Part shown: piece after piece, positions 1 to 64,000 of the stretch | How the letters are laid out: each line of letters opens with the position of its first letter | Position numbering within the stretch: position 1 is the stretch's first letter | From: Malacoraja senta | Lineage: Eukaryota | Direction of reading: 5' to 3' | DNA: 64,000 nucleotides | NCBI GenBank assembly: GCA_038087875.1 | Contig: CM075989.1 | Coordinates: 14,076,001 to 14,140,000, forward strand | Position numbers and translations under genes: made by a program | Notes under the pieces: generated by a model | What the model saw: the letters and a program-made list of their open reading frames with translations, nothing else | The model's database searches: none | What the model was told of the DNA's origin: nothing

Positions 1-520
1 ATTGAAGGATATGTTCTTGCGCTCAGATCCTGAATATACAGAGTGCTCTTGGGAAAAAGTTCAGGTACAAGATGCAACTCAACCATTAAATGTGAAAAAA
101 AAACAGTTAACTGCAATGAAGCATCTTGTTCTATAAGAAATGATGTTGTGGATGGATTGGAGTCCAGTGATCTTTCTGAAAGGTATTTATCAAGTGAAGA
201 TAACAGAGAAACAAAAGTTAAGAATGGCTCTTCAGATGAGTCTTTTCAACCATATTGGAAGAAGAAGAGTAAGTTACCAGTTAAACGTGGCCGGAAACCA
301 AAGTCAAACTTGGAAAGGGAAGATTTCCCCACCATGTATCGATGTCAGTATAAGGGTTGCTGTGCTGTTTACAGAGGAGTTGATGAACTTAAGAAACATA
401 TAAAAGAGCAGCATGAAGAGGTACGTGAAAGACCTTGCCCCCACCCAGGAGGTAACAAGGTGTTTCTGATTGATCGCTACCAGCAGCACCATGTAAAGCT
501 GATCCATACAGAAGAAAGAA
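1..520 (+). pseudogene. ZNF276: Processed fragment of zinc finger protein 276
   Basis: ORF 43-588 contains SDLSE, SSDESFQPY and EREDFPTMYRCQYKGCCAVYRGVDELKKHIKEQHEEVRERPCPHPGGNKVFLIDRYQQHHVKLIHTE, matching ZNF276 fingers 1-2 as recalled. No introns; one zinc-ligand Cys is changed to Gly. Confidence 0.85.
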
Positions 521-690
521 CATCTTTACAGATCAGGAGGAAGTGCAAAGCCTTTGGTCACAACTTCGGGAAGACAAACCACATTTGATCAACAATCTTG
601 AAGCATTTTGAGCTCTATCGTATGACCAAGGGTCTAGAGAGAGAGAAGCTGAACATTTTGAAACAGATGGAGCTCTTGAAAGAGATTATG
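519..690 (+). pseudogene. Two joined fragments of a CRACR2A/CRACR2B/RAB44-family coiled-coil region
   Basis: 519-608 reads [30 protein letters not shown] (cf. CRACR2A [23 protein letters not shown]). 610-690 reads [25 protein letters not shown] (cf. [25 protein letters not shown]). The intervening part is deleted; the paralog is uncertain. Confidence 0.65.
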
Positions 691-1385
691 CATAACCCTA
701 TCCAGGAAGACAATGACTCTGACCTGGTGGGTAATCAGTGTGATGACAATCAGGACATTGATGAGGATGGCAATGATGGCGTTTCTGATGAGAAGGACAA
801 TTGCCGTTTTGTTCCCAACCCTGACCAGATCGATGCCGATGGTGACAGCAGAGGAGACAACTGCAAAGACGACTTTGACAACAACATCCCAGATATCTAT
901 GACATGTGCCCCGAGAACAGTGCCATCAGTGAGGCTGACCTGAGGAAGTTCCAAAGGGGACGATGCAGATTGTTCCTAAGTGGGTAGTGCACAACAAGGG
1001 CAGGTAGTGCACAACAATGTTACCTTCTACGTCAACAGAGACCACAATCTATGCTGGCTTTGTCTTTGGCTTGCAGTCCAGCAGCCGCTTCTACGTGGTG
1101 ATGTGGAAGCAGGCCATCCAAACCTACTGGGAGGAGAAGCTGTCCAAACCCATGGATACGCTAGCGTCTAGACCAAGGTGATGAACCCCACCACAGGATA
1201 AGAGGGGGGAGCACCTCACCTGTGCAACGATCTACGAAGAGACTGGCAACACCCTCGGACAGGTGCGAACTTTATGGCACAACCCCAATATCGGCTGAAA
1301 GGATTACACCGCCTACAGGTGGCACCTGATCCATTGACCCTAAACAAGCTTCATCAGGATGGTTGTCAATGGTTGTCAATGAAGA
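691..1385 (+). pseudogene. THBS2: Processed, decayed thrombospondin-2-like fragment (type 3 repeats plus C-terminal domain)
   Basis: [27 protein letters not shown] / [19 protein letters not shown]...[22 protein letters not shown], then in shifting frames [31 protein letters not shown] and TGNTLGQVRTLWH..IG*KDYTAYRWHL. No introns; has stops, frameshifts and internal deletions. Closer to THBS2 than THBS1 by recalled residues. Confidence 0.8.
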
Positions 1386-1391
1386 GAGTGA

Positions 1392-1557
1392 GAACTGGTT
1401 GCCAGTTGGTTTGATGGACTTTGGGGTAGTATTGAACTGGTAGCCATACCTTTTGTTTGATGGACTTTGGGGTACTGTGATATATTATGGCTCTATCATT
1501 CTGCTAATCATTGCTCTAATACTTGCGACCATTGTGTATACCTACCGAGGACTGTGA
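1392..1557 (+). pseudogene. Retroviral Env transmembrane-anchor-like remnant
   Basis: Duplicated (SW/L)FDGLWG motif followed by hydrophobic TVIYYGSIILLIIALILATIVY then TYRGL*. Its position upstream of the PPT/LTR fits the end of env. Confidence 0.4.
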
Positions 1558-2112
1558 ATGTTATCACATTTGATAAAAAGCAGGGAATGAAAGAGCTAAT
1601 AGTCAAATCTAAATTGGAGTCATTCTTCTACAAAAGCATGGCCTAGAAAAACAAAAGAATGACATTGTAAATTATATGGAACACAATATGGAGGACAGAT
1701 TGTCTTTTCAATAAAGACATTAAGATGGTAGCCTGCGTAATAACATGTGCTTCTTTTCAAGGCCATAAAGATGCCAAGATTGAAAAAAATAGCTGATGCT
1801 CCAGAGATAAGTAATAACTTGTTATTGGATGAGCTTGATTTGGACCCAGCTTTCTTATATTCTGAAAGGCTGCAGAATATTTCAGTCATGCCATATTCAG
1901 ACTTGGTAGGAGTGTTATACTGATAAGAAAAATGTATAATTATGCTAATTGTCCTTTGTTCTGTGAGTGGGAGCCCGAGAAGCACTGAGCAACGTTTGTG
2001 CTCATTGTAGATCGCCACTCCCATCTGACGAATCAATTAAAGATTCGTGGTTTTACCTTTAACAGTTTTTGTTACTATCTGCTTTTAAGAAACGAACTTT
2101 GACAAAGGGGAA

Positions 2113-2488
2113 TGATGTCCGTTATTACCAATAACGATATAATGGATTAAGGTATTATAATTGTATGTAGTTGAAATAATGTGATAGTTAATATACAGAA
2201 AGACACAGAGTGCTGGAGTAACTCAGTGGGTCAGGCAGCATCGCTGGAGATTATGAAGTCTGCTGAATTACTTCAGCACTTTGTGTCGTTTCACCTTAAA
2301 ACGAGGGCCGATGCCACCAGTCTGCACAAGCAAGCCTTTCTTCACCGGTTGAAGCGGCTGTTGTTCCGACTCCTGTTGTAAATACCAACATTACGCGCCT
2401 CGTCTCCGTGGGGCTCCCTCCCCTCTCGCCTGACGCTTTGTCTATTGATGGCTGAATAGTTTGTGCTGTTATCTGTTATAGAACATCA
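2113..2488 (+). repeat. Putative 3' LTR of the ERV-like element
   Basis: Directly follows the purine tract; 6-bp terminal inverted repeat TGATGT...ACATCA; contains a short hairpin-repeat insertion at 2202-2287. The partner LTR is not in the window. Confidence 0.6.
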
Positions 2489-3391
2489 GTTAAGTATTTT
2501 TTAACAAGTATAAGAAGTTACCAATATGGAGAAAAAAAGTTACGCATCTTTTAATATTTTGTGGAATTGGAAGAAGTTCTTCATTAAACCTCCAGAGGTC
2601 GTAGCAGTATTATAAATAGTTCAACTGCTAACAATGCTGTCACCATTTTTATTAGATTTGTACCACAGTCAATTGTCATTTTTCAGAAGTTTCAGTGTAC
2701 ATCTGAATGACATTAGATTTGTGGATTTTATGCTATCTGCTTGTCCAACCACCCTTTCTTTGCAGGTCTGTCTGACATTTTTTTTAGAACTAAAAATACA
2801 AAGCTATGTATTTGTAGGTGAGCTTAATCCAGAGTAGCACAGTGTGCCCATTTCTGGGTGACTTGGAACTCACAGGACCCTTGGCATTTCTGTTGCATTT
2901 TAATTTGTTGTCTTTCCTTTCCACCCCTCTCACCCGCAAAGTATTGTCAATAATAGTGTTCTGGCCAGAATTTTTCTCCAGTAAAACTTGTAGTTTAAAA
3001 AAAAAAAAGACAATTCTTATTTAATCACAGAGCAACCAGTTTATACTAATCTTATTTCTCTTGAGACTCTGGTGTTTAAAGGACAAGCTTTCAACCTGCA
3101 TTATGTGTTCTCACTGAGGTCTGTGCCCCCCCCCCCCCCCACCCCACCCCCCGTGACTGAAATGCAGCCTAATTTATTTATGTGTCTGTTTATTTTTTTA
3201 CATATATATTCCATTTTGGGACATATGACAATAAAAAACTCTTGACTTTATGTGTCTGCCTGGATTGATTTCCCTGTGGAGGCCAAGGTCACAGTCATTT
3301 TCTACTTCCAAACGGGATAATACCAGGTTGAAATCTGACATACCTTACAGTTTGCTGCTCACTACTGCATCAAGGAGTGCACCTAAACTCT

Positions 3392-4250
3392 TCAAGTCAA
3401 GTTTATTGCTCAGATGCAAGTACAGTGAGGTAAAGAACAATGAAAATCTTGCTTACAGCAGCATCACAGGAACAGTGCTTAGCGAAGATACAAAAAATAT
3501 AAATTGCACATAAATTCTACAAGACAATGAGAGGAAAAAGACTGCAAAAAACAAGACATTAGTGTAGAAATATGTAATTAGAAAACAAGTCCATGATAGT
3601 GCAAGAGATGGTCCATTTTGTTCTGTTGCTGATGTAGGATTAGGATTGCTCAGGTTGGTTTAAGAATCTGATATTTGCATTTCAGTAGCTGTTCCTGAAC
3701 CATTATTCTGTAGTTACCGCCTATTGGTAGCAGTGAGAAGGGGGTATGGCCCCTTGGAGGGGAAACATGATTGATGGATGCCACCTTCTCGAGGCAATGC
3801 CTTGTACAGATGGGCTAGGCTGAGTACATCACTCTGTAGCCTCATGCATACCCATGCATTGGAGTTGCCATACCAGGCCATGATGCAACCAATCAGGATA
3901 CTTTCTACAGTACATTTGTAGACATTTGTTAGAGTATTCAGTGACATGCCTTACCTCTTCAAACGTCTCAGAACGTAGAGGTGCTGGCATGCCTTTTTCA
4001 CAATTGCATCGATGTGCTGGGCCCAGGACAGGTCATTGGAGATGTTAAATGCTGTTAACTCAACTGCCAACACACCAATGAAAACTGGCACATGGTTTCC
4101 TGACTTCCCCTTTCTGAAGTCAACGATTAGTTCCTTGGTTTTGGTGATGCTCAGTGAGAAGTTGTTGTTTGGTTCCACTCAACCCAGTGTTTTATTTCTC
4201 TCTGGTATGCTGACTCATCACCACCCATTATTTGGCCAACTAGTTGTGTA
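3392..4250 (-). mobile_element. Rex1/Babar-like LINE, decayed 3' fragment
   Basis: Minus ORFs with KTKELIVDFRK, DLSWAQHIDAIVKKACQHLYVLRRLKR and YKCTVESILIGCIMAWYGN. Confidence 0.8.
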
Positions 4251-5397
4251 GTTGATGATTTTATAAAGTGAGTTTGTACAGAGCAGACCAGTGCCTTTTG
4301 GCCCACCCATTTATACTAATCCCACTTGCCTGCATTAATTTAATTTCCCTATTTGTCTCGCTCATTAAAGTACCTGTCTGGATGCCTTTTGCTACTGTAC
4401 AACCTCCACCACTTCTTATGACAGCTCATTCTGGGTCAACTAAAACCTGTTCTTGTTAACCTTTTCTGCAGCCTCTCTAGCTTAATCACATCTTCCCTGT
4501 AGTGTGGTGACCAGAACTTCACAATTCACATTCCAAATGTAGTCCAACTAACATTTTGTACAAAGTCATAAAGTTGACAGGCAGAATATATTTCCCAGTG
4601 TGAAAACATCAAAGACTAGAGGGAATAGGTTTAACGTCAAAGGGGAAAAGTTCTAAAATGTGAGGGAAACGTTTTTTATGCAGAGTTATGTGAGGGAAAC
4701 ATTTTTTATGCAGAGTTATGGGTGCCTGGAATGTGATGCAAGGCCTGAAGGATGAAGCGTGTAAGATGGTGGTGTTCAAGAGGCTTTTAGACAGACATAT
4801 AGATATACAGGAAATAGATAACCTGGTGGCGGTGGAGATTTGTTTAATTTGGCATCCCATTCGGCACTGACATTGCAGGCCAAAGGGCCTGTTCCTGTTC
4901 CCCCTTGCCAAATGCCCCTTTACCTGCAAACAGGCTTTTTCAGTTCACCTTTTGGGAGTTCCTCCTCTTGTCAATTTAGCCCAGTGGATGGCACAGGGAG
5001 TAATCCTGAGATTACAATAATTGTGGTTCTGCATTTTAAACTTCTGGATGTCACCCGGTTATTCATTTTTCAGGGGATCTCTTTCTTGCCTGTCGTTGGT
5101 ACAACTACGGGCCATGACCTATGGTTGCTCCCCCCATCACTTTACCGAATGTTAAGAATTTTTCAGCCAAATATATTAAGAGACAATGTACATAGCGTAT
5201 TGTATGTAGTTGGTACCAGATCAGCTATTATCTTTCTGAATGGTCAGACTGGTTCAAGGGGCATATAGCCTCCACCAGGCCCTGTGTTCAATTAATATTT
5301 CTTCATGCAAGAATTCGAAACAATTTTCAATGTTTCCAATTTTCAATGGTCATATTTCACTTATAATCGTTTAATTATTTTATTATGTCACCTGCAG

Positions 5398-5542
5398 ATA
5401 GCACTTGCGAAGACTTAGATTGTGACTTTACACGTGATCATAATAGTCCATCAATAAAAGTTGGAAATGGACAAGTGAAGCAACTTTCTCGGTTGACTGA
5501 CTTGAACATCAAGACCAAATGGACACAGGGGAAAGGATTAAG
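5398..5542 (+). CDS. Internal coding exon of an unidentified host gene (phase 1 to phase 2)
   Basis: cctgcag acceptor, AG/gtagca donor, open frame (D)STCEDLDCDFTRDHNSPSIKVGNGQVKQLSRLTDLNIKTKWTQGKGL(R); phase matches the next exon. Confidence 0.6.
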
Positions 5543-6511
5543 GTAGCATATACATTTATAAGTACATCTTTTTTTAAAAAAAAGATTTTAAATTGATGCT
5601 GAAATTGTTTGTTTTGCACGGCCTGTGGCTGATTCTTGAATTTTCCAAAGATATCTATTTCAGACTGTAATTTAAAAAAATGAACACAGAGCTTATTCTA
5701 TTTGTGAGGTACCTTGAAGTAATTTCAAGATGATTGTACTAGTATTTAAAGAATGCATGTTAATATGTGGAAACATCTGTGCATATGTAAATGAAAGTCC
5801 AAACATGTGCTCAAAGAAAACTGTAAGATCAATATATCTTGAGGCAGCCAACACCATTCCACGTTTAAAGACAATCCTGATTACTGCCAAGCCTAAATCC
5901 TCATTTTCTTTTCCATCGACACTTGCCTAGTCCCAACCTCTTGAACTTTTGAGTCTCCAGACGTTGCAGCAAGTTATCAACCCTGGCACTCGCTCATCCC
6001 AGAGCTGCTGTGATGCAAGCACTTGAACTTCTGCCATTCTTGCTGAATTGCTGTGTTAGGTTTTGTGCTTTAGGAACTATAAAAATGTATACAACTACTA
6101 GACATTTCTTTCTTATGACCTGGAGATATTACACACTTTAATTCTCAAGGCATTGTCACTGTAAAAGAAATTGAAGTTGCAATTGGAGGTAATGAGTCCT
6201 TATTTTGTGGATGCGAGGAGTAGTATAGCAGGCTGAGTGGGAACCTTTAGAGATTTATAAAATCATGAGGGGCATGGATATCATGAATGGTCACAGCCTT
6301 TGTCCAGCTTTGGGGAATTTAAAACTAGATAGAGTGTGTAGGTTTAAGGTAAGAGGGAAAGATTTAAAGGGGATCTGAGAGGCAACATTTTCATACAGAA
6401 GATGGTCAGAATAATCTGCCAGAGGAAGTTGTAAAGGAGTGTACAGTACAATTTTTAAAAGACATTTGAATAGGTACATGGATGGAAATGGTTGAGAGGG
6501 ATATAGGCCAC

Positions 6512-6603
<92 letters not shown>

Positions 6604-7335
6604 GTTTATTGGCCAAGTATTCACATACAAGGAATTTGCCTTGGTGCTCTGCCTGCAAGTGACAACATGACATACAGTGACAGTTAGGAATGACATATAA
6701 AACATTAAACATTAATAACAAAACATTATTGATTAAACATGTGAATTAAATAATATACCAGAGCAAAAGGAGGCTACAGATTTTTGGTTATTGAGTAGAG
6801 CTACTACTCGTGGGAAAAAAAACTGTTTTTATGTCTGGCTGTGGCAGCTTTGACAGTCTGGAGTCACCTTCCAGAGGGAAATGATTCAAAGAGTTCGTGG
6901 CCAGGGTGAGAGGGGTCAGAGATGATCTTACCCACTCGCTTCCTGGCCCTTGCAGTGCACAGTTCGTCAATGGAGGGAAGATTGCAGCCAATAACCTTTT
7001 CAGCTGATCGGACGATTCGTTGCAGTCTCCGGATGTCATGCTTGGTGGCTGAGCCAAAGCAGACCATGATGGAGAAGGTGAGGACAGACTCTACGATGGC
7101 CGTATAGAATTGGACTATCATTGCTTGTGGCAGATTGTGCTTCCTCAGCTGTCGCAGGAAGTACATCCTCTGTTGTGCCTTTTTGACTGTGGAGTCGATG
7201 GTAGCCCCCCACTTAAGGTCCTTGGAGTTGATGGTTCCAAATAACTTAAATGACTCCACAGATGTGACTGAGGTGTTGTTGATGGTGAGTGGGGTGAGGG
7301 AAGGGGAAGCTCTCCTAAAGTCTACAATCAATGCA
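6512..7335 (-). mobile_element. 5'-truncated Rex1/Babar-like LINE with a long (TTA)n tail, nested in a CR1 3' fragment
   Basis: ORF 6864-7346 (LIVDFRR...KKAQQRMYFLRQLRK...PSHPGHELFESFPSGR); (TAA)n at about 6512-6603 follows AATAAA on the minus strand. Confidence 0.85.
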
Positions 7336-10300
7336 AATGTATGCAAATGAGACCAGTTCAGGTCAGTACCTTAGTCGGCATAGACAAGTTGTGCCAAAAG
7401 GCCTGCTTCCATGTTGAATAACTGTGATTCAATAGTTTTCATATAAGAGATGTTATATGTTCATCTTCAACTATTGCTCTAACCTTTCTTTGTAACTTGG
7501 CAATCCTATACCAGTAATCTTTTTCTGCATGACCTTTTGCATTTAAATCGCTTTCCATTCTGAGCAACAAAGAATGGACACACTATGCAGGTATCATCTA
7601 ACCAGAGAACTGCCCCATTTCATTATGAATATTTCTTTGGTGTTGATCTACTGATACTATTTGTGGGTCTTCCATATGATGCTATGCCTGACATTCTCAA
7701 TACCATTATAAATGCTCCCTTTCCACCTGGTGTGGCTGAGCACCAGTGATTGCCCAGAATCAATGTTGTGATTTTTGCATTTTATTCCACGAAGGCTTTG
7801 ATCAAATCAGGATGAACTTGTAATGAGATCTAATGAAACATCTGATGTCAAAGTGAATTTTAGTAAGCCGTGGCAATATTTCGTGGAATTACATGCAGTA
7901 CACATGATAAGTGTAACGGATGATGTGGTTTACATTAATCGTTATTAAATATATCAAAGGTTGTAGTTCATCAGCTGGATCATCGTTTTTTATTGGAATT
8001 AATAGGATTGGTGTTTAACTGCCATTTCAGTGATGATGAGCATTCATGGCCCATAGAGGGAAGAGTGGACTGCAATCAAATATTTGGCAGTACCACCTTA
8101 AAGCTGAAGCTGGTACCAAATATCAACTTTATTTTTCGTTTTGGCTGTCATATCAATAAAAACATTGAGGCATGATTGCACATTGAGAGGATGTTGTTGC
8201 AGTAAAAGTTAATAGAAACTTTGGTGGAATAAGACATCTTCACGATTGTTTACAGTCATGACGGACCCGGAATGTTTCAGGGTTGTGCACTGCTGTTATA
8301 ATTGAAGTGGGAGAAAGGGAAAGCGTACAGTAGTAAAGACAGCCGCAGCTAATAATGGAACGCTCTTGTGAGAGTAACTGCCAAGTATTTTAATTGGATC
8401 TTTCAGCCAGAGGCAGGTGTCTAGTTGATGACAGTCAAATTGGTTTGATGGTAAGTTTTAAAGTGGATGAGCTGTACTGCCAAACAAAATCAGATTGTGT
8501 TTTGTAGTCAGAAACCGTGATGATTTGTTTTTATATTTAGCAGAGCAGCCCAGAATGGGGTTGCTCTTCAGCGAGAATGTTTTGCTGCCAAGCAGGAATG
8601 ATTTGTTTGTGAGCTTGGGAGTTGCTTTGCCAGCTGGGAATGATTGGTTTTCTTTGTGCTGGGGAGTTGTATCGGCGACAGGGATTAATATATTGTGCCT
8701 GAAAATGGTGATGTCAAATGAAAGTGATTCTTGTTACGTGCTAAGGAATTGCTTTCAAAGATACTGTTAAATTATACCATGTGGAATGAAAAACATAGTT
8801 AAAACAGCTGCATGAAAATGTGGCAGGACCGTAAAGCAGACTGAAACACAAAAAACAGATTGCTCAGGGCAGTATTGTGCCTTACAGCATCATATAATCT
8901 TAATTAACCAATGTTTACACTTAGCTGTGTCCTGAGACATTAATGGCATAATTCTATAGGAAATGTACTCAAATTGGGGAGATTAGTCATTATTTATGGT
9001 CAGGCCATGTGAATGCCCAAAATACTATGTTTTTAGATGCTCAATGATTGAGCACAGCTGTGATTCCAAATTCCATAGATTCAGCAAAGGTTTTTCTTTC
9101 CATCTCAATATTAAGTGGTTGACTCTGACCTGAGACTGTACCCCCTTTTCTAAACTCTCCAGCTGGAAGAAACGGCTTGTCAGCATTTAATCTATCAATT
9201 CCTCCAAGAATCATAGATGATTTAATAAAACCATCATTCATTGTTCTAAATTTCATTGTGTGTCAGAGAATCTTATTGGAAAATAGTCCTCTCATCCCAG
9301 GAACCAATCTAATGAGTCTCTGGTATAATACTAACATACCCTTCGTTGTGTACTGAGACCAAAACTGTGCATAGTACAATGTAGGAAGGAACTGCAGATG
9401 CTGGTTTACACCGAAGATAGACACAAAATGCTGGAGTAACTCAGTGGAGCAGGCGGCATCTCTCCATAGAAGGAATGGGTTTTGTTTCAGGTCAAGACCC
9501 TTCTTCAGACTGAGAGTCAGGGAGAGGGATACACAGTACTCCAGGGGGGTCTTGTCAAAGCCCCATCCAGCTGCAGCAAGGCTTGTTTACTCCTGCACTC
9601 CAACACACCTGTATTGAAGGCAAGAAAGTTAATAATTGCTTGCAACATCTGCATATTGATTTTGTGTTTTATGCGCTGGCAAACCCAGACACCTTGATGC
9701 AACAACACTTGCAGGTTTTCCCCCATTAAAATTATTCTGTTTTTGCTATTCTCCCTACAAGTGAATGAATGTATCTTCTGCCATCTTCTTGCCCAGTCAT
9801 TCATTTCTCATACATTCCTCATATTTTCCTCACAAAATAAACTTGATTGGTTGAATGCCCTCCTTCATTTCCAGCTTCTGCTTACTTTCCTGTCATTTAT
9901 TTCCACTTGCTTGCCCATTAACTTGATTTCCTTGCTAACCAACTATGCTAAGAGTAATTTGCAGTAGCCAATTAACCTACCAGCATGAGAATGGAAACTG
10001 GAGCATCCGGAGAAAACTAATGTGGTCACAGGGATAAATGTGCAAATTGCACACTGATGGCAGAGCTAATAGTGGATCTGTGTGACATCAATACTATCTG
10101 CTCTGCTGCTCTCCTGCCAATTTAACCATTTAGCTTTTGTAGATTCTTTGCATTCTCATGCTGGCTTATATTAGCAAGCTTTGGTACTTTAAGATTCTTT
10201 CCATCTAATACAGATGATTAACTGAAGGCCGAAGTACTGATCGTTGGAGCAGGAAACACCTTGCTGGAGCAGAGCATCTTGTAGTGGGGCTGTAAATTAC

Positions 10301-11445
10301 TGAACATTTTCTGGGCAAGTTAATGAGATCTTATTCCTAAAATTAACAGAAAAACTAAGGATAAAAATTAAAAACAAAAACACAGGTGTTAGAAATCTGG
10401 CATAAAAGGAGAAGTTGCTGGAAAACTCAGCAGGTCAGGCAGCATCCTTAGGGAGAGAAACAGTCAGTTGTAGACATCTAAAAATTAAAGTTAGGTATTG
10501 AATGCATGTGTGGGAATGAAAATGCATGTGTGGCAGTCCTGATGTGGCAGTAAACTAGCCAGTTATGAAGATTATCTGACTCTTACTCACATAAACGTCT
10601 GTTTGATTTGCAATCTTATATTTGCAATAAAGTTTGGTTTCTTATTTTTGTTTTGATCGAAATACTGGAAATTAGTTAAAACATTGCTTAGCACTTCATT
10701 CATTAAATGAAAGGTAAGCATTTGAAGTAAGAACTCAGCAAATTAAATCACCAGACAAGGTAGTTTACATTGATCCAGCTCGACCTAAAGTTTTAAAATA
10801 ATTTGTATTAAAAATGATTTGTATTTTGACGGGATACACCTCAGCCTGGTATGGCAACTGCTCTGCTCTTGATCGCCTGAACTTGCAGAGAGTGGTGAAC
10901 ACAGCCCGGTCCATCACAGGCTCGTCACTTCCTTCCATTTAGTTAATCTTCAAGAGAGAGTTAGATTTAGCTCTTAGGCCTAAGGGAATCAAGGAATATG
11001 GGGAAAAAGCCGGAATAGGGTACTGATTTTGGATGATCAGCCATGATCATATTGAATGGCGGTGCTGGCTCGAAGGGCCAAATGGCCTACTCCTGCACGT
11101 ATTTTCTATGTTTAATATTGTGTTGCATCAGGAAGACTGGAACTATCGTCAAGGATGCCTGCCACTCTGGCTGTTCCCTTATCTCTCTTCCATGTTCTGG
11201 GAGAAAGCACAGGAGCTTGAAAGCCAGAACACCAGAACAGCTTCTTCCCTACTGCTTTCTGATTCCTGAATCAATACCTCTTTCACACCCTCTTCCAGAG
11301 ATGCTGCCACGCATTCTAACACTCTACCTCATTTGGTTATTCTGTTATTGCACCTTTGCATTTTTTAGACTGCACTGCTATCTTTGCACCATTCTGCACT
11401 GTTTTGTATCTGTTGTATTTATTATTGTATCTGCAATTCGTGTGT

Positions 11446-11673
11446 TTAAGAAAGAACTGCAGATGCTGGAAAAATCGAAGGTAGACAAAAATGCTGGAGA
11501 ATCTCAGCGGGTGAGGCAGCATCTATGGAGCGAAGGAATAGGTGACGTTTCGGGTCGAGACCCTTCTTCAGAAGGGTCTGAAGAAGGGTCTCGACCCGAA
11601 ACGGCACCTATTCCTTCGCTCCATAGATGCTGCCTCACCTGCTGAGTTTCTCCAGCATTTTTGTCTACCTTAT
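11446..11673. mobile_element. Penelope-derived inverted-repeat (hairpin) element with hammerhead-like cores
   Basis: Inverted arms, each with CTGAAGAAGGGTCTCGACCCGAAAC; flanked by direct repeat AATTCGTGTGT (11435-11445, 11674-11684). Confidence 0.7.
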
Positions 11674-12221
11674 AATTCGTGTGTACTGGTTACTCTGAAC
11701 TTCATGCAAGCAAGGAATTTCTTTGCGCCCAGATGTATATGACAATAAACTAACCTGAATCTGTACTGAGTTCAATTGTTTTGTCTTGTTAATGTCTGCC
11801 CCCTCTTAAATTATCAAGGTTCTTAACGTGGACTTCCTCCGTCCATTTCAATAAAAAAACAGCCTGAATATGAATACATTGTCTGTTCTGTACTTCTTCA
11901 AACTATCTGTCAGTTTTGGGGACTGCCTGAGAAGAGTGTCAAGGTCACCTTATTCAGAGGCATACAGTATTTTATGAATGTTGTTCAACTTGGTTAATTC
12001 TATTACTATATTTTATTTCTAGTTTAAACTAATGTTTCTGATTCGCTTCAATGTTCTGAATTTATAGTTTTAAACAGAAAGCACTGGAACTTTTTGAATG
12101 AAAAATAGTTTTTCATGCATATGAAATAAATGATGGAAACCAAAATAAAAACAGAAAATGCTGGAAACACTCAGCATGTCAGGCAATGTGATTATGTAAC
12201 AAAAACAAGTTTTTGATCATC

Positions 12222-13020
12222 AGATGGTTGGTTGGGGGCGCTGCGAGTCGGCTGCCCTGCCAGCAGCGTGTTTGTTATTTCGACATTCTTTGTTTTTTTT
12301 GGTGTGTCCAAATGTTAGTTTAGGTGTCTCTCGGTATGTCTTGTGGTGGGGGGGAAAAGGGGGAAACTGCTTTTGGTCGCATCCTCGACGGAGAGGCGAC
12401 TTTTTTTCATGTCGCCCTCCTCGTGGCCTAACAGCACGGATTGGAGCGGCCTTTCTCGGAGTCGGGCCTGGAGCTTCAACAGCGGGCGCAGCATGAACTT
12501 TTCAATCGCGGAGCGGGGCGAACCCTTGCTGGGGGTCGCCAGAGAGGCGTGCACCGATCGCTGGCCTGTTATAGGCCACACGCGGGCGTGGCGTAGACTT
12601 ACCATCCGGAGTCTAGGATCCCTTGCCGGGGATCGCGGGAGAAGAGCTCCGACCGCCGGCGTGTGGCCTATAACATCCTGAAGCTGCGGTCTCCGGTAGG
12701 AAAGTGGCGGATTTGGGCACTCCAAGCCGCGGAGTGTGTTTGACCGTCCCAACGTCGGAGTTTGGATCATCCCGACGAGGGGCCTGTACATCTGGCCATC
12801 CGTAGTGGCGACTACGGGGGGTTTATGGCCCTGATCATGGATTAACAAAGGAGGAGGACTGACTGAACTTTGTTGCCTTCCACCACAGTGAAGAATGCTG
12901 TGGTGGATGTTTGTGTTAAATTCTATTGTGTATTGTGTGTTCTTTTTTTTAAGTGTATCACTGCTGGCAAAAATCATTTCACTGCACCTTCGGGGGCATG
13001 TGGCGAATAAATTTGACTGA
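12222..13020 (+). mobile_element. CpG-rich non-coding retroelement with Rex1-like 3' tail
   Basis: Shares the ttgccttcca(c/t)cacagtga...tgtggtggatgtttgtgtt block and AATAAA tail with the copies at 21.1, 29.3 and 48.3 kb. Confidence 0.6.
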
Positions 13021-15364
13021 CTTTTTTCTTTCCACAGATACTGCCTAACTTGTTGAATGTCGCGAGTATTTTCTGTTTTTAACCTCAGATTAGCAGCATC
13101 TAGTTTTTTTTAATTTCCCAATGATGGAGCAATGAACATGAATAAATTCTCGACAAGTTATAGATTGAGTTGTACCCTTGTATAATGTATATTTCTCCCA
13201 TGTTTAGCTTTCCCATACCTATCTGCAGTAGGGGTAATGAGAGTACCGTGTGGGCTGAGCTAACAGGTGGAGCATGCAACATATTGGTGGAGTAATATGA
13301 CTGTTTTTCATCATATTTTCCCACCCTCACATTGCAAGATCCTGCATATTGTTGTTCAAGTACTAGGCGGAATCGCAAAGTGTACAGATATTGATGGCTA
13401 GACTAGGAACGTCTCACTTCAGAAATTAGCAAACCCACATGTATTGCTTAAAATCAAATATTGCATCAAGATAAAAATTATTTTGAGGTGACTGCAAACT
13501 ATTTAAGCAACCATATTGTGGCAACCTTCACTTTTGATGGATGCTGTGACATGTTGCACAGTTCTTAAATGCTTATATGGGTGATAATGGTGTTCAGCAT
13601 TCAGTGTCTGCCTCATTTTTTCAGCTGTCAGTTTCTGCTGCCTCTGTTACTGCTTTCCAATATTGAGTTCAACCCAGGCCATCAGTGCATCAAAACAGGA
13701 CAACAATCTTAAAAATATATTTTTCCTGTCCGTTGTGGAATGGGTAAATGTAATAAAAGGATCCATTCAAAAATATTTATATTTGTATACATGCAAAATA
13801 TTTTGCAAGATTGGGAAAAGTGATTATTTCACATAGTCAGGAACAACCTTGTTGGTTCTATTGCCTCATCTTTAAAACAGCATTGTTTATCATACTAATA
13901 CTGTTTTTAGAAGACATAAATAGCAGTTTTCAAGGTTTCCAGAGCAGCATTCGATCTTTTACCATGCTGTGTTAGTTTCAGCATTTGCTGTGACTTTGAT
14001 CTATTGCATGTTTGGATAGGGAGTCAAAATCTATTTCTCATTGTTGTGGCATCAAATACACGCGGGCATAAGTTTAAGATGAAAACAAGGAATTTGAAAG
14101 GGGATTTGAGGTTTAAGTATTTTATTCATAGAGTGCTTGATAACCGGGAATGCACGGCAAGGAATGTGTTGGAATCGGATGCAATCACCATGTTGAAGAA
14201 ACATTTTGGACTGACACTTGAATAGGTTAGGCCTAGCAGGACAAATGGGATTAGTGTAGATGGGCAGAAGAATCGGCAGACTTGTGGTGGTTCGAGAGGC
14301 ATGTTCATGTGCTGTATATCTCTATGACTCACAGACTCTGCTGGCAATGGCTTGGAAATCAATTTGATATAGAGAGAATGGTGATGTATGTATTTTGTGG
14401 GCTTGATGTCACTGAAGGCTTATGGTATGTGTTCTGGAGCCCTATGGCTCTGTGCATATCTGGCCTCTTGCTGATCAAGCCGAAGAGACGTATCTGAACT
14501 CTCGGTATTACACCAGCCATAGTTGATGCATCTAGTTTGTTATCAATCATTTTAAGAGGTCGGTGCCCTTCATTAAAAGTTAAATTTTTTTCTCAACATG
14601 ATTGTGTGAGTACCTTCATTAGAAGGACAACAGTTCAAGAAAGTGGCTCATCTCAACCTTTCGAGAATAGTTACAATGAGCCATAAATGTTAACCTTGCC
14701 AACAAAGCTCAGTAGTGAATTATAAAACAATAATGGACTTTGAAGTGAAGTTATTATTTATTGTTTATGAATATTTAATTTTTAAAAATTATTTAACCTT
14801 TTTAAACTGTTCGTGATCATCAGAACAATTGGGAATCAGTGAAAATGCTTTTCAACAGAAAATACTTTGCAATGCATAGATAGGGTGGATAGTCAGAACC
14901 TTTTCCCCAGGATGGATAAAATCTAATACTAGAGAGCATAGCTTTAAGGTTACAGGGGTAAAGTTTAAAGGAGATGTGCGTGGCACCTTTTTTACACAAG
15001 GTGGTGAGTACCTGGAACGCGCTGGTGGTAGAGGCAGGTACGATAGTGGCATTTAAGCGGCTTTTGAATATGCAGGGAAAAGTGGGAAATATGCAGGTGG
15101 ATGAGAGGTGGCCTTGGCTTCATGTTCGGCACAGATGTTGTGGACCGAAGGGCTTTTCATGTGCTTTACTGTTCTATGTTCCAACACCATAAGCTATTAG
15201 GATACCTTGGAAGTGTGTGGGCCAAGGTGCAAATCATCAACCATTGGCGTTTGCAGTTGGTCCACCGCAGTAAAGCCAGCCAACATTTCAAGTCACACAG
15301 CCACAGAAGCGAGAGGCATGGGTTCAGCGTGTTCTGGCCTAGCTTGTGGAGCTCGAATAGCTGG

Positions 15365-17805
15365 CATCTTGGTTGGTACTGGACCCCAAGAAACGGAGTT
15401 TGTCGAGTGCCTCTGAGATGGATTCTTAGAGCAGCTTGCACTGGAGCCTACCAGGGAGAAGGCAACTCTGGATTTAGTGTTGTGTAATAATCTGGATTTG
15501 ATAAGAGAACTCAAGGTAAAGGAACCATTAGGCGGGAGTGACCAGAATATATATTTTAATCTGCGATTTGAGAGGGAGAAGGTAAAATCTGAAGTGTCAG
15601 TATTGCAGTTGAACAAAGGGGACTGTGGAGGCATGAGGGAGGAGCTGGCCAAAATTGACTGGAAAGTGACCCTTAGCGGGGTACACGGTGGAACAGCAAT
15701 TCCAGGAATTTCTGGGAATAATCCTGAAGATGCAGGATCATTTCATTTCAAAGAGGAGGAAAGATTCTAGGGGAGTAAGAGGCAGCCATGGCTGACAAGG
15801 GAAGACAAGGACAGTATAAAACTAAAAGAGAAGACATATAACACAGCAAAAATGAGCGGGAAGCCATAGGATTGGGCAACTTTTAAAGAACAACAGAAGG
15901 AAACTAAAAAGGCAACACGGGGAGAAAAGATGAAGTACGAAGGTAAGCGAGCCAATAATGTAAAGGAGGATAGTAAAAGCTTCTTTAGGTATGTGAAAAG
16001 GAAAGGATTAGTTAAGACAAATGTGGGTCCCTTGAAGACAGAAACAGGTGAATTTATTCTGAGGAAAAAGGAAATGGCAGACGAGTTGAACCAGTACTTT
16101 GTTTCTGTCTTCACGAAGGAAGACACAAACAGTCTCCCTGATGTACTAGGAGACAGAGGATCTAGGATGACGGAGAAACTGAAGGAAATTCACATTAGTC
16201 AAGACATGGTGTTGGGTAGACTGATGGGACTGAAGGCTGATAAATCCCCAGGGCCTGATGGTCTGCATCCCACGGTACTCAACGAGGTGGCTCTCGAAAT
16301 CGTGGATGCATTGGTGATCATTTTCCAATGTTCTATAGATACTGATTCGGTTCCTGTGGATTGGAGGGTAGCTAATGTTATCCCACTTTTTAAGAAAGGC
16401 AGGAGAGAGAAAATTGGGAACTATAAGCCTGACATCGGTAGTGGGAAGATGCTGGAGTCAATTATTAATGATGTAATAGCGGCGCATTTGGATAGCAGTA
16501 ACATGCTCGGTCCAAGTCAGCATGGATTTACAAAGGGGAAATCTTGCTTGACTAATCTTCTGGAATTTTTTTGAGGATGTAACAAGTAAAATGGATAAGG
16601 GAGAGCCAGTGGATGTAGTGTATCTGGACTTTCAGAAAGCCTTTGATAAGGTCCCACACAGGAGATTAGTGGGCAAAATTAGAGCACATGGTATTGTGGG
16701 TAGGGTATTGACATGATAGAATATTGGTTGGCAGACAGGAAACAAAGAGTAGGATTTAACGGTTCCTTTCAGAATGGCATGTAGTGACTAGTGGGGTGCC
16801 GCAGGGCTCGGTGCTGGGACTGCAGCTATTTACAATATAAATGATTTAGATGAAGGAATTAAAAGTAACATTAGCAAATTTGCAGATGACACAAAGCTGG
16901 GTGGCAGTGTGAACTGTGAAGAGGATGCTATGAGGATGCAAGGTGACTTGTACAGGTTGGGTGAGTGGGCAGATGCATGGCAGATGCAGTATAATGCGGA
17001 GAAATGTGAGGTTATCCACTTTGGTGGCAAGAACAAGAAGGCAGATTGTTATCTGAATGGTGTCAGATTAGGAAAAGGGGAAGTGTAACGAGACCTGGGT
17101 GTCCTTGTATATCAGTCACTGAAAATAAGCATGCAGGTGTAGCAGGCAGTGAAGAAAGCTAATGGCATGTTGGCCTTCATAACGATAGGATTTGAATATA
17201 GGAGCAAAGAGGTCCTTCTGCAGTTGTACAGGGCCCGGGTGAGACCACACCTGGAGTATTGTGTGCAATTTTGGTCCCCTAATGTGAGGTGATCTTGCTA
17301 TTGAGGGAGTGCAGCGTAGGTTCACGAGGTTAATTCCTAGGATGGCAGGGCTGTCATATGATAAAAGAATGGAATGATTGGTCTTGTATTCACTGAAATT
17401 TAGAAGGATAAGAGGGGATCTTGAAAAAACATATAAAATTAGTAAGGGATTGTACACGCTAGATGCAAGAAACATGTTCCCGATGTTGGGGGAGTCCAGA
17501 ATCGGGGGCCACAGTTTTCCGAACAAGGGGTTGGCCATTTAGAACTAAAATGCGGAAAAACATTTTCACTTTGAGAGTTGTGCATTTGTGGAATTCCCTG
17601 CCTCAGAAGGCAGTGGAGGCCGATTCACTGGATGCATTCAAGAGAGAGTTAGATATAGCTCTTAGGGCCAGCGGAATCAAGGGATATAGGGAGAAGGGAG
17701 GAACGGGGTACTGATTGTGGATGATCAGCCATGATCACATTGAATGGCGGTGCTGGCTTGAAGGGCTGAATGGCCTACACCTGCACCTATTTTCTATGTT
17801 TCTAT
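15365..17805 (+). mobile_element. CR1 LINE ORF2 (endonuclease end, RT, 3' tail), 5'-truncated and frameshifted
   Basis: DKSPGPDGLHP, PVDWRVANVIPLFKKG, SQHGFTKGKSCLTNLLEFF, YLDFQKAFDKV, SGVPQGSVLG, KFADDTKL; tail ending ctatgtttctat. Confidence 0.95.
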
Positions 17806-20039
17806 CTGAAAACTGTTTGTGTGAGCTACCCCATCCTCTGGTGACACCAAAATAAATCTAATTTAATAAAGTTTCCTGCAGTTCAGTTAAATTATGCTTA
17901 AGGCGTCTGAAATTCTGCAGCACCGTTGATTTGGTATGGCATGTTGAGAAATAATTTGTGCAGAAATCATAACTGCATTCTGCGACCTGGAAATGCGGCT
18001 TTTGTGTAAATCTGAACATATTGATGTGACTATTTTGAAAATATAAAAGAAAAATGTTGCAAGGTGTTCTGAACTGCTGCTGCCCTCAGGTAAAAAGCTG
18101 CACCCCAATTGGCAGGTGGTGTCCAACATGTTCAGTCTTCAGTTTGTATTTGTTCATGAATTTCATTGAGTGGAGATTAGACATATTTCAATGTATACAA
18201 TTCTTCTCAGTTGTTTACACCAGACTGGTGACCTAGCATGATTAGTAGAGATATAACCAATCATCTCCACTTTGTCTGGCACTGACATTGTCCCTTGAAA
18301 CAGCCTCAACTTTGTACACAACTACACAAAACTACAAGCTGTTAAAGAGGAAACAATGTAGCTGGACTTCGCAATATGTAATATTTCAAATTGACAGTTG
18401 TCATTTTAATATCATTTAATTAAAGCTTGGGAAATAGCATTTTTCTCAGTAAAGATATTGCATCCATGTCTTCCTGTAGTACCACTGGTAATTGATCGTA
18501 ATGAACTGGTCGTAGATTTGCATTTAGTTTTGAAGTCAAAGTCAATACGATGTTGGCAGAATTGTTTTCTGTACAGCAATCTGCACGGTGCTCTCTGGTG
18601 CTTTCACTAGAACTAAGTGTTGCTATATAATTGTTACTATATTGCTAAAACCGATGATGTTATTGAGGTTTTCTCCACATTCCACAAATTCAACATTTTG
18701 TGGCTATTAAAACTGAAAATGAAAATATAATAATATGAAAATGTAACTGAGTACTTTGAGCTGTATGTTTCTCATAGGAAATCACCGTAGCACTAAATTT
18801 TGCTTATCTTCTTTAGGCACTGAAGTAGATAAGGGAAATGATACGCTGCTATTGATAGAGGATCTCTCCAAAACAGGGCTCATTGTGTATTGTACACTAG
18901 GATTGATAGATTTCTATGGTAATAGATTTCTTACAACCTAGAAGATGAAGTATAAATTTCACTGAGGTATGTTGTGAAATTGAGCTATATTTCTGGTAAT
19001 TTTGGGGCTAGTACAGATATGAAATTGAAAGTTGCAAATTGCTATACAAAGCCCAACTAGATTATTAATCCATTTATGAATCTAGTTGCCTCAAAAAGGC
19101 AAGCAATCACCGCCGTTATTTTCAGTGAGCAAATAGGAAACACCAATCAAAGGATGTGTAATAGAAATGTGCAGTTTGATGACCACTTTAAAATAATACG
19201 ATATTAGCTGATTGATATGGATGCCTCTTTAAATCACATACATTATGTTACATTTTGGTTAAAATAGAACATGTTGTTATCTGTGTGGAGACTTCACTGA
19301 TAACATCAGCGTTTGTGGGATGCCTGTTTGAACTTATGTAGTTTATATGGCGTAGGCACTTCCATTTAAATAAAAATGAACATTGTGGCAGATGCTGGAA
19401 ATCTGAATTACAAACAAAGTGTTTGATTTACACATCATGTCAGACCGAATGCGTGGAAGGAGAAACAGTTAATATTTCACATCCAAGACACTTCATCACG
19501 AAAATGATGAATAATGAGCTGAGTTTAGATAATGACAATGAAGAAATGCAATTCATTTATAAGCCAGGATAGTATGCAACTTGGGGAATCTTCAGATGGT
19601 AATTGTCTGGTGTAACTGATGCCCTTGTCCTCTTTGGTGATGTGGTCATGGATGTGGGAGGTGCTACCAAACTGGCTGGGAAAAGATGTATTACATATCT
19701 TGCAGTTAGCACACATTGTACTACTTGCAGATATTAGAAATGCTGATTTGAAATGCTTCAGCACTTTTTCTTAGTGGTCTATTGGTTTAGTAATTTAGTT
19801 ATTAGGAGTTTAAAGACTGTGTATAATATTTAACCACAGGTTTACTGTGTACTGCATCATACAGTCCAATAGAGCCAGATACCAGAGATAAAAAATCCCC
19901 TGCACTATCTGTTAAATTAACTTGGTGATTCAGCATTTGGAATATTATTTTTTATCTTAAATCAATATAATGTGTGTTAGTGATCAGCTATGTTATTGAG
20001 GTTTGCAGTATGAACCAGCTATTGCCAATCTATGCCAAT

Positions 20040-20510
20040 ATCTATATCTATACATTAAAAGTCTCATCTTGTGTGTGGCTGTGTGTATGTTTTGTATCTT
20101 CCTCAAAACACTACATGCTAGCACTTAAATTTTTACATATTCTAACTCACAATTTCCCCCTCCAAGCAGTGCTCAGGTTCATTTAAGATTTCATACTATA
20201 TTTCACGTTATTCACAATTAAAGCTTTAAAAAAAGCCCCAAACCGCTACTCACAGAGAGCCTTTTCCCAGCAGCTTCCAGTGATGATGTCACAATGCCAT
20301 CTCACAGATGTCCAATCACAATGGATTTCATTTACAATTGACATCACAATGGGACGTTGCCAACGGTAACCGCGGCTTCTCACATAGCCTTTTTCCAGCA
20401 GCTTCCCGTGATGACGTCACGATCCCACTCACAGTGCACCAATCACAATGGGCTCTCAAGCTGCCGAGTACCACATTGATATCACAATGGGACGCACTGT
20501 ACATTTAAAA
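20040..20510 (+). mobile_element. Possible non-autonomous Helitron-like fragment with internal repeats
   Basis: Starts atctatatctatacattaaaag...tgtgtgt, like Helitron 5' ends; repeated gatgacgtcac/atcacaatggg units. No 3' hairpin plus CTAG was found. Confidence 0.3.
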
Positions 20511-21117
20511 TCAACTGGTGTTATCTGTCAGTTTGCTTCACTCTTTAAACTATAGAGGTACTCCAACAAGCAGAATTGACTGCAATCCCTTGTATTGATC
20601 ATCTGCTTTCTGGAAGTGGAACAGGAGTGCTGTACTTACTCTTTCATTGTCCATGTTCAGTACCTAATACGAAGTCTGGAACTATTCTGAATGTTCACAT
20701 GGTTTGTGTATAATTCAGCCTTTAGGAACATCACATAGTGTTCTTTTTATTTGTTGCTTAGTGGTCAAGTTATTTGGTCTTGCTTTCCATTAGGATTGGG
20801 AACTATCTGATCCTCCGCAGAGATAACAAAGTGTTCTTGGTGACTTTATTTTTGTAATCTGCAAGTCCAGCTTTACCTAAATTTATATCCAAGCGGTTGA
20901 CAAGGTTAATACTATTTGTGCAGAAGCAGATTTTGACAGTGCCTGTGATGTAACAGGAACTCAGTTGTTTTCATCTGATGCTGGAAGCCTCACTTGTAGG
21001 TCTTAAGTAATGAATTTATCTGACATCTCTGATAGCGCCCTCCACCACTTTTAATCCTCCCACCAATCTCCTTAGGCATGTGGTGCTCACATGACCAGCC
21101 CCACCCACCATTTTCAA

Positions 21118-21835
21118 GGTTTTAAGGTCAGTTTATGTCGCATGTACCAGTTAAGGTACAATGAAATTTGAGTTATCATACAGCCATACTAAGTGAAAAG
21201 CAGTAAGACACACAACCACATAAAGTTAACATAAACATCCATCACAGTGGATTCCACATTCCTCATTGTGATGGAAGGCAATAAAGTTTAATCTTTTTCC
21301 TCTTGTTCTCCCGCGGTCGGGGCAGTCAAACCATCCGCAGTCGGGGCGATTAAAGCCCCCGCAGCTGACGATCGAAGCCCCTATCGAGGTGATCGAAACT
21401 CCCACGTCGGGGTGGTTGAAACTCTCTCCGCGGCACGGAGCTCCAGAGTTTTCTCTCCTTACCAGAGATCGCGGGCTTCACGATGTTGAATTCCACCAGG
21501 CCCCACGGTTGGAGCTTCGATCAGCAAAGGGATCGCAAGCTCCGCGATGTTAAAGTCCCGCAGACACTCGTGGCTTGGAGCACCCGTCGGTCTCCAGGAA
21601 GGGCTGCCAACTCCACGATGTAAGGCCACAGTGGGGACGGAGATACGATATGGGAAAAAATCGCATCTCCGTCGAGGTAAGAGATTGGGAAAAAAATGTT
21701 TCCCCCAACTCCCCCCGCATAAAACAAACCAAGGAATACTAAAACATACTCTTCAACACATACCAAAAATAATAAAAAGAAGAAAGGACAGACAGACTGT
21801 TGGCGAGGCAGCCACTGCTGGTGGCGTCACCCGGT
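21118..21835 (-). mobile_element. CpG-rich non-coding retroelement, close paralog of 29255-29992
   Basis: Collinear similarity to the 29.3-30.0 kb copy over about 700 bp. Confidence 0.75.
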
Positions 21836-22477
21836 GGAACTATTTTCCACTCTGCACCTGAATTCCAATCGAAATGCTCCAATTGGTAATTGGACCACTT
21901 GACTCAACTAATTTTGGCCTTATACTTGCCTATTACAACCCCCGTACCAATCCCCTGGAGCTGATCCTCCCCAATTTTCCATTCCTAGCTTCTCAACCCC
22001 TCTACTCATCCCCAAACACTCTCAATCTCAGATTTCTCCTGAGCAGCAGCTCTTGGTTTTGTTAGAACCTCTGAAGAAAAGGCCGTACCTAGTGTGCAGC
22101 TAATTCACTTGCTCACCAATACTAGCTCCAGGGCGAAAAAAAATCAGCTCTTCGTCAGTTCTGGACAGGTGTATCAGTCAAAATGTCTGCAATCTCTGCA
22201 GTGCTGGCAGTTCTAATGTCAGTTGCAGTTTACAATTATTTCTATTTGTTAAATATTATCCTTTGTCAGAACTGATATTTTCTTCAAGAATACTGCTAGT
22301 TAGGATGTGTAACACCAAGAATGTTATTCAGAGTTTTCATGTAGCAATAATAACCAGTATAATTGAATTTGAGATGATACAAAGATTGTGGACGCTTCAG
22401 GCAATAACCTGGTTTACCTATAAAAAGCCTATGACTAATTTACCAATGGCACAATATATGTGCAAAAAAGCCACTAA

Positions 22478-22749
22478 TGGGCCTGTCCCACTTGGCGATT
22501 TTTTTTAGGCAACTGCCAGTGACTGTCATAGTCGTAGCAGGTTGCTGAAAAACCAGCGACAACCTGCATTATCCTGGCGACAACCTACGACAGCTCCTAC
22601 GTCAGGAGAACTCAAGCTACGCTCGTTGGCGTCAAACCCACGGTCGCGGAAAAATTTTCAACATGTTCGATGGCGACCACCGGCGAACATGTGGCGACAG
22701 ACTAGTCGCCTGTAGTTGCCTAAAAAATCGCCTAAGTGTGACAGGCCCA
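22478..22749. mobile_element. PIF/Harbinger-type MITE
   Basis: TIRs TGGGCCTGTCCCACTT / AAGTGTGACAGGCCCA, flanked by TAA and TTA; a related truncated copy starts at 41734. Confidence 0.8.
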
Positions 22750-23189
22750 TTACTTCCACACTGTAACTGGTCACCATGCACCCAATTCAGCCTTGTAATA
22801 TGAGTGCAGCAACTAGTGTCAACTATCCCACCTCCAGGATATCACAACAAGAGTTTCACACAACAGTGCAGCATCCCCAACTATTATCAGATCCTTTTTA
22901 AATGATCGTCCTTCCATCATAAATGGTGATGCCCGTTGATGATTGATTGCACAATGTTCAATTCCATTTCCAATTCCTCAGCAAATGAAGCAGTTCATGC
23001 CTTAATGCGGCCAAACCTAGACAACATTCAGACATGGGCTTCATGTTCTCCTTCAAGTCGCACATTATCCTGACTTTGCATGTCCTTCATCATTGCCGAG
23101 TTTAACTTTTGGAGCCCCACGAGGACTACACTGGTTCAAAAAAGCAGCTCATCGCTATCCTCTCAAGGAAAATTAGGGATGATCAATAA

Positions 23190-23757
23190 ATGGAGTATTG
23201 CGTATGGTTTTGGTCTCCAAATCTGAGGAAGGACATTATAACCATGGGGGGGAGTGCAGAGAAGGTTCACCAGACTGATTCCTGGGATGTCAGGACTTTC
23301 ATATGAAGAAAGACTGGATAGACTTGGCTTATACTCGCTAGAATTTAGGAGATTGAGAGGGGATCTTATAGAAACGTACAAAATTCTTGTGGGGTTGGAC
23401 AGGCTAGATGCAGGAAGATTGTTCCCGGTGTTGGGGGGGTCCAGGACAGGGGGTCACAGCTTAAGGATAAGGGGGAAATCCTTTAAGACCGAGATGAGGA
23501 AAAACCTTTTCACACAGAGAGTGGTGAATCTCTGGAGCTCTCTGCCACAGAGGGTAGTTGGGGCCAGTTCATTGGCTATATTTGGGAGGGAGTTGGATGT
23601 GGCCCTTGTGGCTAAAGGGATCAGGGGGTATGGAGAGAAGGCAGGTACGGGATGCTGAGTTGGATGATCAGCCATGATCATATTGAATGGCGGTGCAGGC
23701 TCGAAGGGCCGAATGGCCTACTCCTGCACCTATTTTCTATGTATCTATGTATCTATG
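23190..23757 (+). mobile_element. CR1 LINE 3' end
   Basis: QRRFTRLIPGMSGLSYEERLDRLGLYSLEFRRLRGDLIETYKI; (ctatgtat)n tail. Confidence 0.95.
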
Positions 23758-24534
23758 TAAATGCTGACTCGCTAGTGACATTTAGATCATGAGAAATAAA
23801 TAAAATAAACAATTAAAAGCTATTGTTCTTGAGCTCATGATTCTATAAATGTTTCTTGGAGCAAGCTACCCTATTTGCATATTTATCCCTGTGATCACTT
23901 ATTTCTCAACTAATAGCACTATAGCAGATTATCTATGTTTCTATTGTTTGGTATTTGTGGAGATTTGCTATACAAAACTTGAATGCCATATTTTTCTACA
24001 TCACAACGGTGACTACACGTTGAAAGTACGAAATTAATGTACTTTGCAAATTCCTGATGTTGTGAAGGGTGCTTATAAATGTAAATTATTTCTTTGTCTT
24101 TGTTTCTGCCTGACTGCACCAAATATCATCCACCCATTTTCACAGAACAAAGTAATTTCTCTAGTTATTTATGAGAGTGTCCCGTCCAAACGTACATTTT
24201 CTCCTTTAGTTATTTTGGCTGATGTATTCTGGCTCTAGTTTGACCATTATGAAAATCTGATAGTAAATTGTTGGAAGAGTGTGCACATTTGTTTAGATTC
24301 AATTAGTTGGCAGAATGATTGCTGTATAAGGCTGGCTTTGCTGATTTTTTTTGCTCATAGTCTATATATTGAATTTGTTTTTTATTGGCAGTATTTCTTG
24401 CAGTATTCCATTTGTTAATATGTGTTAAGATGTTAAGATCTTATTCTTTAATGTTTGGGATTTGTATCATCCCATTGATTGGAGAGAAGTTTATTAAAGT
24501 TCTGCTGTTTTAAATAAGTATTTTTTATTAACAG

Positions 24535-24660
24535 AAAACAAGATGACAAAGACTCTCCTTTTGTCAGCAAAAGCGATTTAGAGTCTTTTTCAAGTTGCAG
24601 CCGATTATCCAGTCAACAGCATTCACTGGAGAGCAAAACTTCATTAGAATTATCTACCAA
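24535..24660 (+). CDS. Internal coding exon of the unidentified host gene (phase 2 to phase 2)
   Basis: ttttttattaacag acceptor, AA/gtgagt donor, 126 bp open: (R)KQDDKDSPFVSKSDLESFSSCSRLSSQQHSLESKTSLELST(N). Confidence 0.7.
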
Positions 24661-26432
24661 GTGAGTTTTGTTAACCTTTATAAATCTTAAAATTACACTT
24701 CTTTCATTTTATGCTTATTAATGCAACATAAAAAATGAATGTTTTGAAAAATGTTTTTAACCTTACTAAAAGGAGGCAGTGGTATAGGAAAAGGCCAGCC
24801 ACTGCACTACAGCCAATGGCACAGCCACTGATAGATACACCTCAGAAACAGGCCCTTTGGCCGGAATCTGCCAAACATGAGCCACCCATTTTCACAAAGA
24901 CTATGTCAATCCCATTTTTTATTTTCCTGAGATTTCCTTCATACAAATACTGAAGTGATTTCAACTGGGATATATTCAGTGAGCACAGAGAGTTGGAGGC
25001 TTAACTGTACTACTGTAGATTAGCAGTAGGAAGGAGCAAAACATTGGAATGAATTAAGGAAAAAGACAAGATTTATTCAATCCTGGTGGTGGCGAACCTG
25101 TATTGGCCAGTTGGTCCCTGTATTTCGTATGAATTAGCAATTGAAGGCAGGGTTTTGAATAACTGGGTTACAAATGGGTAGAAAGGTAATAAAGTTAAGT
25201 GTGGGGATTTCAACAGCAGTCAAAATGAAGTAGGAAGTAGACAGACAACATCTGAGGTGAACAAAATTCAGTCTTCATGATGTTCTGTAAGTGTGACTCA
25301 GGGCTTATCTTTGGAGTTGCATGTGATATCGAAATTGTGAATAGGCTGGGTCATTTTCAGGCAGTTGTTCCAGATGGATGGATAAGGAAAGGATCGTCTG
25401 ACTGGTCCTGTGCTTCTAAATAATTTAATTGGAGGGAATGTTGCTTAATCCTTTACTAAATATCAAGCAAAGTGGTATTTTGGGAAAAGTGAGGATTACT
25501 GATCCAGAGACAAATGCACCCAGGATACCATGCTGCGGTGAACAAAGGACAACCAGGGCTTTTATCAAGTTTCATCTTCCTCCTAACAATTCAGTGATAT
25601 TTTATTTCAGTGAACTGATGAGTCTGGTTTAAAAGAAGAGACTACCCATTGGATAGTTATACTTACACTCATTAAGACTGAATATTTCCACCTCGGATGT
25701 TGTCCGCCTACTCCCAACCTCATTTCGGTTGCTGTTGAAATCCTTACTCTCAATTTTATTACCCATTGGATATTTTTTCCCATTTAACATTTCTCTTCTT
25801 GATAATTCATTGTTTAGCCCCTGGTAGGGAATAGCAGAGATAAAGATTTCAACAGAGTTGGCCTGTTGAAAAAGATTTAAATCAGTGCCCATGTATGAAC
25901 TTACTGCAATGCATAAAACTGTAATTAGTTTTTTTTCCATTCTGTAGCTGCTATGCACTAGTCCAAAAGGTTCTAGGGAGTGGAAACTGGGTGGAAATTG
26001 TCCATCAGATTTTGCACATTACACAGATTGCTCCCTAATGGATGTGGATCCAAACATTACCACCTCTGGTAGTTGGAAAACTGATATTGCTGTCAGCAAT
26101 AGTGTAATTTGTATCGCTCCAGGATGGAGTGTTTTATGACTGATATGTGTGCACCTCTGCTATTAAAGTAACATATTTCAGAAATCCATTTGCAGTTTAT
26201 TATTTTTACCTTGTGAATAAATCTCACAATTTGGAATGTATTTAGGCCGTCAAATATTTTTAAAATTATTGCATATGTTGAATGATACCTTTTGGTTCGG
26301 AACTGATATATATTTAACAATGTTTATTGCTGGATCTTGTAAAGTTTGTAAGAAGAATATACAGCAAATAATGACTGTTGTAGCAATTAGATTCACCATT
26401 TTATAGCAATTGCTGGAAAAGTATTTATTAAA

Positions 26433-26653
26433 GGTAAACACAAAATGCTGGGGTAACTCAGTGGGACAGGCAGCATCTCTGGAGAGAAGGAATGGGTGAC
26501 GTTTCTGGTTGAGACTGAGGTGTCTGAAGAAGGGTCTTGACCCAAAACGTCACCCATTCCTTCTCTCCAGAGATGCTGCTTGTCCCGCTGAGTTTCTCCA
26601 GCATTTTGTGTCTACCTTTGATTTAAACCAGCATCTGCAGTTCTTTCCTACAC
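26433..26653. mobile_element. Penelope-derived hairpin element
   Basis: Inverted arms; CTGAAGAAGGGTCTTGACCCAAAACGTC core; direct repeat AGTATTTATTAAA at 26420-26432 and 26654-26666. Confidence 0.7.
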
Positions 26654-27539
26654 AGTATTTATTAAAATACATTGATTTACTCAGAGAAAAACTTATAACA
26701 ATTCATTAGTTTCTTTTATTCGAGTATGTTTAATAACTTACTTCCCTATTGATTTTCCACTGAACTGCACATGGTTCCACTTTAATCTGTCAAAACTCCT
26801 GTTGACCTGAGCCATATCGACATTGTCAGGAGAAGCCGTTGGAAATCTTGAGTCACATAAAAGTGTATAAATCCCTGTGACCTGATTAAGTATCCAAGGA
26901 CATTGTTGGGAGCAAGGGGAAAATTTGCTGGGACCACAGCAAATATTTTTGTATCTTTGTTAGCTATGGGTTTTTTGGTGACGTAGTGGATAGTAAAGAA
27001 ATCAAAGCTTACAACAGGATATAAATCAACTGGAAAGTGAGCAAAGTAATCGGATGTGTTTTTTGGACAAGTGTGAAATGATACATTTTGGAAATGAAGC
27101 ATTTTAAACCAGGGCAAGGCATACACAGTGCATGCAAGGGGCCTGGGGAGTGTTTCTGAATAAAGAAATCTTGGGAGACATAGTTTCTTGCAAGTGGCAA
27201 CAGCAGTAGACAGGATGGTGAAGAAGGCAGATGGTACATTTGGCTTCATTCAGTCGGGATACTGAGTGCAAAAGTTGGGATGTCATGCTATAGTTGTTGC
27301 CTAGACTGGAGGGCTAGAATGAAAAAGTGAGAACTGGACAGATGGAACTGTTTTTACCTGGAGTGAAGGAGGCTGATAAATGATCTTATCTTACAGAGTT
27401 TTATAAAAACAAGCATAGACAACCTGCTTCTGTGCTAAACAATTCTCAGTAGATCTGATATTTTGAATTTCTTAGTCATACAAAGGTTACCAATGGTATC
27501 TGGGTCATAAGGATTTAGAACTCAAGCACACCAAATTAA

Positions 27540-27729
27540 TGGTGTTAAAGAAGGAACTGCAGATGCTGGAAAATCGAAGGTACACAAAAATGCTGGAGAA
27601 ACTCAGCGGGTGCAGCAGCATCTATGGAGCGAAGGAAATAGGTAACGTTTCGGCCCGAAACGTTACCTATTTCCTTCGCTCCATAGATGCTGCTGCACCC
27701 GCTGAGTTTCTCCAGCATTTTTGTGTACC
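27540..27729. mobile_element. Penelope-derived hairpin element with a perfect 75-bp-arm palindrome
   Basis: Arms 27579-27653 and 27655-27729 are exact reverse complements; direct repeat CACACCAAATTAA at 27527-27539 and 27729-27741. Confidence 0.8.
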
Positions 27730-27984
27730 ACACCAAATTAAGTTGTGCTCACTTTACAGTCACCAGAGTTGTCACTGTGTGTGTGTGTGTGTGTTTGTGT
27801 GTGTTATAGGTTTGTTACATTAGTTAATATGAGAATGATTATGGATCATTTACTTTTGTTAGAGGTTTAAAAATTACTTGAATCCTAATGTTTGCAAGTG
27901 CTTGATTAGAAGTGACCATCAGCTTGACCTGTTTACAAACAAGTTGCCAACCGTGTCTCTGTCAATCACAGGGAGATTTGTGAA

Positions 27985-28293
27985 TTTAGGTTAGTTTTGA
28001 GATACAGTGCAGAAACAAGCCCTTCGGTTCACTGCATCCGCGCCGGCCAACGATCCCCGTACACTAGCACTATCCTACAGACTAGGGACAATTTACAATC
28101 TTTACTAAAGCTAATTAACCTACAAACCTGTGTGTCATTGGAGTGTGAGTGGAAACCGGCACACCCGGGGAAAAGCCATGCGGTCACAGGGAGAACAACA
28201 TACAAACTCCGTACAGACAGCACCTGTAGTCAGGATCGAACCTGAGTCTCTGGTGCTATAAGGCAGCAACTCTACCACTGTGCAACCGTAACG
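27985..28293 (-). mobile_element. tRNA-derived SINE (V-SINE/HE1-like) with CR1-type tail
   Basis: Minus-strand head with A/B-box-like motifs (ggtagagttgctgcc...ggttcgatcc) and body gtgctgtctgtacggagtttgta, shared with copies at 37.1, 49.2 and 55.6 kb. Confidence 0.85.
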
Positions 28294-29254
28294 CCCTACA
28301 AGGTGGACAGGAAACTTATGTTTGTGATTGTAAAGTCTGTTCCAGTCTTTAGTGTGTAAGATGTGCTGAATCTTCAGAGGGGTTTAACTTTCTGATGAAT
28401 GTTTCACTGGCCCAGAGTCTCCTTTTTTAGTGCATTTCAATGATCCTTTATTGCTGTTTGTAATTGACTGGGTAATATATATTGCAGATTCTGGAAATAG
28501 CAAGTAAAGCACCATCTGTGTACAGAAAGCAGCCCACAGTTTCATGTTGAAGACCCTTCATCAGAATATTTTTTATCTTAATGAACATCATTAAAGTTAT
28601 TATCTGCTTATTACTTTTTGTGGGATATGGCTGTATTCAAATTGGGCTGTTGTGCTTCCTACTTTACAACAACCATTTAAAGTTGTAGGCACAAGAGACT
28701 GCAGAAGTTGGAATCTGCAGCAAAATTAACTGCTGGAGAAACTCGGCAGGCCAGGTATAATATGTGGAGGGAAATAGCCAGCTGATTTTTTGGCTTAAGA
28801 TCCTTCAACTAGATTGAAACTTCATTGCCCACAAATTCACATGGACTATTTCCAACACCTCTCTTCCCTTTCTTGATCTCTCCATCTCAGGAGAGAAACT
28901 ATCCACTGATACCTACTACAAACCCACTAACTCCAAAGTAAAATGATCTTATTCGCTACTCTTTCAGTCTAGATGAAGGGTCTTGACCTGAAACATTGAC
29001 TGTCCATTTCCCTCCACAGATGCTGCTTAACCCATGGAGGCCATGAGTTTCTCCAGCAGCATTCCTTTATTTACAACATTTTACTTGACTAAAAAAACCG
29101 CTGAAGATGGGTATATGGCTCTTGTTTAGTGAAAATGGAGTGTGGAGCTGTTGGGCCAAATAAGTTGTTTCCGCATATTGTACGCTCTTTAGAATAGAAG
29201 GTGTTCCCATTTAGCCTCACTCCCAGGACATGTGAGGCTAAATGTAGAGATTCA

Positions 29255-29992
29255 AGGTTCAAGGTTACGGTTTCAAGGTCAGTTTATTGTCACATGTACC
29301 AATTAAGGTACAGTGAAATTTGAGTTACCATACAGCCATACTAAGTGAAAAGCAGCAAGACACACAACCACATAAAAGTTAGCATAAACATCCATCACAG
29401 TGGATTTCACATTCCTCATTGTGATGGAAGACAATGAAGTTCAATCTTCTTCCTCTTGTTCTCCCGCTGTCGGGGCAATCAAACCATCCGCAATTGGGGC
29501 GATCAAAGCCCCCCGCAGCCGACGATCGAAGCCCCTGTGGGCGTGATTGAAACTCTTGCGTCGGGATGGTTGAAACTCTCTCCATGGCATGGAGCTCCCC
29601 AGTGTGCCTCTTCTTACCAGAGACTACGGGCTTCACGATGTTAAAGTTCACAGGCCCCGCGGTTGGAGCTTCGATCCCCGGCATAGGGATCGCAAGCTCC
29701 GCGATGTTAAAGTACCGCTGACTCCCGCGGCTTGGAGTGCTTGTCGGTCTCCAGGAAAGGCCGCCAACTCTACGATGTAAGGCCGCAGTGGGGACGGAGA
29801 TACGATACGGAAAAAAAATCATCTCCGTCAAGGTAAGATTTTGAAAAACAGTTTCCCTCAACCCCCACCTCCCACATAAAACAAACCAAGGAACGCTAAA
29901 ACATACTCTTTAACACATACTAAAAATAACACAAAGAAGAAAGGACAGACAGACTGTTGGTGAGGCAGCAACTGCAAGTGGCGCCACCGGGT
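29255..29992 (-). mobile_element. CpG-rich non-coding retroelement, paralog of 21118-21835
   Basis: Collinear similarity; minus-strand AATAAA followed by ccttgaa-type tail repeats. Confidence 0.75.
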
Positions 29993-31357
29993 GCTAATTC
30001 AAAATAGAGTTTTTAATGCAGCCTTTTTCAGTTCATATGGAAGGTAATTTATACATCTGAATATCGAGCCGTTTTAAGAATTGATTGCTCTCTCACTGGA
30101 AGGGTGTGGTTGTGCTTGAGAGAGTGCAGAGGATGTTGCCATAGAATAGTACAGCACAAGTATAGAACACATAGAATAGTACAGCATAAGTACAGCACTT
30201 TGGTTCACAATGACTATGACGATCATAATGCCAATTTAAATTGCCTCCACATGGTCCATATACCTCCATCCCCTGCCAGTTCATGTAGCTGTCTAAATAC
30301 CTCTTAAAAAATTGTTATCATATTTGGCAGCATGTTCCAGGCACCTGCCACTTTCTGGGTAAAAGAAAATTGCCACAATAGACTCGTCGTCTCAACTGTT
30401 GTATGCCATCTCTACCCCTCTTCCTACATGTGTCGCCACTTTCAGGGAATTATCAACTTGTTCTCCAAGAATCCTCTGTTCCTCAGTGCACCCAAGGGAC
30501 CTGCCATTAACTGTATACTTTCCCTTTACATTTGACCTCTCAAGTGCAAAACATCCTGATTTAACTCCATCTGCCATTTCTCTGCCCATATTTCCAACTG
30601 GTCTGTATTATGCTGAACCCTTTAATAACCTTCCTGATTATAAAAAACACTGCCATTTTTTGTGTCCACGGTAAACTTACTAATCAGCTTACGTATATTT
30701 TCACCTAAATAAAATAATATAAGAGATCCCTGCAGAATATCACAGTTCACAGACCTCCAGTCAGAAAAACACTTCTCCACAGTAACCTTTGTCAATAATC
30801 AAGTCAATGTTGTGTCCAATCTACCGTCACCTTGAATCCCATCAATCTTAATCTTACAGATCGGTTTGCCATGAGGGACATTATCAAAGGCTTTACTGAA
30901 GTCAATGTATGCAACATCCACTGACCTCCTCAATCATTTTCCTCACCTCAAAACATTCACTGCCAGAGGTGGTGGAGTCAGATACAATCACTAAGTTTAA
31001 GAGGCATTTAGACAGATACTTCAGTAGATGATGCATACGCTCCTAATGTATGGAATGGAATTAGTGTAGATGGGCGAAAAGATTGGCATGCGGCTTGATA
31101 GATTGGAGGGCCCATTTTGGTGTTGTACATCTGTAATTATAACCCTTGCAGCTGATATGATTAATTGACTTTGGAAGGTCCGATTCTGGTATTTTCCAGA
31201 AAAGTGGATAGAAGTTTATGAATTAACAATTAACCCATTTAAAGTGCCCAATTAAAAGTAATTATACATTCAGGTTTAACTGCAAACACTTACTTTTCTC
31301 TAAAATAAATTCATTCCTGTATTTGGAAATCCTATTTTCTCCTTCCCTTTTTAACAG

Positions 31358-31423
31358 TAAACATTTGCAGTACGGTAAGGTTTTGGAAGCAGGCCAAGTA
31401 ATGTTGCATAAGCTTGCAGACAA
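31358..31423 (+). CDS. Candidate 66-bp cassette exon of the host gene (phase 2 to phase 2)
   Basis: Strong polypyrimidine tract plus aacag; open frame (N)KHLQYGKVLEAGQVMLHKLAD(N); weak gtgaat donor. A competing gtaagg donor at 31375 would be out of frame. Confidence 0.35.
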
Positions 31424-32619
31424 GTGAATATACCATCAAGCCCCTGTGACAATTTCATGTAGAATATGCTTTGTACACGACTGATTTCCATTCAGCCAAG
31501 AACTGGTCAGACAGAATAAAATTGCTTTGTTTCTGAATAAAATCTGATCCTTGTTTCTTTCTATTTTAAATATTGTGTGTGTGTGTGGTCGTATATGTGT
31601 GTGTGTGTGTGTGTGTGTTTGTATTCCACATTGAACTACTTTAACTTCATGAGATAGTTATACAGGACCAAAAACCACCAATATTCTGCGATTGTCATCA
31701 TTCCACTATGCCAACTGTACTCTGTTTGGCACCACCTCACTGCCCTGACTCATGGATAGGTCTACCTTTACTATCAGCATACCCACCATTGTAACCTTTC
31801 TAATAAAGGTGGGCAGCTGCATTAAAATTAATGGGGTTAGTTGTTAGTGTAAAACTGAGGTTGTCTAAAATATTGTTTGAATTTTGCAATTGTACCCATC
31901 TCTACCACTTTTCCTGGCAGTTCATTTCAAATACCCACCACACGCTGTGTGGAAAATGCTGCTACTCGAGTAATTTTAAATCTTCCTCCACTCACCTTAA
32001 ATCTACGTTACAGTGACAGTTTAGTTCAATATTTTGAGTTTGACAAATGGTTCCGTTGAAGTATATTTTTACAACGTAAGTACACTAACACTGACAGGAC
32101 ACATCTGAATTTTCAAACATCTGCTGGAACAGAGTAATTTGCATGAATGGTCTAAAAGCTGCTGAGGAGAAAGAACCAGACACCTTAAATTAGTGTAGTG
32201 AGTGCTGACTCTTGGAGTGCACAAATATCCTAATTATTGGTAGACTGAGCAAATGTGATCATGGCCATGTTTGATGTGATGAAAGTCTGGTGTGGAAGCT
32301 TCCTTGATCTACATCACAATCATGCAAAATGACTTAAGGTGAAGATGCTTGACGTAGGCACGATAATGTAACCCTGTCTTAAATTTGGCTGATGCATATG
32401 CAAACATCTCATGGTTATGTCAGTTTTAAAAGGACAGTGAACTATCTTCACAGCAGATATTGACCATACTATTGACCGCACTATTTGTTTACAAAGCTAT
32501 CCTTTTACTTTCAAGCTGATGATTGCTTGCAATAATATGAGACCATCCAGCTTACCTATGCCCCTCATGATTTTGCTCCCTCCATAACTTCACTCCTTAG
32601 CCTTCTACAGTCCAGGGGA

Positions 32620-33670
32620 CAGGGCCGGCCTTAGGAGGTGCGGGGCCCAATTGGGAACAATTTTGGTGAGCACCAGGTTCCCAGCCAAGGTCTGTAGAAT
32701 CATAGAAATACAAATAAAGTCTATTATAGACTTTATATCTCTATGGTAGAATGGAAAGTAATCAAAATGTGCGCTTAAACAGTGCCTGCGAGTTAATGGA
32801 CCAAACAGATCTAAGCTACATTTTAATATAAAATTGCATACATGTAAGCCTACAAGTAACAAACAAAATGTGTAGACACCTCTGAAAAGTACATAGTTAC
32901 AATACCACTTGTTTTAGTGACTGTGAAATGAAAAAAAAATAAACTAGATCCTGGAAAACCAATAACTATTGGCGTTGTGTGTGTGTCTGTGCGTGATGTG
33001 TGTGTGTTAGTTGTCTGTGCGTTATGTGTGTGGGAGGGAAGGACAGAAGGGAGGGAGGAAGGAGAGAAGGGAGTGAGGAAAGTAGAGAAAGAAGGGAGGG
33101 AGGGAAGGAGAGAAGGGAAAAGAGAGAGAGGAAGGAGAGAAAGAAGGGAGCGAGGGAAGGAGAGAAGGGAAAAGAGAGACGAAGGGAGGGAGGGAGGAAG
33201 GGAAATGAGGGATAGAAGGGGAGAAGAGAAGGGAAGGAGAGGGCCGGCGGCAGGAGCGGATGCCGGGGTCCGGGTGGATGGGTGTGAGCTGAGGCCGAGG
33301 TTTGTAAACGTTGCTCCAACGCCCGGCCCTCCCTGTATTGTTCACCGCGTCTTCCCGGGGAGAGAGAGGGGGGTGCCGGGGCTGTGTGCATGAAGCACGG
33401 CGACTGGACGGGCGGGAGCGCTGCCCCGGGACAGTGAGGAACGACCCACCTCCCCCTCTCCCTCTCCCCCTTCTCCATTTCCCCTCACACCCCCTCCCCA
33501 TCTATCCATTTCTTCCCTCTCCACCCCTCTACTCTCTCTCCACCCCTCTCTCCCCCCTCCACCCGGGGTAGATCTACCTGAGCCGAGAGTAGATTACTCT
33601 GGCGCGGAGCCCCCTTACTCGCGGGGCCCAATTCGGAGCAATTGGTCGAATCGGCTTAAGGCCGGCCCTG
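32620..33670. mobile_element. Non-autonomous hAT DNA transposon
   Basis: TIR CAGGGCCGGCCTTA / TAAGGCCGGCCCTG; 8-bp TSD CCAGGGGA (32612-32619, 33671-33678); internal polypurine and polypyrimidine tracts. Confidence 0.9.
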
Positions 33671-36600
33671 CCAGGGGAGCAAAGCACCAGACTATCCAGT
33701 CACTTTATATATCTCAAGCCCTCCAGTCCCAGTTCTTGTGAATCTTTCTTGCACCCTTTCAAGCTTAATGAGATTCTTCCTATAGCTTGGTAAACGCAAC
33801 TCGGCACTATGTGTAATTAGATTTTATTGCTAATTCAAAGTGGAATTTTTTAATGGAGGTACAATCTTTTGCAGGTCATATGCAAGTCAGTTTATACATT
33901 TGAATGTTCATCCTTTTTGGAGATTGATTGTTCTCTCATAAGAAGGATGCAGTTGAGTGCCAAAAAGAGAGCAGAGGATATTGCCTGGATTGGAGGACAT
34001 TAGTTATGAGGAGAGATCGGATAGGTTGTGCTTAACCTAAAGCTTGTAAAAAAGAGAATTACACAAGTGGAATTGCAATTTTGAACTTAGGTTTGCTCCA
34101 TGTTTTGGGTTTTGGAGGACAGGTACCGGGCTCATTTTGTGGTCCTGGGAAAGAATAGTTTCATGCAGGAAGTGGCATTGACAGTGAGGAAGGTTGCTAA
34201 AGGATAGAGCAGAATATAGCTCAGTTGGAAATATAGATAGAGAAATGGCAAATTGAGTTCAATCCAGACAGGTGAGAGGTATCGCACATCGGCAGGTCAG
34301 ATGCAAGAGGAATGTATATAGTAAATAGCATTGTCTTTGGAAGCGTTGATGCACTGAGGGATATTGGGAATCAAATTGATAGCTAGTGGATACAAGTGGA
34401 GAGGGTGGTAAAGAAATGGTGCAGCATGCTTGCCTTCATCTTTCGAGACATTGTATATTGAAGTTGGAAAGTCATATTGCAGCTGCATTAAACTTTGGTT
34501 AAGGCACATTTGGAGCAATGTGTGCAGTTCTGGTTACCCAGTTACAGGAAGGATGTGGAGGCTTTGTAGAAGAATAAAAAAAGCTGTACTAGAATGCTGT
34601 CTGAATTTGACGGTATTGCCTATAAGGGGAAATAGGACAAACTTGGATTGTGTGGAAAGGAACTGTAGATGCTGGTTTAAATCGAAAATAGACACAAAAG
34701 CTGGAGTAACTCAGCAGGCCAGGCAGCATCTCTGGAGAGAAGGTATGGGTGATGTTTTGGGTCGAGACCCTTCTTTAGACTGTTCAGATTGTTTTCTCTG
34801 GAGCATCCAGGGTTGAGGGTTGACCTGATAGAAGTATATAGTCACAATCATACAGCATAGAACCACGCCCTTCGGCCCAACTGCCCATGCTGACCAACAT
34901 GCCCCATCTACATTAATCTCACCTGCCTGCATTTCTACACTCAATACTCTGACCAATGAAGACCAATGTGCCGAAAGCTGCCTTGATCATCCTAACTACC
35001 TGTGATGCCATTTTCAAGGAACTATGTACCTGCACTCCTAGATGCCTCAGCACTCCCCAGAGCCTTGCCTTTCAGTGTAGGTCATGCCCTGGTTTGACTT
35101 CCCAAAATGTAACACCTCGCGCTTATCTGTATTAAACACCATTAACTATTCCTCAGCCCACCTGCCCAAATGATTAAGATCCTGGTGCAATTTTTGATAT
35201 CTATCTTCGCTATCTACGATGCCAACCACTATGCCAACCACTAAATACTATGATTTGCTATTCCCTTCTTAAATCCATCTATGCTCCGTCTTTACCATGC
35301 TGTGTAAAACTAAACTAGGACTAATCCTTCAGCCTGCAAACTCCAAACAATCTCCTGTCGTACCCCCAAGCCCAGCTCAATGCGATATCCACTTCCTGGG
35401 CATAATATCAATTGTAATCACAGAGATGCAAAACAAAAATAAATCCTTTGGTCCTTGGAAATGGCACTGAACTTCAACCATTCATTTAAACTAAATCTAC
35501 ATAAATCTCATATTCCCATAAACGCCCCCTCCCCAGATATTACCATTTCCTTACACACCAGTCAATTTGCAATAGCCAATTAATTTACCATCCTTTATAT
35601 CCTTTTTATAGTGGAACGGTAATTTAGATTGAGTTGGCCTGTAGAATACTGTGATTTATTGACCAACCTAACTGTGCTGTGAATCTCTGCCTCAACGAAG
35701 CATGGTGAAAGGCTAGTACTGTTTGAAATGTTGAACTGTATTATGTGATTTCTTGTGTTGGTAATGTGTTTTTTGAAAATATAGTCTAGTTCATGGTGCT
35801 TTGTTCAAGTTTTGTTTTGTAATTGTTTTATAATTAAATCTCTATTTGTGACTTGTTATGTGCCACACAGTTTACAACACCCAGAGTTATTTATCACTTT
35901 CTCAGTAGCAAATGATCTGTGAATATATATTTAGAAAAATCCTGTGTGATTTTGTACGGCCACACTAATTAGGTGAACTATATAATGTGTAATTCAAAGG
36001 ATCATAGTATCGTACAGTACAGAAATGGTCCTGTCAGTCCAGCTTGGACTGTCAACTGTGGTGCCTATCTAGGCCAATCCCATTTACCTGCATTAGACCC
36101 ATGTCCCCTATGCCTTTCAAATTAAGTAACTGTTCAAATGTATTTTAAAAATATAATTTAAAATGCGTCTACCTACTCATCTGGCAGCTCTTTCCAGATA
36201 ACAAACATCCTCTGTGTAGAAAGATTTGCCCCTCAGATTTCCTTTAAATGTCTTCCCTCTCAAAAAATCTGTGCTTAGTTCTAGACTACGCTATCCTCTA
36301 TGATTTCATTTTCCAGAAGCTATGAACTTGCACAACAAGGTCCTTCTGTACATCAACACTCCTAAACTCCTTGCCGTTTAAATGTCTGCCCAGAATTTGA
36401 CTATCCCATGTGCATTACCTGATACTTGGCTGGATTAAATCTACCACAGATCCACCCAACTTCTCAGCTGATCTATGTCCTGCTGTATCCTCTGGTAACC
36501 TCCTGTACTAGATTCAACCACTAATTTTCATGTCAAATTCAAACTAACTAATCGGACCACCTACATTTGCATCTAAATAAATTATATGTGCAAGCAACAA

Positions 36601-37099
36601 AGATCCCAGTACTGATACAGTACTGTTGCAGACTTCCTGTCAGATAATCACTCCCCCAGCACTACTCTCTGCCCTTTATCACCAAGCCAATTTTGGATCC
36701 AGTTTGCCAACATGCCTCAGGGCCCTTGTGTCTTATCCTTCTGTACCAGTCTACCATATGGGGCCTTGTCAAAAGCCACATTAAAGTCCATGTAAACCAT
36801 GTCTACAGCCGTGCCTTAATTTCCTCCTCAAAGAGACAATCACATTTGTGAGACATGATTTCTACTGCACAAACCCATATTGACTCTTCCTATTTTGTCC
36901 CTGCTTTTTCAAATGAACATTAATCCTGTCCCTCAGAATCTTCTCTAAAAACCTCCCTACATTGATGTAAGGCTTACTTGTCTGCAGTTTCCAGGCTTAT
37001 TCTCATTTTTGAGCCACGGGACAAATTTTGTCTATTCTCCAGTCTCCTGATGGATCACCCGTGGCTAACAAAGATGCCTCAGCATCTCATCCCTTCCAT

Positions 37100-37382
37100 T
37101 AGTTTAGTTTAGAGATACAGCACGGAAACAGGCCCTTCGGCCCATCGGGTCCGCACCGACCAGCTATCCCCACCCACTCGGGACAATTTTTACATTTACC
37201 AAGCCAATTAACCTACAAACCTGTACGTCTTTGGAATGTGGGAGGAAACCAAAGATTCCGGAGAAAACCCACGGGGAGAACGTACAAACTCCATACAGAC
37301 AGCATCCGTAGTCGGGAACGAACCCGGGTCTCCGGCGCTGCATTCGCTGTAAGGCAGCAACTCTACCGCTGTGCCACCGTGA
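37100..37382 (-). mobile_element. tRNA-derived SINE (V-SINE/HE1-like), inserted in an old CR1
   Basis: Same head and body as the other copies; (ctaaa)n tail on the minus strand. Confidence 0.85.
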
Positions 37383-38048
37383 CATTAGTATTCTGTAATA
37401 GACCCTGGGGATTTAGCCACAATAATATACATTGCTAACACTTCCTCCTAGGTTTTGCAGACATGTCCCCGAATATCAGTATACCTAATAATGTGAAAGT
37501 TAAAATCCCCCACTGCCACAACAGTATTGTTTTTAAATCCTTTTGCGATCTGCTTACATAACTGTTTTTCCAATTCATGCTGACTATTGAAAGGCCCAAA
37601 ATAGATCCCCATTAAAGTGACCATCCTTTTACTATTACTAAGTTCTGCCAATGCACCCTCACTGTTGAATCTCTCCAGGATATCCTTCCCCTGCTGTCAC
37701 GATCCCATTATTCAGCAGTACGATATCTGATTTGCACACCCTTCTATCATGCCTGAAAATTCTATACCCTGTATATAGATTAATATATCTGAAAGTAGAT
37801 TCTTATTTTTATCATAAAAAATGAAAATTTCTTAAGTTCCCGTCAACTGAATTGCAAATAGTAAACATTCAGTTTTTGTGTCCAATTCTGTCATTATCAT
37901 CATTTCCATAATGAAGTGAAGATCTTTGACTTCAAAATCAAATAAATCTTTTATTTGTAATAATGTAGTTTGTTTATGGGGAGGAAAGATGTCAGCAGAG
38001 TATATAATGCTAAATATGACATGGAAGATATATTTGTCATTTCTGCAG

Positions 38049-38330
38049 TGGATCAGTGGAAAGCAGGCTACCGCCGTCTCCAGCCTCCCGTATTGGCAAT
38101 TCCTTGACAAGTTACTCAGAAGGAAGTGAGAGTGATGCTGTATATGACTCTACTATGGAGAGTGACTTTGAATCCCGCACAACTGTGTTCAGCCAACAGC
38201 AGAATTCACAAGGAGATAGCCCTTGCTGCAGTCAGAGCAATTCCAGCTGTAGCTGCGCTTTTTACGATGATCTGAAAATGGAGTTGGAGCCTGATGGATC
38301 CTATAGCCATACTTCTGAAAGAGAATACAT
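38049..38330 (+). CDS. Internal Ser/acidic-rich coding exon of the unidentified host gene (phase 2 to phase 2)
   Basis: tttctgcag acceptor, AT/gtatgt donor, 282 bp open: (N)GSVESRLPPSPASRIGNSLTSYSEGSESDAVYDSTMESDFESRTT...SHTSEREY. Confidence 0.75.
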
Positions 38331-39674
38331 GTATGTATGAATGCAGGCTTTATTGCTGCAACAGTAAGCAATCAAGTTTACCTTAAATTCCATATATTTT
38401 CATTTTGTATTCCATACTGTTTTTCTTCAATTAATTGTTGCTTTCATTATTTTCCAATAAAGACTAGTCTTTTTTTTATTTAAGATTATATTAACATTAA
38501 ATTATTTAATTTAATATGCATTCTGCAAAGCATTTGAATAATTATGGATAAGAAAGGTTCAGAGGGATACGTGACAGGTACAGACAAAAGGGACTAGCTT
38601 GAATGAGGTATCATGGACGAGTTGGGTCAAAGGGCCTGTTTCTGTGCTGCATAACTCGATGACTCTATGGCTTTATAGAATCATAATTCTAATTGAAATA
38701 TAACGTTAGCATGATGATGTCTTCCAAGAGAGATAAGGAGAACAATATATTTCTACTGCTTATTAACCACGAGCGCTTACTTACTTTACTCTTTTTTTTG
38801 CCGATGTTGTGGTTACAAAAGTAAGTTGGGATAAAGTAGGACCACATCAAGGAATGTGAGTGGGTTAGACAAACACATACAGTGGTTTTGTAATACTATT
38901 CAAGCAAGTATGTGTCTAGTTCCTCACTCATTTACATTCTTCATATGAGCTTCAAGTGTTAATGTTAACAGGTTGTATGAGCAAAGGGACAACATGACTG
39001 GACCAAATTTTAAACAGTTTTAGCAGACCTTAGTGGTAAACAACAGCAGAAATTATTATATTTTTCTCCTTTTCTCTGCAAGAAACACTGAGGTTAATTA
39101 AAACATCAGCCAATTCAGTATAGACTTGACATGCTGATTTGTATGGTTGAGTATCACTGCAATGCCTCATTAAACCACAATACTAGATTTAATTTGTAGA
39201 GTTCAGACACTGTGGAATGTAGAGGCCAAAAGTAACTTTGCTACTGAGCCACAAAAAGCTATAGCAATACAGATGACCAAAGATTTGGCAAAAGAGTGGT
39301 TACTAGCGTCATCTTGAAGGAAAAGCGAGATGTAGTGACAAGCGTAAGAATTCCAGAGCTTGGAACCAAAGCTGCGAGCATTGGCCAGTAATTGATTCTC
39401 TGGATTTCCAAGTGAGCAGAATTGGAAGAATATGGAATTCATGAGGACTTGGAAGAGGTTACAAAGATGCAGAGAGATGAGGGTGTGCAAGGACATTAGG
39501 GTAATAATAAGGGTGATGATATTAAATATAAGGCAATAATGGACTGGATGAGACCGGTGTGGAGATAACAAAGATATTATTCATTGCTTCAGCAGCAAAG
39601 TTGCAGTCAGGCAGTGTTAGAGAATTTGAGGTAGGTAAGTTTGGCATTAGAATATTTATATGGTCAGAAGGTCA

Positions 39675-40200
39675 TAGAAACATAGAAAATAGGTGCAGGT
39701 GGAGGCCATTTGGTCCTTTGAGCCAGCACCGCCATTCATTGTGATCATGGCTGATCATCCACAATCAGTAACCTGTGCCTGCATTCTCCCCATACCCCTT
39801 GATTCCGCTAGCCCCTAGAGCTCTATCTAACACTCTTTTAAATTCATCCAGTGAATTGGCCTCCACTTCCTTCTGTGGCAGAGAATTCCACAAATTCACA
39901 ACTCTCTGGGAGAAAACGTTTTTTCTCACCTCAGTCTTTAATGGCCTCCCCTTTATTCTTAGACTGTGGCCCTTGGTTCTGGACTCCCCCAACATTGGGA
40001 ACATTTTTCCTGCATCTAGCTTGTCCAGTCCTTTTATAATTTTATACTTTTCTATAAGATACCCTCTCATCCTTCTAAATTCCCGTGAATACAAGCCCAG
40101 TCTTTCCAATCTTTCCTCATATGACAGTCCCGCCATCCTGTGGATTAACCCCGTGAACCTACGCTGCTCTGCCTCAATAGCAAGGATGTCCTTCTCAAAT
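39675..40200 (-). mobile_element. CR1 LINE 3' end
   Basis: ORF 39765-40136 MAGLSYEERLERLGLYS...; conserved CR1 3' tail. Confidence 0.95.
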
Positions 40201-41733
40201 TAGGATGTACTTCCTCAAATTAGGATGTCCTTCCTCAAATTATTTTCATTTTTGGATCAAATGAAGGTCATTTTTGGATCAAATTTAAAACAAGGCTGTG
40301 AATAATTTGGTTAGATGGATAGCTTGGAAGCAGAGCTTCCGGGAGGGAGTATAGTCAATGGCTTGATTACCCAATGTTTAAGCAAAGGAAAATTCTGTTT
40401 GCACTGCAATGTGCAACTGACAAATCAGAAGTGATGGTGAGCAAGAGTTGAATGTTGTTCGTGTATATACTAAATACATGGTGTTTTCATCTGAAAATAT
40501 ATCCATCAAGTTGAGAAAGACGTCCAATATCCATTGTGTTTTCCTAACTCTCCTACCTATGTGTACATATCATAAATTAGAAATCCAAAACGCAGCAACT
40601 TTTGGAACTCACATCAAAGTGTTCAAATAGTAAAGGGGTCCTTTGTAGAGAGTAGAATTAATTAGTGACACCTAGTTCTAGGAAACAAAAATAAAGATGA
40701 AATAATTTAACAACTGTAACTGAGATTGGGGAAGATGGACAATTTTATGAGCCATTGCTTTGAAGGCCAGTCTGTGGTTTGATAAATGTGTGGTAAGACA
40801 CATTGGGCTTGATATTATTAATCCTCCTGTTGCAGTTCAATATTGAACTGATGGTTAGCAACATTTTGCTGGTCAATATGTTCCTGATTTCCATGATTGC
40901 ATCTCCACTCCTGGACATAGGTAATACAAATTGTTGAAAAAAAATGGTGTGCAATTTTTCACCCTTTAGAAGCCTCCCAAACGAATCTTATAGGATTTGT
41001 CACTTTATTTGGACAAACAAAATAACTTCAATACGGTTTATGTTCATGTTCCATGGATACATTATTTAAGGATCATGGGATGTTTAAATTCAATCGACAT
41101 TTGTACTGAACAAAATTGATTCTAAGAACAGCCATTTATGATTTCTCAGAAAGAAGTAATCACTCCTTTTGTTTCTCTTCGCAATAAATTTAATAAAAAA
41201 ATCAGATTTCATTGTGGCCTAAACAAACTCTCAAAACGAATTTGTTTAAGAAGGTACACAAAAAAGGTTTAAGAAGGAACTGCAGATGCTGGAAAACTGT
41301 AGGTAGACAAAAGTGCTGGAGAAACTCAGCGGGTGAGGCAGCATCTACGGAGTGAAGGAAATAGGCAACGTTTCGGGCCGAAACCCTTCTTCAGTTTATT
41401 TAATAGTTTATTTTCTCACCAGAAATTTTCTTTGAGGGGAAGGATGCTTTAGTCATTACTGACAAAAAGATTTTTTCTGTTGCAATGGGAAAATAAATGG
41501 TATTGAAATGTTATTGAGTGATTTAATTGAATTTTAGCTTGGCAGAATCCATGAGTTTTTATAGTTATAAATGGCTTGTTTATTAAACTTTCATCTAATA
41601 AAAGTAATGAGATTCAAAATACAACACAGGAAGAGTTACACACATTAAATATTCACTATTACACTATTGTTGATATATAAGTGCGTTTTAAAAATAAGTT
41701 TAGTGAAGTTTCCGAAGAGCGCCGTTAAAATTA

Positions 41734-41970
41734 AGGGCCTGTCCCACTTACGCGACCTTTACAGGCGACTGCCGGCACACGTCATAGGTCGCCGAAATTT
41801 TCAACATGTTGAAAATTCAGCGGCGACCAGAAAGAAACTACGACTCTTTGGAGAACTCTCACGACCATAGGCTGTATGGTCGTGAGAGGTCTCCTATGGT
41901 CGTGAGAGGTCACCCGCAACATGTCGCCAGGGGTCGCCTGTATGGTCGTGAGAGGTCTCCTCTGGTCATG
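41734..41970. mobile_element. Truncated PIF/Harbinger-type MITE
   Basis: TTA followed by AGGGCCTGTCCCACTTA; shares aaattttcaacatgtt with the 22.5 kb copy. Confidence 0.65.
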
Positions 41971-42214
41971 TTGCCTGCACTGGAGAACTTTAGTTATGGG
42001 GTCACATGAGTCTCCAGCAACTTGCAATGTATTGTCACACCTGCCATTTCCCAAAGTACCCAAATCCCTGCATATTCACAGTTCTGTCAGTGAAGGGGCT
42101 GCACTACACCTTAACTTGGAAAGGAAACTAAACAGGTGGTGTAAGTGTCAATTTGGGAACACTTTGGAAGCAGAGACAATAATTCTTTAAGGTTCTAGTT
42201 ATTTCTGGAAAAGG

Positions 42215-43980
42215 GTAAGGCTAGCCCTCAACTTAAAGTCCTAAATTGGGGGAAGGCTGATTTCAATAACATAGGAAGGACTTCGCAAAAGTAAACTGGG
42301 TGCATCTGGCAAGTGGGAGCCTTTTTAAAACAAAAGTTAGCAAGAGTTCAAAGACAGCATATTCTGGTCATGGCAAAAATGGTAAGATTAGGGATGATAA
42401 AGGTTATTGAAGATTTGATCAGGAAAGAAAAGGAAGATGAGACCGGTATTGGCAACTACAATCAACTAAGTTCCTTGAGGAATACAGAGTATGTAGGAAG
42501 GTACTTATGAAATAAATGTGGATGCCAAAATGGTGTCATAAAATATCCTTGACAGCTAAGGAGAATCCCAAGTCATTTCTAAGTATATTAGAAGCAAGTG
42601 GGTACGCAAGGAAAGAATGGGAACCCCTCAGGGGCCAAATTAATTATCTATGTGTGGAGCCAAGGATGTGGGAATGGGAGAAGTATGCGAAGGACAGTGA
42701 GCACAAGGAGGGATATGTTGATTGACTGGGCCATGCAGGTATTAACAAGGTGGAGGTGTTAGATACCTTGGATCACAAGGATGGATACATTCCCAAGGTT
42801 GGGTGAGATCTATCCCAGACATATGGCTTTATGAAGGGGGAACTCGTGTCTCATAAACGTAATTGCAATGTTGTGGAGATAAAGACCGAGATTGATGAAA
42901 GCAGGGGGTAGATGTTGTCTCTTTGGACTTTAGTAAGGTATTTGATAAGATTCCACATGGTTGAGGCAGAAGGTGGTGGTGAAGGGTGTTTTTTCTGTGT
43001 CTTGTGAGATACCACAGGGATTGGTGCTGAGACCGTTGCTGTTTGTGATATGTTAGTGATATCGATGTGAATGCAGGAGGAGTGATCAGTAACATGATGT
43101 GAACATTGGTGGTGTTGTGCATAGTGAGAAAGGTTGTCTAAGGCTAAAGCAGGGTATAGATCACTGGAAATCTGGGCATAGTATTAGCAGATGAAATTTA
43201 ATCCAAATAAGTATGAGGTGATGTATTTTGGGAAGTCAAGTACGAGTAGAACATATACAGTAAATGGCACGGTACTAAGGAATGTTGATGAACGGAGATG
43301 CCTTGGGGTTCAAGTCTATAGTCGCCTGAAAATGCTATCACAGGTGGATCGGGAGGTCCATGGCTTGAAGGTGCATGGCTTGCTACCCTTCATAAATTGG
43401 GACATAAGATTTAGGAGTTGGAATTTTTATGATACGACTTTGCTAAACACTGGTTAGGTTGCACTGGAATATTGTGCTCAATTCAGTTGCCATCAAATAG
43501 TAACGAGTGGTTGCACTGGATGGAATGCAGAGAAGATTCACCAGCATGTTGCCTGCACTGGAGGAGTTTAGTTATGAGGAGAGATTGGATAGGTTGGGAT
43601 TGTTTTTCTTTGAGCAAAGGAGACTGAGGGGAGACAATTATGAGAGGTACCAATAATCATAATCTTTTTTGCCGTGGTAAGGGTAACAAAAACAAAAGGC
43701 ACATGGTTTTAAGGTGCAAGTTACGAGATTTCAAGGAGATTGGAGAGGTAAGATTTTTTTACAGAAAAGTTGATATCTGGAACATGCTGCTCGAGGAGCT
43801 GGTGGAGTCGGTTTTAATTCTTGTGTTTAAAAGGCATTTAGACAAATACATAAAAAGGCAAGGCATAGAAGGATAAGGTCCTAACTCACTCAAGTGGGGT
43901 TAGTGTCAATTGTCAAAAAGATCAGCACAGACATGGTGGGCTGAAGGGCCCTTGTCTGTGCTGTACAATTCTATGACTGA
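42215..43980 (+). mobile_element. Old, decayed CR1 LINE ORF2 and tail
   Basis: KENPKSF, LDFSKVFDKIPH and MKFNPNKYEVMYFG remnants plus CR1 tail. Confidence 0.85.
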
Positions 43981-45454
43981 GGTGTAAACCTTGGACAGAA
44001 AATAGAAATGTCTCAGTGTAAATAATTAGAGTTTCCATTTTGATTCCTGCTGTGTGTTGTATTGATTGAAATTGGCTTTCATAATTGGAGGACTGGTACA
44101 TTTAATCCCAGGTTGCTATTCAGTGATATCTGTTGTAGATCTGAATTCATGAGGTCCTTCTGTAAGGGCAAAGGATGACATTGCACTAAGCACTATGTAC
44201 CTTAGAAGGCCAGAAAGCTTGATGCAGTAATGAGACATTTTGACATCTGTTTGAAAGAAGTGCCTGAAGCCTTAATTAAAAGCAACATATTGGAGCATCC
44301 AATGAAATCTTCAATAAGGAAAACCATGGTTTTTAATAAATGTTCATGTACAGGACTAAAGGGCATGATTCGTTTACTTCAGTAACTTGTTTTAACATTA
44401 GATCAATTTGATAGCATTAAACTATGCAAAATATTAGCTAGTGGAAATCAAAAGTAAAGACAAATCACTTAGCAGAAAGGGCTGGAATGGTGAATCATTT
44501 CAATGGCATTTAATCACTCTCAGTCTGCAGCATGCCACTGTGCCTCCATGGTTTGATCCTGATCCAGTATTTCTTGGCTGCTGGTGCTTGATAAATTGCT
44601 GTTTCTTTTCCAACATCTTGTTTTGATGAAGGTTTGTGTGATAGTTATGTTCCTTCTACTTTGGATGATGTCGGACTAGTTGGATATTTCCAGCGTTTTC
44701 TGCTTTTATTTTCAGACCAAGTAATATTTTCTCAGCCAGGGACCCTATGTGAATTGATTTTCTCTGTGAAAAACTAGTCATTTATTAAGTGTGCACAAGT
44801 ATCATCAAGTGCTCCTAATCTATGCTGGAAGGGCATACTGTAGCAACTTCGAGAATCCATAATGATGTCTGATGGGAAAATATAAGGTTCAGTATAAGAC
44901 ATTTAGTTGACAAAGATAAGTTCAGCAGTTTGCAGACCCTCCAACTTCAGCAGCACCTAACTTAAATGTATGTATAATTATTCAGCATTAATACATGCCC
45001 TTTGGGCCACCATGTCCATCAGGTAGCTGTCTGACTAATCCTATTTACCAGAACTTGGTCTGTAGTCTTCTATGCTTAGCTGAATCAAGGGTTGGCCTAA
45101 ATGTTGGCTTGTATTACTTAAATATAAAATACAATGCAATTCGGTTTTATTCGTCACAATATGTGAGAGTACCTGCCTCCAGCATCCATCCATGCAGTAT
45201 ATTCCAGATTCAAACTACTCTCTGTGGGAAAATGATGCTTCCTCAGATACCTCTTATTCATTATCTTAAATCTATGGCCTCTGGTCTTAAACACCTCTGC
45301 CAAAGGGAAAGTTTATTTTGATTTTCTTAAATGTGTACACCTCCAATAGGTTCCCTCTCCCCCTCCCCAATCTCCTCTGTTTTAAGGAAAATAAACCAGC
45401 CTATCCATTCTCTCCTCATAACCGAAATTATCCTTACCACCCATACTGCTCCAC

Positions 45455-45831
45455 CCATACGCTCCTGCCCGGTGCCTCAGGTCAGCTGATCAGCTGCTCC
45501 TGGAGGCACCGAGGTCTAAGCGGAAGCTCAGAGGGGATAGAGCCTTCTCTGTTGCTGCTCCGGCACTCTGGAACACCCTGCCGTTGCACATCAGACAGGC
45601 CCCCTCACTGTCCATCTTCAAAACCAGTATTAAAACACATTTATATTCCTTGGCTTTTGACACTGCTTGAGACTTTGCTCCTGTTTTTAGTGCTTTTAAT
45701 GTTTTTAATTTTATTGTTTTTACTCTTTCGTTTAATGTTTTTATTGTTATGTAATAATTTCTTGTCCATGACTAGTCATGTACAGCACTTTGTTGCAACT
45801 GTGGTTGTTTTTAAAGTGCTCTATAAATAAA

Positions 45832-45862
<31 letters not shown>
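45455..45862 (+). mobile_element. L2-clade LINE 3' end with (TTA)n tail
   Basis: GDRAFSVAAPALWNTLPLHIRQAPSLSIFKTSIKTHLY read from 45533; tail ataaataaag(tta)n. Confidence 0.85.
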
Positions 45863-45865
<3 letters not shown>

Positions 45866-47384
45866 AGGAACATCCTAGCGCACATAGACACAAAATGCTG
45901 GAGGAACTCAGCAGGACAGGCAGCATCTCCGGAGAGATGCCTGTCTGAAAATGGATCTCGACCTGAAATGTCGACCCATTCCTTCTCTCCAGGGATGCAG
46001 CTTGTCCTGCTGAGTTACTTCAGCATTTTATGTCTATCTTCAGTTTAAACCAGCATCTGCAGTTCCTTCCTACACATCCTGGTGTATTTTCTCTGCACCT
46101 CTGGTAGAATCACATCTTTCCCATAGTGTGTCAAACAGAACTGCACATAGTTGATCTCCCAAAATACATCACCTCAAGCTTATGAGGATTAAATTCCATC
46201 TACCATTGCGCTGCCCAACATTCCATTCTGTAGCAAAAGATAACGCTCAATATCCACAGCCCTACTGATTTTTGTGTGCTTGGTATTGCTGTAGAGCGAA
46301 GATGCGGACATTTCACTTATATGTCCAATGATTTAAAGCAAATTAACAAAAAAATTGCTTATAGATTGCAGCTTGGTGTTATGGCTGTAATATGAATTTA
46401 TGTCATACAACATCATGGCAAACATCAGCAGCATCTGAGGCATGACATATCATGCGTCCCTGAGCTGCAATGCACCTGACACAGAGCCTGTGTCCAGCAG
46501 GTGAATAGGAGAGAGGGCTTATCCTATTTCTGTTATTTCCATAGGGCATTGAAGGAGGCTATTCTGTCTATCGCGTCTCTAGTGGCTATCAAAACATTCT
46601 TACCTCTCTCATATGCCAATCAATTTTCTTTGATTATCCTGTTATCCATCTATACTAGGACTTTTTTTTTAGCCAGCTGACATATCGGCACATCTTTGCT
46701 GTAAAATGAATCCAGATGACCAGGGAATGCACATAATTACAGGCAAATGTTGCAAACTCTGTACAGACAGGAGCAGAGGTCAGGATTGACATTGGTTGTT
46801 GGAGATGTTCAGCAGCAGCTCCACCTGCTGCACCACCATGTTGCTCTTTCAAATTTTCTGGGGAGAGCATAGGACAATTGGTGTTGAGAGGGTTAGGACT
46901 GATCGGGAATTGGAATATGGTGCTGAAGAACTGAACATAAGGTCCACATTTGACACTGTACTATGAAATATTTGGTAAATGTAAATGGCATATACAGTAA
47001 ACCTCAGGAGTGTTGATATGCAAAGGGATCCTGGGGTGCAACTCCATAGCTCCCTGAAAATTGTGCTACATGTGGATTGATTAATGGTTAAAACATGCTT
47101 ACCATAGGTCCAAGCACAGAGTACAAGAATCGGGATGTCATGTTTGCAACTGTACTAAACACTGGTCAGATCAGATTGAGTATTATGCACATTTCTAGTC
47201 GCCAGACTATAGTAGTAATGTGGTAGCAATAGGGAGAGTGCAGAAGAGAATCACTGGAATGTTGCATGGACTGGAGGACTTGAGTATCAGGAGAGATTTG
47301 ACAGGCTGGATTTATTCTCAATGGAACATAGTAGGGTGAGGGGCGACCTTAAAGATAAGTCAAGAGTCGTTTTATGTAACAATT

Positions 47385-47820
47385 GTCCCATTACCTGCTC
47401 CCTCACATCCACCCAAGGACCCCAGGAGTCCTCTCAGGTGAGACGGAGGTTCATGTGCATTTCCTCTAACCTCATCTACTGCAACCAGTGTCACTGATGT
47501 GGCCTCCTTTACATTGATGAGGCAAAATGTACACTTGGCGCCCGTTTGCCGAACACAAGTGCCAAGGCTTACTGGATCTCCCAGTTGCTATCTATTTAAA
47601 CTCCTCTTCCTATTCCATTCTGACTTTTCTGTCCTGGGCCTCCTCCATTGCCAGAGTGACGCCACACATAAACTGGAGAAACAGCTCATATTCTGCTTGG
47701 GCAGTTTACAACCCAACGGTATGAACATTGAATTCGCCAATTTTAGGTAACTTACCAAAACGTTCTCCACTTCTAATCCCCCCACTTTCTCCCCCCTCTC
47801 CCTCACTCTTCCCCTATGCC
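47385..47820 (+). mobile_element. Penelope-like element GIY-YIG endonuclease remnant
   Basis: FMCISSNLIYCNQC..CGLLYI, RPFAEH and LIFCLGSLQPNGMNIEF motifs. Confidence 0.8.
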
Positions 47821-48249
47821 CCAACAAAACATTTTTGGGCAGGCACTTGGATTGGAAACAAGTAGAGGGATATTGGCCTAATTAACATATCCAGCAGCAC
47901 TTACAAGGAGCTATTTTTGCTCATTTTAATTTTGACACACTTGATATGTGTGTATTAAGTAAGCTTATTCCATGTACAAGACTGTTGAAATAAATAGCAG
48001 CATGTGATCACAATTGTACTTGCAGGAGGTTACATTTCTCGGTATAATGAAATAAGCAATTGATTTTTATTTCCATTTGAGTTAATTACACCCTATCACT
48101 TTTTACTAAGATCAAGATCTAATAATGTATCTTCAAACTGCTTCTCCATATTTGCAGCAGTTGTATTTGGAAAATTACACTTCAAATATTGGACTTCTGT
48201 AGATTCTTTGAAGTGAAATAGAAATACAAGACTGATTATCTGACTAAGT

Positions 48250-49060
48250 TTGGCAGCGCCTTGTGGCAGCGGCTCGTTTGCAGTCCATCTGTCTTTTCTT
48301 TCTTTTTGTCCTGTTAGGTGTATGTTTTTGGTTTTAGTTTTATTTTATTTTTAGCTGTGTATATGTGGGGTGGGGGTGGGGGAAACTTTTTAATCTCTTC
48401 CCTGCACGGGGACTCGACCTTGCCCCTGTCGAGTCGCCGTTGTCGTTGGGGCCTAACATCGTGGAGTCGGTGGCCTCCAACCGGAATCGACTTGAGGCTC
48501 CAGTCGCAGAGCCTGCGGACTCATCATCACGGAGCTGGCCGACTTCGGAGCGTGGAGCGCTGTGGTGGCGCACGGCTGCGACCCGACTTTGGAGCTTCGG
48601 AGGCTCCGGCTGCAGGCCCTGTGGACGGTAACATCGGGAGCTCGCGGGTCCCTGGTGGGAGACCGCTTTTCGGAGCTCCAGCAACGCAACTTCTCCCGCC
48701 CTAATCGAGGGGTTTAAATCGACCCGGCGCAGGGCCTTGCATTGCCCGGGGCGGCTTAAACGGCCGCGGGACTTACGATCGCCCGCCGGGGGCTCTAACA
48801 TCAAAGCCTCGATCAGCTCGATGCAACAGTTTGACTGCGGGAGAAGAAGAATAAAGAACAGAGAACAGGGAAGAGATAAGACTTTTGCCTTCCATCACAG
48901 TGAGCAGGTGTTTGGAGATTCACTGTGATGGATGTTTGTGTGGAATTGTGTTAATTGTGTGTCTTGGTTTTTTGCTGTTATGACTGCAGGAACGAAATTT
49001 TGTTTGAACCTTGTTTTTAAATGACAATAAACGACATTCTGATTCTGAATCTGAATCTGA
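48250..49060 (+). mobile_element. CpG-rich non-coding retroelement with Rex1-like tail
   Basis: Same 5' T-rich/G-run block and 3' block as the 12.2, 21.1 and 29.3 kb copies; AATAAA plus (ctgaat)n tail. Confidence 0.65.
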
Positions 49061-49149
49061 AGTTTCTATTTCATGTGTGGTTGGCGTTCTCTGGTTTTTT
49101 GATTCTTAGTTATGTGATGTACATTTAAAAACTGCAGATGCTAGAAATT

Positions 49150-49428
49150 TGTTTAGTGTAGTTTAGATGTACAGCTTGGAAACAGGCCCTTCAGCCCACC
49201 ATGTCCGTGTCGACCCATGATCACCCATACACTAGTTCTATCCTACACACTGGGGATAATTTTTACAGAAACTAATTAACCTACAAACCAGCACTGGACC
49301 ACCTGGAGAAAACTCATGCGGTCGCAGGGAGAATGTCCAAACTCCGTACAGACAGCACCCGTAGTCAGGATTGAACCCAGGTCTCTGGCGCTGTAAAGCA
49401 ACTGCTCTACTGCTGCACCACTGTGCCA
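49150..49428 (-). mobile_element. tRNA-derived SINE (V-SINE/HE1-like)
   Basis: Homologous to the other SINE copies in the window. Confidence 0.85.
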
Positions 49429-51710
49429 CCCTAATGTAAAATCTGAAATAAAAGCAGAAAATGCTATAAATATCACTTGTTTAAAAAAAAAAGATATAAT
49501 TATTCTTGGCTGCTTTAGCTGCTGTAGTGAACATAAATCATGAATGCGTTTGGAGTTAACAAAGATTTTGTATTGTCATTTGTGATTTACAATAAATTGA
49601 ACATCTTATCTATGGACTAAGTTATACATATGAACCTACTGTCATACATAGAGTAAATGTTCTGATTTTCTACCAAAGCTTTAAAGTAATTACAGACTGA
49701 GGACTTTGTACAAATGTGTTCAATTTGTGTTTAATGATGTCACAAAGTTGCATCCACATATAAAATGTAATATATTGTTAGGTCTTGTTAATCTGTTGGA
49801 AATGAGGAAATTATTATCTAACGTTCAGAGTTCAGTTGAGAAATTAGTTTCGTAAATAAAAGTTAATCACCAGTTCCATTTCTTCCATGGGATTCTTGGA
49901 TGTCAAAGAAAGAGAAAACACTTGCATTTATTTTGCACCCTTTATTCTCAGGAGATGCTCAAAAGCACTTAATAGTAATTGAATTTGCTAACTGAAAGGT
50001 AATCTGTACTTTGCCAGAGGAACTATGGTATCCTCTTCATGTACAACACGATCCCACAGCAGGAGTTAGATCAGATGGAAAGATATTGCTGTATATGCTG
50101 GTAATCTGAAATAAAGCAGAACATGTTAGATTTGCTACTCAGGTCTTGCAGCCAGTGTGGAGAGATGAGCAGAGTTAACACTTGATCTTATCAGAATGGG
50201 GTACTAAGATAATGAACCGATAAGATCGGGTTTTGTTTAAGAGACAAAACCTGGACAGAATTGCAAAGTACGAAGCACTTTTCTTGGAAGCATTTATGGC
50301 CATTGGAGAGAATGGACGTGACCTCATTTTGACGTCACATTTGAAAGTGAGTCTGGGAGTTCCACAGTAGCTCACTGGAGAAGCAGCACAATGGGGCTAG
50401 ATCATACTGATAGTTACAAAGGGAACTGCTGGTTTTAATTTATTCCACTGGAGTCATTTCTGGTCAGATTTTGGTGCTTCTGCCACTTTGCTCCATCACC
50501 AAATTCCACATGGGAAATCAGTGAGACCTGGTGTCTACAATAGAAACCCATTTATTTGAACATGGATTCCTGTTCTGAAGATTAGGTGGAAAAAAGGCAT
50601 TATTTTTTTATTTAACAAGAAACATTTTTTTTTCATTTAAAAACTGTTATCTTTATGTACAGGAGACTCGACAGGGACAATTTCATGGCTTTTAAATTAC
50701 TTTTTTCTCAGCCTTACCTGTATTTAATGGTTGTGAGGGAGTGATGAGGTGGGTCAACATATTCCCGGATGTGAAGGGCCAGAACAGTGGCTCTCCTGTA
50801 GTAGGCTGAGGTAAGTGCAGATGGTGGGCAAATCTGAAAATTGGACCTAACTCAGCATAGTCCACGATCTTCCGACTCTGAGATAAGAGGCTGACTCTTC
50901 TGTATCATCCCTCAAAGGACGATTCCACACTGACTAGGACTGATCTAGCTGTATATTTTTTGTGATTGTGGCCATTGGAAACTGTATTGTACAGTTTTAC
51001 TTGTAGAAAAGAGATTGTTGAAGGTGATCAGCAATTCTCTCTCTGCTTTGGTAAGTCATATTATGGTCTTCCTCAAAGCAAGCAAAGTGCCTGGAGCTGT
51101 GATGTCAGATGGAATACAATGCATGATGAACATTTCTGTTGCAACGTTATATTGGATGTATACACAGAGGAATGTGAAGGCCTATTCAAGTGATTCTTAT
51201 CTAAGCCGCTGTTAGCACTTTGTTAGTGAAGCCAACAGTGAAATCTTCACAGACAGTCAAGATGTCTTCTGTGACACTTGTGACACTGTGACAGTGTGGC
51301 AACCAATCAGTCCTAGTCCCATCATTCACTGGGGATGGGCGGCACTCTGATTTTCAACAGCCCCACCCCCACTCAAAAGAAAACAGCAATTCAGGAGGTC
51401 ATGCTTTAAAGTTTGAGATTCTCTAGCTTAAAAGTTTGAAGGTTTACGTTTTTTAAAGGGCATAAAACAAAAGGACATAGGTCCCATGACTCCACATGGA
51501 ACTGGCTGTTCCTGTCTTAGCACCATGTTTTCTAAACCATTAACACTTTAAGTTTATTTTGAATATATATCTGTCCACCAATATCAGAAATAATTGTAGT
51601 ATAATTGTACATTAAACCTCAACTTTGTTTCAACTGATCCCTGTTTATTCAGTGCTACAGTTTTCAGCATTCATTGATGATAACTTCTAAACTTACATAA
51701 AGTTGGATAT

Positions 51711-51868
51711 TGTTGTGTATTTGTTGCTTGGAACGGTCTTTAAATAATACTCGGACACGGGAGTAAACTAACAAGCTTCTTTATTCTAAACGCCACCTTG
51801 AGTCTCTCCTGCGCATGCGTACCATTGCGCAAGACATCAAATATGTTAATTATATTACATACCTAACA
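51711..51868 (-). repeat. 3' LTR (158 bp)
   Basis: Direct repeat of 55301-55458 with 2 mismatches; minus-strand AATAAA near 51780; NRF1-like TGCGCATGCG motif. Confidence 0.97.
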
Positions 51869-51883
51869 CTCCTCCCCCTTTAA
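51869..51883 (-). promoter_or_regulatory. Polypurine tract
   Basis: Minus strand AAAGGGGGAGGAG directly abuts the TG of the 3' LTR. Confidence 0.9.
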
Positions 51884-52189
51884 CTTGGAGGCAGGTAACA
51901 CCATTTCTATTTCATACCCCACACTCCTCCCCCTTTAACTTGGAGGCAGGTAACACCATTTCTATTACATAAACAGTACTCCTCCCCTTTTAACTCAATT
52001 TCACCTTCACGATATATGCTATTTACCTAACATATAATTGATTGATACACTGTTGCAAAATTGTATTATTAAAGTCATCTTACAATGCATCCTCATAACT
52101 GTAATAATCTTATCTAAACCTAGCACATAATTTTCATTCCACCCATCTTCCTTAAACCAAATACATTACCCCTTGCTTTATGTGTTATC

Positions 52190-52728
52190 ATTTTCCGTTC
52201 CCTTATGTGTAAATTGCGCACTCTTTCTAATCGCTCTAGCTCTGCCTGTATCTCGGACTCTTCCTTTTTAAATGTCCTAATCTTAATTTGAAGATTTCTT
52301 CCTGTTCCTGATATTCTGCTAAAGTTAACATTTAATTTTCTGCTTCATATATTCGCTTTGTTTTCCTCTGTTTCTGTTCATTATTTGTAGGTGGCACCTG
52401 ACACATGGCTGCAGGTTTTCGTTTTGCTAGCAGCTTTCTCTGTCGCTCAATTTCCTTGCGCTGCGTATTTATCCGCTCTTGTTGTTTAATAAGATTCTGC
52501 AATGCATAACCATGTGTCCATTGCTCAGTGAAGGAGGCTACATGCCAGACTGTATGTAGTGAAGTGTCCTAGTCGCAATCGGTCCTGCATACTTTTGTCT
52601 CGACCGACAAGCCTCTCTTGTTTAGACATTTCTATTAGCAGCTTTTTACTCATTGTCACACATTTATTTAACCATTCTTTGTATCGTTTAAGTATTTTCT
52701 GTTGTTCATCTATTATTCTTAAGTCACA
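52190..52728 (-). pseudogene. TLK2: Processed fragment of tousled-like kinase 2 (coiled-coil region, no kinase domain)
   Basis: [54 protein letters not shown], then after a frameshift [103 protein letters not shown]. The linker resembles TLK2 rather than TLK1; no introns. Confidence 0.9.
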
Positions 52729-53695
52729 TCTCTGGTTCTTCATCAAGAAGTAGGATCTATATTGTCTTTGCAATACAACAATATAGTTTTCTTGCTTCAT
52801 AAGCAAGGTAGTGAGACTGCACTACAATTGCTGGATATTTCAGTTTGAAGAAGTCTTTCCTATACCCAATCATAGGGAGTACTGACTGAATTTGTACAGT
52901 AGCCCTCTTTTGCTTAATCCACTGCCTAACCACCATACCCTTGTAGGCAGCCTGAATGGCAATGGTTGCATACCTCATTGACTGATATTGCACAAACTGG
53001 GCATGCCCTATTTTGCATGCTTTGTACCATCTCTGGATCGAAATGACTGCTTGTCGCATAGCTCTGTAGCATACCCTTGATCGGTACCCACGGAATGAAG
53101 CTTGCAAAGTGACTATAGCCGCCTTTTGCATCAAGAAATATTTTCTTGAAATGCACATCATTAAGAATGACTTAATATGGCGAGCTGCCTTGATTTTCTC
53201 AACCAATTCTCTGGCTTTGACTCCGCTGTAGAAGGCCTGAATACAAACCACTGCTTTTCTCAAACTATTATAATGTCTCACGTGGGCATCTCTTATCTGG
53301 CAAGCCCTGTATCATTGCTGTACAGCAGTGGCGGACCAGCGTAGTTTCTTGAAATACTGACGCTGTTTATGCATTTGATAATAGGTCTGTATGACCTTGG
53401 CATGCACCGCAATTGCTTTCGAACAACCATTCCTCGGTAGGCAGCCTGAAGCAGCACAACGCTGCTGCATACCTTCATGTAAGTTTTGCGATCAGTTTCC
53501 ATTTGAAGGTGTGCCCTATAATGGGTTTGTACTATTATAGCTGCCAATCTCATTGCCCTGTATGGACGGTATACTCGTTGCATTCTAAATACTGCTTGTA
53601 TTACTGTTGCTGCCTTCTGTTTGTCCCGTATCTCTCTCCGTACCTTCATACCCCTGAAGGCAGCTTGAATAGTTAGGGTTGCCCTCTGGATGGTC
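52729..53695 (-). pseudogene. ASPM: Fragment of the ASPM IQ-repeat array
   Basis: Tandem motifs IQAAFRGMKVRR, IQAVFRMQR, VQTHYRAH, LQAAYRGMVVRK, LQASFRGY, IQRWYKA and IQAAYKGMVVR, with ASPM-type periodicity; frameshifts near 53400 and 52795, and a TGA near 53313. Confidence 0.85.
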
Positions 53696-54252
53696 ATGTC
53701 CCTTTGCATTTGACTTCTGTCCCTTTGCATTTGACTTCTGTGCCTTTGCATTTGACTTCTGTCCAGTACATGTGCCCTGTACTGCTGTTGGTAAGCTCTA
53801 ACAGCATCACACTGGCTTTTGGTGTGACCCGTTCCCGAGCACTTGAAACACCTACTATCTCTGACTTTACACATCGCCGGCTCATGGCTGCCTCCACATC
53901 TCCAGCACTTCTTGGAGTTGTGAATCTTGTCTCTGGATGCCCTTGAGGGATTCCATGCCTCCTTTAGTTCAGGCTCCTTGTCTCTGGATGCCCTTGGAGG
54001 TTTTGGCGAGAATTGAGCCATTAATGCCTCCTCACATTCCTCGTACGTTTTACTCGTGGGCTTTGCTGGCTGCAGCAACGCACGTAAGGTGTGATAACCC
54101 TTGCTTCCTAAGCCTACAATGAACCAATCTCTCTTCTTCTCCTCCGCAGTGATATCATTGAAAATGAACCAAGCCTCCAAGACTTCGGTCCATTTCTCAA
54201 AATTATACCCCGAATCTAACTGGGGCACATTTCTTACAATTAAAGTAGCCAT
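53293..54252 (-). CDS. gag: Gag-IQ-repeat fusion ORF, 319 aa (Mag-like Gag N-terminus, two zinc knuckles, ASPM IQ motifs)
   Basis: FEKWTEVLEAWFIFNDI..KKRDWFIVGLG..Y..LRALLQPAKPTSKTYEE..L..QFSPKP; knuckles CWRCGGSHEPAMC and CFKCSGTGHTKSQC; then four IQ-like motifs in the same frame. Confidence 0.85.
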   Translation of the reverse strand: MATLIVRNVPQLDSGYNFEKWTEVLEAWFIFNDITAEEKKRDWFIVGLGSKGYHTLRALLQPAKPTSKTYEECEEALMAQFSPKPPRASRDKEPELKEAWNPSRASRDKIHNSKKCWRCGGSHEPAMCKVRDSRCFKCSGTGHTKSQCDAVRAYQQQYRAHVLDRSQMQRHRSQMQRDRSQMQRDMTIQRATLTIQAAFRGMKVRREIRDKQKAATVIQAVFRMQRVYRPYRAMRLAAIIVQTHYRAHLQMETDRKTYMKVCSSVVLLQAAYRGMVVRKQLRCMPRSYRPIIKCINSVSISRNYAGPPLLYSNDTGLAR

Positions 54253-54853
54253 GCTACCCTGTTGCTATTCAGGTGCACTATGTTCTGTTCTCTCACTGTG
54301 TTCTCTGCACTGGACTTAATCCTTTTACACACTAAGAAGTTATCCAGCCCACTGACTATTACTAATTCTTATAATAATAGATTTATACTAATAAATCAAC
54401 ATTTCATGTTAATAGCAAACTAGAACATTTAAACCATATACCTGCTATGCACACAGATTTACTTAAATCATTGATACAGTGTCCATACATTAAATTCATA
54501 CAGTCCAGCTTTTACTGTGAGTAATTCACTAGTCCGACCTGACTGTCTCTGGACTCCGATGCCTCAGCGACCTCTCGGGCTGTCCTCACCGTTGCTGTCT
54601 TCAGCGGGCTGTTGCTGGCTTTTGCTGGCTTTTGCTGCTTTGCTGGCTTCACGGCTGGCCTGGCTGTTGCTGGCTTTTGCTGCTTTGCCTGTTGCTGGCT
54701 TCATGGCCTGGCTGTTGCTGGCTTTGTCCCGCTCTTCTCACGGCCGGGCCCGCTCTTCTCGCGGCCTGGGCTTTCTCTGCTTATGGCCGTCTCTCGCGGC
54801 CGAGCTGGCTCTGCTCACGGCCGTCTCTTGTGGCCGGCAGGAGACTCGGCTGT

Positions 54854-55015
54854 CGTCGGTGGCGGTTGCCGGACCTGTCCGTGGGCTGCACGGTACTGGC
54901 CCTCACCCGACGTCGGTGGCGGCTGCTAGGCCTGGCCGTGGGCTGCACGGCCCTGGAACTCACCCGACGTCGGTGGCGGCTACTGGGCCTGGATGTTGGC
55001 TGCACAGCCCTGGAA
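54854..55015. repeat. 57-bp GC-rich tandem repeat (about 3 copies) in the element's 5' leader
   Basis: CGTCGGTGGCGG recurs at 54854, 54911 and 54968. Confidence 0.85.
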
Positions 55016-55285
55016 AGCGTTCCAGGTAAGCTGACACCGCTGTCCTGCTGGTTAGGCTTCTAGCTTCCAGCTGCGCTCTTCGGTGACACTTACTGCCTCG
55101 CTTGTTTTCCGTGCGCTCTTGCTTCCCGTTCCGACCTTTCTTTTCTTTGGCGCCAATTCAAATACCATTTGGCGCCAAATCTTTTTGCTTGGTGCCGTTC
55201 CAATTTGTGTCGCCAAATACCAACTCTTTTAAAACTTTTTTTCTTTTCTCTTGGCAGTACTCGTTCTTCTCTTCTCAGTTCTTTG

Positions 55286-55298
55286 ATCCTCGTCGCCA
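55286..55298 (-). promoter_or_regulatory. Primer binding site, tRNA-Ser(GCT)
   Basis: Minus strand TGGCGACGAGGAT, 2 nt after the 5' LTR; complementary to the recalled 3' end (ATCCTCGTCGCCA) of vertebrate tRNA-Ser(GCT). Confidence 0.85.
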
Positions 55299-55300
55299 AT

Positions 55301-55458
55301 TGTTGTGTATTTGTTGCTTGGAACGGTCTTTAAATAATAATCGGACACGGGAGTAAACTAACAAGCTTCTTTATTCTAAACGCCACCTTGAGTCTCTCCT
55401 GCGCATGCGTACCATTGCGCAAGACATCAAATATGTTAATTATATTACATAACTAACA
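55301..55458 (-). repeat. 5' LTR (158 bp)
   Basis: Direct repeat of 51711-51868; adjacent to the PBS. Confidence 0.97.
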
Positions 55459-55554
55459 GATATGTAATATAATGCTCATCTGGTATCTGAAAGCATTAAG
55501 TGTCTGGGAGATTTTGCCTGAAGATGGGTCCCAACCTGTGGTGGGATGGTGGGT

Positions 55555-55860
55555 GGCCAAGGTGGTGCTGCAGTAGTGTTGCTGCGCCGGAGACCCAGGT
55601 TCGATTCCGACTATGGGTGCTGTCTGTATGGTGTTTGTACGTTCTCCCCGTGACCGCGTGGGTTTTCTCTGAAATCTTCGGTTTTCTCCCACACTCTAAA
55701 GACGAACAGGTATGGAGGTTAATTGGCTTGGTGTATGTGTAAATTATCTCTAGTGTGTGTAGGATAGTGTTAATGTGCGGGGATCGCTGTTCAGTGCAGA
55801 CTTGGTGGGCCAAAGGGCCTGTTTCCACGCTGTATCTCCAAACTAAACTAAAAACTAAAC
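55555..55860 (+). mobile_element. tRNA-derived SINE (V-SINE/HE1-like)
   Basis: ggttcgattcc B box, conserved body and (ctaaa)n tail. Confidence 0.85.
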
Positions 55861-56499
55861 CCGAAATGTCACCTATCCATGTACTCCAGAGATGCTGCCT
55901 GACTCACTGAGTCTCTTAGCTTTTGAACCTACAACACTTTGTGTCTTAGCTTTTGAACCACTTTAGTTCGGGATGGATTCTTGTCTGTATCCTCATCTAT
56001 CAAATTATCTTGGTGGTCGGGTGAAGTTGGGAGTGGCTCTAATGGGGAGAATCAATGTTGGTACCAGAAGCTGCCTGATATTACATTTCTTTGGTGTGAC
56101 TGGAAAGATTCTATAAAATATATTGTATCAATTTTCATGTCTGTTTTCCATTTGTTCAATCCATGTATTACTTCTCCTCAGCAACTATCTAGCTTTGGTG
56201 AGTAAGCTTGGGTTTGCTTATTGACTGTGTCTGCTCTAAACAACAGCACACACTCAATAAATCTATAAAATTGATACAATTATTATTCAATGGGGAATGA
56301 AAATAACATATTTATTTTATCAGGAGCTGGCACAAACCTGATGAAGTGAATGCTGTACCAATTCTATGATTTTATCTACCATTTGTATCTAGAGCATTTC
56401 GAAGAAGAACTCATGAAACAAACTTTAAAAATGACATAAATCATGCATTGCAGATTTCTTAAAATGATCACATTTTGACATGCTACTGAAATATTTAAA

Positions 56500-57100
56500 G
56501 TATTGAGTATGTAAGTTGCGATGTTATGTTACAGTTGTGCAAGATATTTGTGAGGCTGAATTTGGAGTATTGTGTTCAGTTTTGGGCATTATAGGGAGGA
56601 TGTTGTTAAGATGGAAAGTATGTAGAGAAGATTTATGAGGATTTTGCCAGGACTTGAGGGCGTGTGCTAGACTGAAAGGCTGAGCAGTCTAGGACTTTAT
56701 TCCTTGTTGAAGCGCAGGAAGCTGAGAGGTTATCTTATAGAGGTGCATCAGATCATGAGGGGAGTAGATGGGGTAAATGCATAGAGTCTTTTACCCAGGG
56801 TAGGGAAATCAAGAACCAGAAGTCATAGGTAAGGTGAGAGGGGAAATATTTAATAAGAACTTGAGGGGCAATATTTTCACAGAGGGTGGTGGGTATACAG
56901 AATGAGCTGCCAGAGGAGGTAGTTGAGGCAGGTACTATACTGTAACAACATTTAAAATACATTTGGACTGGTACATGGATGGGAAGCGCTTAGAGGAATA
57001 TATGGGCCAAATGCAGGCAGGTAGGACTAGCGTAGATGGGGCATTTTGGTCAGTTTGGGCAAGTTGGGCCGAATGGCCTGTTTCTGTGCTGCATGACACT
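56500..57100 (+). mobile_element. CR1 LINE 3' end, decayed
   Basis: ttggagtattgtgttcagttttgg (LEYCVQFW) and CR1 tail. Confidence 0.85.
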
Positions 57101-58637
57101 AAATATACTAAATTGTATAAAAGTAAATTAGTAACCTTCAGTTTGCTTTATTCAGAAACACTTGTGCAAAAGGCACACTCTTATCATGGAAAGTTAATTT
57201 AGCCAGATGGTAACTGGAAAAACTACTTGCTTCTGTGTAAAAGGCTGGTGTGCATTCCAAGCATTTACATTGTGGATGAACAACATCACAATAATTATTG
57301 TATAGATCCAACTTTTTTAATAATATGAACTCAGCATTGTTTCAATAAATATTTCAACAATTTTTGTCAATGCTTTGGAAATCACTTTGTCTTGTTTTCA
57401 ATGCGGCTACGACCATTGTGGTTGAGGTCTTGCCTGTCCTTGGTTGGAGACCTGTTGCTAACATGCAGATGAGTGTCCTTTGTAGCATGCCAGTGCATTC
57501 TTGAGACGCCAGTAGGGGGTTCTGTTTGTGGAAGGATAGGATATTGTATTGTTTATTTTTAATGTGTTGATAAATTTGATTATTTTAGGTAAATATTGGG
57601 TTGATTATTTTTCTGTGAATTTTTCCAAGCATAACCTTAATGCTGTTACAATTAATGTTGTGAAGATGGGCAGTTCTTGAATTTTTATTAGAATGCTGAC
57701 CTAAAATTCTTTGCCAGTTGGTTGTACATCTCAGTGTCAGGGTATTGTTCCTAGAACAATGCCTCTCTCTTTCTGTGATACACACAGTTTAGATTAATAT
57801 TTACTTGAAGTGCCAATGTGTTTGAAGTCTGTGAAATATATAGTGAATACAAATATTTTCCTGTCCTTTATTGGTTTATCATTGCTTGTATAATCCAAAT
57901 ACGCATTCAATAATTTTGCCATTTGATGTTTATGGTGGTAATTTTGCTTGAGTTCATTTTAAGAGGTCAATATAGGTGCCATGAGATCATTTTAATGTGT
58001 GCACTTCATCTCCCAACCACTACCATACTGTCATCCCAGCTATTTTTGAATAATGCTGGCATTCATTGATTATTAATAATCACAGGATCATATATATATT
58101 CAAAGAAACTAGCTGGAGTCAGCATAATACGTGAGTAGAATTGATATCAAACATTTAATATTCTTGTAGCAGTATGCATATGCAGTTCCTTTGGAGGTTG
58201 AGCAGGTGTAGATGGTTTCTTCAGCTTTCACAGAAGATTTCATGCACTGGAAAATTTTATTGAAGATTGAACATGTAGATTCTTCGGTTGATTACGACAT
58301 GTTTATGGTTTGCATTCTGCTTCACTCTGTAATGATAAAATCTTGCCAAAGTCTTGGAAAACTCCACACATTTCTGCCATCAGCCCACAACCTTTTCAGA
58401 CCAGGCAAAATAATTGTAACTTCTGCTGGAGTAGGAGAGTGAGTTTTACAGAAATTCTCTTTCAATCCGAACCAGTTAGAATCTAGTTTAGTTGATGTGA
58501 TTCATGGTGCTGAAACTATTGGAAACCTTTATGGTTTTGCAACCTTCTCAGAAAAAATTATTGTCTACCGTATGAAAAAGCATTCCCCTTACTGCAATCA
58601 GTCTGGTATGGCGTTGATGTTACAACTCTGATGCTAG

Positions 58638-59885
58638 GCAAGGGTGCTTGACTAATCTTTTGGAATTTCTTGAGGATGTAACTAGGAAAATGGACAAGGG
58701 AGAGCCAGTGGATGTAGTGTACCTGGACTTTCAGCAAGCATTTGATAAGGTCTCACATAGGAGATTAGTGGGCAAAATTAAGGCACATGGTATTGGGGAT
58801 AGAGTAATAACATGGATAGAAAATTGATTGGCAGACAGGAAACAAAGAGTAGGGATTAACGGGTCCCTTTCAGAATGGCAGGCAGAGACTAGTGGGGTAC
58901 CTCAAGGCCCGGTGCTGAGACCGCAGCTATTTACAATATATATTAATGATTTAGATGAAGGGATTAGGTAACATTAGCAAATTTGCAGATGACACAAAGC
59001 TGGGTGGCGGTGTGAACTGTGAGGAGGATGCTATGAGAATGCAGGGTGACTTGGACAGGTTGGGTGAGTGGGCATATGCATGGTACAAGCAGTTTAATGT
59101 GGATAAATGGGAGGTTATCCACTTTGGCAGCAAAAACAGGAAGGCAGATTATCTACATGGTGTCAAGTTGGGAAAAGGGGAAGTACAATGGGATCTGGGG
59201 GTCCTTGTTCATCAGTCAATTAAAGTAAGCATGCAGGTACAGCAGGCAGTGAAGAAAGCGAATGGCATGTTGGCCTTCATAACAAGAGGAGTTGAGAATA
59301 GGAGCAAAGAGGTCCTTCTGCAGTTGTACAGTGCCCTAGTGAGACCACACCTGGAGTATTGTGTGCAGTTTTTGTCTCCGAGTTTGAGGAAGGACATTCT
59401 TGCTATTGCGGGAGTGCAGCTTAGTCAATGGGGACAAGGTTAATTCCCAGGATGGCGGGACTGTTATATGCTGAGAGAATTGAGCGGCTGGGCTTGTATA
59501 CTCTGGAATTTAGGATGAGAGGGAATCTTATTGAAACATATAGGATTATTAAGGGTTTGGACATGTTCCCGATGTTGGGGGAGTCCAGAACCAGGGGCCA
59601 CAGTTTAAGAATAAGGGCTAAGCCATTTAGAACGGAGATGAGGAAACACTTTTTCACACAGAGAGTTGTGAGTCTGTGAAATTCTTTGCCTCAGAGGGCA
59701 GTGGAGGCCGGTTCTCTGGATACTTTCAAGAGAGAGCTAGATAGGGCTCTTAAGGATAGCGGAGTCAGGGGATAAGGGGAGAAGGCAGGAACGGGGTACT
59801 GATTGTGCATGATCAGCCATGATCACATTGAATGGTGGTGCTGGCTCAAAAGGCCGAATGGCCTACTCCTGCACCTATTGTCTAT
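58638..59885 (+). mobile_element. CR1 LINE RT and 3' end
   Basis: CLTNLLEF, YLDFQQAFDKV, ISKFADDTKLGG and LVRPHLEYCVQF; highly similar to 16545-17800. Confidence 0.95.
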
Positions 59886-59889
59886 AAGG

Positions 59890-60640
59890 GTGTGTTCTCA
59901 GCCCCTTACTGTACCCTTTACACTCATGACTCTCGCCAAACTTTGCAGTAACTCCATTTACAAGTTTGTAGAAGACACCACTGTAGTAGGCCGGATCTCG
60001 AACAATGACAGGATACTGAATACAGGAAGAAGATAGAGCTCTTAATAACATAGTGTCAAGCCAACAACCTCTCCCTCAGCAAGATGAAGGAGCTTGTTAT
60101 TAACTTCAGGAATCGTGATGGTGGACACAATTCAGTGAACATCAATGGTTCTGAAGTGGAGATGCTTCTAGGCATAAATATCACCAATCATTTGTTCTGG
60201 ATGAAGCACATTGAAGCTACAGAGAACAAAGCACACCAATGTCTCTATTTCCCCAGTCTCCTGCATGTCTCAAATGATGCTTTTCAAAGTCTAAAGATAC
60301 ACTGTGCTCCATCGGGATGCTCTTCTGCTCTGCCCAATAACCTAAGAAATTGCAAAGAGTTGTGGAATTATGGGCAAAAACTTGAAAGCGCGTGCCACCA
60401 GATCCAGGAACAGCTTCTTCTATTCTCTCAGACTACTGAACGGACCTTTTACAATCTAAGGGTGTACGTCATAAAGCTGTAACATTATATTCTGCAGTCT
60501 GGTATTTTTCTCTTTGAATTACCTTCTGAATTTGTGTGTGTCTGCATTGTACTTGTGTGTCATACAGTTTGACTGGACAGCATTGCACACCAGGTTTTTC
60601 ACTGTATATTGGTACACATGACAAAAATAAACCAGAACCA
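59890..60640 (+). mobile_element. Rex1/Babar-like LINE remnant
   Basis: NSIYKFVEDTTVVGRISNND, MKELVINFR and KAHQCLYF. Confidence 0.7.
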
Positions 60641-60683
60641 AATAACTGAACCGGTCAATCCCACCATCAACAACATTTGTGAA

Positions 60684-60888
60684 CTTCACGTTTTTCTATT
60701 TTCTACTATCTATTTTTCCTCTTTTTCTTCTCTCTATTTTTTTTTTTTTTACTTCCTTTTCAAAAACATAAAACTAGAGGTTGTACATAGAATGAATTAC
60801 ATTATGACATAGTTGGCACCTAAAATTAGGTACCACTGTATTGTTTTGTACTGTATTAACTTCTAATAAAATAAACAAAAAACAAAAA
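60684..60888 (+). mobile_element. Short poly(A)-tailed retro-insertion (L1/Tx1-type 3' end)
   Basis: AATAAA plus A-rich tail; 15-bp TSD AACAACATTTGTGAA (60669-60683, 60889-60903). Confidence 0.75.
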
Positions 60889-62331
60889 AACAACATTTGT
60901 GAATTTGCAACGATTTCATGACATATGCATTGATCCACACCTTCAGCTCATTCATCTTTCCTGTGAGACTCCGTACATTGTTGTAAATACAGTTAAACTG
61001 ACACTCATGCTTTCCTTCCTGTCTCTGTTTTCTCATTGGCCTGCCTGTAAATTGTTCTACATATAGTCAGCCCTAGAGTCATAAAGTGAGTTGTATATTA
61101 TAGAAGTAGACAATTTGGTCCAACTTTTTAATACTGACCAAGTTGCCCACCTGAGTTTTGTCCCATTTGCCTGCATTTAGCCCATAGTCCATAAAACCTT
61201 TCGTCTCCCTGTATCTGTCCAAATGTCTTTGAATTGATGTAATTGTATGTACATCTATGCACCACCTCCTTTGGCAGCTTCCGCTTAACCACTATCTTCT
61301 ATGTGAAAAAACTTAGCCCTAGGTTTCCTTTAAATCCTTGTCCTCTCCCTTTCAACCTATACATCCACGTTTCAAGTTCCCCATCCTACTGTGACCATAT
61401 CTATGACCCTCATAATGAGATCTACTTTATAAACTTACTTTTCAGCCTTCTACTCTCCAGGGAAAAAGTTCTAGCCTATCCAGATTCTTGAAAACTCATA
61501 TCCTCCGTTTGAATCTTTTGTTCATGCTCTCCAACTTCATGTCATCCTTCTTAAAGCTGCACCAAACTGCACACAGTACTCATTCATGGTGTTACCAATG
61601 CCTTGTACAATTGTAACACGACATCTCACCCCTTATACTCAATGCCCTAACCCATGGAGGTCAGTCTGCCAAGATCCTTATTCGGCACTCTATGTACCTG
61701 TGTCGGCACTGCCAGGGAATTATTTACTTGTACCTCTAGGTCTCTCTGTTCTATAGTACACTGTAGGGGCCTGCATTTACCTGCCCTGGTTTAACTTCCC
61801 AAAACATAATACTTTGCGCTGATCCAAGTTAAATTCTATCTGTCAATCTTTCGCCCACTTTCCCAGTTGATCTGGATCATGTTGTAATCTTAGATAGCCT
61901 TCTTTATTGACCACTATGCCATCAATTTTGGTGTCTTGACATTCTGGATCCTGCTCCCTCATCTTATTTGTTTAAACCTTCCTGGGGAGTACCAGCAAAC
62001 CTTCCTGCAAAGATATAGGTCCCCCTTTAGTTCAGGTACAACCAGCTATTATTTTACAGGTCTACCTCAGAAGAGATGCCAGTGATCTAAAAATGTGAAG
62101 CCATTCCCCTTGCACGAGCTCTTTATCCATACATTTATCTGACCTATCTTCCTATTTCTATAACCATTCACACGTGGCACAAATTTATCCTGAGATAATA
62201 TCAACACTATATAACTTTTGTCTAACATCCTTAATTCTCTTTGCTGGCCTGTACCTCTGTTCTTACCTATGTTGTTAGGACTAAATGTACTATGATCTCT
62301 TGTGGAATGTTTTGTATCAGCTCTCAGGTGC

Positions 62332-62381
62332 GGGGTGGGAGATTGCAACCTTCACGTGACCCTGTTTCGACGAATGCAATC
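62332..62381 (+). ncRNA. HDV-like self-cleaving ribozyme motif (minimal, probably damaged copy)
   Basis: P1 GGGGTGG, P2 GATTGCA/TGCAATC, P3 ACC, L3 TTCACGT, J4/2 CGAA. The P3'/P1' strand appears to lack about 4 nt. Confidence 0.6.
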
Positions 62382-62466
62382 AACCCGGCGTGCACAATCA
62401 AATAAGATCAAATAGAACAAGTTGTCGTACAACTTTAGGCTGTGCACGCCATACACAAGAAGAAGA
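62332..62466 (+). mobile_element. 135-bp retroelement: HDV-like ribozyme head plus structured (AAG)n tail (Vingi/Ingi- or RTE-like)
   Basis: 13-bp TSD AGCTCTCAGGTGC (62319-62331, 62467-62479); tail ccatacacaagaagaaga. Confidence 0.8.
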
Positions 62467-63599
62467 AGCTCTCAGGTGCCAAGGTCAATAATATTCTTGA
62501 CCCTGGGACCTAAGAAGCAATACATCATCTTGGCATCTCACTCACGGCCACAGAAACACCTGTCAGTTCCCTTGTTTATTGAGCCCCTTATCACTGCTGT
62601 ATTTTGGACTTCGTCCTTCCCTGCTGTACAGCAGAGCCAGTCGTAGGGCCACCTATTGGCTGCAGCTGCTTTCCCCTGAAAGGCTATTCTCACCAACCGT
62701 ATCCAAAATAATATACCTGGTAGGGAGAGGAATAGCCACAGGAACTGCTGCACCACCTGCCCGCCCCTCCTGGTGATCACCCATCTACTATCCAGCTAAT
62801 ACTGCGGTGTAACCCAAGCTCCTATTTATCTGTAACACTTTCTGTCTCCAATGTGCTCCTCAATATGTCCAACTGCTGCTCCAACCAATCTGTGGGGTCT
62901 GAAAAGAGCTGCAGCTGGACATAGTTGTCGAGGAAACTTAACTTTTCCCCATCTCACAGAAGGAGCATTCCACTGCTGACTGCACTTTGATCTCAGCAAC
63001 AGCACTTTGATCTCAGAAGCAGCATTCTCAAAAAGACTGCTCAGTATGTGGTATTTTTCACCCTAGAAAGGTATTGATTCATTTAAACTGTCATGTCTTT
63101 TCAATCATCTAGGTAATAATTTGAGTGCTGGCACAGCCATCTCTGTTTACTTTGGCATACTCCACCTCCTTGAACATCTTTCCATTTAAAATAAAAATAA
63201 CAAAAATCATGTGCTCTTTAGATACTGAATGGAGAAGTGAAGTACTTTCTGCAACCGATTCTAATGTCAAGCATGTCAAGCAAGTATGTTCCCTAGTTTG
63301 TGATTTGTGGTCATAACTGCCCTTTCAGTCACGGAGCACTCTTCCTTTAGGGAGCATCTACCCGCATTGTTCACAGCCTGATTAATCTTCGTACCGTTGC
63401 TCCAAATAGCTTTCCTGTGGTATCTGTGATGTATTACCTGCACCATTGCGTTCTCATTATATTTTAGTGGCACATTTTCACTGTTGACCAAAGGTGGGAA
63501 ATGTGTTTTGTTGATAAATAAATCATTGGAGTAGTCTCTAATATGTCAACCAATGGTAGGAGAGTACAGACAGTGCCTTGATAAGAAGGGAATAATATA

Positions 63600-63897
63600 C
63601 CGGCACTCCCTGACTTATGCAACAGGCAACCTATGTAAACTCGCACTTACGTTAGCAATTCTTTAAGCTAACTGCTTTACTTCAGAGTTGCATGTCTCAG
63701 TAGCAGTCCGCTACTGCTGTTGCATGTGGCCATTCCCGCAAGCTAGTCAGCTGTTCTTGTGGGAGTTCCTATGTGGTCTCTGCGTCGAATAGTAAATGTA
63801 CAGGTATGTAGTAGCACTTCCGTTTCTGACTTGCGTAACATCTGATTTATGTGAGGATCCACGGGACGTGACCCTTACGTAAGTCGGGGAGCATCTG
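63600..63897. mobile_element. Tc1/mariner (Tigger/pogo-like) MITE, old
   Basis: TA-flanked imperfect TIRs CCGGCACTCCCTGACTTATG / CGTAAGTCGGGGAGCATCTG. Confidence 0.6.
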
Positions 63898-64000
63898 TAA
63901 TGTGGAAGAGATATTAGTACCTCATAGTTCTGTTTTTTTATTGCGAAAATAATAATCATGGGTTAATATTACTCATACTTGCCTTGATTTTAACTTGCTC

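Follow-up and report, generated by a model that had tools for sequence, protein, structure and literature searches.

Structure of the Two Elements

Within the 64-kb window analysed here, which is the whole stretch of Malacoraja senta DNA under study, pieces of host genes are found at two sites. Element 2, at 55458-51711 on the minus strand, is a 3.75-kb complete non-autonomous Gypsy-type element, and element 1 occupies positions 1-2105 of the plus strand, its 5' part lying beyond the left edge of the window (Table 1).

Table 1. Features of the two cargo-bearing elements in the window
Feature	Position	Strand	Evidence and remarks
Element 1
Cargo A, ZNF276/ZNF692-type piece, two C2H2 fingers	1..510	+	Weak C2H2 PDB matches including ZFP91; Atlas; cut by window edge
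180-nt segment, possible fifth cargo	511..690	+	No relative found
Cargo B, thrombospondin (THBS1/2-type) type-3 repeats and C-terminal domain, internal deletions, frame breaks	691..1360 (end approximate)	+	PDB 2RHP; Pfam TSP_3 and TSP_C
Short hydrophobic tail, env-transmembrane-like by look, 46-nt-spaced internal duplication	1392..1554	+	Sequence
Polypurine-tract-like run	1575..1587	+	Loose pattern, with 72 such sites on both window strands
Putative 3' LTR, 518 nt, TG..CA	1588..2105	+	Sequence; TATAA at 1935, ATTAAA at 2036
Element 2
Target site duplication (TSD) ATATC, 3' side	51706..51710	-	5 bp, beyond 3' LTR
3' LTR, 158 nt, TG..CA	51711..51868	-	Self-comparison and BLAST
Polypurine tract (PPT, 51881-51869) inside 55-nt tandem repeat, 2.6 copies	51853..51995	-	Precedes 3' LTR
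Cargo D, TLK2 coiled-coil piece, intronless against human splice positions, stops and frame breaks	52190..52729	-	PDB 5O0Y chain 65-269; human residues about 241-445
Cargo C, ASPM-like IQ-repeat tract, three frames	52730..53694	-	Pfam IQ; identity to XP_055489032.1
Gypsy-type gag, internal deletion, zinc knuckles, 21-nt tandem linker	53695..54252	-	ENA gag comparison; Pfam zf-CCHC; tandem-repeat search
Primer-binding site (PBS, 55298-55286) and 5' leader with GC-rich tandem repeats	54253..55298	-	PBS follows 5' LTR
5' LTR, 158 nt, TG..CA	55301..55458	-	Self-comparison and BLAST
TSD ATATC, 5' side	55459..55463	-	5 bp, beyond 5' LTR

The two LTRs of element 2 show 2 mismatches over 158 nt (98.75% identity over 160 nt by BLAST), and the host cargo sits between them, with the TSD outside. 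The features that define Ty3/Gypsy elements are all present, namely TG..CA LTRs, a 5-bp TSD (within the 4-6 bp range), a PBS, a PPT and a CCHC-bearing gag of Gypsy type, which bears out the "Gypsy-like" assignment of the preliminary description. The PBS is presumably a match to tRNA-Ser; no tRNA genes were found in the window. The gag shares 62% identity over 84 aa with an ENA gag and lacks about 115 aa, and the element has no room for pol and contains no reverse transcriptase (RT). The internal retrotransposon ORFs have been replaced, as the gag remnant runs into the IQ repeats in an ORF that extends from an ATG at 54252, past gag, to 53296. The opening part of the ASPM-like cargo is thus in frame with gag, and its final stretch appears to read on in frame into the beginning of the TLK2 piece (IQ match of E 0.094 only).

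Element 1 could be assigned less firmly, and its LTR nature is plausible. The matches of cargo A to the ZNF276 and ZNF692 clusters occupied Atlas ranks 2-3 with a score of 0.93, recognition being below threshold, and the exact name ZNF276 is tentative. Cargo B aligns to residues 292-316, 349-414, 472-504 and 524-551 of the PDB 2RHP chain, contains stops and lies in the same frame as cargo A. An env-like reading of positions 1140-1370 was rejected, this segment being more thrombospondin by the same alignment. The 37-aa hydrophobic tail, a short query, matched no Pfam env family and no PDB entry, and no RT or env match was obtained for element 1 in Pfam or PDB. The putative LTR has no second copy within the 64-kb window, no TSD is seen there for element 1, and another purine run, at 2104, makes the end of the element less distinct. 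An exact-match metagenome scan with a 21-nt piece of this LTR yielded a single contig, which matched over 22 nt only and was dismissed as a chance match.

The earlier view of element 1 as "ERV-like" is unproven, because only one LTR-like end lies in the window; its polypurine-like run and its TG..CA segment with TATAA and ATTAAA stand, but the LTR is unpaired there. The single end, the failure to match viral proteins and the chance result of the metagenome scan would also suit a chimeric processed pseudogene, or an LTR element of another class, adjoining an unrelated LTR-like repeat. We consider this quite unlikely, since the cargo does not end in a poly(A) tail, and since the thrombospondin piece ends within coding sequence and is followed by the hydrophobic tail, the purine run and the TG..CA segment, which bears TATA and polyadenylation signals, all in the order expected of an LTR element. 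The LTRs of the two elements are unrelated, as first described (best BLAST E 0.4).

Origin and Orientation of the Host-Gene Pieces

At least five host-gene fragments had been proposed, all in sense orientation and all from mid-coding sequence. Four of the five candidates were supported (TLK2, thrombospondin, the ASPM-like IQ tract and, more weakly, the ZNF276/ZNF692-type piece), whereas the segment at 511-690 gave no relative in two frames. This segment may resemble a CRACR2A/RAB44-type coiled coil; in frame 1, none of 4 candidates was confirmed and no match was found among 1.84 billion representatives, in frame 3 none of 3 candidates was confirmed and neither PDB nor Atlas gave a match (all of them weak tests owing to the short queries), and in Pfam only a sub-threshold, unrelated match was seen. 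The claim on orientation held for all four identified pieces, each being sense to its own element (chance of 0.06 under random orientation). Mid-coding origin was upheld for TLK2, ASPM and thrombospondin, the pieces of which are internal to the coding sequence, but the ZNF276 piece runs off the left edge of the window at its 5' end. Poly(A) is absent at the ends of these partial, sense-oriented pieces. Because cargo from UTRs or in antisense is missed by a translation-based reading, only sense mid-gene pieces were detectable. Outside both elements, Pfam comparison of 104 of the 450 unmasked ORFs of at least 42 aa, mainly the longer ones, revealed no further cargo. The sole Pfam match there was ALKBH8_N, a family that also matches the tails of LINE RTs.

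The IQ tract of ASPM is one large exon, and the ASPM cargo is therefore silent on splicing. For TLK2, the human splice positions were taken from Table 1 of PMC5992133, the numbering being anchored by 6 residues that all agreed (6 of 6), and the three human junctions in the span (c.831/832, c.968/969 and c.1121/1122) are all crossed by the skate piece without an intron. Such an uninterrupted course argues for derivation from a spliced mRNA, assuming that intron positions are conserved among vertebrates, and intron loss is documented in this way for TLK2 alone among the cargoes. A literature search returned no usable exon boundaries for ZNF276 or COMP. The thrombospondin and ZNF276 pieces may have lost introns as well, judging by the exon layout of the parent genes.

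Copies, Relatives and Transcripts of the Element 2 Family

Family depth was assessed in four of the 24 listed sequencing runs with element 2 as the query, covering contigs from organisms A, D and G together with poly(A) RNA from D. The median interior contig depth was 108, 168 and 191x that of the flank in A, D and G, respectively (roughly 100-200x), although the summed contig depth over element 2 is not a copy number. The numbers of contigs aligned to the element were 1313, 1828 and 3112, with the biggest class 90-95% alike, and depth was similar across the TLK2, ASPM and gag bins but much lower than in the rest of the element at 54597-54874 in the 5' leader. No contig bridging the gag-IQ or IQ-TLK2 junction was found among the 24 listed of over 6400 pieces. 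Protein XP_055489032.1 of the little skate, Leucoraja erinacea, has the same gag-linker-IQ arrangement, its identity to element 2 being 74 of 99 residues in gag and 78 of 93 in the IQ repeats; the gag-IQ junction is common to both and the linkers differ. This fusion was seen in one of 873 candidate proteins, and when viral contigs were searched with the gag-IQ protein as query, none of 11 candidates was confirmed.

Element 2 is accordingly one mutated copy of an amplified family common to several related species and not a fresh capture, the depth and the L. erinacea protein together revealing its secondary amplification as a non-autonomous element. The family-level depth of the cargo and the common junction beside a different linker indicate that the chimera predates the insertion in the window. 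Gain of the cargo at the DNA level after insertion, by break repair or recombination with retrocopies, would accord with an ASPM tract that cannot show splicing and with cDNA capture at breaks, which has reportedly been published (PMC4516963); it is already largely refuted by the shared junction and by a cargo depth like that of gag in all three organisms, and we regard it as very improbable.

For organism D, the poly(A) RNA reads favoured the element sense in 16 of the 18 interior bins, if the library is of the usual stranded type, a result that applies to the family and not to the window copy, and the two bins at 55153-55430 favoured the opposite strand. Of 856 RNA reads, 520 were less than 90% alike to element 2. 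A 31-nt skip in 43 RNA reads is also present in all three contig sets, and no transcription start site was found.

Proposed Mechanism

Both stretches are very probably decayed copies of non-autonomous LTR elements, the interior of which was replaced by pieces of host mRNA through template switching. In this scheme, host mRNAs may be co-packaged in the particle, and the reverse transcriptase could repeatedly change template to these transcripts and then return, yielding sense-oriented, truncated and intronless pieces. As described by Tan et al. (PMC5131818), such a mechanism yields both sense orientation and mid-gene pieces, which would account for these features here. Since the LTRs, primer site and polypurine tract were retained, the chimera may then have been copied in trans by an autonomous relative. 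The gag-ASPM-TLK2 chimera of element 2 was then amplified as a family and occurs in several related species. LTR-mediated mRNA capture, as originally proposed, is thus supported for element 2 and is plausible for element 1.

The cargo is most likely neutral filler that rides along. Alternatively, an in-frame gag-IQ(-TLK2) fusion may have been selected, either aiding spread, for example by co-assembly with a helper Gag, or serving the host, and would then constitute a working domain-shuffling system. The in-frame gag-IQ junction of both element 2 and the little-skate protein, the apparent continuity of frame into TLK2 (with its IQ match of E 0.094 only), the common frame of the ZNF276 and thrombospondin pieces and the transcription of the family are consistent with selection. 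However, two in-frame junctions arise by chance in 1 of 9 cases, the two copies inherited a single ancestral junction, and an open frame may do no more than let the RNA escape nonsense decay. In the window copy, moreover, every cargo is interrupted by stops and frame breaks, and gag is without about 115 aa; selection is therefore unlikely. The functional "domain-shuffling system" of the preliminary description is not supported, both cargo tracts containing stops and frame breaks. Nor do two elements in 55 kb bear out its further suggestion that capture is common, because one old amplified capture gives the same encounter rate, and encounters, being inflated by amplification, are no measure of capture frequency. 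Great rarity of cargo-bearing LTR elements, named there as evidence to the contrary, was not observed, the element 2 family being high-copy in three organisms.

Comparison with Known Systems

LTR-mediated retroposition in metazoans, in which partial mRNA pieces replace the internal ORFs between LTRs, was described by Tan et al. in 2016. Multi-parent chimeras combine up to four genes in mouse, the pieces are mostly sense and in frame, and non-autonomous copying follows (PMC5131818). One to eight cases per species, with few insertion sites, are given for mosquito, zebrafish, chicken, human and mouse, and no cartilaginous fish is among the species covered (PMC5131818). Element 2 resembles these cases in its partial mRNA pieces in place of internal ORFs, its multi-parent composition, its sense orientation and its amplification; in contrast to their few sites, its family, counted across species, appears to number in the tens to hundreds. 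The capture mechanism, including multi-gene chimeras and secondary amplification, is thus already known, and element 2 is a clear example of it and not a new system. Maize Bs1, as outlined in the same source (PMC5131818), is likewise a multi-gene LTR element, with three host-gene pieces, switch points common to its copies and 1-5 copies; the skate copy number is higher, whereas a functional protein is claimed only for Bs1.

In amphibian ERVs, an intronless OGFr was captured once and amplified; within a single lineage, 2331 of 4552 copies carry it (bioRxiv 10.1101/2021.11.23.469661). These ERVs hold one cargo within pol and a mostly intact env, whereas the skate elements are non-autonomous and carry two or three cargoes. 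Bird ERVs, like the skate elements, carry captured cellular domains, 107 of which are recorded in 254 ERVs of 121 species; against a background of over 470,000 ERVs they are described as occasional (PMC12287698), and this rarity provides a contrast for a skate-wide count. For cartilaginous fish, no earlier description of LTR elements with host-gene cargo was found in the literature searched, which consisted largely of the main texts of open-access papers.

Implications

Families that join gag to cargo create false gene models, as in XP_055489032.1, which is named an ASPM homolog and is in fact a gag-IQ chimera, and they may make the ASPM, TLK or thrombospondin families of skates look larger than they are. 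Standard retrocopy surveys would discard such families, since the VGP retrocopy pipeline drops candidates with at least 40% repeat overlap and families of more than 5 paralogues. It is possible, though we lean against it, that the genomes of skates and rays hold a large number of independently formed non-autonomous LTR families of high copy number, with interiors composed of host-mRNA pieces joined in frame, in which gag-cargo fusions that keep the frame are favoured and which are still transcribed; one family of this kind and a second likely element are documented here. In vertebrates, such families would parallel the gene-capturing transposons of plants, on a scale unreported in the literature searched. 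Should independent families of this kind prove numerous, batoids would offer a favourable vertebrate setting for learning which mRNAs are packaged, and selection for frame at the junctions and the action of cargo-derived small RNAs on the parent genes could be tested in them.

Structure of Element 2

The single direct repeat pair from the self-comparison of the window corresponds to the LTRs of element 2, a non-autonomous Gypsy-type LTR element flanked on both sides by ATATC. A primer site, which we take to match tRNA-Ser, follows the 5' LTR, and a polypurine tract lies within a 55-nt tandem repeat before the 3' LTR. The ORF starts at ATG 54252 (-) with the N-terminus of a Gypsy-type gag, which shares 62% identity over 84 aa with an unnamed gag in ENA; about 115 gag residues are missing, the zinc knuckles are kept, and the frame stays open across a linker made of a 21-nt repeat and on into IQ motifs. 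The IQ repeats extend to ~52730 using two more frames, and too little space is left for pol. After a skate protein (see below), the next relatives of the gag are unnamed ENA metagenome proteins (50-62%); a sea-cucumber protein also matched (49% over a short part), and no vertebrate protein other than that of the skate was among the 5 matches. Horizontal transfer of the gag from a marine invertebrate is possible, judging from these relatives.

Features of the window and TLK2 matches of element 2
Feature	Position	Strand	Remarks
Element 2 5' LTR	55458-55301	(-)	158 nt, TG..CA; self-comparison
Element 2 3' LTR	51868-51711	(-)	158 nt, TG..CA; self-comparison
Element 2 gag stretch with the relatives above	54252-53960	(-)
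TLK2 match 1	PDB 5O0Y chain 65-127		human TLK2, E 9e-24
TLK2 match 2	PDB 5O0Y chain 130-191		human TLK2, E 2e-26
TLK2 match 3	PDB 5O0Y chain 221-243		human TLK2, E 6e-7
TLK2 match 4	PDB 5O0Y chain 242-269		human TLK2, E 6e-7
Purine run, then TG	2104-2190	(+)	second run; immediately after putative LTR end of element 1
Open-frame stretch	5398-5542	(+)	clean AG..GT pair at ends
Open-frame stretch	~38049-38330	(+)	splice-like ends (not fixed); weak DUF5349 match, E 0.044
Short inverted repeats	11478-11671, 26427-26622, 27579-27729		near-perfect; 89-100% complementary, arms 75-95 nt
GC-rich island	33030-33700		promoter-like, with GA-rich repeat

The ASPM name of the cargo is based on Pfam IQ matches and the NCBI name of the skate protein. 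For TLK2, a numbering offset of 176 fits six of six residues (Y259, R262, G297, R303, S330, and R339), and splice variants place human introns at c.831/832, c.968/969, and c.1121/1122 (PMC5992133). The TLK2 piece runs uninterrupted across all three positions. Since intron positions are conserved among vertebrates, the piece derives from spliced mRNA. The ASPM IQ tract is one large exon and is therefore uninformative on splicing.

Copies, Divergence, and Transcription of the Element 2 Family

Part of the stretch was found in 20 of 24 runs from 8 organisms, and half of it in none; four runs were analysed. In the contig sets of three coded organisms (A, D, and G), with flank depths of 7, 41, and 45, the median depth over 18 interior bins of element 2 was 108, 168, and 191 times the flank, respectively, and the lowest bin 29-64 times, although summed contig depth is inflated by short overlapping contigs and does not equal copy number. 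The depth is therefore taken to reflect a family of diverged copies that number in the tens to hundreds. Depth was alike in the TLK2, ASPM, and gag bins, and no cargo junction was bridged by any of the 24 contig pieces listed (total > 6400). The protein closest to the ORF, XP_055489032.1 of Leucoraja erinacea (little skate), is identical at 74/99 residues of the gag N-terminus and 78/93 of the IQ part; it has the same fusion point and a related 7-residue linker repeat that is longer and, unlike element 2, it has no zinc knuckles. This closest match points to a skate-like host. By its sequence, this NCBI model, named an ASPM homolog, is a gag-linker-IQ chimera of the family, which lends independent support to the gag-IQ junction; it alone carried this fusion among 873 candidate proteins.

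The insertion appears to be shared with organism D, since one D contig covers the 5' LTR and 102 bases of flank. On the other side, D differs from the window at 15 of 341 sites (~4%). The LTR pair differs at 2 of 158 positions, somewhat below expectation (P about 0.03), and gene conversion or chance could account for this low divergence in a shared insertion. Poly(A) RNA of D gave 856 reads from ~6% of the run, 520 of them less than 90% alike. Assuming the usual library convention, element-sense reads were favoured in 16 of 18 interior bins and the opposite strand in two bins near the 5' LTR; no transcription start site was found in these reads. A 31-nt skip in 43 reads is also present in all three contig sets, which indicates that they come from family copies and not from the parent TLK2 mRNA.

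Element 1 and Its Surroundings

In bases 1-510 of element 1, a putative LTR element cut by the left edge, an acidic leader and a pair of C2H2 fingers are encoded. Matches in PDB were weak, and the ZNF276 and ZNF692 clusters stood at Atlas ranks 2 and 3 with low recognition; the name ZNF276 is in part our assumption. The piece presumably ends at a ZNF276 exon end, for which a literature search on exon boundaries gave no confirmation. From 691 to ~1360 follows thrombospondin with internal deletions (PDB 2RHP chain 292-316, 349-414, 472-504, and 524-551; Pfam TSP_3 and TSP_C). Next come a hydrophobic tail, a purine run (a loose pattern, with 72 occurrences in the window), and a TG..CA segment of 518 nt in which TATAA and ATTAAA occur. 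This order would fit an env remnant and a 3' LTR. This LTR-like end has no partner within the window and is unrelated to the LTRs of element 2, and the tail gave no viral match in Pfam or PDB. Of the two cargo-bearing LTR elements proposed in the preliminary description, element 2 is real and element 1 probable. Four cargo genes are supported out of the at least five fragments proposed there; 511-690 had no relative in Pfam, PDB, Atlas, or protein-sequence searches, a weak test with so short a query.

The second purine run is possibly the trace of another LTR, nested or truncated. LINE and SINE pieces abound in the window (GC ~41%), its inverted repeats belong to a multi-copy MITE/SINE-like family, and the two open-frame stretches are probably exons of a host gene.

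Probable Mechanism and Significance of Capture

Host mRNAs would be packaged together with element RNA, the reverse transcriptase would switch template onto them, and the resulting chimera would be copied in trans; we consider this route highly probable. The anatomy, the loss of introns in TLK2, and the amplification were demonstrated, and the template switch, the copying in trans, and the neutrality of the cargo are deduced. All four identified cargo pieces are sense to the element, as previously described (P 0.06 taken alone), which is the result expected from the mechanism. Frequent capture, proposed from two elements in one window, does not follow, as the argument is confounded by amplification. 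A domain-shuffling function is likewise not upheld: the gag-IQ junction is clearly and the IQ-TLK2 junction probably in frame, too few to demonstrate selection, and the cargo of the window's copy, which would be neutral, contains stops and frame breaks.

Every qualitative feature of these elements is described by Tan et al. 2016 on LTR-mediated retroposition (PMC5131818), chimeras of several genes and secondary spread among them. Capture at high copy number has also been published: OGFr occurs in 2331 of 4552 copies of one amphibian ERV lineage (bioRxiv 10.1101/2021.11.23.469661); bird ERVs carry 107 host domains in 254 elements (PMC12287698). A literature search of limited coverage, confined to main texts, found no published account of cargo-bearing LTR elements in cartilaginous fish. 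A further comparison is a survey of rice and sorghum (PMC3726574). Gene capture of this kind is already known, and the skate elements add another example.

Follow-up and report, generated by a model that had tools for sequence, protein, structure and literature searches.

The stretch of DNA analysed here (64,000 nucleotides, hereafter the window) begins with a chimera that belongs to an amplified multi-copy family, common to related, probably skate, genomes, and is not a one-off. We propose, with a probability of roughly 0.8, that positions 1 to ~2050 represent the 3' part of an old, broken copy of a multi-copy, non-autonomous LTR element of gammaretrovirus type (class I ERV-like), whose LTR starts at 1588. 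Its cargo consists of three adjoining pieces, followed by a short env-like segment, a polypurine tract and the LTR, termed LTR A (Table 1). Further downstream lies a second candidate LTR, termed segment B. This copy itself is dead.

Table 1. Features at the start of the window
Feature	Position	Strand	Details and basis
Mosaic of ZNF276, coiled-coil and THBS2-like pieces	1-520, 521-687, 688-~1375	+	Pieces adjoin without spacer
Host ZNF276 mid-CDS piece, spliced	1-520	+	aa ~334-518 of skate protein; continues upstream of the window; homolog search and alignment
Host-like coiled-coil piece	521-687	+	Two frames (474-611 and 589-987) joined near 608
Fusion ORF, coiled-coil piece into thrombospondin type-3 repeats	589-987	+	Stop to stop, first ATG 622; ORF list
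THBS2-like (subgroup A) piece, type-3 repeats into C-terminal domain	688-1375	+	3' end of CDS missing; Pfam, PDB
Non-THBS segment (env-like candidate)	1381-1557	+	20-nt duplication (1409/1455), transmembrane-like helix, then stop
Polypurine-tract-like segment A	1575-1587	+	12/13 purines
LTR A, likely family LTR	1588-2103	+	TG start, TATAAT 1935, ATTAAA 2036; tentative CA end 2103
Second purine tract	2104-2112	+	9/9 purines; seen in the preliminary description
Segment B, possible second, rarer LTR	2113-2488	+	TGATGT...ACATCA, 9/12 terminal inverted repeat
Very high-copy hairpin repeat (MITE/SINE-like), unrelated to the mosaic, inside segment B	2197-2292		z -4.8; depth about 1e7

A homolog search with the first piece revealed skate ZNF276 as the best match (E 1e-75), with Amblyraja and Leucoraja ranked first, followed by Rhinoraja, Mobula and sharks. 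The piece shares 163 of 170 aligned residues with skate ZNF276, in agreement with the ZNF276 fragment named in a preliminary description of this DNA. Window positions 5-100 and 106-519 correspond to aa 334-518 of the Amblyraja/Leucoraja protein, with 32/32 and 131/138 residues identical, respectively; the reading frame shifts in the A-run 95-103, and 14 codons are deleted internally near 286. Comparison of 16 chondrichthyan proteins with P0002 showed four in which a skipped block ends at aa ~339/340 or ~364-366; these ends would most simply mark exon borders. The piece is collinear across both isoform-inferred borders and holds no intron, indicating that its template was spliced.

The third piece yielded Pfam matches to TSP_3 (E 9e-12) and TSP_C (E 2e-10 and 7e-9). 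Thrombospondins were hit in four PDB searches, one of them weak (E 0.38), and each time THBS2 chains outscored THBS1 and COMP, a paralog call with human structures only as its reference; the THBS2 fragment reported earlier is thereby supported. The piece aligns to ~290 residues of the human chain and contains no insertions relative to it. Its damage includes internal deletions (one near 770), frameshifts, several stops and short tandem duplications (983/1003 and 1359/1369).

The coiled-coil piece between them, which may be CRACR2A/EFCAB4B-like, probably stems from a third captured host gene, and its break near 608 is a probable internal deletion. Homolog, Atlas, Pfam and PDB searches, whose short queries weigh little either way, gave no relevant CRACR2 relative. 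Thus, of the three abutting intron-less host fragments described earlier, the abutment, the strand and the ZNF276 and thrombospondin identities stand, and the CRACR2-family identity was left unconfirmed by the searches.

All pieces lie on the forward strand without poly(A) between them, as had been noted. Within 1-2600, A-runs of at least 7 occur at positions 95, 1783 and 2532 only, none of them at a piece junction. With no such run at a junction and both identified pieces stopping mid-CDS, the L1 hallmarks (poly(A) tail, intact 3' end) are absent. The in-frame joint between coiled-coil and THBS2-like pieces, previously given as ORF 598-987, was likewise recovered, with the frame open over 589-987 and departing from the THBS frame near 955. 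An Atlas protein search with ORF 589-984 returned only TSP_3 clusters at <=0.89 and unnamed clusters. Eight ORFs of the window were looked up in the protein collection and none was present, and metagenome scans were empty.

Downstream of the thrombospondin piece, segment 1381-1557 sits in the position expected of an env-TM remnant and is a candidate for one by position. The env-TM-like peptide of the preliminary description is matched by a hydrophobic helix at 1480-1536 (mean Kyte-Doolittle 2.6). Its env kinship gained no relative from Pfam, a search of 1.84 billion representatives (0 matches with a 37-aa query), viral contigs or the PDB, which are weak tests with so short a query.

The multi-copy nature of the mosaic was revealed by contig depth. 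Fourteen runs from 8 organisms and 8 studies contain 0.35-0.46 of the words of 1-2700, a share that may partly stem from LTR A and the hairpin repeat, and none reaches half. From four of the 23 listed runs (X1, X3, X6 and X16; organisms A, B, E and B, respectively), contigs were placed on 1-3000. The median summed contig depth over 1-1500 was 6905 in X1, 5707 in X3 and 1576 in X6, and 68 in the small run X16. The single-copy contig depth is ~30 (33.9 on the unique flank in X3), so that the mosaic stands at roughly 230, 190 and 50 times the single-copy level in X1, X3 and X6. Summed depth overcounts where contigs overlap, dips locally at indels and is not a copy number; the mosaic likely has tens to hundreds of copies, presumably dispersed. 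The listed holders of 1-2700 include no RNA runs; X16 is probably DNA and was excluded as evidence of transcription.

The junctions themselves are shared. Bridging contigs, defined as having at least 31 nt on both sides, were sought among 32 listed pieces, the longest of more than 214,000. The ZNF276/coiled-coil junction is bridged by 3 of these 32 (from X1, X3 and X6), the 608 break by 4, the coiled-coil/THBS junction by 3, the THBS deletion near 770 by 5, the THBS/env-like junction by 2 and the border between polypurine tract and LTR by 2; none of the 32 spans the whole mosaic. One X16 contig tracks the ZNF276 piece to 520 and then diverges. Because contigs from organisms A, B and E bridge the junctions as well as two internal breaks, the chimera and some of its damage predate the amplification. 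Two variants of the family were also seen, a 62-nt skip over the THBS/env-like junction (1371-1434; X1 and X3) and a 43-nt back-jump, or tandem duplication, in the U3-like part (1891-1933; X3).

LTR A is marked by both sequence and depth. The purine tract 1575-1587 is followed by AATGAAAGA, and positions 1586-1594 are identical (9/9) to the first nine bases of the MLV U3 att. The consulted sections on MLV give this U3 att start and place the purine tract directly upstream of U3 (PMC12789967). A scan of both strands of the 64-kb window gave a single occurrence of GG[AG]AATGAAAG, a rarity that is partly post hoc, as the motif was noticed after the depth step. This short motif is suggestive only of a gammaretrovirus-type (class I ERV-like) LTR start. 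At the border between polypurine tract and TG, the depth in X3 rises from 10,117 at 1581 to 82,598 at 1699. Over 1601-2000 the depth reaches 37,500 (X1), 66,100 (X3) and 26,200 (X6), which is 5.4, 11.6 and 16.6 times that of the mosaic. This excess of 1588-~2046 over the interior is the pattern expected from solo LTRs. The purine tract and LTR start (1575-1594), the hairpin repeat (2197-2292) and the multi-copy status had all been overlooked in the preliminary description.

At ~2046, 5 nt after the ATTAAA, the high-copy similarity falls, with the depth dropping from 9448 to 602 in X1, from 11,173 to 1507 in X3 and from 6876 to 663 in X6. A clean inverted repeat was not found at the tentative CA end at 2103, nor was a match to the MLV-like U5 att end in the window or a second copy of 1588-2103 within it. 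As the similarity stops at ~2046 and no clean inverted repeat follows, the U5 of LTR A is only putative.

The family is old. Sister copies differ from this copy by 6-14%, with a median of 9% (23 pieces, biased to long ones); the X1 copies show 92 differing places, 60 of them transitions. Private changes of this copy amount to ~4-5% and are mostly transitions. Contig 24 of X3, 1567 nt long and with a depth of 33.9, aligns collinearly to 2257-2996 at ~95.5% identity. By this alignment, organism B shares the flank as well as the 3' part of segment B, and the unique flank differs from that of organism B by about 4.5%. The insertion would therefore be old, and probably older than the split from organism B.

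The purine tract at 2104-2112 and the TGATGT...ACATCA segment behind it, both described earlier, were found again. The proposal that this segment is the LTR of the element fared differently. Over 2301-2500, segment B has 0.09 (X1), 0.10 (X3) and 0.22 (X6) of the interior depth, and at only ~0.1-0.2 of that depth it is ruled out as the LTR for the bulk of the family; its role as the family LTR is not supported. The 3' part of segment B is a low-copy repeat at about 10-20 times single copy on average, but contig depth is near single-copy at 2120 (25.6, 0 and 32.8 in X1, X3 and X6) and at 2310 and 2318 (33-106), that is, 0-3 times single copy. The window holds no second copy of 2113-2488, apart from the hairpin repeat. 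Relatives of that repeat (~100-230 nt) lie at ~9380, 11440, 26430, 27540, 34650, 41270 and 45880, and Rfam gave two sub-threshold matches, of which the mir-1756 match is the hairpin repeat. A 6-bp inverted repeat was rejected as stand-alone LTR evidence, since 361 of 1500 randomly chosen TG starts are followed by one at a distance of 150-1000 nt. The CpG observed/expected ratio, from small counts, is 0.88 in 2293-2488 versus 0.19-0.43 in the mosaic, LTR A and flank. From its retained CpG, 2293-2488 may be younger or unmethylated.

Two readings follow for the 3' end of this copy. In one, LTR A has diverged up to ~2103 and has a repeat of separate origin as its neighbour. In the other, this copy represents a small subfamily that arose when family RNA, whose 3' end lay in the R region of LTR A, was recombined into another LTR element; 2113-2488 would then be the true 3' LTR of this copy, as the preliminary description has it, and LTR A (U3-R) would now be internal. 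The latter refines the main reading, and we regard it as possible but less likely than not. It would explain why depth at the level of LTR A stops right after the poly(A) signal, as an RNA would end, and why the depth at 2047 (602, 1507 and 663) is of the same order as that over 2301-2500 (648, 578 and 341) before it falls to flank level after 2500. The low depth at 2047, however, adjoins indels, where dips are common. Segment B brings its own purine tract and a 9/12 terminal inverted repeat, which is expected by chance in 309 of 5121 cases, but 9-purine tracts ahead of TG occur at 0.39 per kb in the window. Contig joints from 2302-2306 to 2402-2408 in all three large runs indicate that parts of segment B co-occur elsewhere; on the other hand, two such LTRs per copy should give more than the 0-3 times single-copy depth at 2120, 2310 and 2318.

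An origin of the mosaic by LINE (CR1/L2-type) reverse transcription or DNA rearrangement is unlikely; in that case it would have come to lie next to a solo LTR, and a DNA transposon or duplications, segmental or tandem, would have multiplied it. LINE-like fragments are abundant in the window, the 5' end of the element, with its 5' LTR, PBS and TSD, lies beyond the window and the dispersal of copies is only deduced, all of which leave room for such an origin. The mosaic, however, lacks a poly(A) tail and a 3' UTR, and the polypurine tract and LTR start directly after the cargo in the same orientation. Duplication of a block including the flank would sit poorly with sister copies that are 6-14% different, yet have a single-copy flank beyond 2500. 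A functional local chimeric gene with the pieces as its exons is highly improbable. The one in-frame fusion (589-987) and the well-conserved ZNF276 residues would fit it, but the reading frame shifts at ~100, ~608 and ~955, the THBS piece is interrupted by several stops, internal deletions recur in other copies and the mosaic is multi-copy; chance alone also puts one in three such junctions in frame.

For the LTR element that we favour, we propose the following course of events. Host mRNAs would have been co-packaged with ERV RNA and joined by template switching of the reverse transcriptase, the mid-CDS pieces displacing most of the viral coding sequence, with a short env-like remnant, the polypurine tract and the LTR staying behind. 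The bridging contigs show that amplification began only after the junctions and two or more internal breaks had formed. An autonomous helper presumably acted in trans and spread the chimeric RNA to tens or hundreds of loci, the multi-copy state being observed, and LTR-LTR recombination may have left the surplus of solo LTRs. This copy then decayed, as seen in its stops, frameshifts and ~4-5% private changes. The captured cargo is most likely a passenger. The earlier idea of an ERV-like element that serially transduced host mRNAs is thus kept for an ERV-like, multi-copy LTR element with spliced mid-CDS host pieces, and dropped for 2113-2488 as the family LTR; the captures may have been serial or have happened in a single round.

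A bolder version appears improbable. In this version, a skate ERV lineage built the three-gene cargo by repeated capture and spread it to hundreds of loci; the stretch from the mosaic to the R region was then re-captured by a second LTR family, giving LTR A and segment B in tandem, and some members keep the in-frame fusion of coiled coil and thrombospondin calcium repeats intact under selection. If a selected fusion and LTR exchange were real, ERV-driven exon shuffling would be a source of new skate proteins.

The window contains other mobile elements. A complete gypsy-type LTR element lies on the reverse strand at 51711-55458, with 158-bp LTRs that are ~99% identical, TG...CA ends, a 5-bp TSD (GATAT on the forward strand) and PBS-like and PPT-like sites; three occurrences of its purine tract, in short tandem repeats, directly precede the 3' LTR (51869-51995, reverse strand). 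A gag-like ORF (weak zinc-knuckle match) continues in frame into IQ repeats (Pfam IQ, E 1e-12), presumably ASPM-like, and a further host-like piece at ~52560-52750 is, we assume, TLK-like. The gypsy LTR, LTR A and segment B are mutually unalignable above shuffle level. The gypsy element, which has no relation to LTR A or segment B, is a second carrier of host cargo and younger than the mosaic. Decayed LINE-like reverse-transcriptase copies, which we take to be CR1-like and which are 74-84% alike, were found at 15400-17800, 23190-23750, 39670-40200 and 58640-59890.

Within these 64 kb, the mosaic and the gypsy element are two unrelated LTR elements with host cargo, which suggests that families of this kind recur in cartilaginous-fish genomes. 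Such families offer direct study material for capture, internal deletion and LTR exchange, and copies of the mosaic could inflate or confuse the annotation of ZNF276 and thrombospondin paralogs. We found no published description of this mosaic family; subscription journals or the Repbase/Dfam skate libraries may hold one.

Among known systems, maize Bs1 reportedly has a hybrid ORF. It is an LTR element with partial sequences of three unlinked cellular genes (as cited in the consulted part of PMC5131818). The mosaic resembles it in the three-piece cargo but, unlike this plant element, has a retroviral-type LTR start (PMC5131818). Metazoan LTR-mediated retroposition, as described in the consulted sections of Tan 2016, replaces internal ORFs of LTR elements by truncated, poly(A)-less mRNA pieces, and yields two-gene chimeras in fly and, in mouse, a 'Super' retrocopy of four genes, with later re-mobilisation in the form of non-autonomous elements; the species set given there includes no cartilaginous fish (PMC5131818). 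Like those retrocopies, the identified pieces of the mosaic are truncated at both ends mid-CDS and lack poly(A), whereas the re-mobilised retrocopies in these sections occupy few insertion sites and the mosaic stands at an order of tens to hundreds of copies common to related organisms (PMC5131818).

According to the consulted part of the crocodilian study, CrocERV29 (KIT-ligand) and CrocERV31 (nectin3) have nine and six copies, respectively, with intact ORFs under purifying selection (PMC4299795). Similar to these, the mosaic belongs to a probable ERV-type lineage amplified with host cargo that was captured before speciation. In contrast to their one gene each, it carries three broken mid-CDS pieces, in far more copies and with no sign of an intact protein (PMC4299795). 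With MLV, as far as the consulted sections describe it, the element shares a purine tract directly before U3 and the nine identical att bases; unlike MLV, it shows within the window neither a matching U5 att end nor gag, pol or a provable env (PMC12789967). In the light of these partly consulted sources, a vertebrate germ-line LTR/ERV-type element appears to shuffle pieces of unrelated genes and to amplify the chimera well beyond the few fly or crocodilian copies. The capture mechanism is already known from Tan 2016, the crocodilian ERVs and maize Bs1; what is new here is a multi-gene, broken cargo and a much larger amplification in cartilaginous fish, possibly together with LTR exchange.

Follow-up and report, generated by a model that had tools for sequence, protein, structure and literature searches.

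Acutely transforming gag-onc retroviruses carry Gag in frame with captured host coding sequence, have lost pol and need a helper, and are selected for cell growth during infection. The element described here differs from them in being a germ-line retrotransposon whose captured fragments lack a catalytic domain. Capture of mRNA by LTR elements is a known mechanism, multi-gene chimeras included. In the animal survey of Tan et al. 2016 (PMC5131818), LTR-mediated retrocopies resemble our cargo in being partial mRNA copies between the ends of an LTR element, mostly in sense, with several parental genes per locus and secondary retroposition; they also have microsimilarity at the switch points, to which a short match at our 3' junction may correspond. 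The retrocopies described there are each present once or a few times (zebrafish has 7, of which 5 were LTR-made), whereas the present chimera occupies about 150 or more places, falls into two subfamilies and has maintained a gag fusion frame. Maize Bs1, as the same source presents it, is likewise a non-autonomous LTR element; it carries exon fragments from several host genes, and all its copies have the same switch points. It is a plant element with one to five copies per Zea species, in contrast to the far higher number in a vertebrate here (PMC5131818).

Two further systems are informative about what such a fusion might do. The passages cited for mouse IAP 1-delta-1 (PMC6466679, PMC7411935) describe an element that is similarly non-autonomous, has Gag fused in frame, requires helper proteins, spreads well and encodes a fusion protein reported to act in cis; its fusion partner is its own pol and its origin retroviral, whereas here the partners are two host genes, the element is Ty3/Gypsy and any cis effect is putative. 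In the crocodilian elements CrocERV29 (KIT-ligand) and CrocERV31 (nectin3), a host mRNA was likewise captured by a vertebrate LTR retroelement and copied onward, with an ORF reported to be under purifying selection; these endogenous retroviruses carry a single near-complete gene as its own ORF in 6-9 copies, rather than two fragments fused to gag (PMC4299795). Our search of the openly accessible literature returned no ASPM plus TLK2 retrotransposon, no shark ASPM retrocopies and, among the papers listed, no family of this kind. What is unusual here is how many copies there are and that a three-part frame has been maintained. The family is an unusually clear, high-copy natural example of gene capture by an LTR element of a vertebrate: the exons of the parent gene, the putative helpers and a pair of diverging subfamilies can all be read in a single genome.

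Architecture of the element and its pol-bearing relatives

The window is the whole 64,000-nt stretch of DNA that was analysed, and coordinates are positions within it, with the strand given for each feature. Its minus strand holds, at 51711-55458, a complete non-autonomous Ty3/Gypsy element with the following parts.

55459-55463 (+): target site duplication (TSD) GATAT, 5' LTR side
55301-55458 (-): 5' LTR, 158 nt
55286-55298 (-): primer binding site (PBS) TGGCGACGAGGAT, two bases past the 5' LTR
54253-55285 (-): leader of about 1 kb with GC-rich tandem repeats (a 57-nt unit three times at 54845-55015, plus shorter units)
53995-54252 (-): N-terminal 86 codons of gag, with the ATG at 54252
53785-53994 (-): native gag linker and two zinc knuckles, with 89% DNA identity to a pol-bearing relative until the switch point
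52729-53784 (-): ASPM cargo, an IQ array corresponding to residues ~2576-2930 of the ray protein, starting in frame with gag
53697-53764 (-): 21-nt tandem unit, three times, inside the ASPM cargo
52181-52728 (-): TLK2 cargo, a coiled-coil region (residues ~194-376) made of five spliced exons and continuing the frame of the ASPM end
51882-52193 (-): 3' untranslated region with two upstream copies of the polypurine tract and LTR start
51869-51881 (-): polypurine tract (PPT) AAAGGGGGAGGAG, abutting the 3' LTR
51711-51868 (-): 3' LTR, 158 nt
51706-51710 (+): TSD GATAT, 3' LTR side

The LTRs have TG...CA ends and 2 mismatches between them, the PBS is presumably of the tRNA-Ser type, and the PPT region consists of three tandem copies of 55 nt. 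The three longest frames of the leader match no Pfam family. Every terminal hallmark named in the first-pass annotation (LTRs, TSD, PBS and PPT) is thus in place, and so is the absence of pol that it reported: the pol portion of a gag-pol protein, P0285, gives no match in the interior of the element at E<10. The gag, which had been called intact, is present but internally deleted by about 100 capsid residues, since its ORF matches P0285 at residues 2-86 (67%) and 212-273 (58%). The two-gene cargo had been placed at about 1.5 kb from 53695; it does hold two genes, but spans about 53784-52181, or 1.6 kb, and begins right after the zinc knuckles. We infer that the 86-codon gag head corresponds to the N-terminal part of capsid. 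Its predicted fold, uninformative at a pLDDT of 53, has four helices and no structure match at Z 5 or more, and an ESM Atlas search returned Gag-like clusters that bear no clade name.

Candidates for the autonomous partner that the first-pass annotation proposed to look for are pol-bearing relatives with the LTR, PBS and 3' end in common. Comparison with one such relative, C4214, gives identities of 75% in the LTR, 80% in the leader and gag start, 89% in the knuckle region and 73% in the 3' untranslated region (52193-51991), and the PBS and PPT are common to both; LTR and PBS matches also lie 3.6-5 kb upstream of three further pol matches. P0285 has the domain order protease, RT, RNase H, integrase, its best PDB match is Ty3 Gag-Pol, and relatives in the genome are 61-83% identical to its pol. 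The element itself is tied to Ty3/Gypsy only through its gag, LTR and 3' end. Inheritance of the capsid deletion from the pol-bearing relative was considered and set aside: the relative keeps capsid to residue 136 and has a deletion of its own, and the apparent linker is native gag.

Finer classification is suggested by a few features that fit the Mag clade. The two knuckles of the window gag are as in Mag, a character not exclusive to it; the 158-nt LTR and 5-bp TSD fit the Mag tabulation, and a tRNA-Ser PBS would do so too. Two CCHC arrays in the nucleocapsid are found in Mag and also in Micropia/Mdg3 (PMC2577118), and mosquito Mag elements have short LTRs, a 5-bp TSD and a tRNA-Ser or -Leu PBS (PMC3286476).

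Origin of the captured ASPM and TLK2 sequences

Pol is wholly replaced, first by ASPM IQ repeats (about 1.05 kb) and then by TLK2 coiled coil (0.55 kb). The IQ repeats are called by Pfam, and the ASPM piece is best represented by stingray ASPM (residues ~2576-2930, with ~70% identity over 2700-2906). The TLK2 piece matches PDB 5o0y, and in protein searches its top matches are shark and skate TLK2 at 89%. It consists of five joined exons of the TLK2 gene of the same genome; because all four intervening introns (3299, 1703, 1082 and 1293 nt) have been removed exactly at AG/GT, this piece derives from mRNA. The identification of both genes, their sense orientation in the element, the capture of TLK2 from spliced mRNA and a cartilaginous-fish host, all put forward in the first-pass annotation, agree with these results, the host through its best matches (shark, skate and stingray proteins). 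The captured pieces include no kinase, ASH or CH domain.

The host ASPM gene was not found in the assembly with Pfam ASH, C-terminal ray ASPM, the middle IQ piece or a whale-shark fragment. For the last two queries 69 of 427 and 52 of 534 candidates were scored, and all matches listed resemble element copies. An assembly gap is the most likely cause of the missing gene. The element copies will themselves mislead annotation as false ASPM or TLK2 paralogs.

At the 3' junction, host TLK2 and the pol-bearing relative share a short similarity beside the stop codon of the relative's pol, with 5 exact shared bases inside a longer partial match at the single junction compared. This position fits template switching, the mechanism already suggested for the locus. 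An 8-nt match near both cargo ends was rejected as a TSD; it sits inside the knuckle, away from the junction.

We consider it probable that the chimera arose by template switching, was spread by helpers and has kept its frame open for an advantage in cis. Inside a particle of a pol-bearing relative, copying would have switched from the element RNA to co-packaged ASPM and TLK2 mRNAs and then back, replacing the stretch from the nucleocapsid end through the pol stop. The product retained the LTRs, PBS and PPT and has spread to about 150 or more sites, with pol-bearing relatives as probable helpers in trans. Its fusion frame comprises the gag N-terminus, either the knuckles or a 7-residue repeat, the IQ array and the start of TLK2. 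The likeliest cause of the open frame is a putative cis advantage, in which the RNA's own translation, or a Gag-headed protein, stabilises or packages it, with the cargo serving mainly as in-frame filler under weak constraint. Against a packaging role, the larger subfamily lacks the zinc knuckles that packaging seemingly needs.

Maintenance of the three-part reading frame

Across the family the gag, ASPM and TLK2 parts share a single reading frame, kept open in propagating lineages. The ASPM/TLK2 junction has the same phase in 31 of the 33 copies read and is open across in 8 loci. The gag-to-IQ spacer varies in length between 102 and 970 nt; this length is divisible by 3 at 23 of 39 places and out of frame at 16. 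Among the copies examined none is open throughout from the gag start, the longest frame being 416 codons. We compared changes carried by 3 or more copies, taken as inherited, with private ones, in a sample of 44 distinct places chosen from about 150 or more by similarity to the window copy.

The ratio of amino-acid to silent changes (N/S) was 178/83 for shared and 505/165 for private changes (odds ratio 0.70, p=0.03). When CpG sites are excluded and TLK2 is truncated at codon 99, two choices made post hoc on which the stronger p values rest, the counts become 100/56 and 419/133 (odds ratio 0.57, p=0.004), and stops fall at 1/157 among shared versus 30/582 among private changes (p=0.011). Constraint in the IQ array gives odds ratios of 0.56-0.64 (p 0.016-0.04); the gag N-terminus alone shows no constraint (0.94 and 0.76, not significant). 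Shared indels up to early TLK2 are all in frame (3/3). These comparisons show statistically that copies which went on transposing tended to keep the frame open, although the constraint on it is weak. Five shared ASPM stops were read as recurrent decay: four are CGA-to-TGA changes at CpG that occur in 3 to 7 of ~40 copies, and none is fixed in a subfamily.

It seems unlikely, though not implausible, that the origin and spread were alike but the cargo a neutral passenger, with the open frame due to a lucky in-frame founder. The signal would then owe part of its strength to hidden relatedness, or to later recombination with host mRNA that imported silent host changes. Each junction had a one in three chance of falling in frame and the 21-nt unit preserves it automatically; gag shows no constraint, most sites at which the subfamilies differ alter an amino acid (gag 8N/3S, ASPM 9N/4S, TLK2 2N/1S), and one subfamily lies nearer host TLK2 than the other (median 94.6% vs 90.9%). 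Even so, the frame is preserved by every one of at least five distinct inherited changes in length (the capsid deletion, two junctions, the knuckle loss and a 72-nt duplication); if each had a one-in-three chance, the probability of this is ~0.004, on a count made post hoc. Distal TLK2 also serves as an internal control: there only 1 of 9 shared indels is in frame, 8 being frameshifts, and N/S is neutral (25/8 shared, 56/14 private), in contrast to 18/14 vs 82/25 in proximal TLK2.

Somewhat less likely again, the Gag head, the calmodulin-binding IQ array and the TLK2 coil would form a selected three-part protein used in dividing germ cells of several shark or ray species, a case of exon shuffling exploited by a selfish element and not by the host. 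More doubtful still is the form in which the fusion protein has its own job, its Gag head joining membranes or the particles of a helper, its IQ array binding calmodulin and its TLK2 coil binding host partners, so that the particle is steered or host ASPM and TLK2 are disturbed in dividing germ cells. ASPM and TLK2 are both cell-division genes, constraint is clearest in the IQ array and proximal TLK2, and the IQ motifs score above the Pfam cut-off. The crocodilian study, which reports captured ORFs under purifying selection, provides a precedent (PMC4299795). Weighing against such a job, constraint is far below that on the host gene: the copies drift to 62-85% whereas host TLK2 coiled-coil and kinase exons are mostly 88-100% identical to skate TLK2, the founding lineage shows 9N/2S among the differences from host TLK2 that almost every copy carries, the kinase, ASH and CH domains are absent from the cargo, and duplications interrupt the IQ array.

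Since the frame survived two captures and several subsequent deletions and duplications, sequence alone can be used to ask if a non-autonomous LTR element depends on being translated itself, and if the host sequence it captures acts as filler or has a function. Judged by its LTRs the window copy is young, but its frame is broken at several places, near 53400, 53312 and 52770 in the ASPM part and near 52550 and beyond in TLK2.

Copy number and spread of the family

The chimera is a family and not one copy. Its two 3' junctions gave 175 and 156 matches in the genome, with 0 for reversed-pattern controls, and the chimeric element is present at about 150 or more places. A 5-bp TSD was found at 6 of the 13 copies examined, all differing; LTR pairs in the family are 88-99% alike. 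The family has two subfamilies, the larger without zinc knuckles. Misassembly, raised earlier as an objection, is ruled out, since the junctions recur at this number of places and contigs from an independent DNA run bridge the ASPM/TLK2 junction. With about 150 copies in sense, the ASPM and TLK2 fragments might, hypothetically, feed small-RNA silencing of the host genes.

It is highly improbable that two separate LINE-made retrocopies, or a DNA-level rearrangement, landed in an old LTR element and that the copies then spread by segmental duplication, or that the pattern is an artefact of assembly. Speaking for this are 4 exact duplicate pairs, a cluster on C18 and unplaced contigs that looks segmentally duplicated, and nested LINE insertions, which are common in copies. 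But the cargo has neither an A-run of at least 8 nor a duplication flanking it, signs of independent insertion that the first-pass annotation had said to look for, and the junction is bridged in the independent run. This view is largely refuted by TSDs that are distinct across contigs and by the clean replacement of pol, which is not merely split by an insertion.

Longer copies were considered as possible carriers of additional cargo, but the two inspected, L062 and L040, contain a nested LINE and another repeat. No runs on record as RNA are listed with the stretch. In run X3, one contig spans the flank plus 28 LTR letters, below the 31-letter threshold for a shared insertion, and two runs guessed to be RNA, possibly DNA, carry pieces of the element.

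Architecture of the element and replacement of pol

The first-pass annotation described a complete LTR retrotransposon with pol replaced, and its structural components are present in the window:

51711-55458, minus strand: LTR retrotransposon with paired LTRs, TSD, PBS and PPT
two bases after the 5' LTR, minus strand: PBS, TGGCGACGAGGAT
directly before the 3' LTR, minus strand: PPT

The LTRs are 158 nt each, have TG...CA termini and differ from one another at 2 positions, and the TSD, GATAT, is found at either flank. At 51850-51995, a 55-nt unit comprising the PPT and the start of the LTR occurs three times in tandem. Of 9 other copies checked, 3 (L071, L074 and L075) have this repeat ahead of the 5' LTR as well, a pattern that suggests either tandem elements or priming at an upstream PPT with longer variants of the LTR. 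The region is flanked, at 55570-55852 and 49152-49405, by two copies of a short, very abundant repeat that are inverted relative to each other and 80-85% complementary; this repeat, which we take to be probably a tRNA-derived SINE, has extreme read depth in public runs.

The first ORF (ATG at 54252) is gag, and aligns to residues 2-86 (67%) and 212-273 (58%) of P0285, a Gag-Pol protein of 1389 residues whose protease, RT, RNase H and integrase are arranged as in Ty3/Gypsy, and whose best solved structural relative is Ty3 Gag-Pol. Gag had been considered intact, but about 100 residues are absent after its first 86. From Pfam placement and general knowledge we infer that these are the C-terminal part of the capsid, since the predicted fold of the gag head was uninformative on this assignment. 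Gag ends at 53785, after two zinc knuckles. A pol-bearing relative in the same genome (C4214) is 89% identical up to this point and then enters protease where the cargo begins, and the pol of P0285 has no match inside the element at E<10, in agreement with the proposed replacement of pol and absence of RT, RNase H and integrase. Mag-type features, as given in PMC3286476 and PMC2577118, fit the element but do not define Mag membership.

Source of the captured segment

IQ repeats begin after the switch point at 53785, and their best match among 150 representatives listed is stingray ASPM. The piece is collinear with ASPM residues about 2576-2930; its first 110 residues fall in an internal ASPM repeat, so that their placement is ambiguous. 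ASPM gives way to TLK2 at 52728. The TLK2 portion corresponds to five consecutive coding exons of the genome's own gene (C10:14350893-14405109), with 91-97% identity, and all four introns (3299, 1703, 1082 and 1293 nt) are absent, cut at AG/GT. Both host genes had thus been named correctly, and the TLK2 segment came from spliced mRNA, as proposed. Because this segment begins 6 nt into an exon, the ASPM/TLK2 boundary is not a splice junction. The cargo ends at about 52181 on five bases, ACACA, common to host TLK2 and the pol-bearing relative, which sit within a longer partial match just past the relative's pol stop codon. Neither poly(A) nor a duplication, either of which would have pointed to retrocopies inserted later, was seen at the cargo ends.

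Host ASPM was not found in the assembly with four protein or family queries, probably owing to an assembly gap; TLK2 and a TLK1-like gene (C6180) were found. A 6541-letter contig (record 13 of public run X17) matches the IQ piece (53502-53685) only by its last 184 letters, and could represent a transcript of host ASPM from a related species.

We consider origin by LTR-mediated capture very likely. Template switching inside a particle would have placed host mRNA in the element, which would then have moved in trans. For animals, Tan et al. (2016; PMC5131818) report LTR-mediated retrocopies made by this capture mechanism, among them chimeras of several genes and cases of secondary retroposition; maize Bs1 is cited there as having one to five copies, and crocodilian ERVs with captured KIT-ligand and nectin3 are present in 6-9 copies under purifying selection (PMC4299795).

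A high-copy family and its relatives

Searching with the whole element yielded 881 candidates, of which 36 were scored; in a TLK2 search, all 64 places scored (of 2805 candidates) lack introns and either fall inside the captured interval or overrun it by a few residues. Junction patterns with at most 2 mismatches matched 175 times for ASPM/TLK2 and 156 times for TLK2/element (controls, 0); because the first junction is doubled in some copies, some places are duplicates and diverged copies are missed, we estimate about 150 or more copies. The insertions are independent: among 13 copies examined at both ends, six have 5-bp TSDs, all different, one a 4-bp match and one none, and five were unreadable. 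Nine LTR pairs are 88.5-97.3% identical, and the window copy (2 differences in 158) is the youngest measured.

Zinc-knuckle DNA is kept in 9 of 48 places examined, some of the other 39 not covering the region. Most places without knuckles carry instead an in-frame 21-nt tandem of very variable length (L047-L066 and others), which encodes 7-residue units rich in Q, K, D and G; the spacer reaches 970 nt in copy L058. The relative C4214 has the LTR, PBS, leader, 3' UTR and PPT in common with the element, and an LTR+PBS query matches upstream of three further pol matches; the close pol-bearing relatives contain stops. A second, more distant Gypsy family (C1:200774099-200777899 and similar; 40% to P0285) includes several copies in which a frame of about 1300-1380 codons is free of stops. 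Many near-alike copies at C18:9.79-9.98 Mb and on C2015, C2349, C2735, C3830, C997, C1965 and C4078, with an IQ array interrupted by a nested LINE (as read in L062) and TLK2 matches stopping at residue 315, look like the products of segmental or tandem duplication of a single insertion.

Two public DNA runs cover the element end to end, with summed depth (not a copy number) mostly 50 to 1000x that of the flank, and contigs of run X2 cross the ASPM/TLK2 junction; the family is therefore real, and not the misassembly that had been contemplated. Fourteen runs with nine organism labels contain 0.26-0.31 of the words, and the family is probably common to several species. A literature search found no ASPM-TLK2 retrotransposon chimera; a repeat-database entry may exist. 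As far as searched, this high-copy family is previously undescribed; the type of chimera is already known.

The Gag-ASPM-TLK2 reading frame

The maintained Gag-ASPM-TLK2 frame is an unusual feature of the family. In many copies, that of the window among them, gag continues unbroken into the IQ array, and in 8 loci IQ continues into TLK2, with a phase common to 31 of 33 copies read. Divisibility by three holds for 23 of 39 gag-to-IQ spacers and for 17 of 30 IQ-to-TLK2 distances; relatedness among the copies, and a 21-nt unit that preserves frame on its own, mean that these counts are not independent trials.

We compared changes shared by at least three copies with those private to one (decay after insertion) in 44 places, after removal of 4 exact duplicates (coverage: gag 41, ASPM 41, TLK2 30). 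Inherited amino-acid changes, stops and frameshifts are rarer than private ones, a modest deficit. Amino-acid/silent (N/S) counts are 178/83 shared versus 505/165 private (odds ratio 0.70, p=0.03); the signal comes from ASPM (0.64, p=0.04), gag (0.94) and TLK2 (0.71) not being significant. Stops number 9 shared versus 44 private (p=0.08), and CpG hotspots account for most of those shared. With CpG sites excluded and TLK2 cut at codon 99, both choices made after the first comparison, N/S is 100/56 versus 419/133 (odds ratio 0.57, p=0.004) and stops 1/157 versus 30/582 (p=0.011). All 3 shared indels up to early TLK2 preserve the frame, as does 1 of the 9 in distal TLK2; among the private indels of gag and ASPM, 15 of 58 do so.

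We suggest that the open frame was kept because its translation would be of benefit in cis, and lean modestly toward this full account; the Gag-Pol fusion of mouse IAP 1-delta-1 is likewise reported to help in cis (PMC6466679, PMC7411935). Recombination with host mRNA may be a source of the frame signal. Three further observations count against a kept frame: sites separating subfamilies are mostly amino-acid changes, changes carried by nearly all copies are 9N/2S, and the longest open frame from the gag start is 416 codons among copies examined. That the cargo is a neutral passenger seems unlikely, and a fusion protein that acts in its own right is less probable still. Relative to host TLK2, intermediate-frequency changes are 18N/14S in the proximal part and 25N/8S in the distal part.

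What the first reader, a model, noticed from the sequence alone, without database searches (positions are those of the whole stretch)
52525..54252. Both cargo junctions are in frame: possible Gag-IQ(-TLK2 coiled-coil) fusion protein
Seen: a 319-aa ORF runs from Gag through two zinc knuckles and a 7-aa repeat (RSQMQR x3; 21-bp unit at about 53698-53762) into four IQ-like motifs. The ASPM-TLK2 junction ([25 protein letters not shown], near 52728) is also in frame. The breaks in between are small frameshifts and one probable CGA>TGA. The Gag looks internally deleted after FSPKP. Established: IQ motifs bind calmodulin, and TLK coiled coils mediate dimerisation. Inference: an ancestor may have encoded one long fusion able to bind calmodulin or interfere with TLK dimers. 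Two in-frame joins can occur by chance (about 1 in 9).
Basis: partly seen in the sequence, partly recalled or inferred. Interest (0 to 1): 0.75.

Follow-up and report, generated by a model that had tools for sequence, protein, structure and literature searches.

The report
Skate retrotransposon carrying fused host genes
A multi-copy jumping element, likely of skates, carries pieces of two cell-division genes (ASPM and TLK2) joined in frame behind a shortened capsid gene; the pieces likely once formed one long reading frame, but they are drifting like passengers and no working fusion protein is shown.

Summary
A 3.75-kb LTR element (158-bp LTRs, 2 differences, 5-bp target duplication) has no pol. 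It carries a shortened Gypsy gag joined in frame to about 350 codons of the ASPM IQ array, then to 180 codons of TLK2 coiled coils. The 21-bp repeat lies inside the ASPM piece. There are four frameshifts and two stops, not one.

It is a family. 1033 and 2173 differing contigs from two runs lie on it, and a little-skate RefSeq protein has the same Gag-IQ build. Each frameshift is absent from some contigs, so one ancestral frame is likely. Both joins sit at short words shared with the parent genes, as in LTR template switching.

Protein function is not supported. TLK2 changes hit invariant residues at chance rate (18 seen, 18.2 expected). The dimerising coil is cut, and common subfamilies spread with TLK2 frameshifts. 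Yet 4 of 4 large structural joins keep frame (about 1% by chance, counted after the fact), and the Gag deletion starts at a predicted domain linker. The best reading is selection for an open frame, not for a protein. Expression was not shown.

The parts
55459..55463 (-). 5-bp target-site duplication, upstream copy
   Evidence: identical to 51706-51710
55301..55458 (-). 5' LTR, 158 bp, TG...CA ends
   Evidence: 2 differences from the 3' LTR
55288..55298 (-). primer-binding-site-like motif 2 nt behind the LTR
   Evidence: position seen; the PBS label is recalled, the tRNA was not matched
54253..55300 (-). 1048-nt leader with GC-rich tandem repeats and 10 upstream ATGs
53998..54252 (-). Gag aa 1-85: predicted four-helix N-terminal capsid domain, complete
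   Evidence: 67-74% identity to Gypsy Gag-Pol P0024, P0027, P0028; helices from the model of relative P0002
53791..53997 (-). linker and two zinc knuckles (53809-53907) behind an in-frame loss of the capsid C-terminal domain
   Evidence: 20-nt direct repeat at 51-nt spacing
52725..53791 (-). ASPM IQ-array cargo, about aa 2580-2930 of stingray ASPM; 12 IQ-like motifs; frameshifts near 53400 and 52781, stop at 53312-14
   Evidence: parent-like loose ends at 53791 and 52725
53697..53764 (-). 21-bp (7-codon) triplication inside the ASPM piece
   Evidence: 14-aa insertion against ASPM; contigs that skip 42 nt here
53296..54252 (-). 319-aa ORF: Gag N-domain, knuckles, four IQ motifs, off-frame tail
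52186..52728 (-). TLK2 cargo, aa 194-373 of the 699-aa skate protein: end of coil 1, coils 2 and 3, no kinase; frameshifts near 52555 and 52265, stop at 52332-34
51853..51995 (-). 55-bp tandem array holding the polypurine tract (51869-51881)
51711..51868 (-). 3' LTR, 158 bp
51706..51710 (-). 5-bp target-site duplication, downstream copy

Best explanation
This is one copy of a multi-copy, pol-less Gypsy LTR element, likely of skates, that likely captured pieces of ASPM and TLK2 messenger RNA by template switching and likely kept them in frame with a shortened gag because an open frame favoured its RNA, while the cargo amino acids drift without constraint. Shown: the LTR anatomy, the parents of each piece, the in-frame joins, short shared words at both joins, many differing copies, a sibling protein in little skate, and no constraint on the TLK2 piece. 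Inferred: capture inside a particle from co-packaged mRNA; movement by a helper element's Gag-Pol; one ancestral frame of roughly 700 codons; and selection on the frame (escape from nonsense-mediated decay, or translation-linked RNA stability) rather than on the protein. The core (captured mRNA in a non-autonomous family, once one frame) I put at about 0.85; the frame-selection step is the uncertain part.
For: Anatomy. No pol: none of the 313 stored proteins, Gag-Pol polyproteins among them, matched the leader or the 3' part. Joins: loose ends at 53791, 52725 and 52713 read as ASPM and TLK2 continuations (the ASPM one matches stingray ASPM). The ASPM-TLK2 join has 4 shared bases. At the Gag-ASPM join both parents encode QQ. 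The TLK2 piece runs without an intron across a place where a human isoform has a 22-aa insert, so it is likely spliced. Family: 1033, 2173, 219 and 31 contigs laid from 4 of 23 listed runs; 16 runs of 8 organism labels hold 0.23-0.43 of the words. Contigs in X10 bridge both joins by 31 or more letters, and X18 record 22 bridges Gag-ASPM (tables 3 and 8). XP_055489032.1 shares the gag deletion and the IQ block. Frame kept: 4 of 4 large joins (capsid C-domain loss, Gag-ASPM, ASPM-TLK2, 201-nt knuckle loss in X10), chance 0.012-0.015. 5 of 6 shown joints inside the Gag-IQ4 span are multiples of three; of the two 42-nt skips one is likely the parent gene. A second cargo stretch at window 34-960 also has two host pieces in one frame. 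No protein constraint: 24 of 178 TLK2 residues changed against 0-4 of 180 among six sharks, skates and rays; 18 at invariant sites against 18.2 expected; 21 non-synonymous to 9 synonymous among 30 window-side differences, ratio 0.6-0.85, not different from 1. A paper suggests that some translation may be needed for Ty1 RNA stability (PMC3945221 section 15).
Against: The 4-of-4 count is after the fact: the element was picked because its joins are in frame. Common variants spread with frameshifts: by summed contig depth, the break near 53400 is shared at depth 788 in X1 with no listed exception, one-base losses at 52283 and 52426 reach 1053 of 2040 and 647 of 1342 in X10, and a 31-nt loss is common. 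So a long frame is not needed for spread. One joint (+17) and several single pieces in the Gag-IQ span are out of frame. Only 12 of 52 indel rows, 15 of 42 joints and 40 of 478 substitution rows were shown. Mini-Ty1 elements without gene products move when a helper is supplied (PMC4974528 passage), and Ty1 Gag shows no preference for its own RNA (PMC3945221 abstract). The gag deletion starting at a predicted domain linker fits selection on a folded protein better than on frame alone.
Confidence: 0.45

Rival explanations
1. Pure chance: the cargo and its frame never mattered; the joins fell in frame by luck and the family moves only on its LTRs, primer site and packaging signals.
For: Each join has a 0.33-0.38 chance. 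Neutral-looking substitutions. Frameshifted variants are common. Gag N-domain departs from 3 (window) and 5 (little skate) of 27 conserved columns against 0-1 in three autonomous relatives. Ten upstream ATGs in the leader.
Against: 4 of 4 large joins and the 21-nt and 51-nt repeat units keep frame. No break in the first 850 nt against 6 in the next 1215 nt, P about 0.015. The little-skate sibling is open over the same span, though only open copies get annotated.
Confidence: 0.3
2. The short product (Gag N-terminal capsid domain plus about four IQ motifs) is a working protein: it would join helper capsids or assembly sites through the capsid domain and recruit calmodulin, helping the element's RNA or limiting the helper.
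For: The deletion begins between predicted helix 4 and helix 5, keeping the whole N-domain and removing the whole C-domain (fold like PNMA2, dArc1 and retroviral capsids, best E 0.003). Both open copies end just after IQ4. The IQ block is 78 of 91 identical between them. RefSeq lists the skate protein as isoform X1.
Against: Window and skate Gag differ at 23 of 85 residues, about what 12-15% neutral DNA divergence gives; listed sibling pieces in this part differ by 2-17%. Conserved columns are hit in both. Only 1 fused protein was seen among the 6, 45 and 150 listed hits of three searches.
Confidence: 0.18
3. One reading: a full Gag-IQ-TLK2 fusion was selected as a calmodulin sink or as a blocker of TLK dimers, to shift the germline cell cycle in the element's favour.
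For: Both parents are cell-cycle genes. The TLK2 piece ends about 20 residues before the kinase domain, the build of a dominant-negative fragment. One ancestral frame is likely.
Against: No constraint on the TLK2 piece. It starts a third of the way into the coil that dimerisation needs; coils 2 and 3 did not affect interactions in the human protein. Abundant variants are frameshifted in it. None of the 120 listed hits of the junction-spanning query was a fusion (120 of 1073 shown).
Confidence: 0.07

Closest known systems
LTR-mediated retrocopies (Tan et al. 2016, PMC5131818; abstract, sections 5, 6, 8 and passages read)
   Same: Partial mRNA replaces the inner ORFs between two LTRs; short shared words at the switch points; two parents in one chimera; further rounds of movement as a non-autonomous element.
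   Different: [quoted passage not shown] Here over a thousand differing contigs per run, in several organisms, and the cargo is in frame with gag.
Maize Bs1 (seen only as cited in PMC5131818; the original papers were not read)
   Same: LTR element whose hybrid frame joins pieces of several host genes; copies share the switch points.
   Different: Bs1 has 1-5 copies, one piece out of frame, and is reported as a functional hybrid gene. This family is a vertebrate, many-copy element with no sign of protein constraint.
Gag-onc fusions of acutely transforming retroviruses (recalled, no call)
   Same: Helper-dependent element with a host fragment fused in frame to a truncated gag.
   Different: Gypsy rather than retrovirus, no env, and no evidence that the cargo gives a growth advantage.
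XP_055489032.1, little skate, named 'ASPM homolog isoform X1'
   Same: Same Gag N-domain, same deletion point, 7-aa repeats, same four IQ motifs.
   Different: Lacks the zinc knuckles, has about 13 repeat units, ends after IQ4; its name hides its transposon origin. Its DNA was not seen.

Membership tests
Gypsy/Ty3 LTR retrotransposon (non-autonomous) | two LTRs with TG...CA ends and a target-site duplication | tested here: met
Gypsy/Ty3 LTR retrotransposon (non-autonomous) | gag related to elements with protease-RT-RNase H-integrase order | tested here: met
   69% to P0027 over aa 1-85; Pfam order in P0027
Gypsy/Ty3 LTR retrotransposon (non-autonomous) | primer binding site and polypurine tract next to the LTRs | tested here: inconclusive
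   purine tract seen directly; PBS-like motif in place but not matched to a tRNA
Gypsy/Ty3 LTR retrotransposon (non-autonomous) | no pol, yet many copies | tested here: met
Gypsy/Ty3 LTR retrotransposon (non-autonomous) | a helper with the same LTRs or primer site in the same genome | not testable with these tools
   no genome is held for this window
LTR-mediated retrocopy | partial host coding sequence, sense strand, replacing inner ORFs | tested here: met
LTR-mediated retrocopy | short shared words at switch points | tested here: met
   4 bases at ASPM-TLK2; shared QQ codons inferred at Gag-ASPM from parent proteins and one loose end; the switch back to the element at 52186 was not resolved
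LTR-mediated retrocopy | introns lost | tested here: inconclusive
   TLK2 piece is continuous across an isoform boundary; the parent's genomic DNA was not seen
Functional chimeric retrogene (Bs1-like) | purifying selection on the hybrid protein | tested here: not met
   window lineage and one sibling only
Functional chimeric retrogene (Bs1-like) | transcription and translation across the joins | tested here: inconclusive
   no run on record as RNA; contigs only

The most novel reading that the evidence does not exclude
A vertebrate Gypsy parasite has built and spread, across several skate species, a modular Gag-host fusion: the capsid N-domain cut cleanly at its linker and wired to calmodulin-binding IQ repeats of ASPM, made in the germline and used to board or steer helper capsids. 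It would be a retrotransposon counterpart of gag-onc fusions, with the TLK2 coils an earlier, now discarded module.
Probability: 0.18. Interest if true: 0.8.

Novelty: new variant of a known kind. Interest (0 to 1): 0.5.

Why it matters
Capture of mRNA by LTR elements is known, but described cases are low-copy. A many-copy family with two host pieces in frame with gag, varying across species, allows a direct test of whether such elements are selected for an open frame, for a protein, or for neither. It also shows that a RefSeq 'ASPM homolog' in little skate is a transposon chimera, which would mislead gene-family counts. If the short Gag-IQ product works, it would be a new way for a parasite of a transposon to use host domains.

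Tried and rejected
No whole genome is held, so copies could not be counted or dated one by one. No RNA holder was listed. X18 is marked probably DNA and X19 is only guessed to be RNA. In X19 a chain of contigs at depth 8-17 runs from the ASPM piece through TLK2 into the LTR and 138 letters beyond it; its junction contig has only 21 sure letters on the ASPM side, and gag has no cover there. I count none of this as evidence on expression. Microhomology as the cause of in-frame joins: rejected, same-phase share 0.33-0.38 for words of 2-5, 0.22-0.43 for 6-7 on small counts. The repeat as a Gag-derived linker: rejected, although AHVLD also resembles the parent Gag's AHHLD. Atlas search: no usable hit. 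Foldseek gave no match at E 0.001 or better; capsids at 0.003-0.02. The TLK2 model is poor (mean pLDDT 40), used only for the three long helices. Four rows (53478, 53483, 53499, 53677) were left out of the 30-site count because X1 and most of X10 share the window's letter; six more of the 40 shown rows lie outside coding pieces; one piece's frame was mis-set, which does not change the 21:9 total. No complex prediction was sent: IQ-calmodulin and coil-coil pairs would pass by likeness. Paper searches for this family found nothing (0 papers; listings seen, none on this family by title or abstract start). Repbase and Dfam could not be searched, and supplements of genome papers were not seen, so the family may already be catalogued. 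Four look-ups in earlier findings were empty.

Full report
Anatomy. The finding lies inside a 3.75-kb element on the minus strand. Its LTRs (55301-55458 and 51711-51868) are 158 bp, differ at 2 places, end in TG and CA, and are flanked by a 5-bp duplication. A primer-site-like motif follows the 5' LTR and a purine tract precedes the 3' LTR. Behind a 1048-nt leader the gag ATG opens a 319-aa ORF. There is no pol: none of 313 stored proteins, Gag-Pol polyproteins among them, matched the leader or the 3' part.

The pieces. Gag aa 1-85 is 67-74% identical to Gypsy Gag-Pol proteins, and the knuckles align with their residues 208-260. In a model of relative P0002, four helices end 4 residues before the deletion point and five more follow it; the fold resembles PNMA2, dArc1 and retroviral capsids at weak E-values. 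So the predicted N-domain is whole and the C-domain gone. The ASPM piece is colinear with about aa 2580-2930 of stingray ASPM. The TLK2 piece is aa 194-373 of skate TLK2 and stops about 20 residues before the kinase. The host is likely a skate, from the named relatives.

Joins and breaks. Loose ends of contigs show the parents running on at both joins. ASPM continues past 52725 exactly as stingray ASPM does, and TLK2 runs upstream of 52728; four bases are shared, in the same codon phase. At 53791 a contig continues into an ASPM IQ motif, and both parents encode QQ there. The 21-bp repeat is therefore inside ASPM. Shared words are not biased to the same phase (0.33-0.38), so 1 in 9 is fair for two joins. 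The copy has four frameshifts and two stops.

A family. Sixteen of 23 listed runs, of eight organism labels, hold 0.23-0.43 of the element's words. I laid four runs: 1033, 2173, 219 and 31 contigs, mostly 90-99% alike. Depth there is summed contig depth, not copy number, and the parent genes add to it, but gag and the non-coding parts are covered as deeply as the cargo in X1 and X10. Contigs in X10 bridge both joins. The little-skate protein XP_055489032.1 has the same gag deletion and IQ block, lacks the knuckles and ends after IQ4. A 201-nt skip and a depth trough over the knuckles in X10 match that form. The LTRs give 0.6% per branch (95% range 0.08-2.3%), while listed pieces differ from the window by 2-17%. 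The insertion is thus much younger than the capture.

One ancestral frame. The break near 52555 is absent from 358 of 383 depth units in X1. The break near 52265 is absent from a minority (25 of 500 in X1, 299 of 2300 in X10). The two ASPM breaks are absent from some contigs, which may be the parent gene. The stops could not be read from the rows shown. A continuous ancestor is the simplest reading. But the break near 53400 is general in X1, and other TLK2 frameshifts are common in X10, so the family kept moving after the frame broke.

Selection. On amino acids I find none. TLK2 is nearly invariant among sharks, skates and rays (0-4 of 180), while the cargo has 24 changes in 178, as 6% neutral divergence would give; 18 fall on invariant sites against 18.2 expected. 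Thirty window-side differences give 21 non-synonymous to 9 synonymous, P 0.15-0.41 against neutrality; they come from 40 of 478 rows. The Gag N-domain departs from conserved columns more than autonomous relatives do. On frame there is a hint: four large joins all keep it (0.012-0.015, after the fact), the first 850 nt have no break (P about 0.015), and a second cargo stretch at window 34-960 holds a zinc-finger piece and a thrombospondin piece in one frame with one stop.

Mechanism. Most likely a helper-built particle co-packaged abundant mRNAs, reverse transcriptase switched templates at short shared words, and the chimera moved on as a non-autonomous element, as described in PMC5131818 (sections 5, 6, 8 read). 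Variants with a long open frame may have been favoured through RNA stability; PMC3945221 section 15 suggests this for Ty1, while mini-Ty1 data argue that internal coding is dispensable.

Verdict. Observation confirmed; ancestral fusion frame likely; protein function unsupported; expression untested. It works like Bs1 and other LTR-mediated retrocopies and fails the one tested mark of a functional retrogene. I found no paper on this family, but repeat libraries and supplements were not seen. New variant of a known kind; interest 0.5.

Noticed in passing
window 1-1500, + strand: A second cargo-like stretch: a C2H2 zinc-finger gene piece (weak match to ZFP91, E 0.004), about 55 unidentified codons with one stop at 586-588, and thrombospondin type-3 repeats (E 7.5e-39), all in one frame; purine-rich and duplicated motifs follow near 1200 and 1400-1480. 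Possibly another LTR element cut by the window's edge.
   Followed up: partly
P0001 (XP_055489032.1): A RefSeq protein named ASPM homolog in little skate is a Gag-IQ chimera of this family, with about 13 copies of a 7-aa repeat.
   Followed up: partly
P0173, P0314, P0315: Ray ASPM holds three near-identical IQ blocks about 219 aa apart; the cargo begins in such a block.
   Followed up: no
window 51853-51995: The purine tract and LTR start are triplicated as a 55-bp unit; contigs show many length variants here.
   Followed up: no
window 52849-53384: Nine of the 12 shown differences in this ASPM part fall on first codon positions and none on second; unexplained, possibly an effect of which rows were shown.
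   Followed up: no
window 15870-17800, 23250-23760, 39670-40200, 58670-59890: Several decayed copies of one LINE-like repeat in both orientations (the class is recalled).
   Followed up: no
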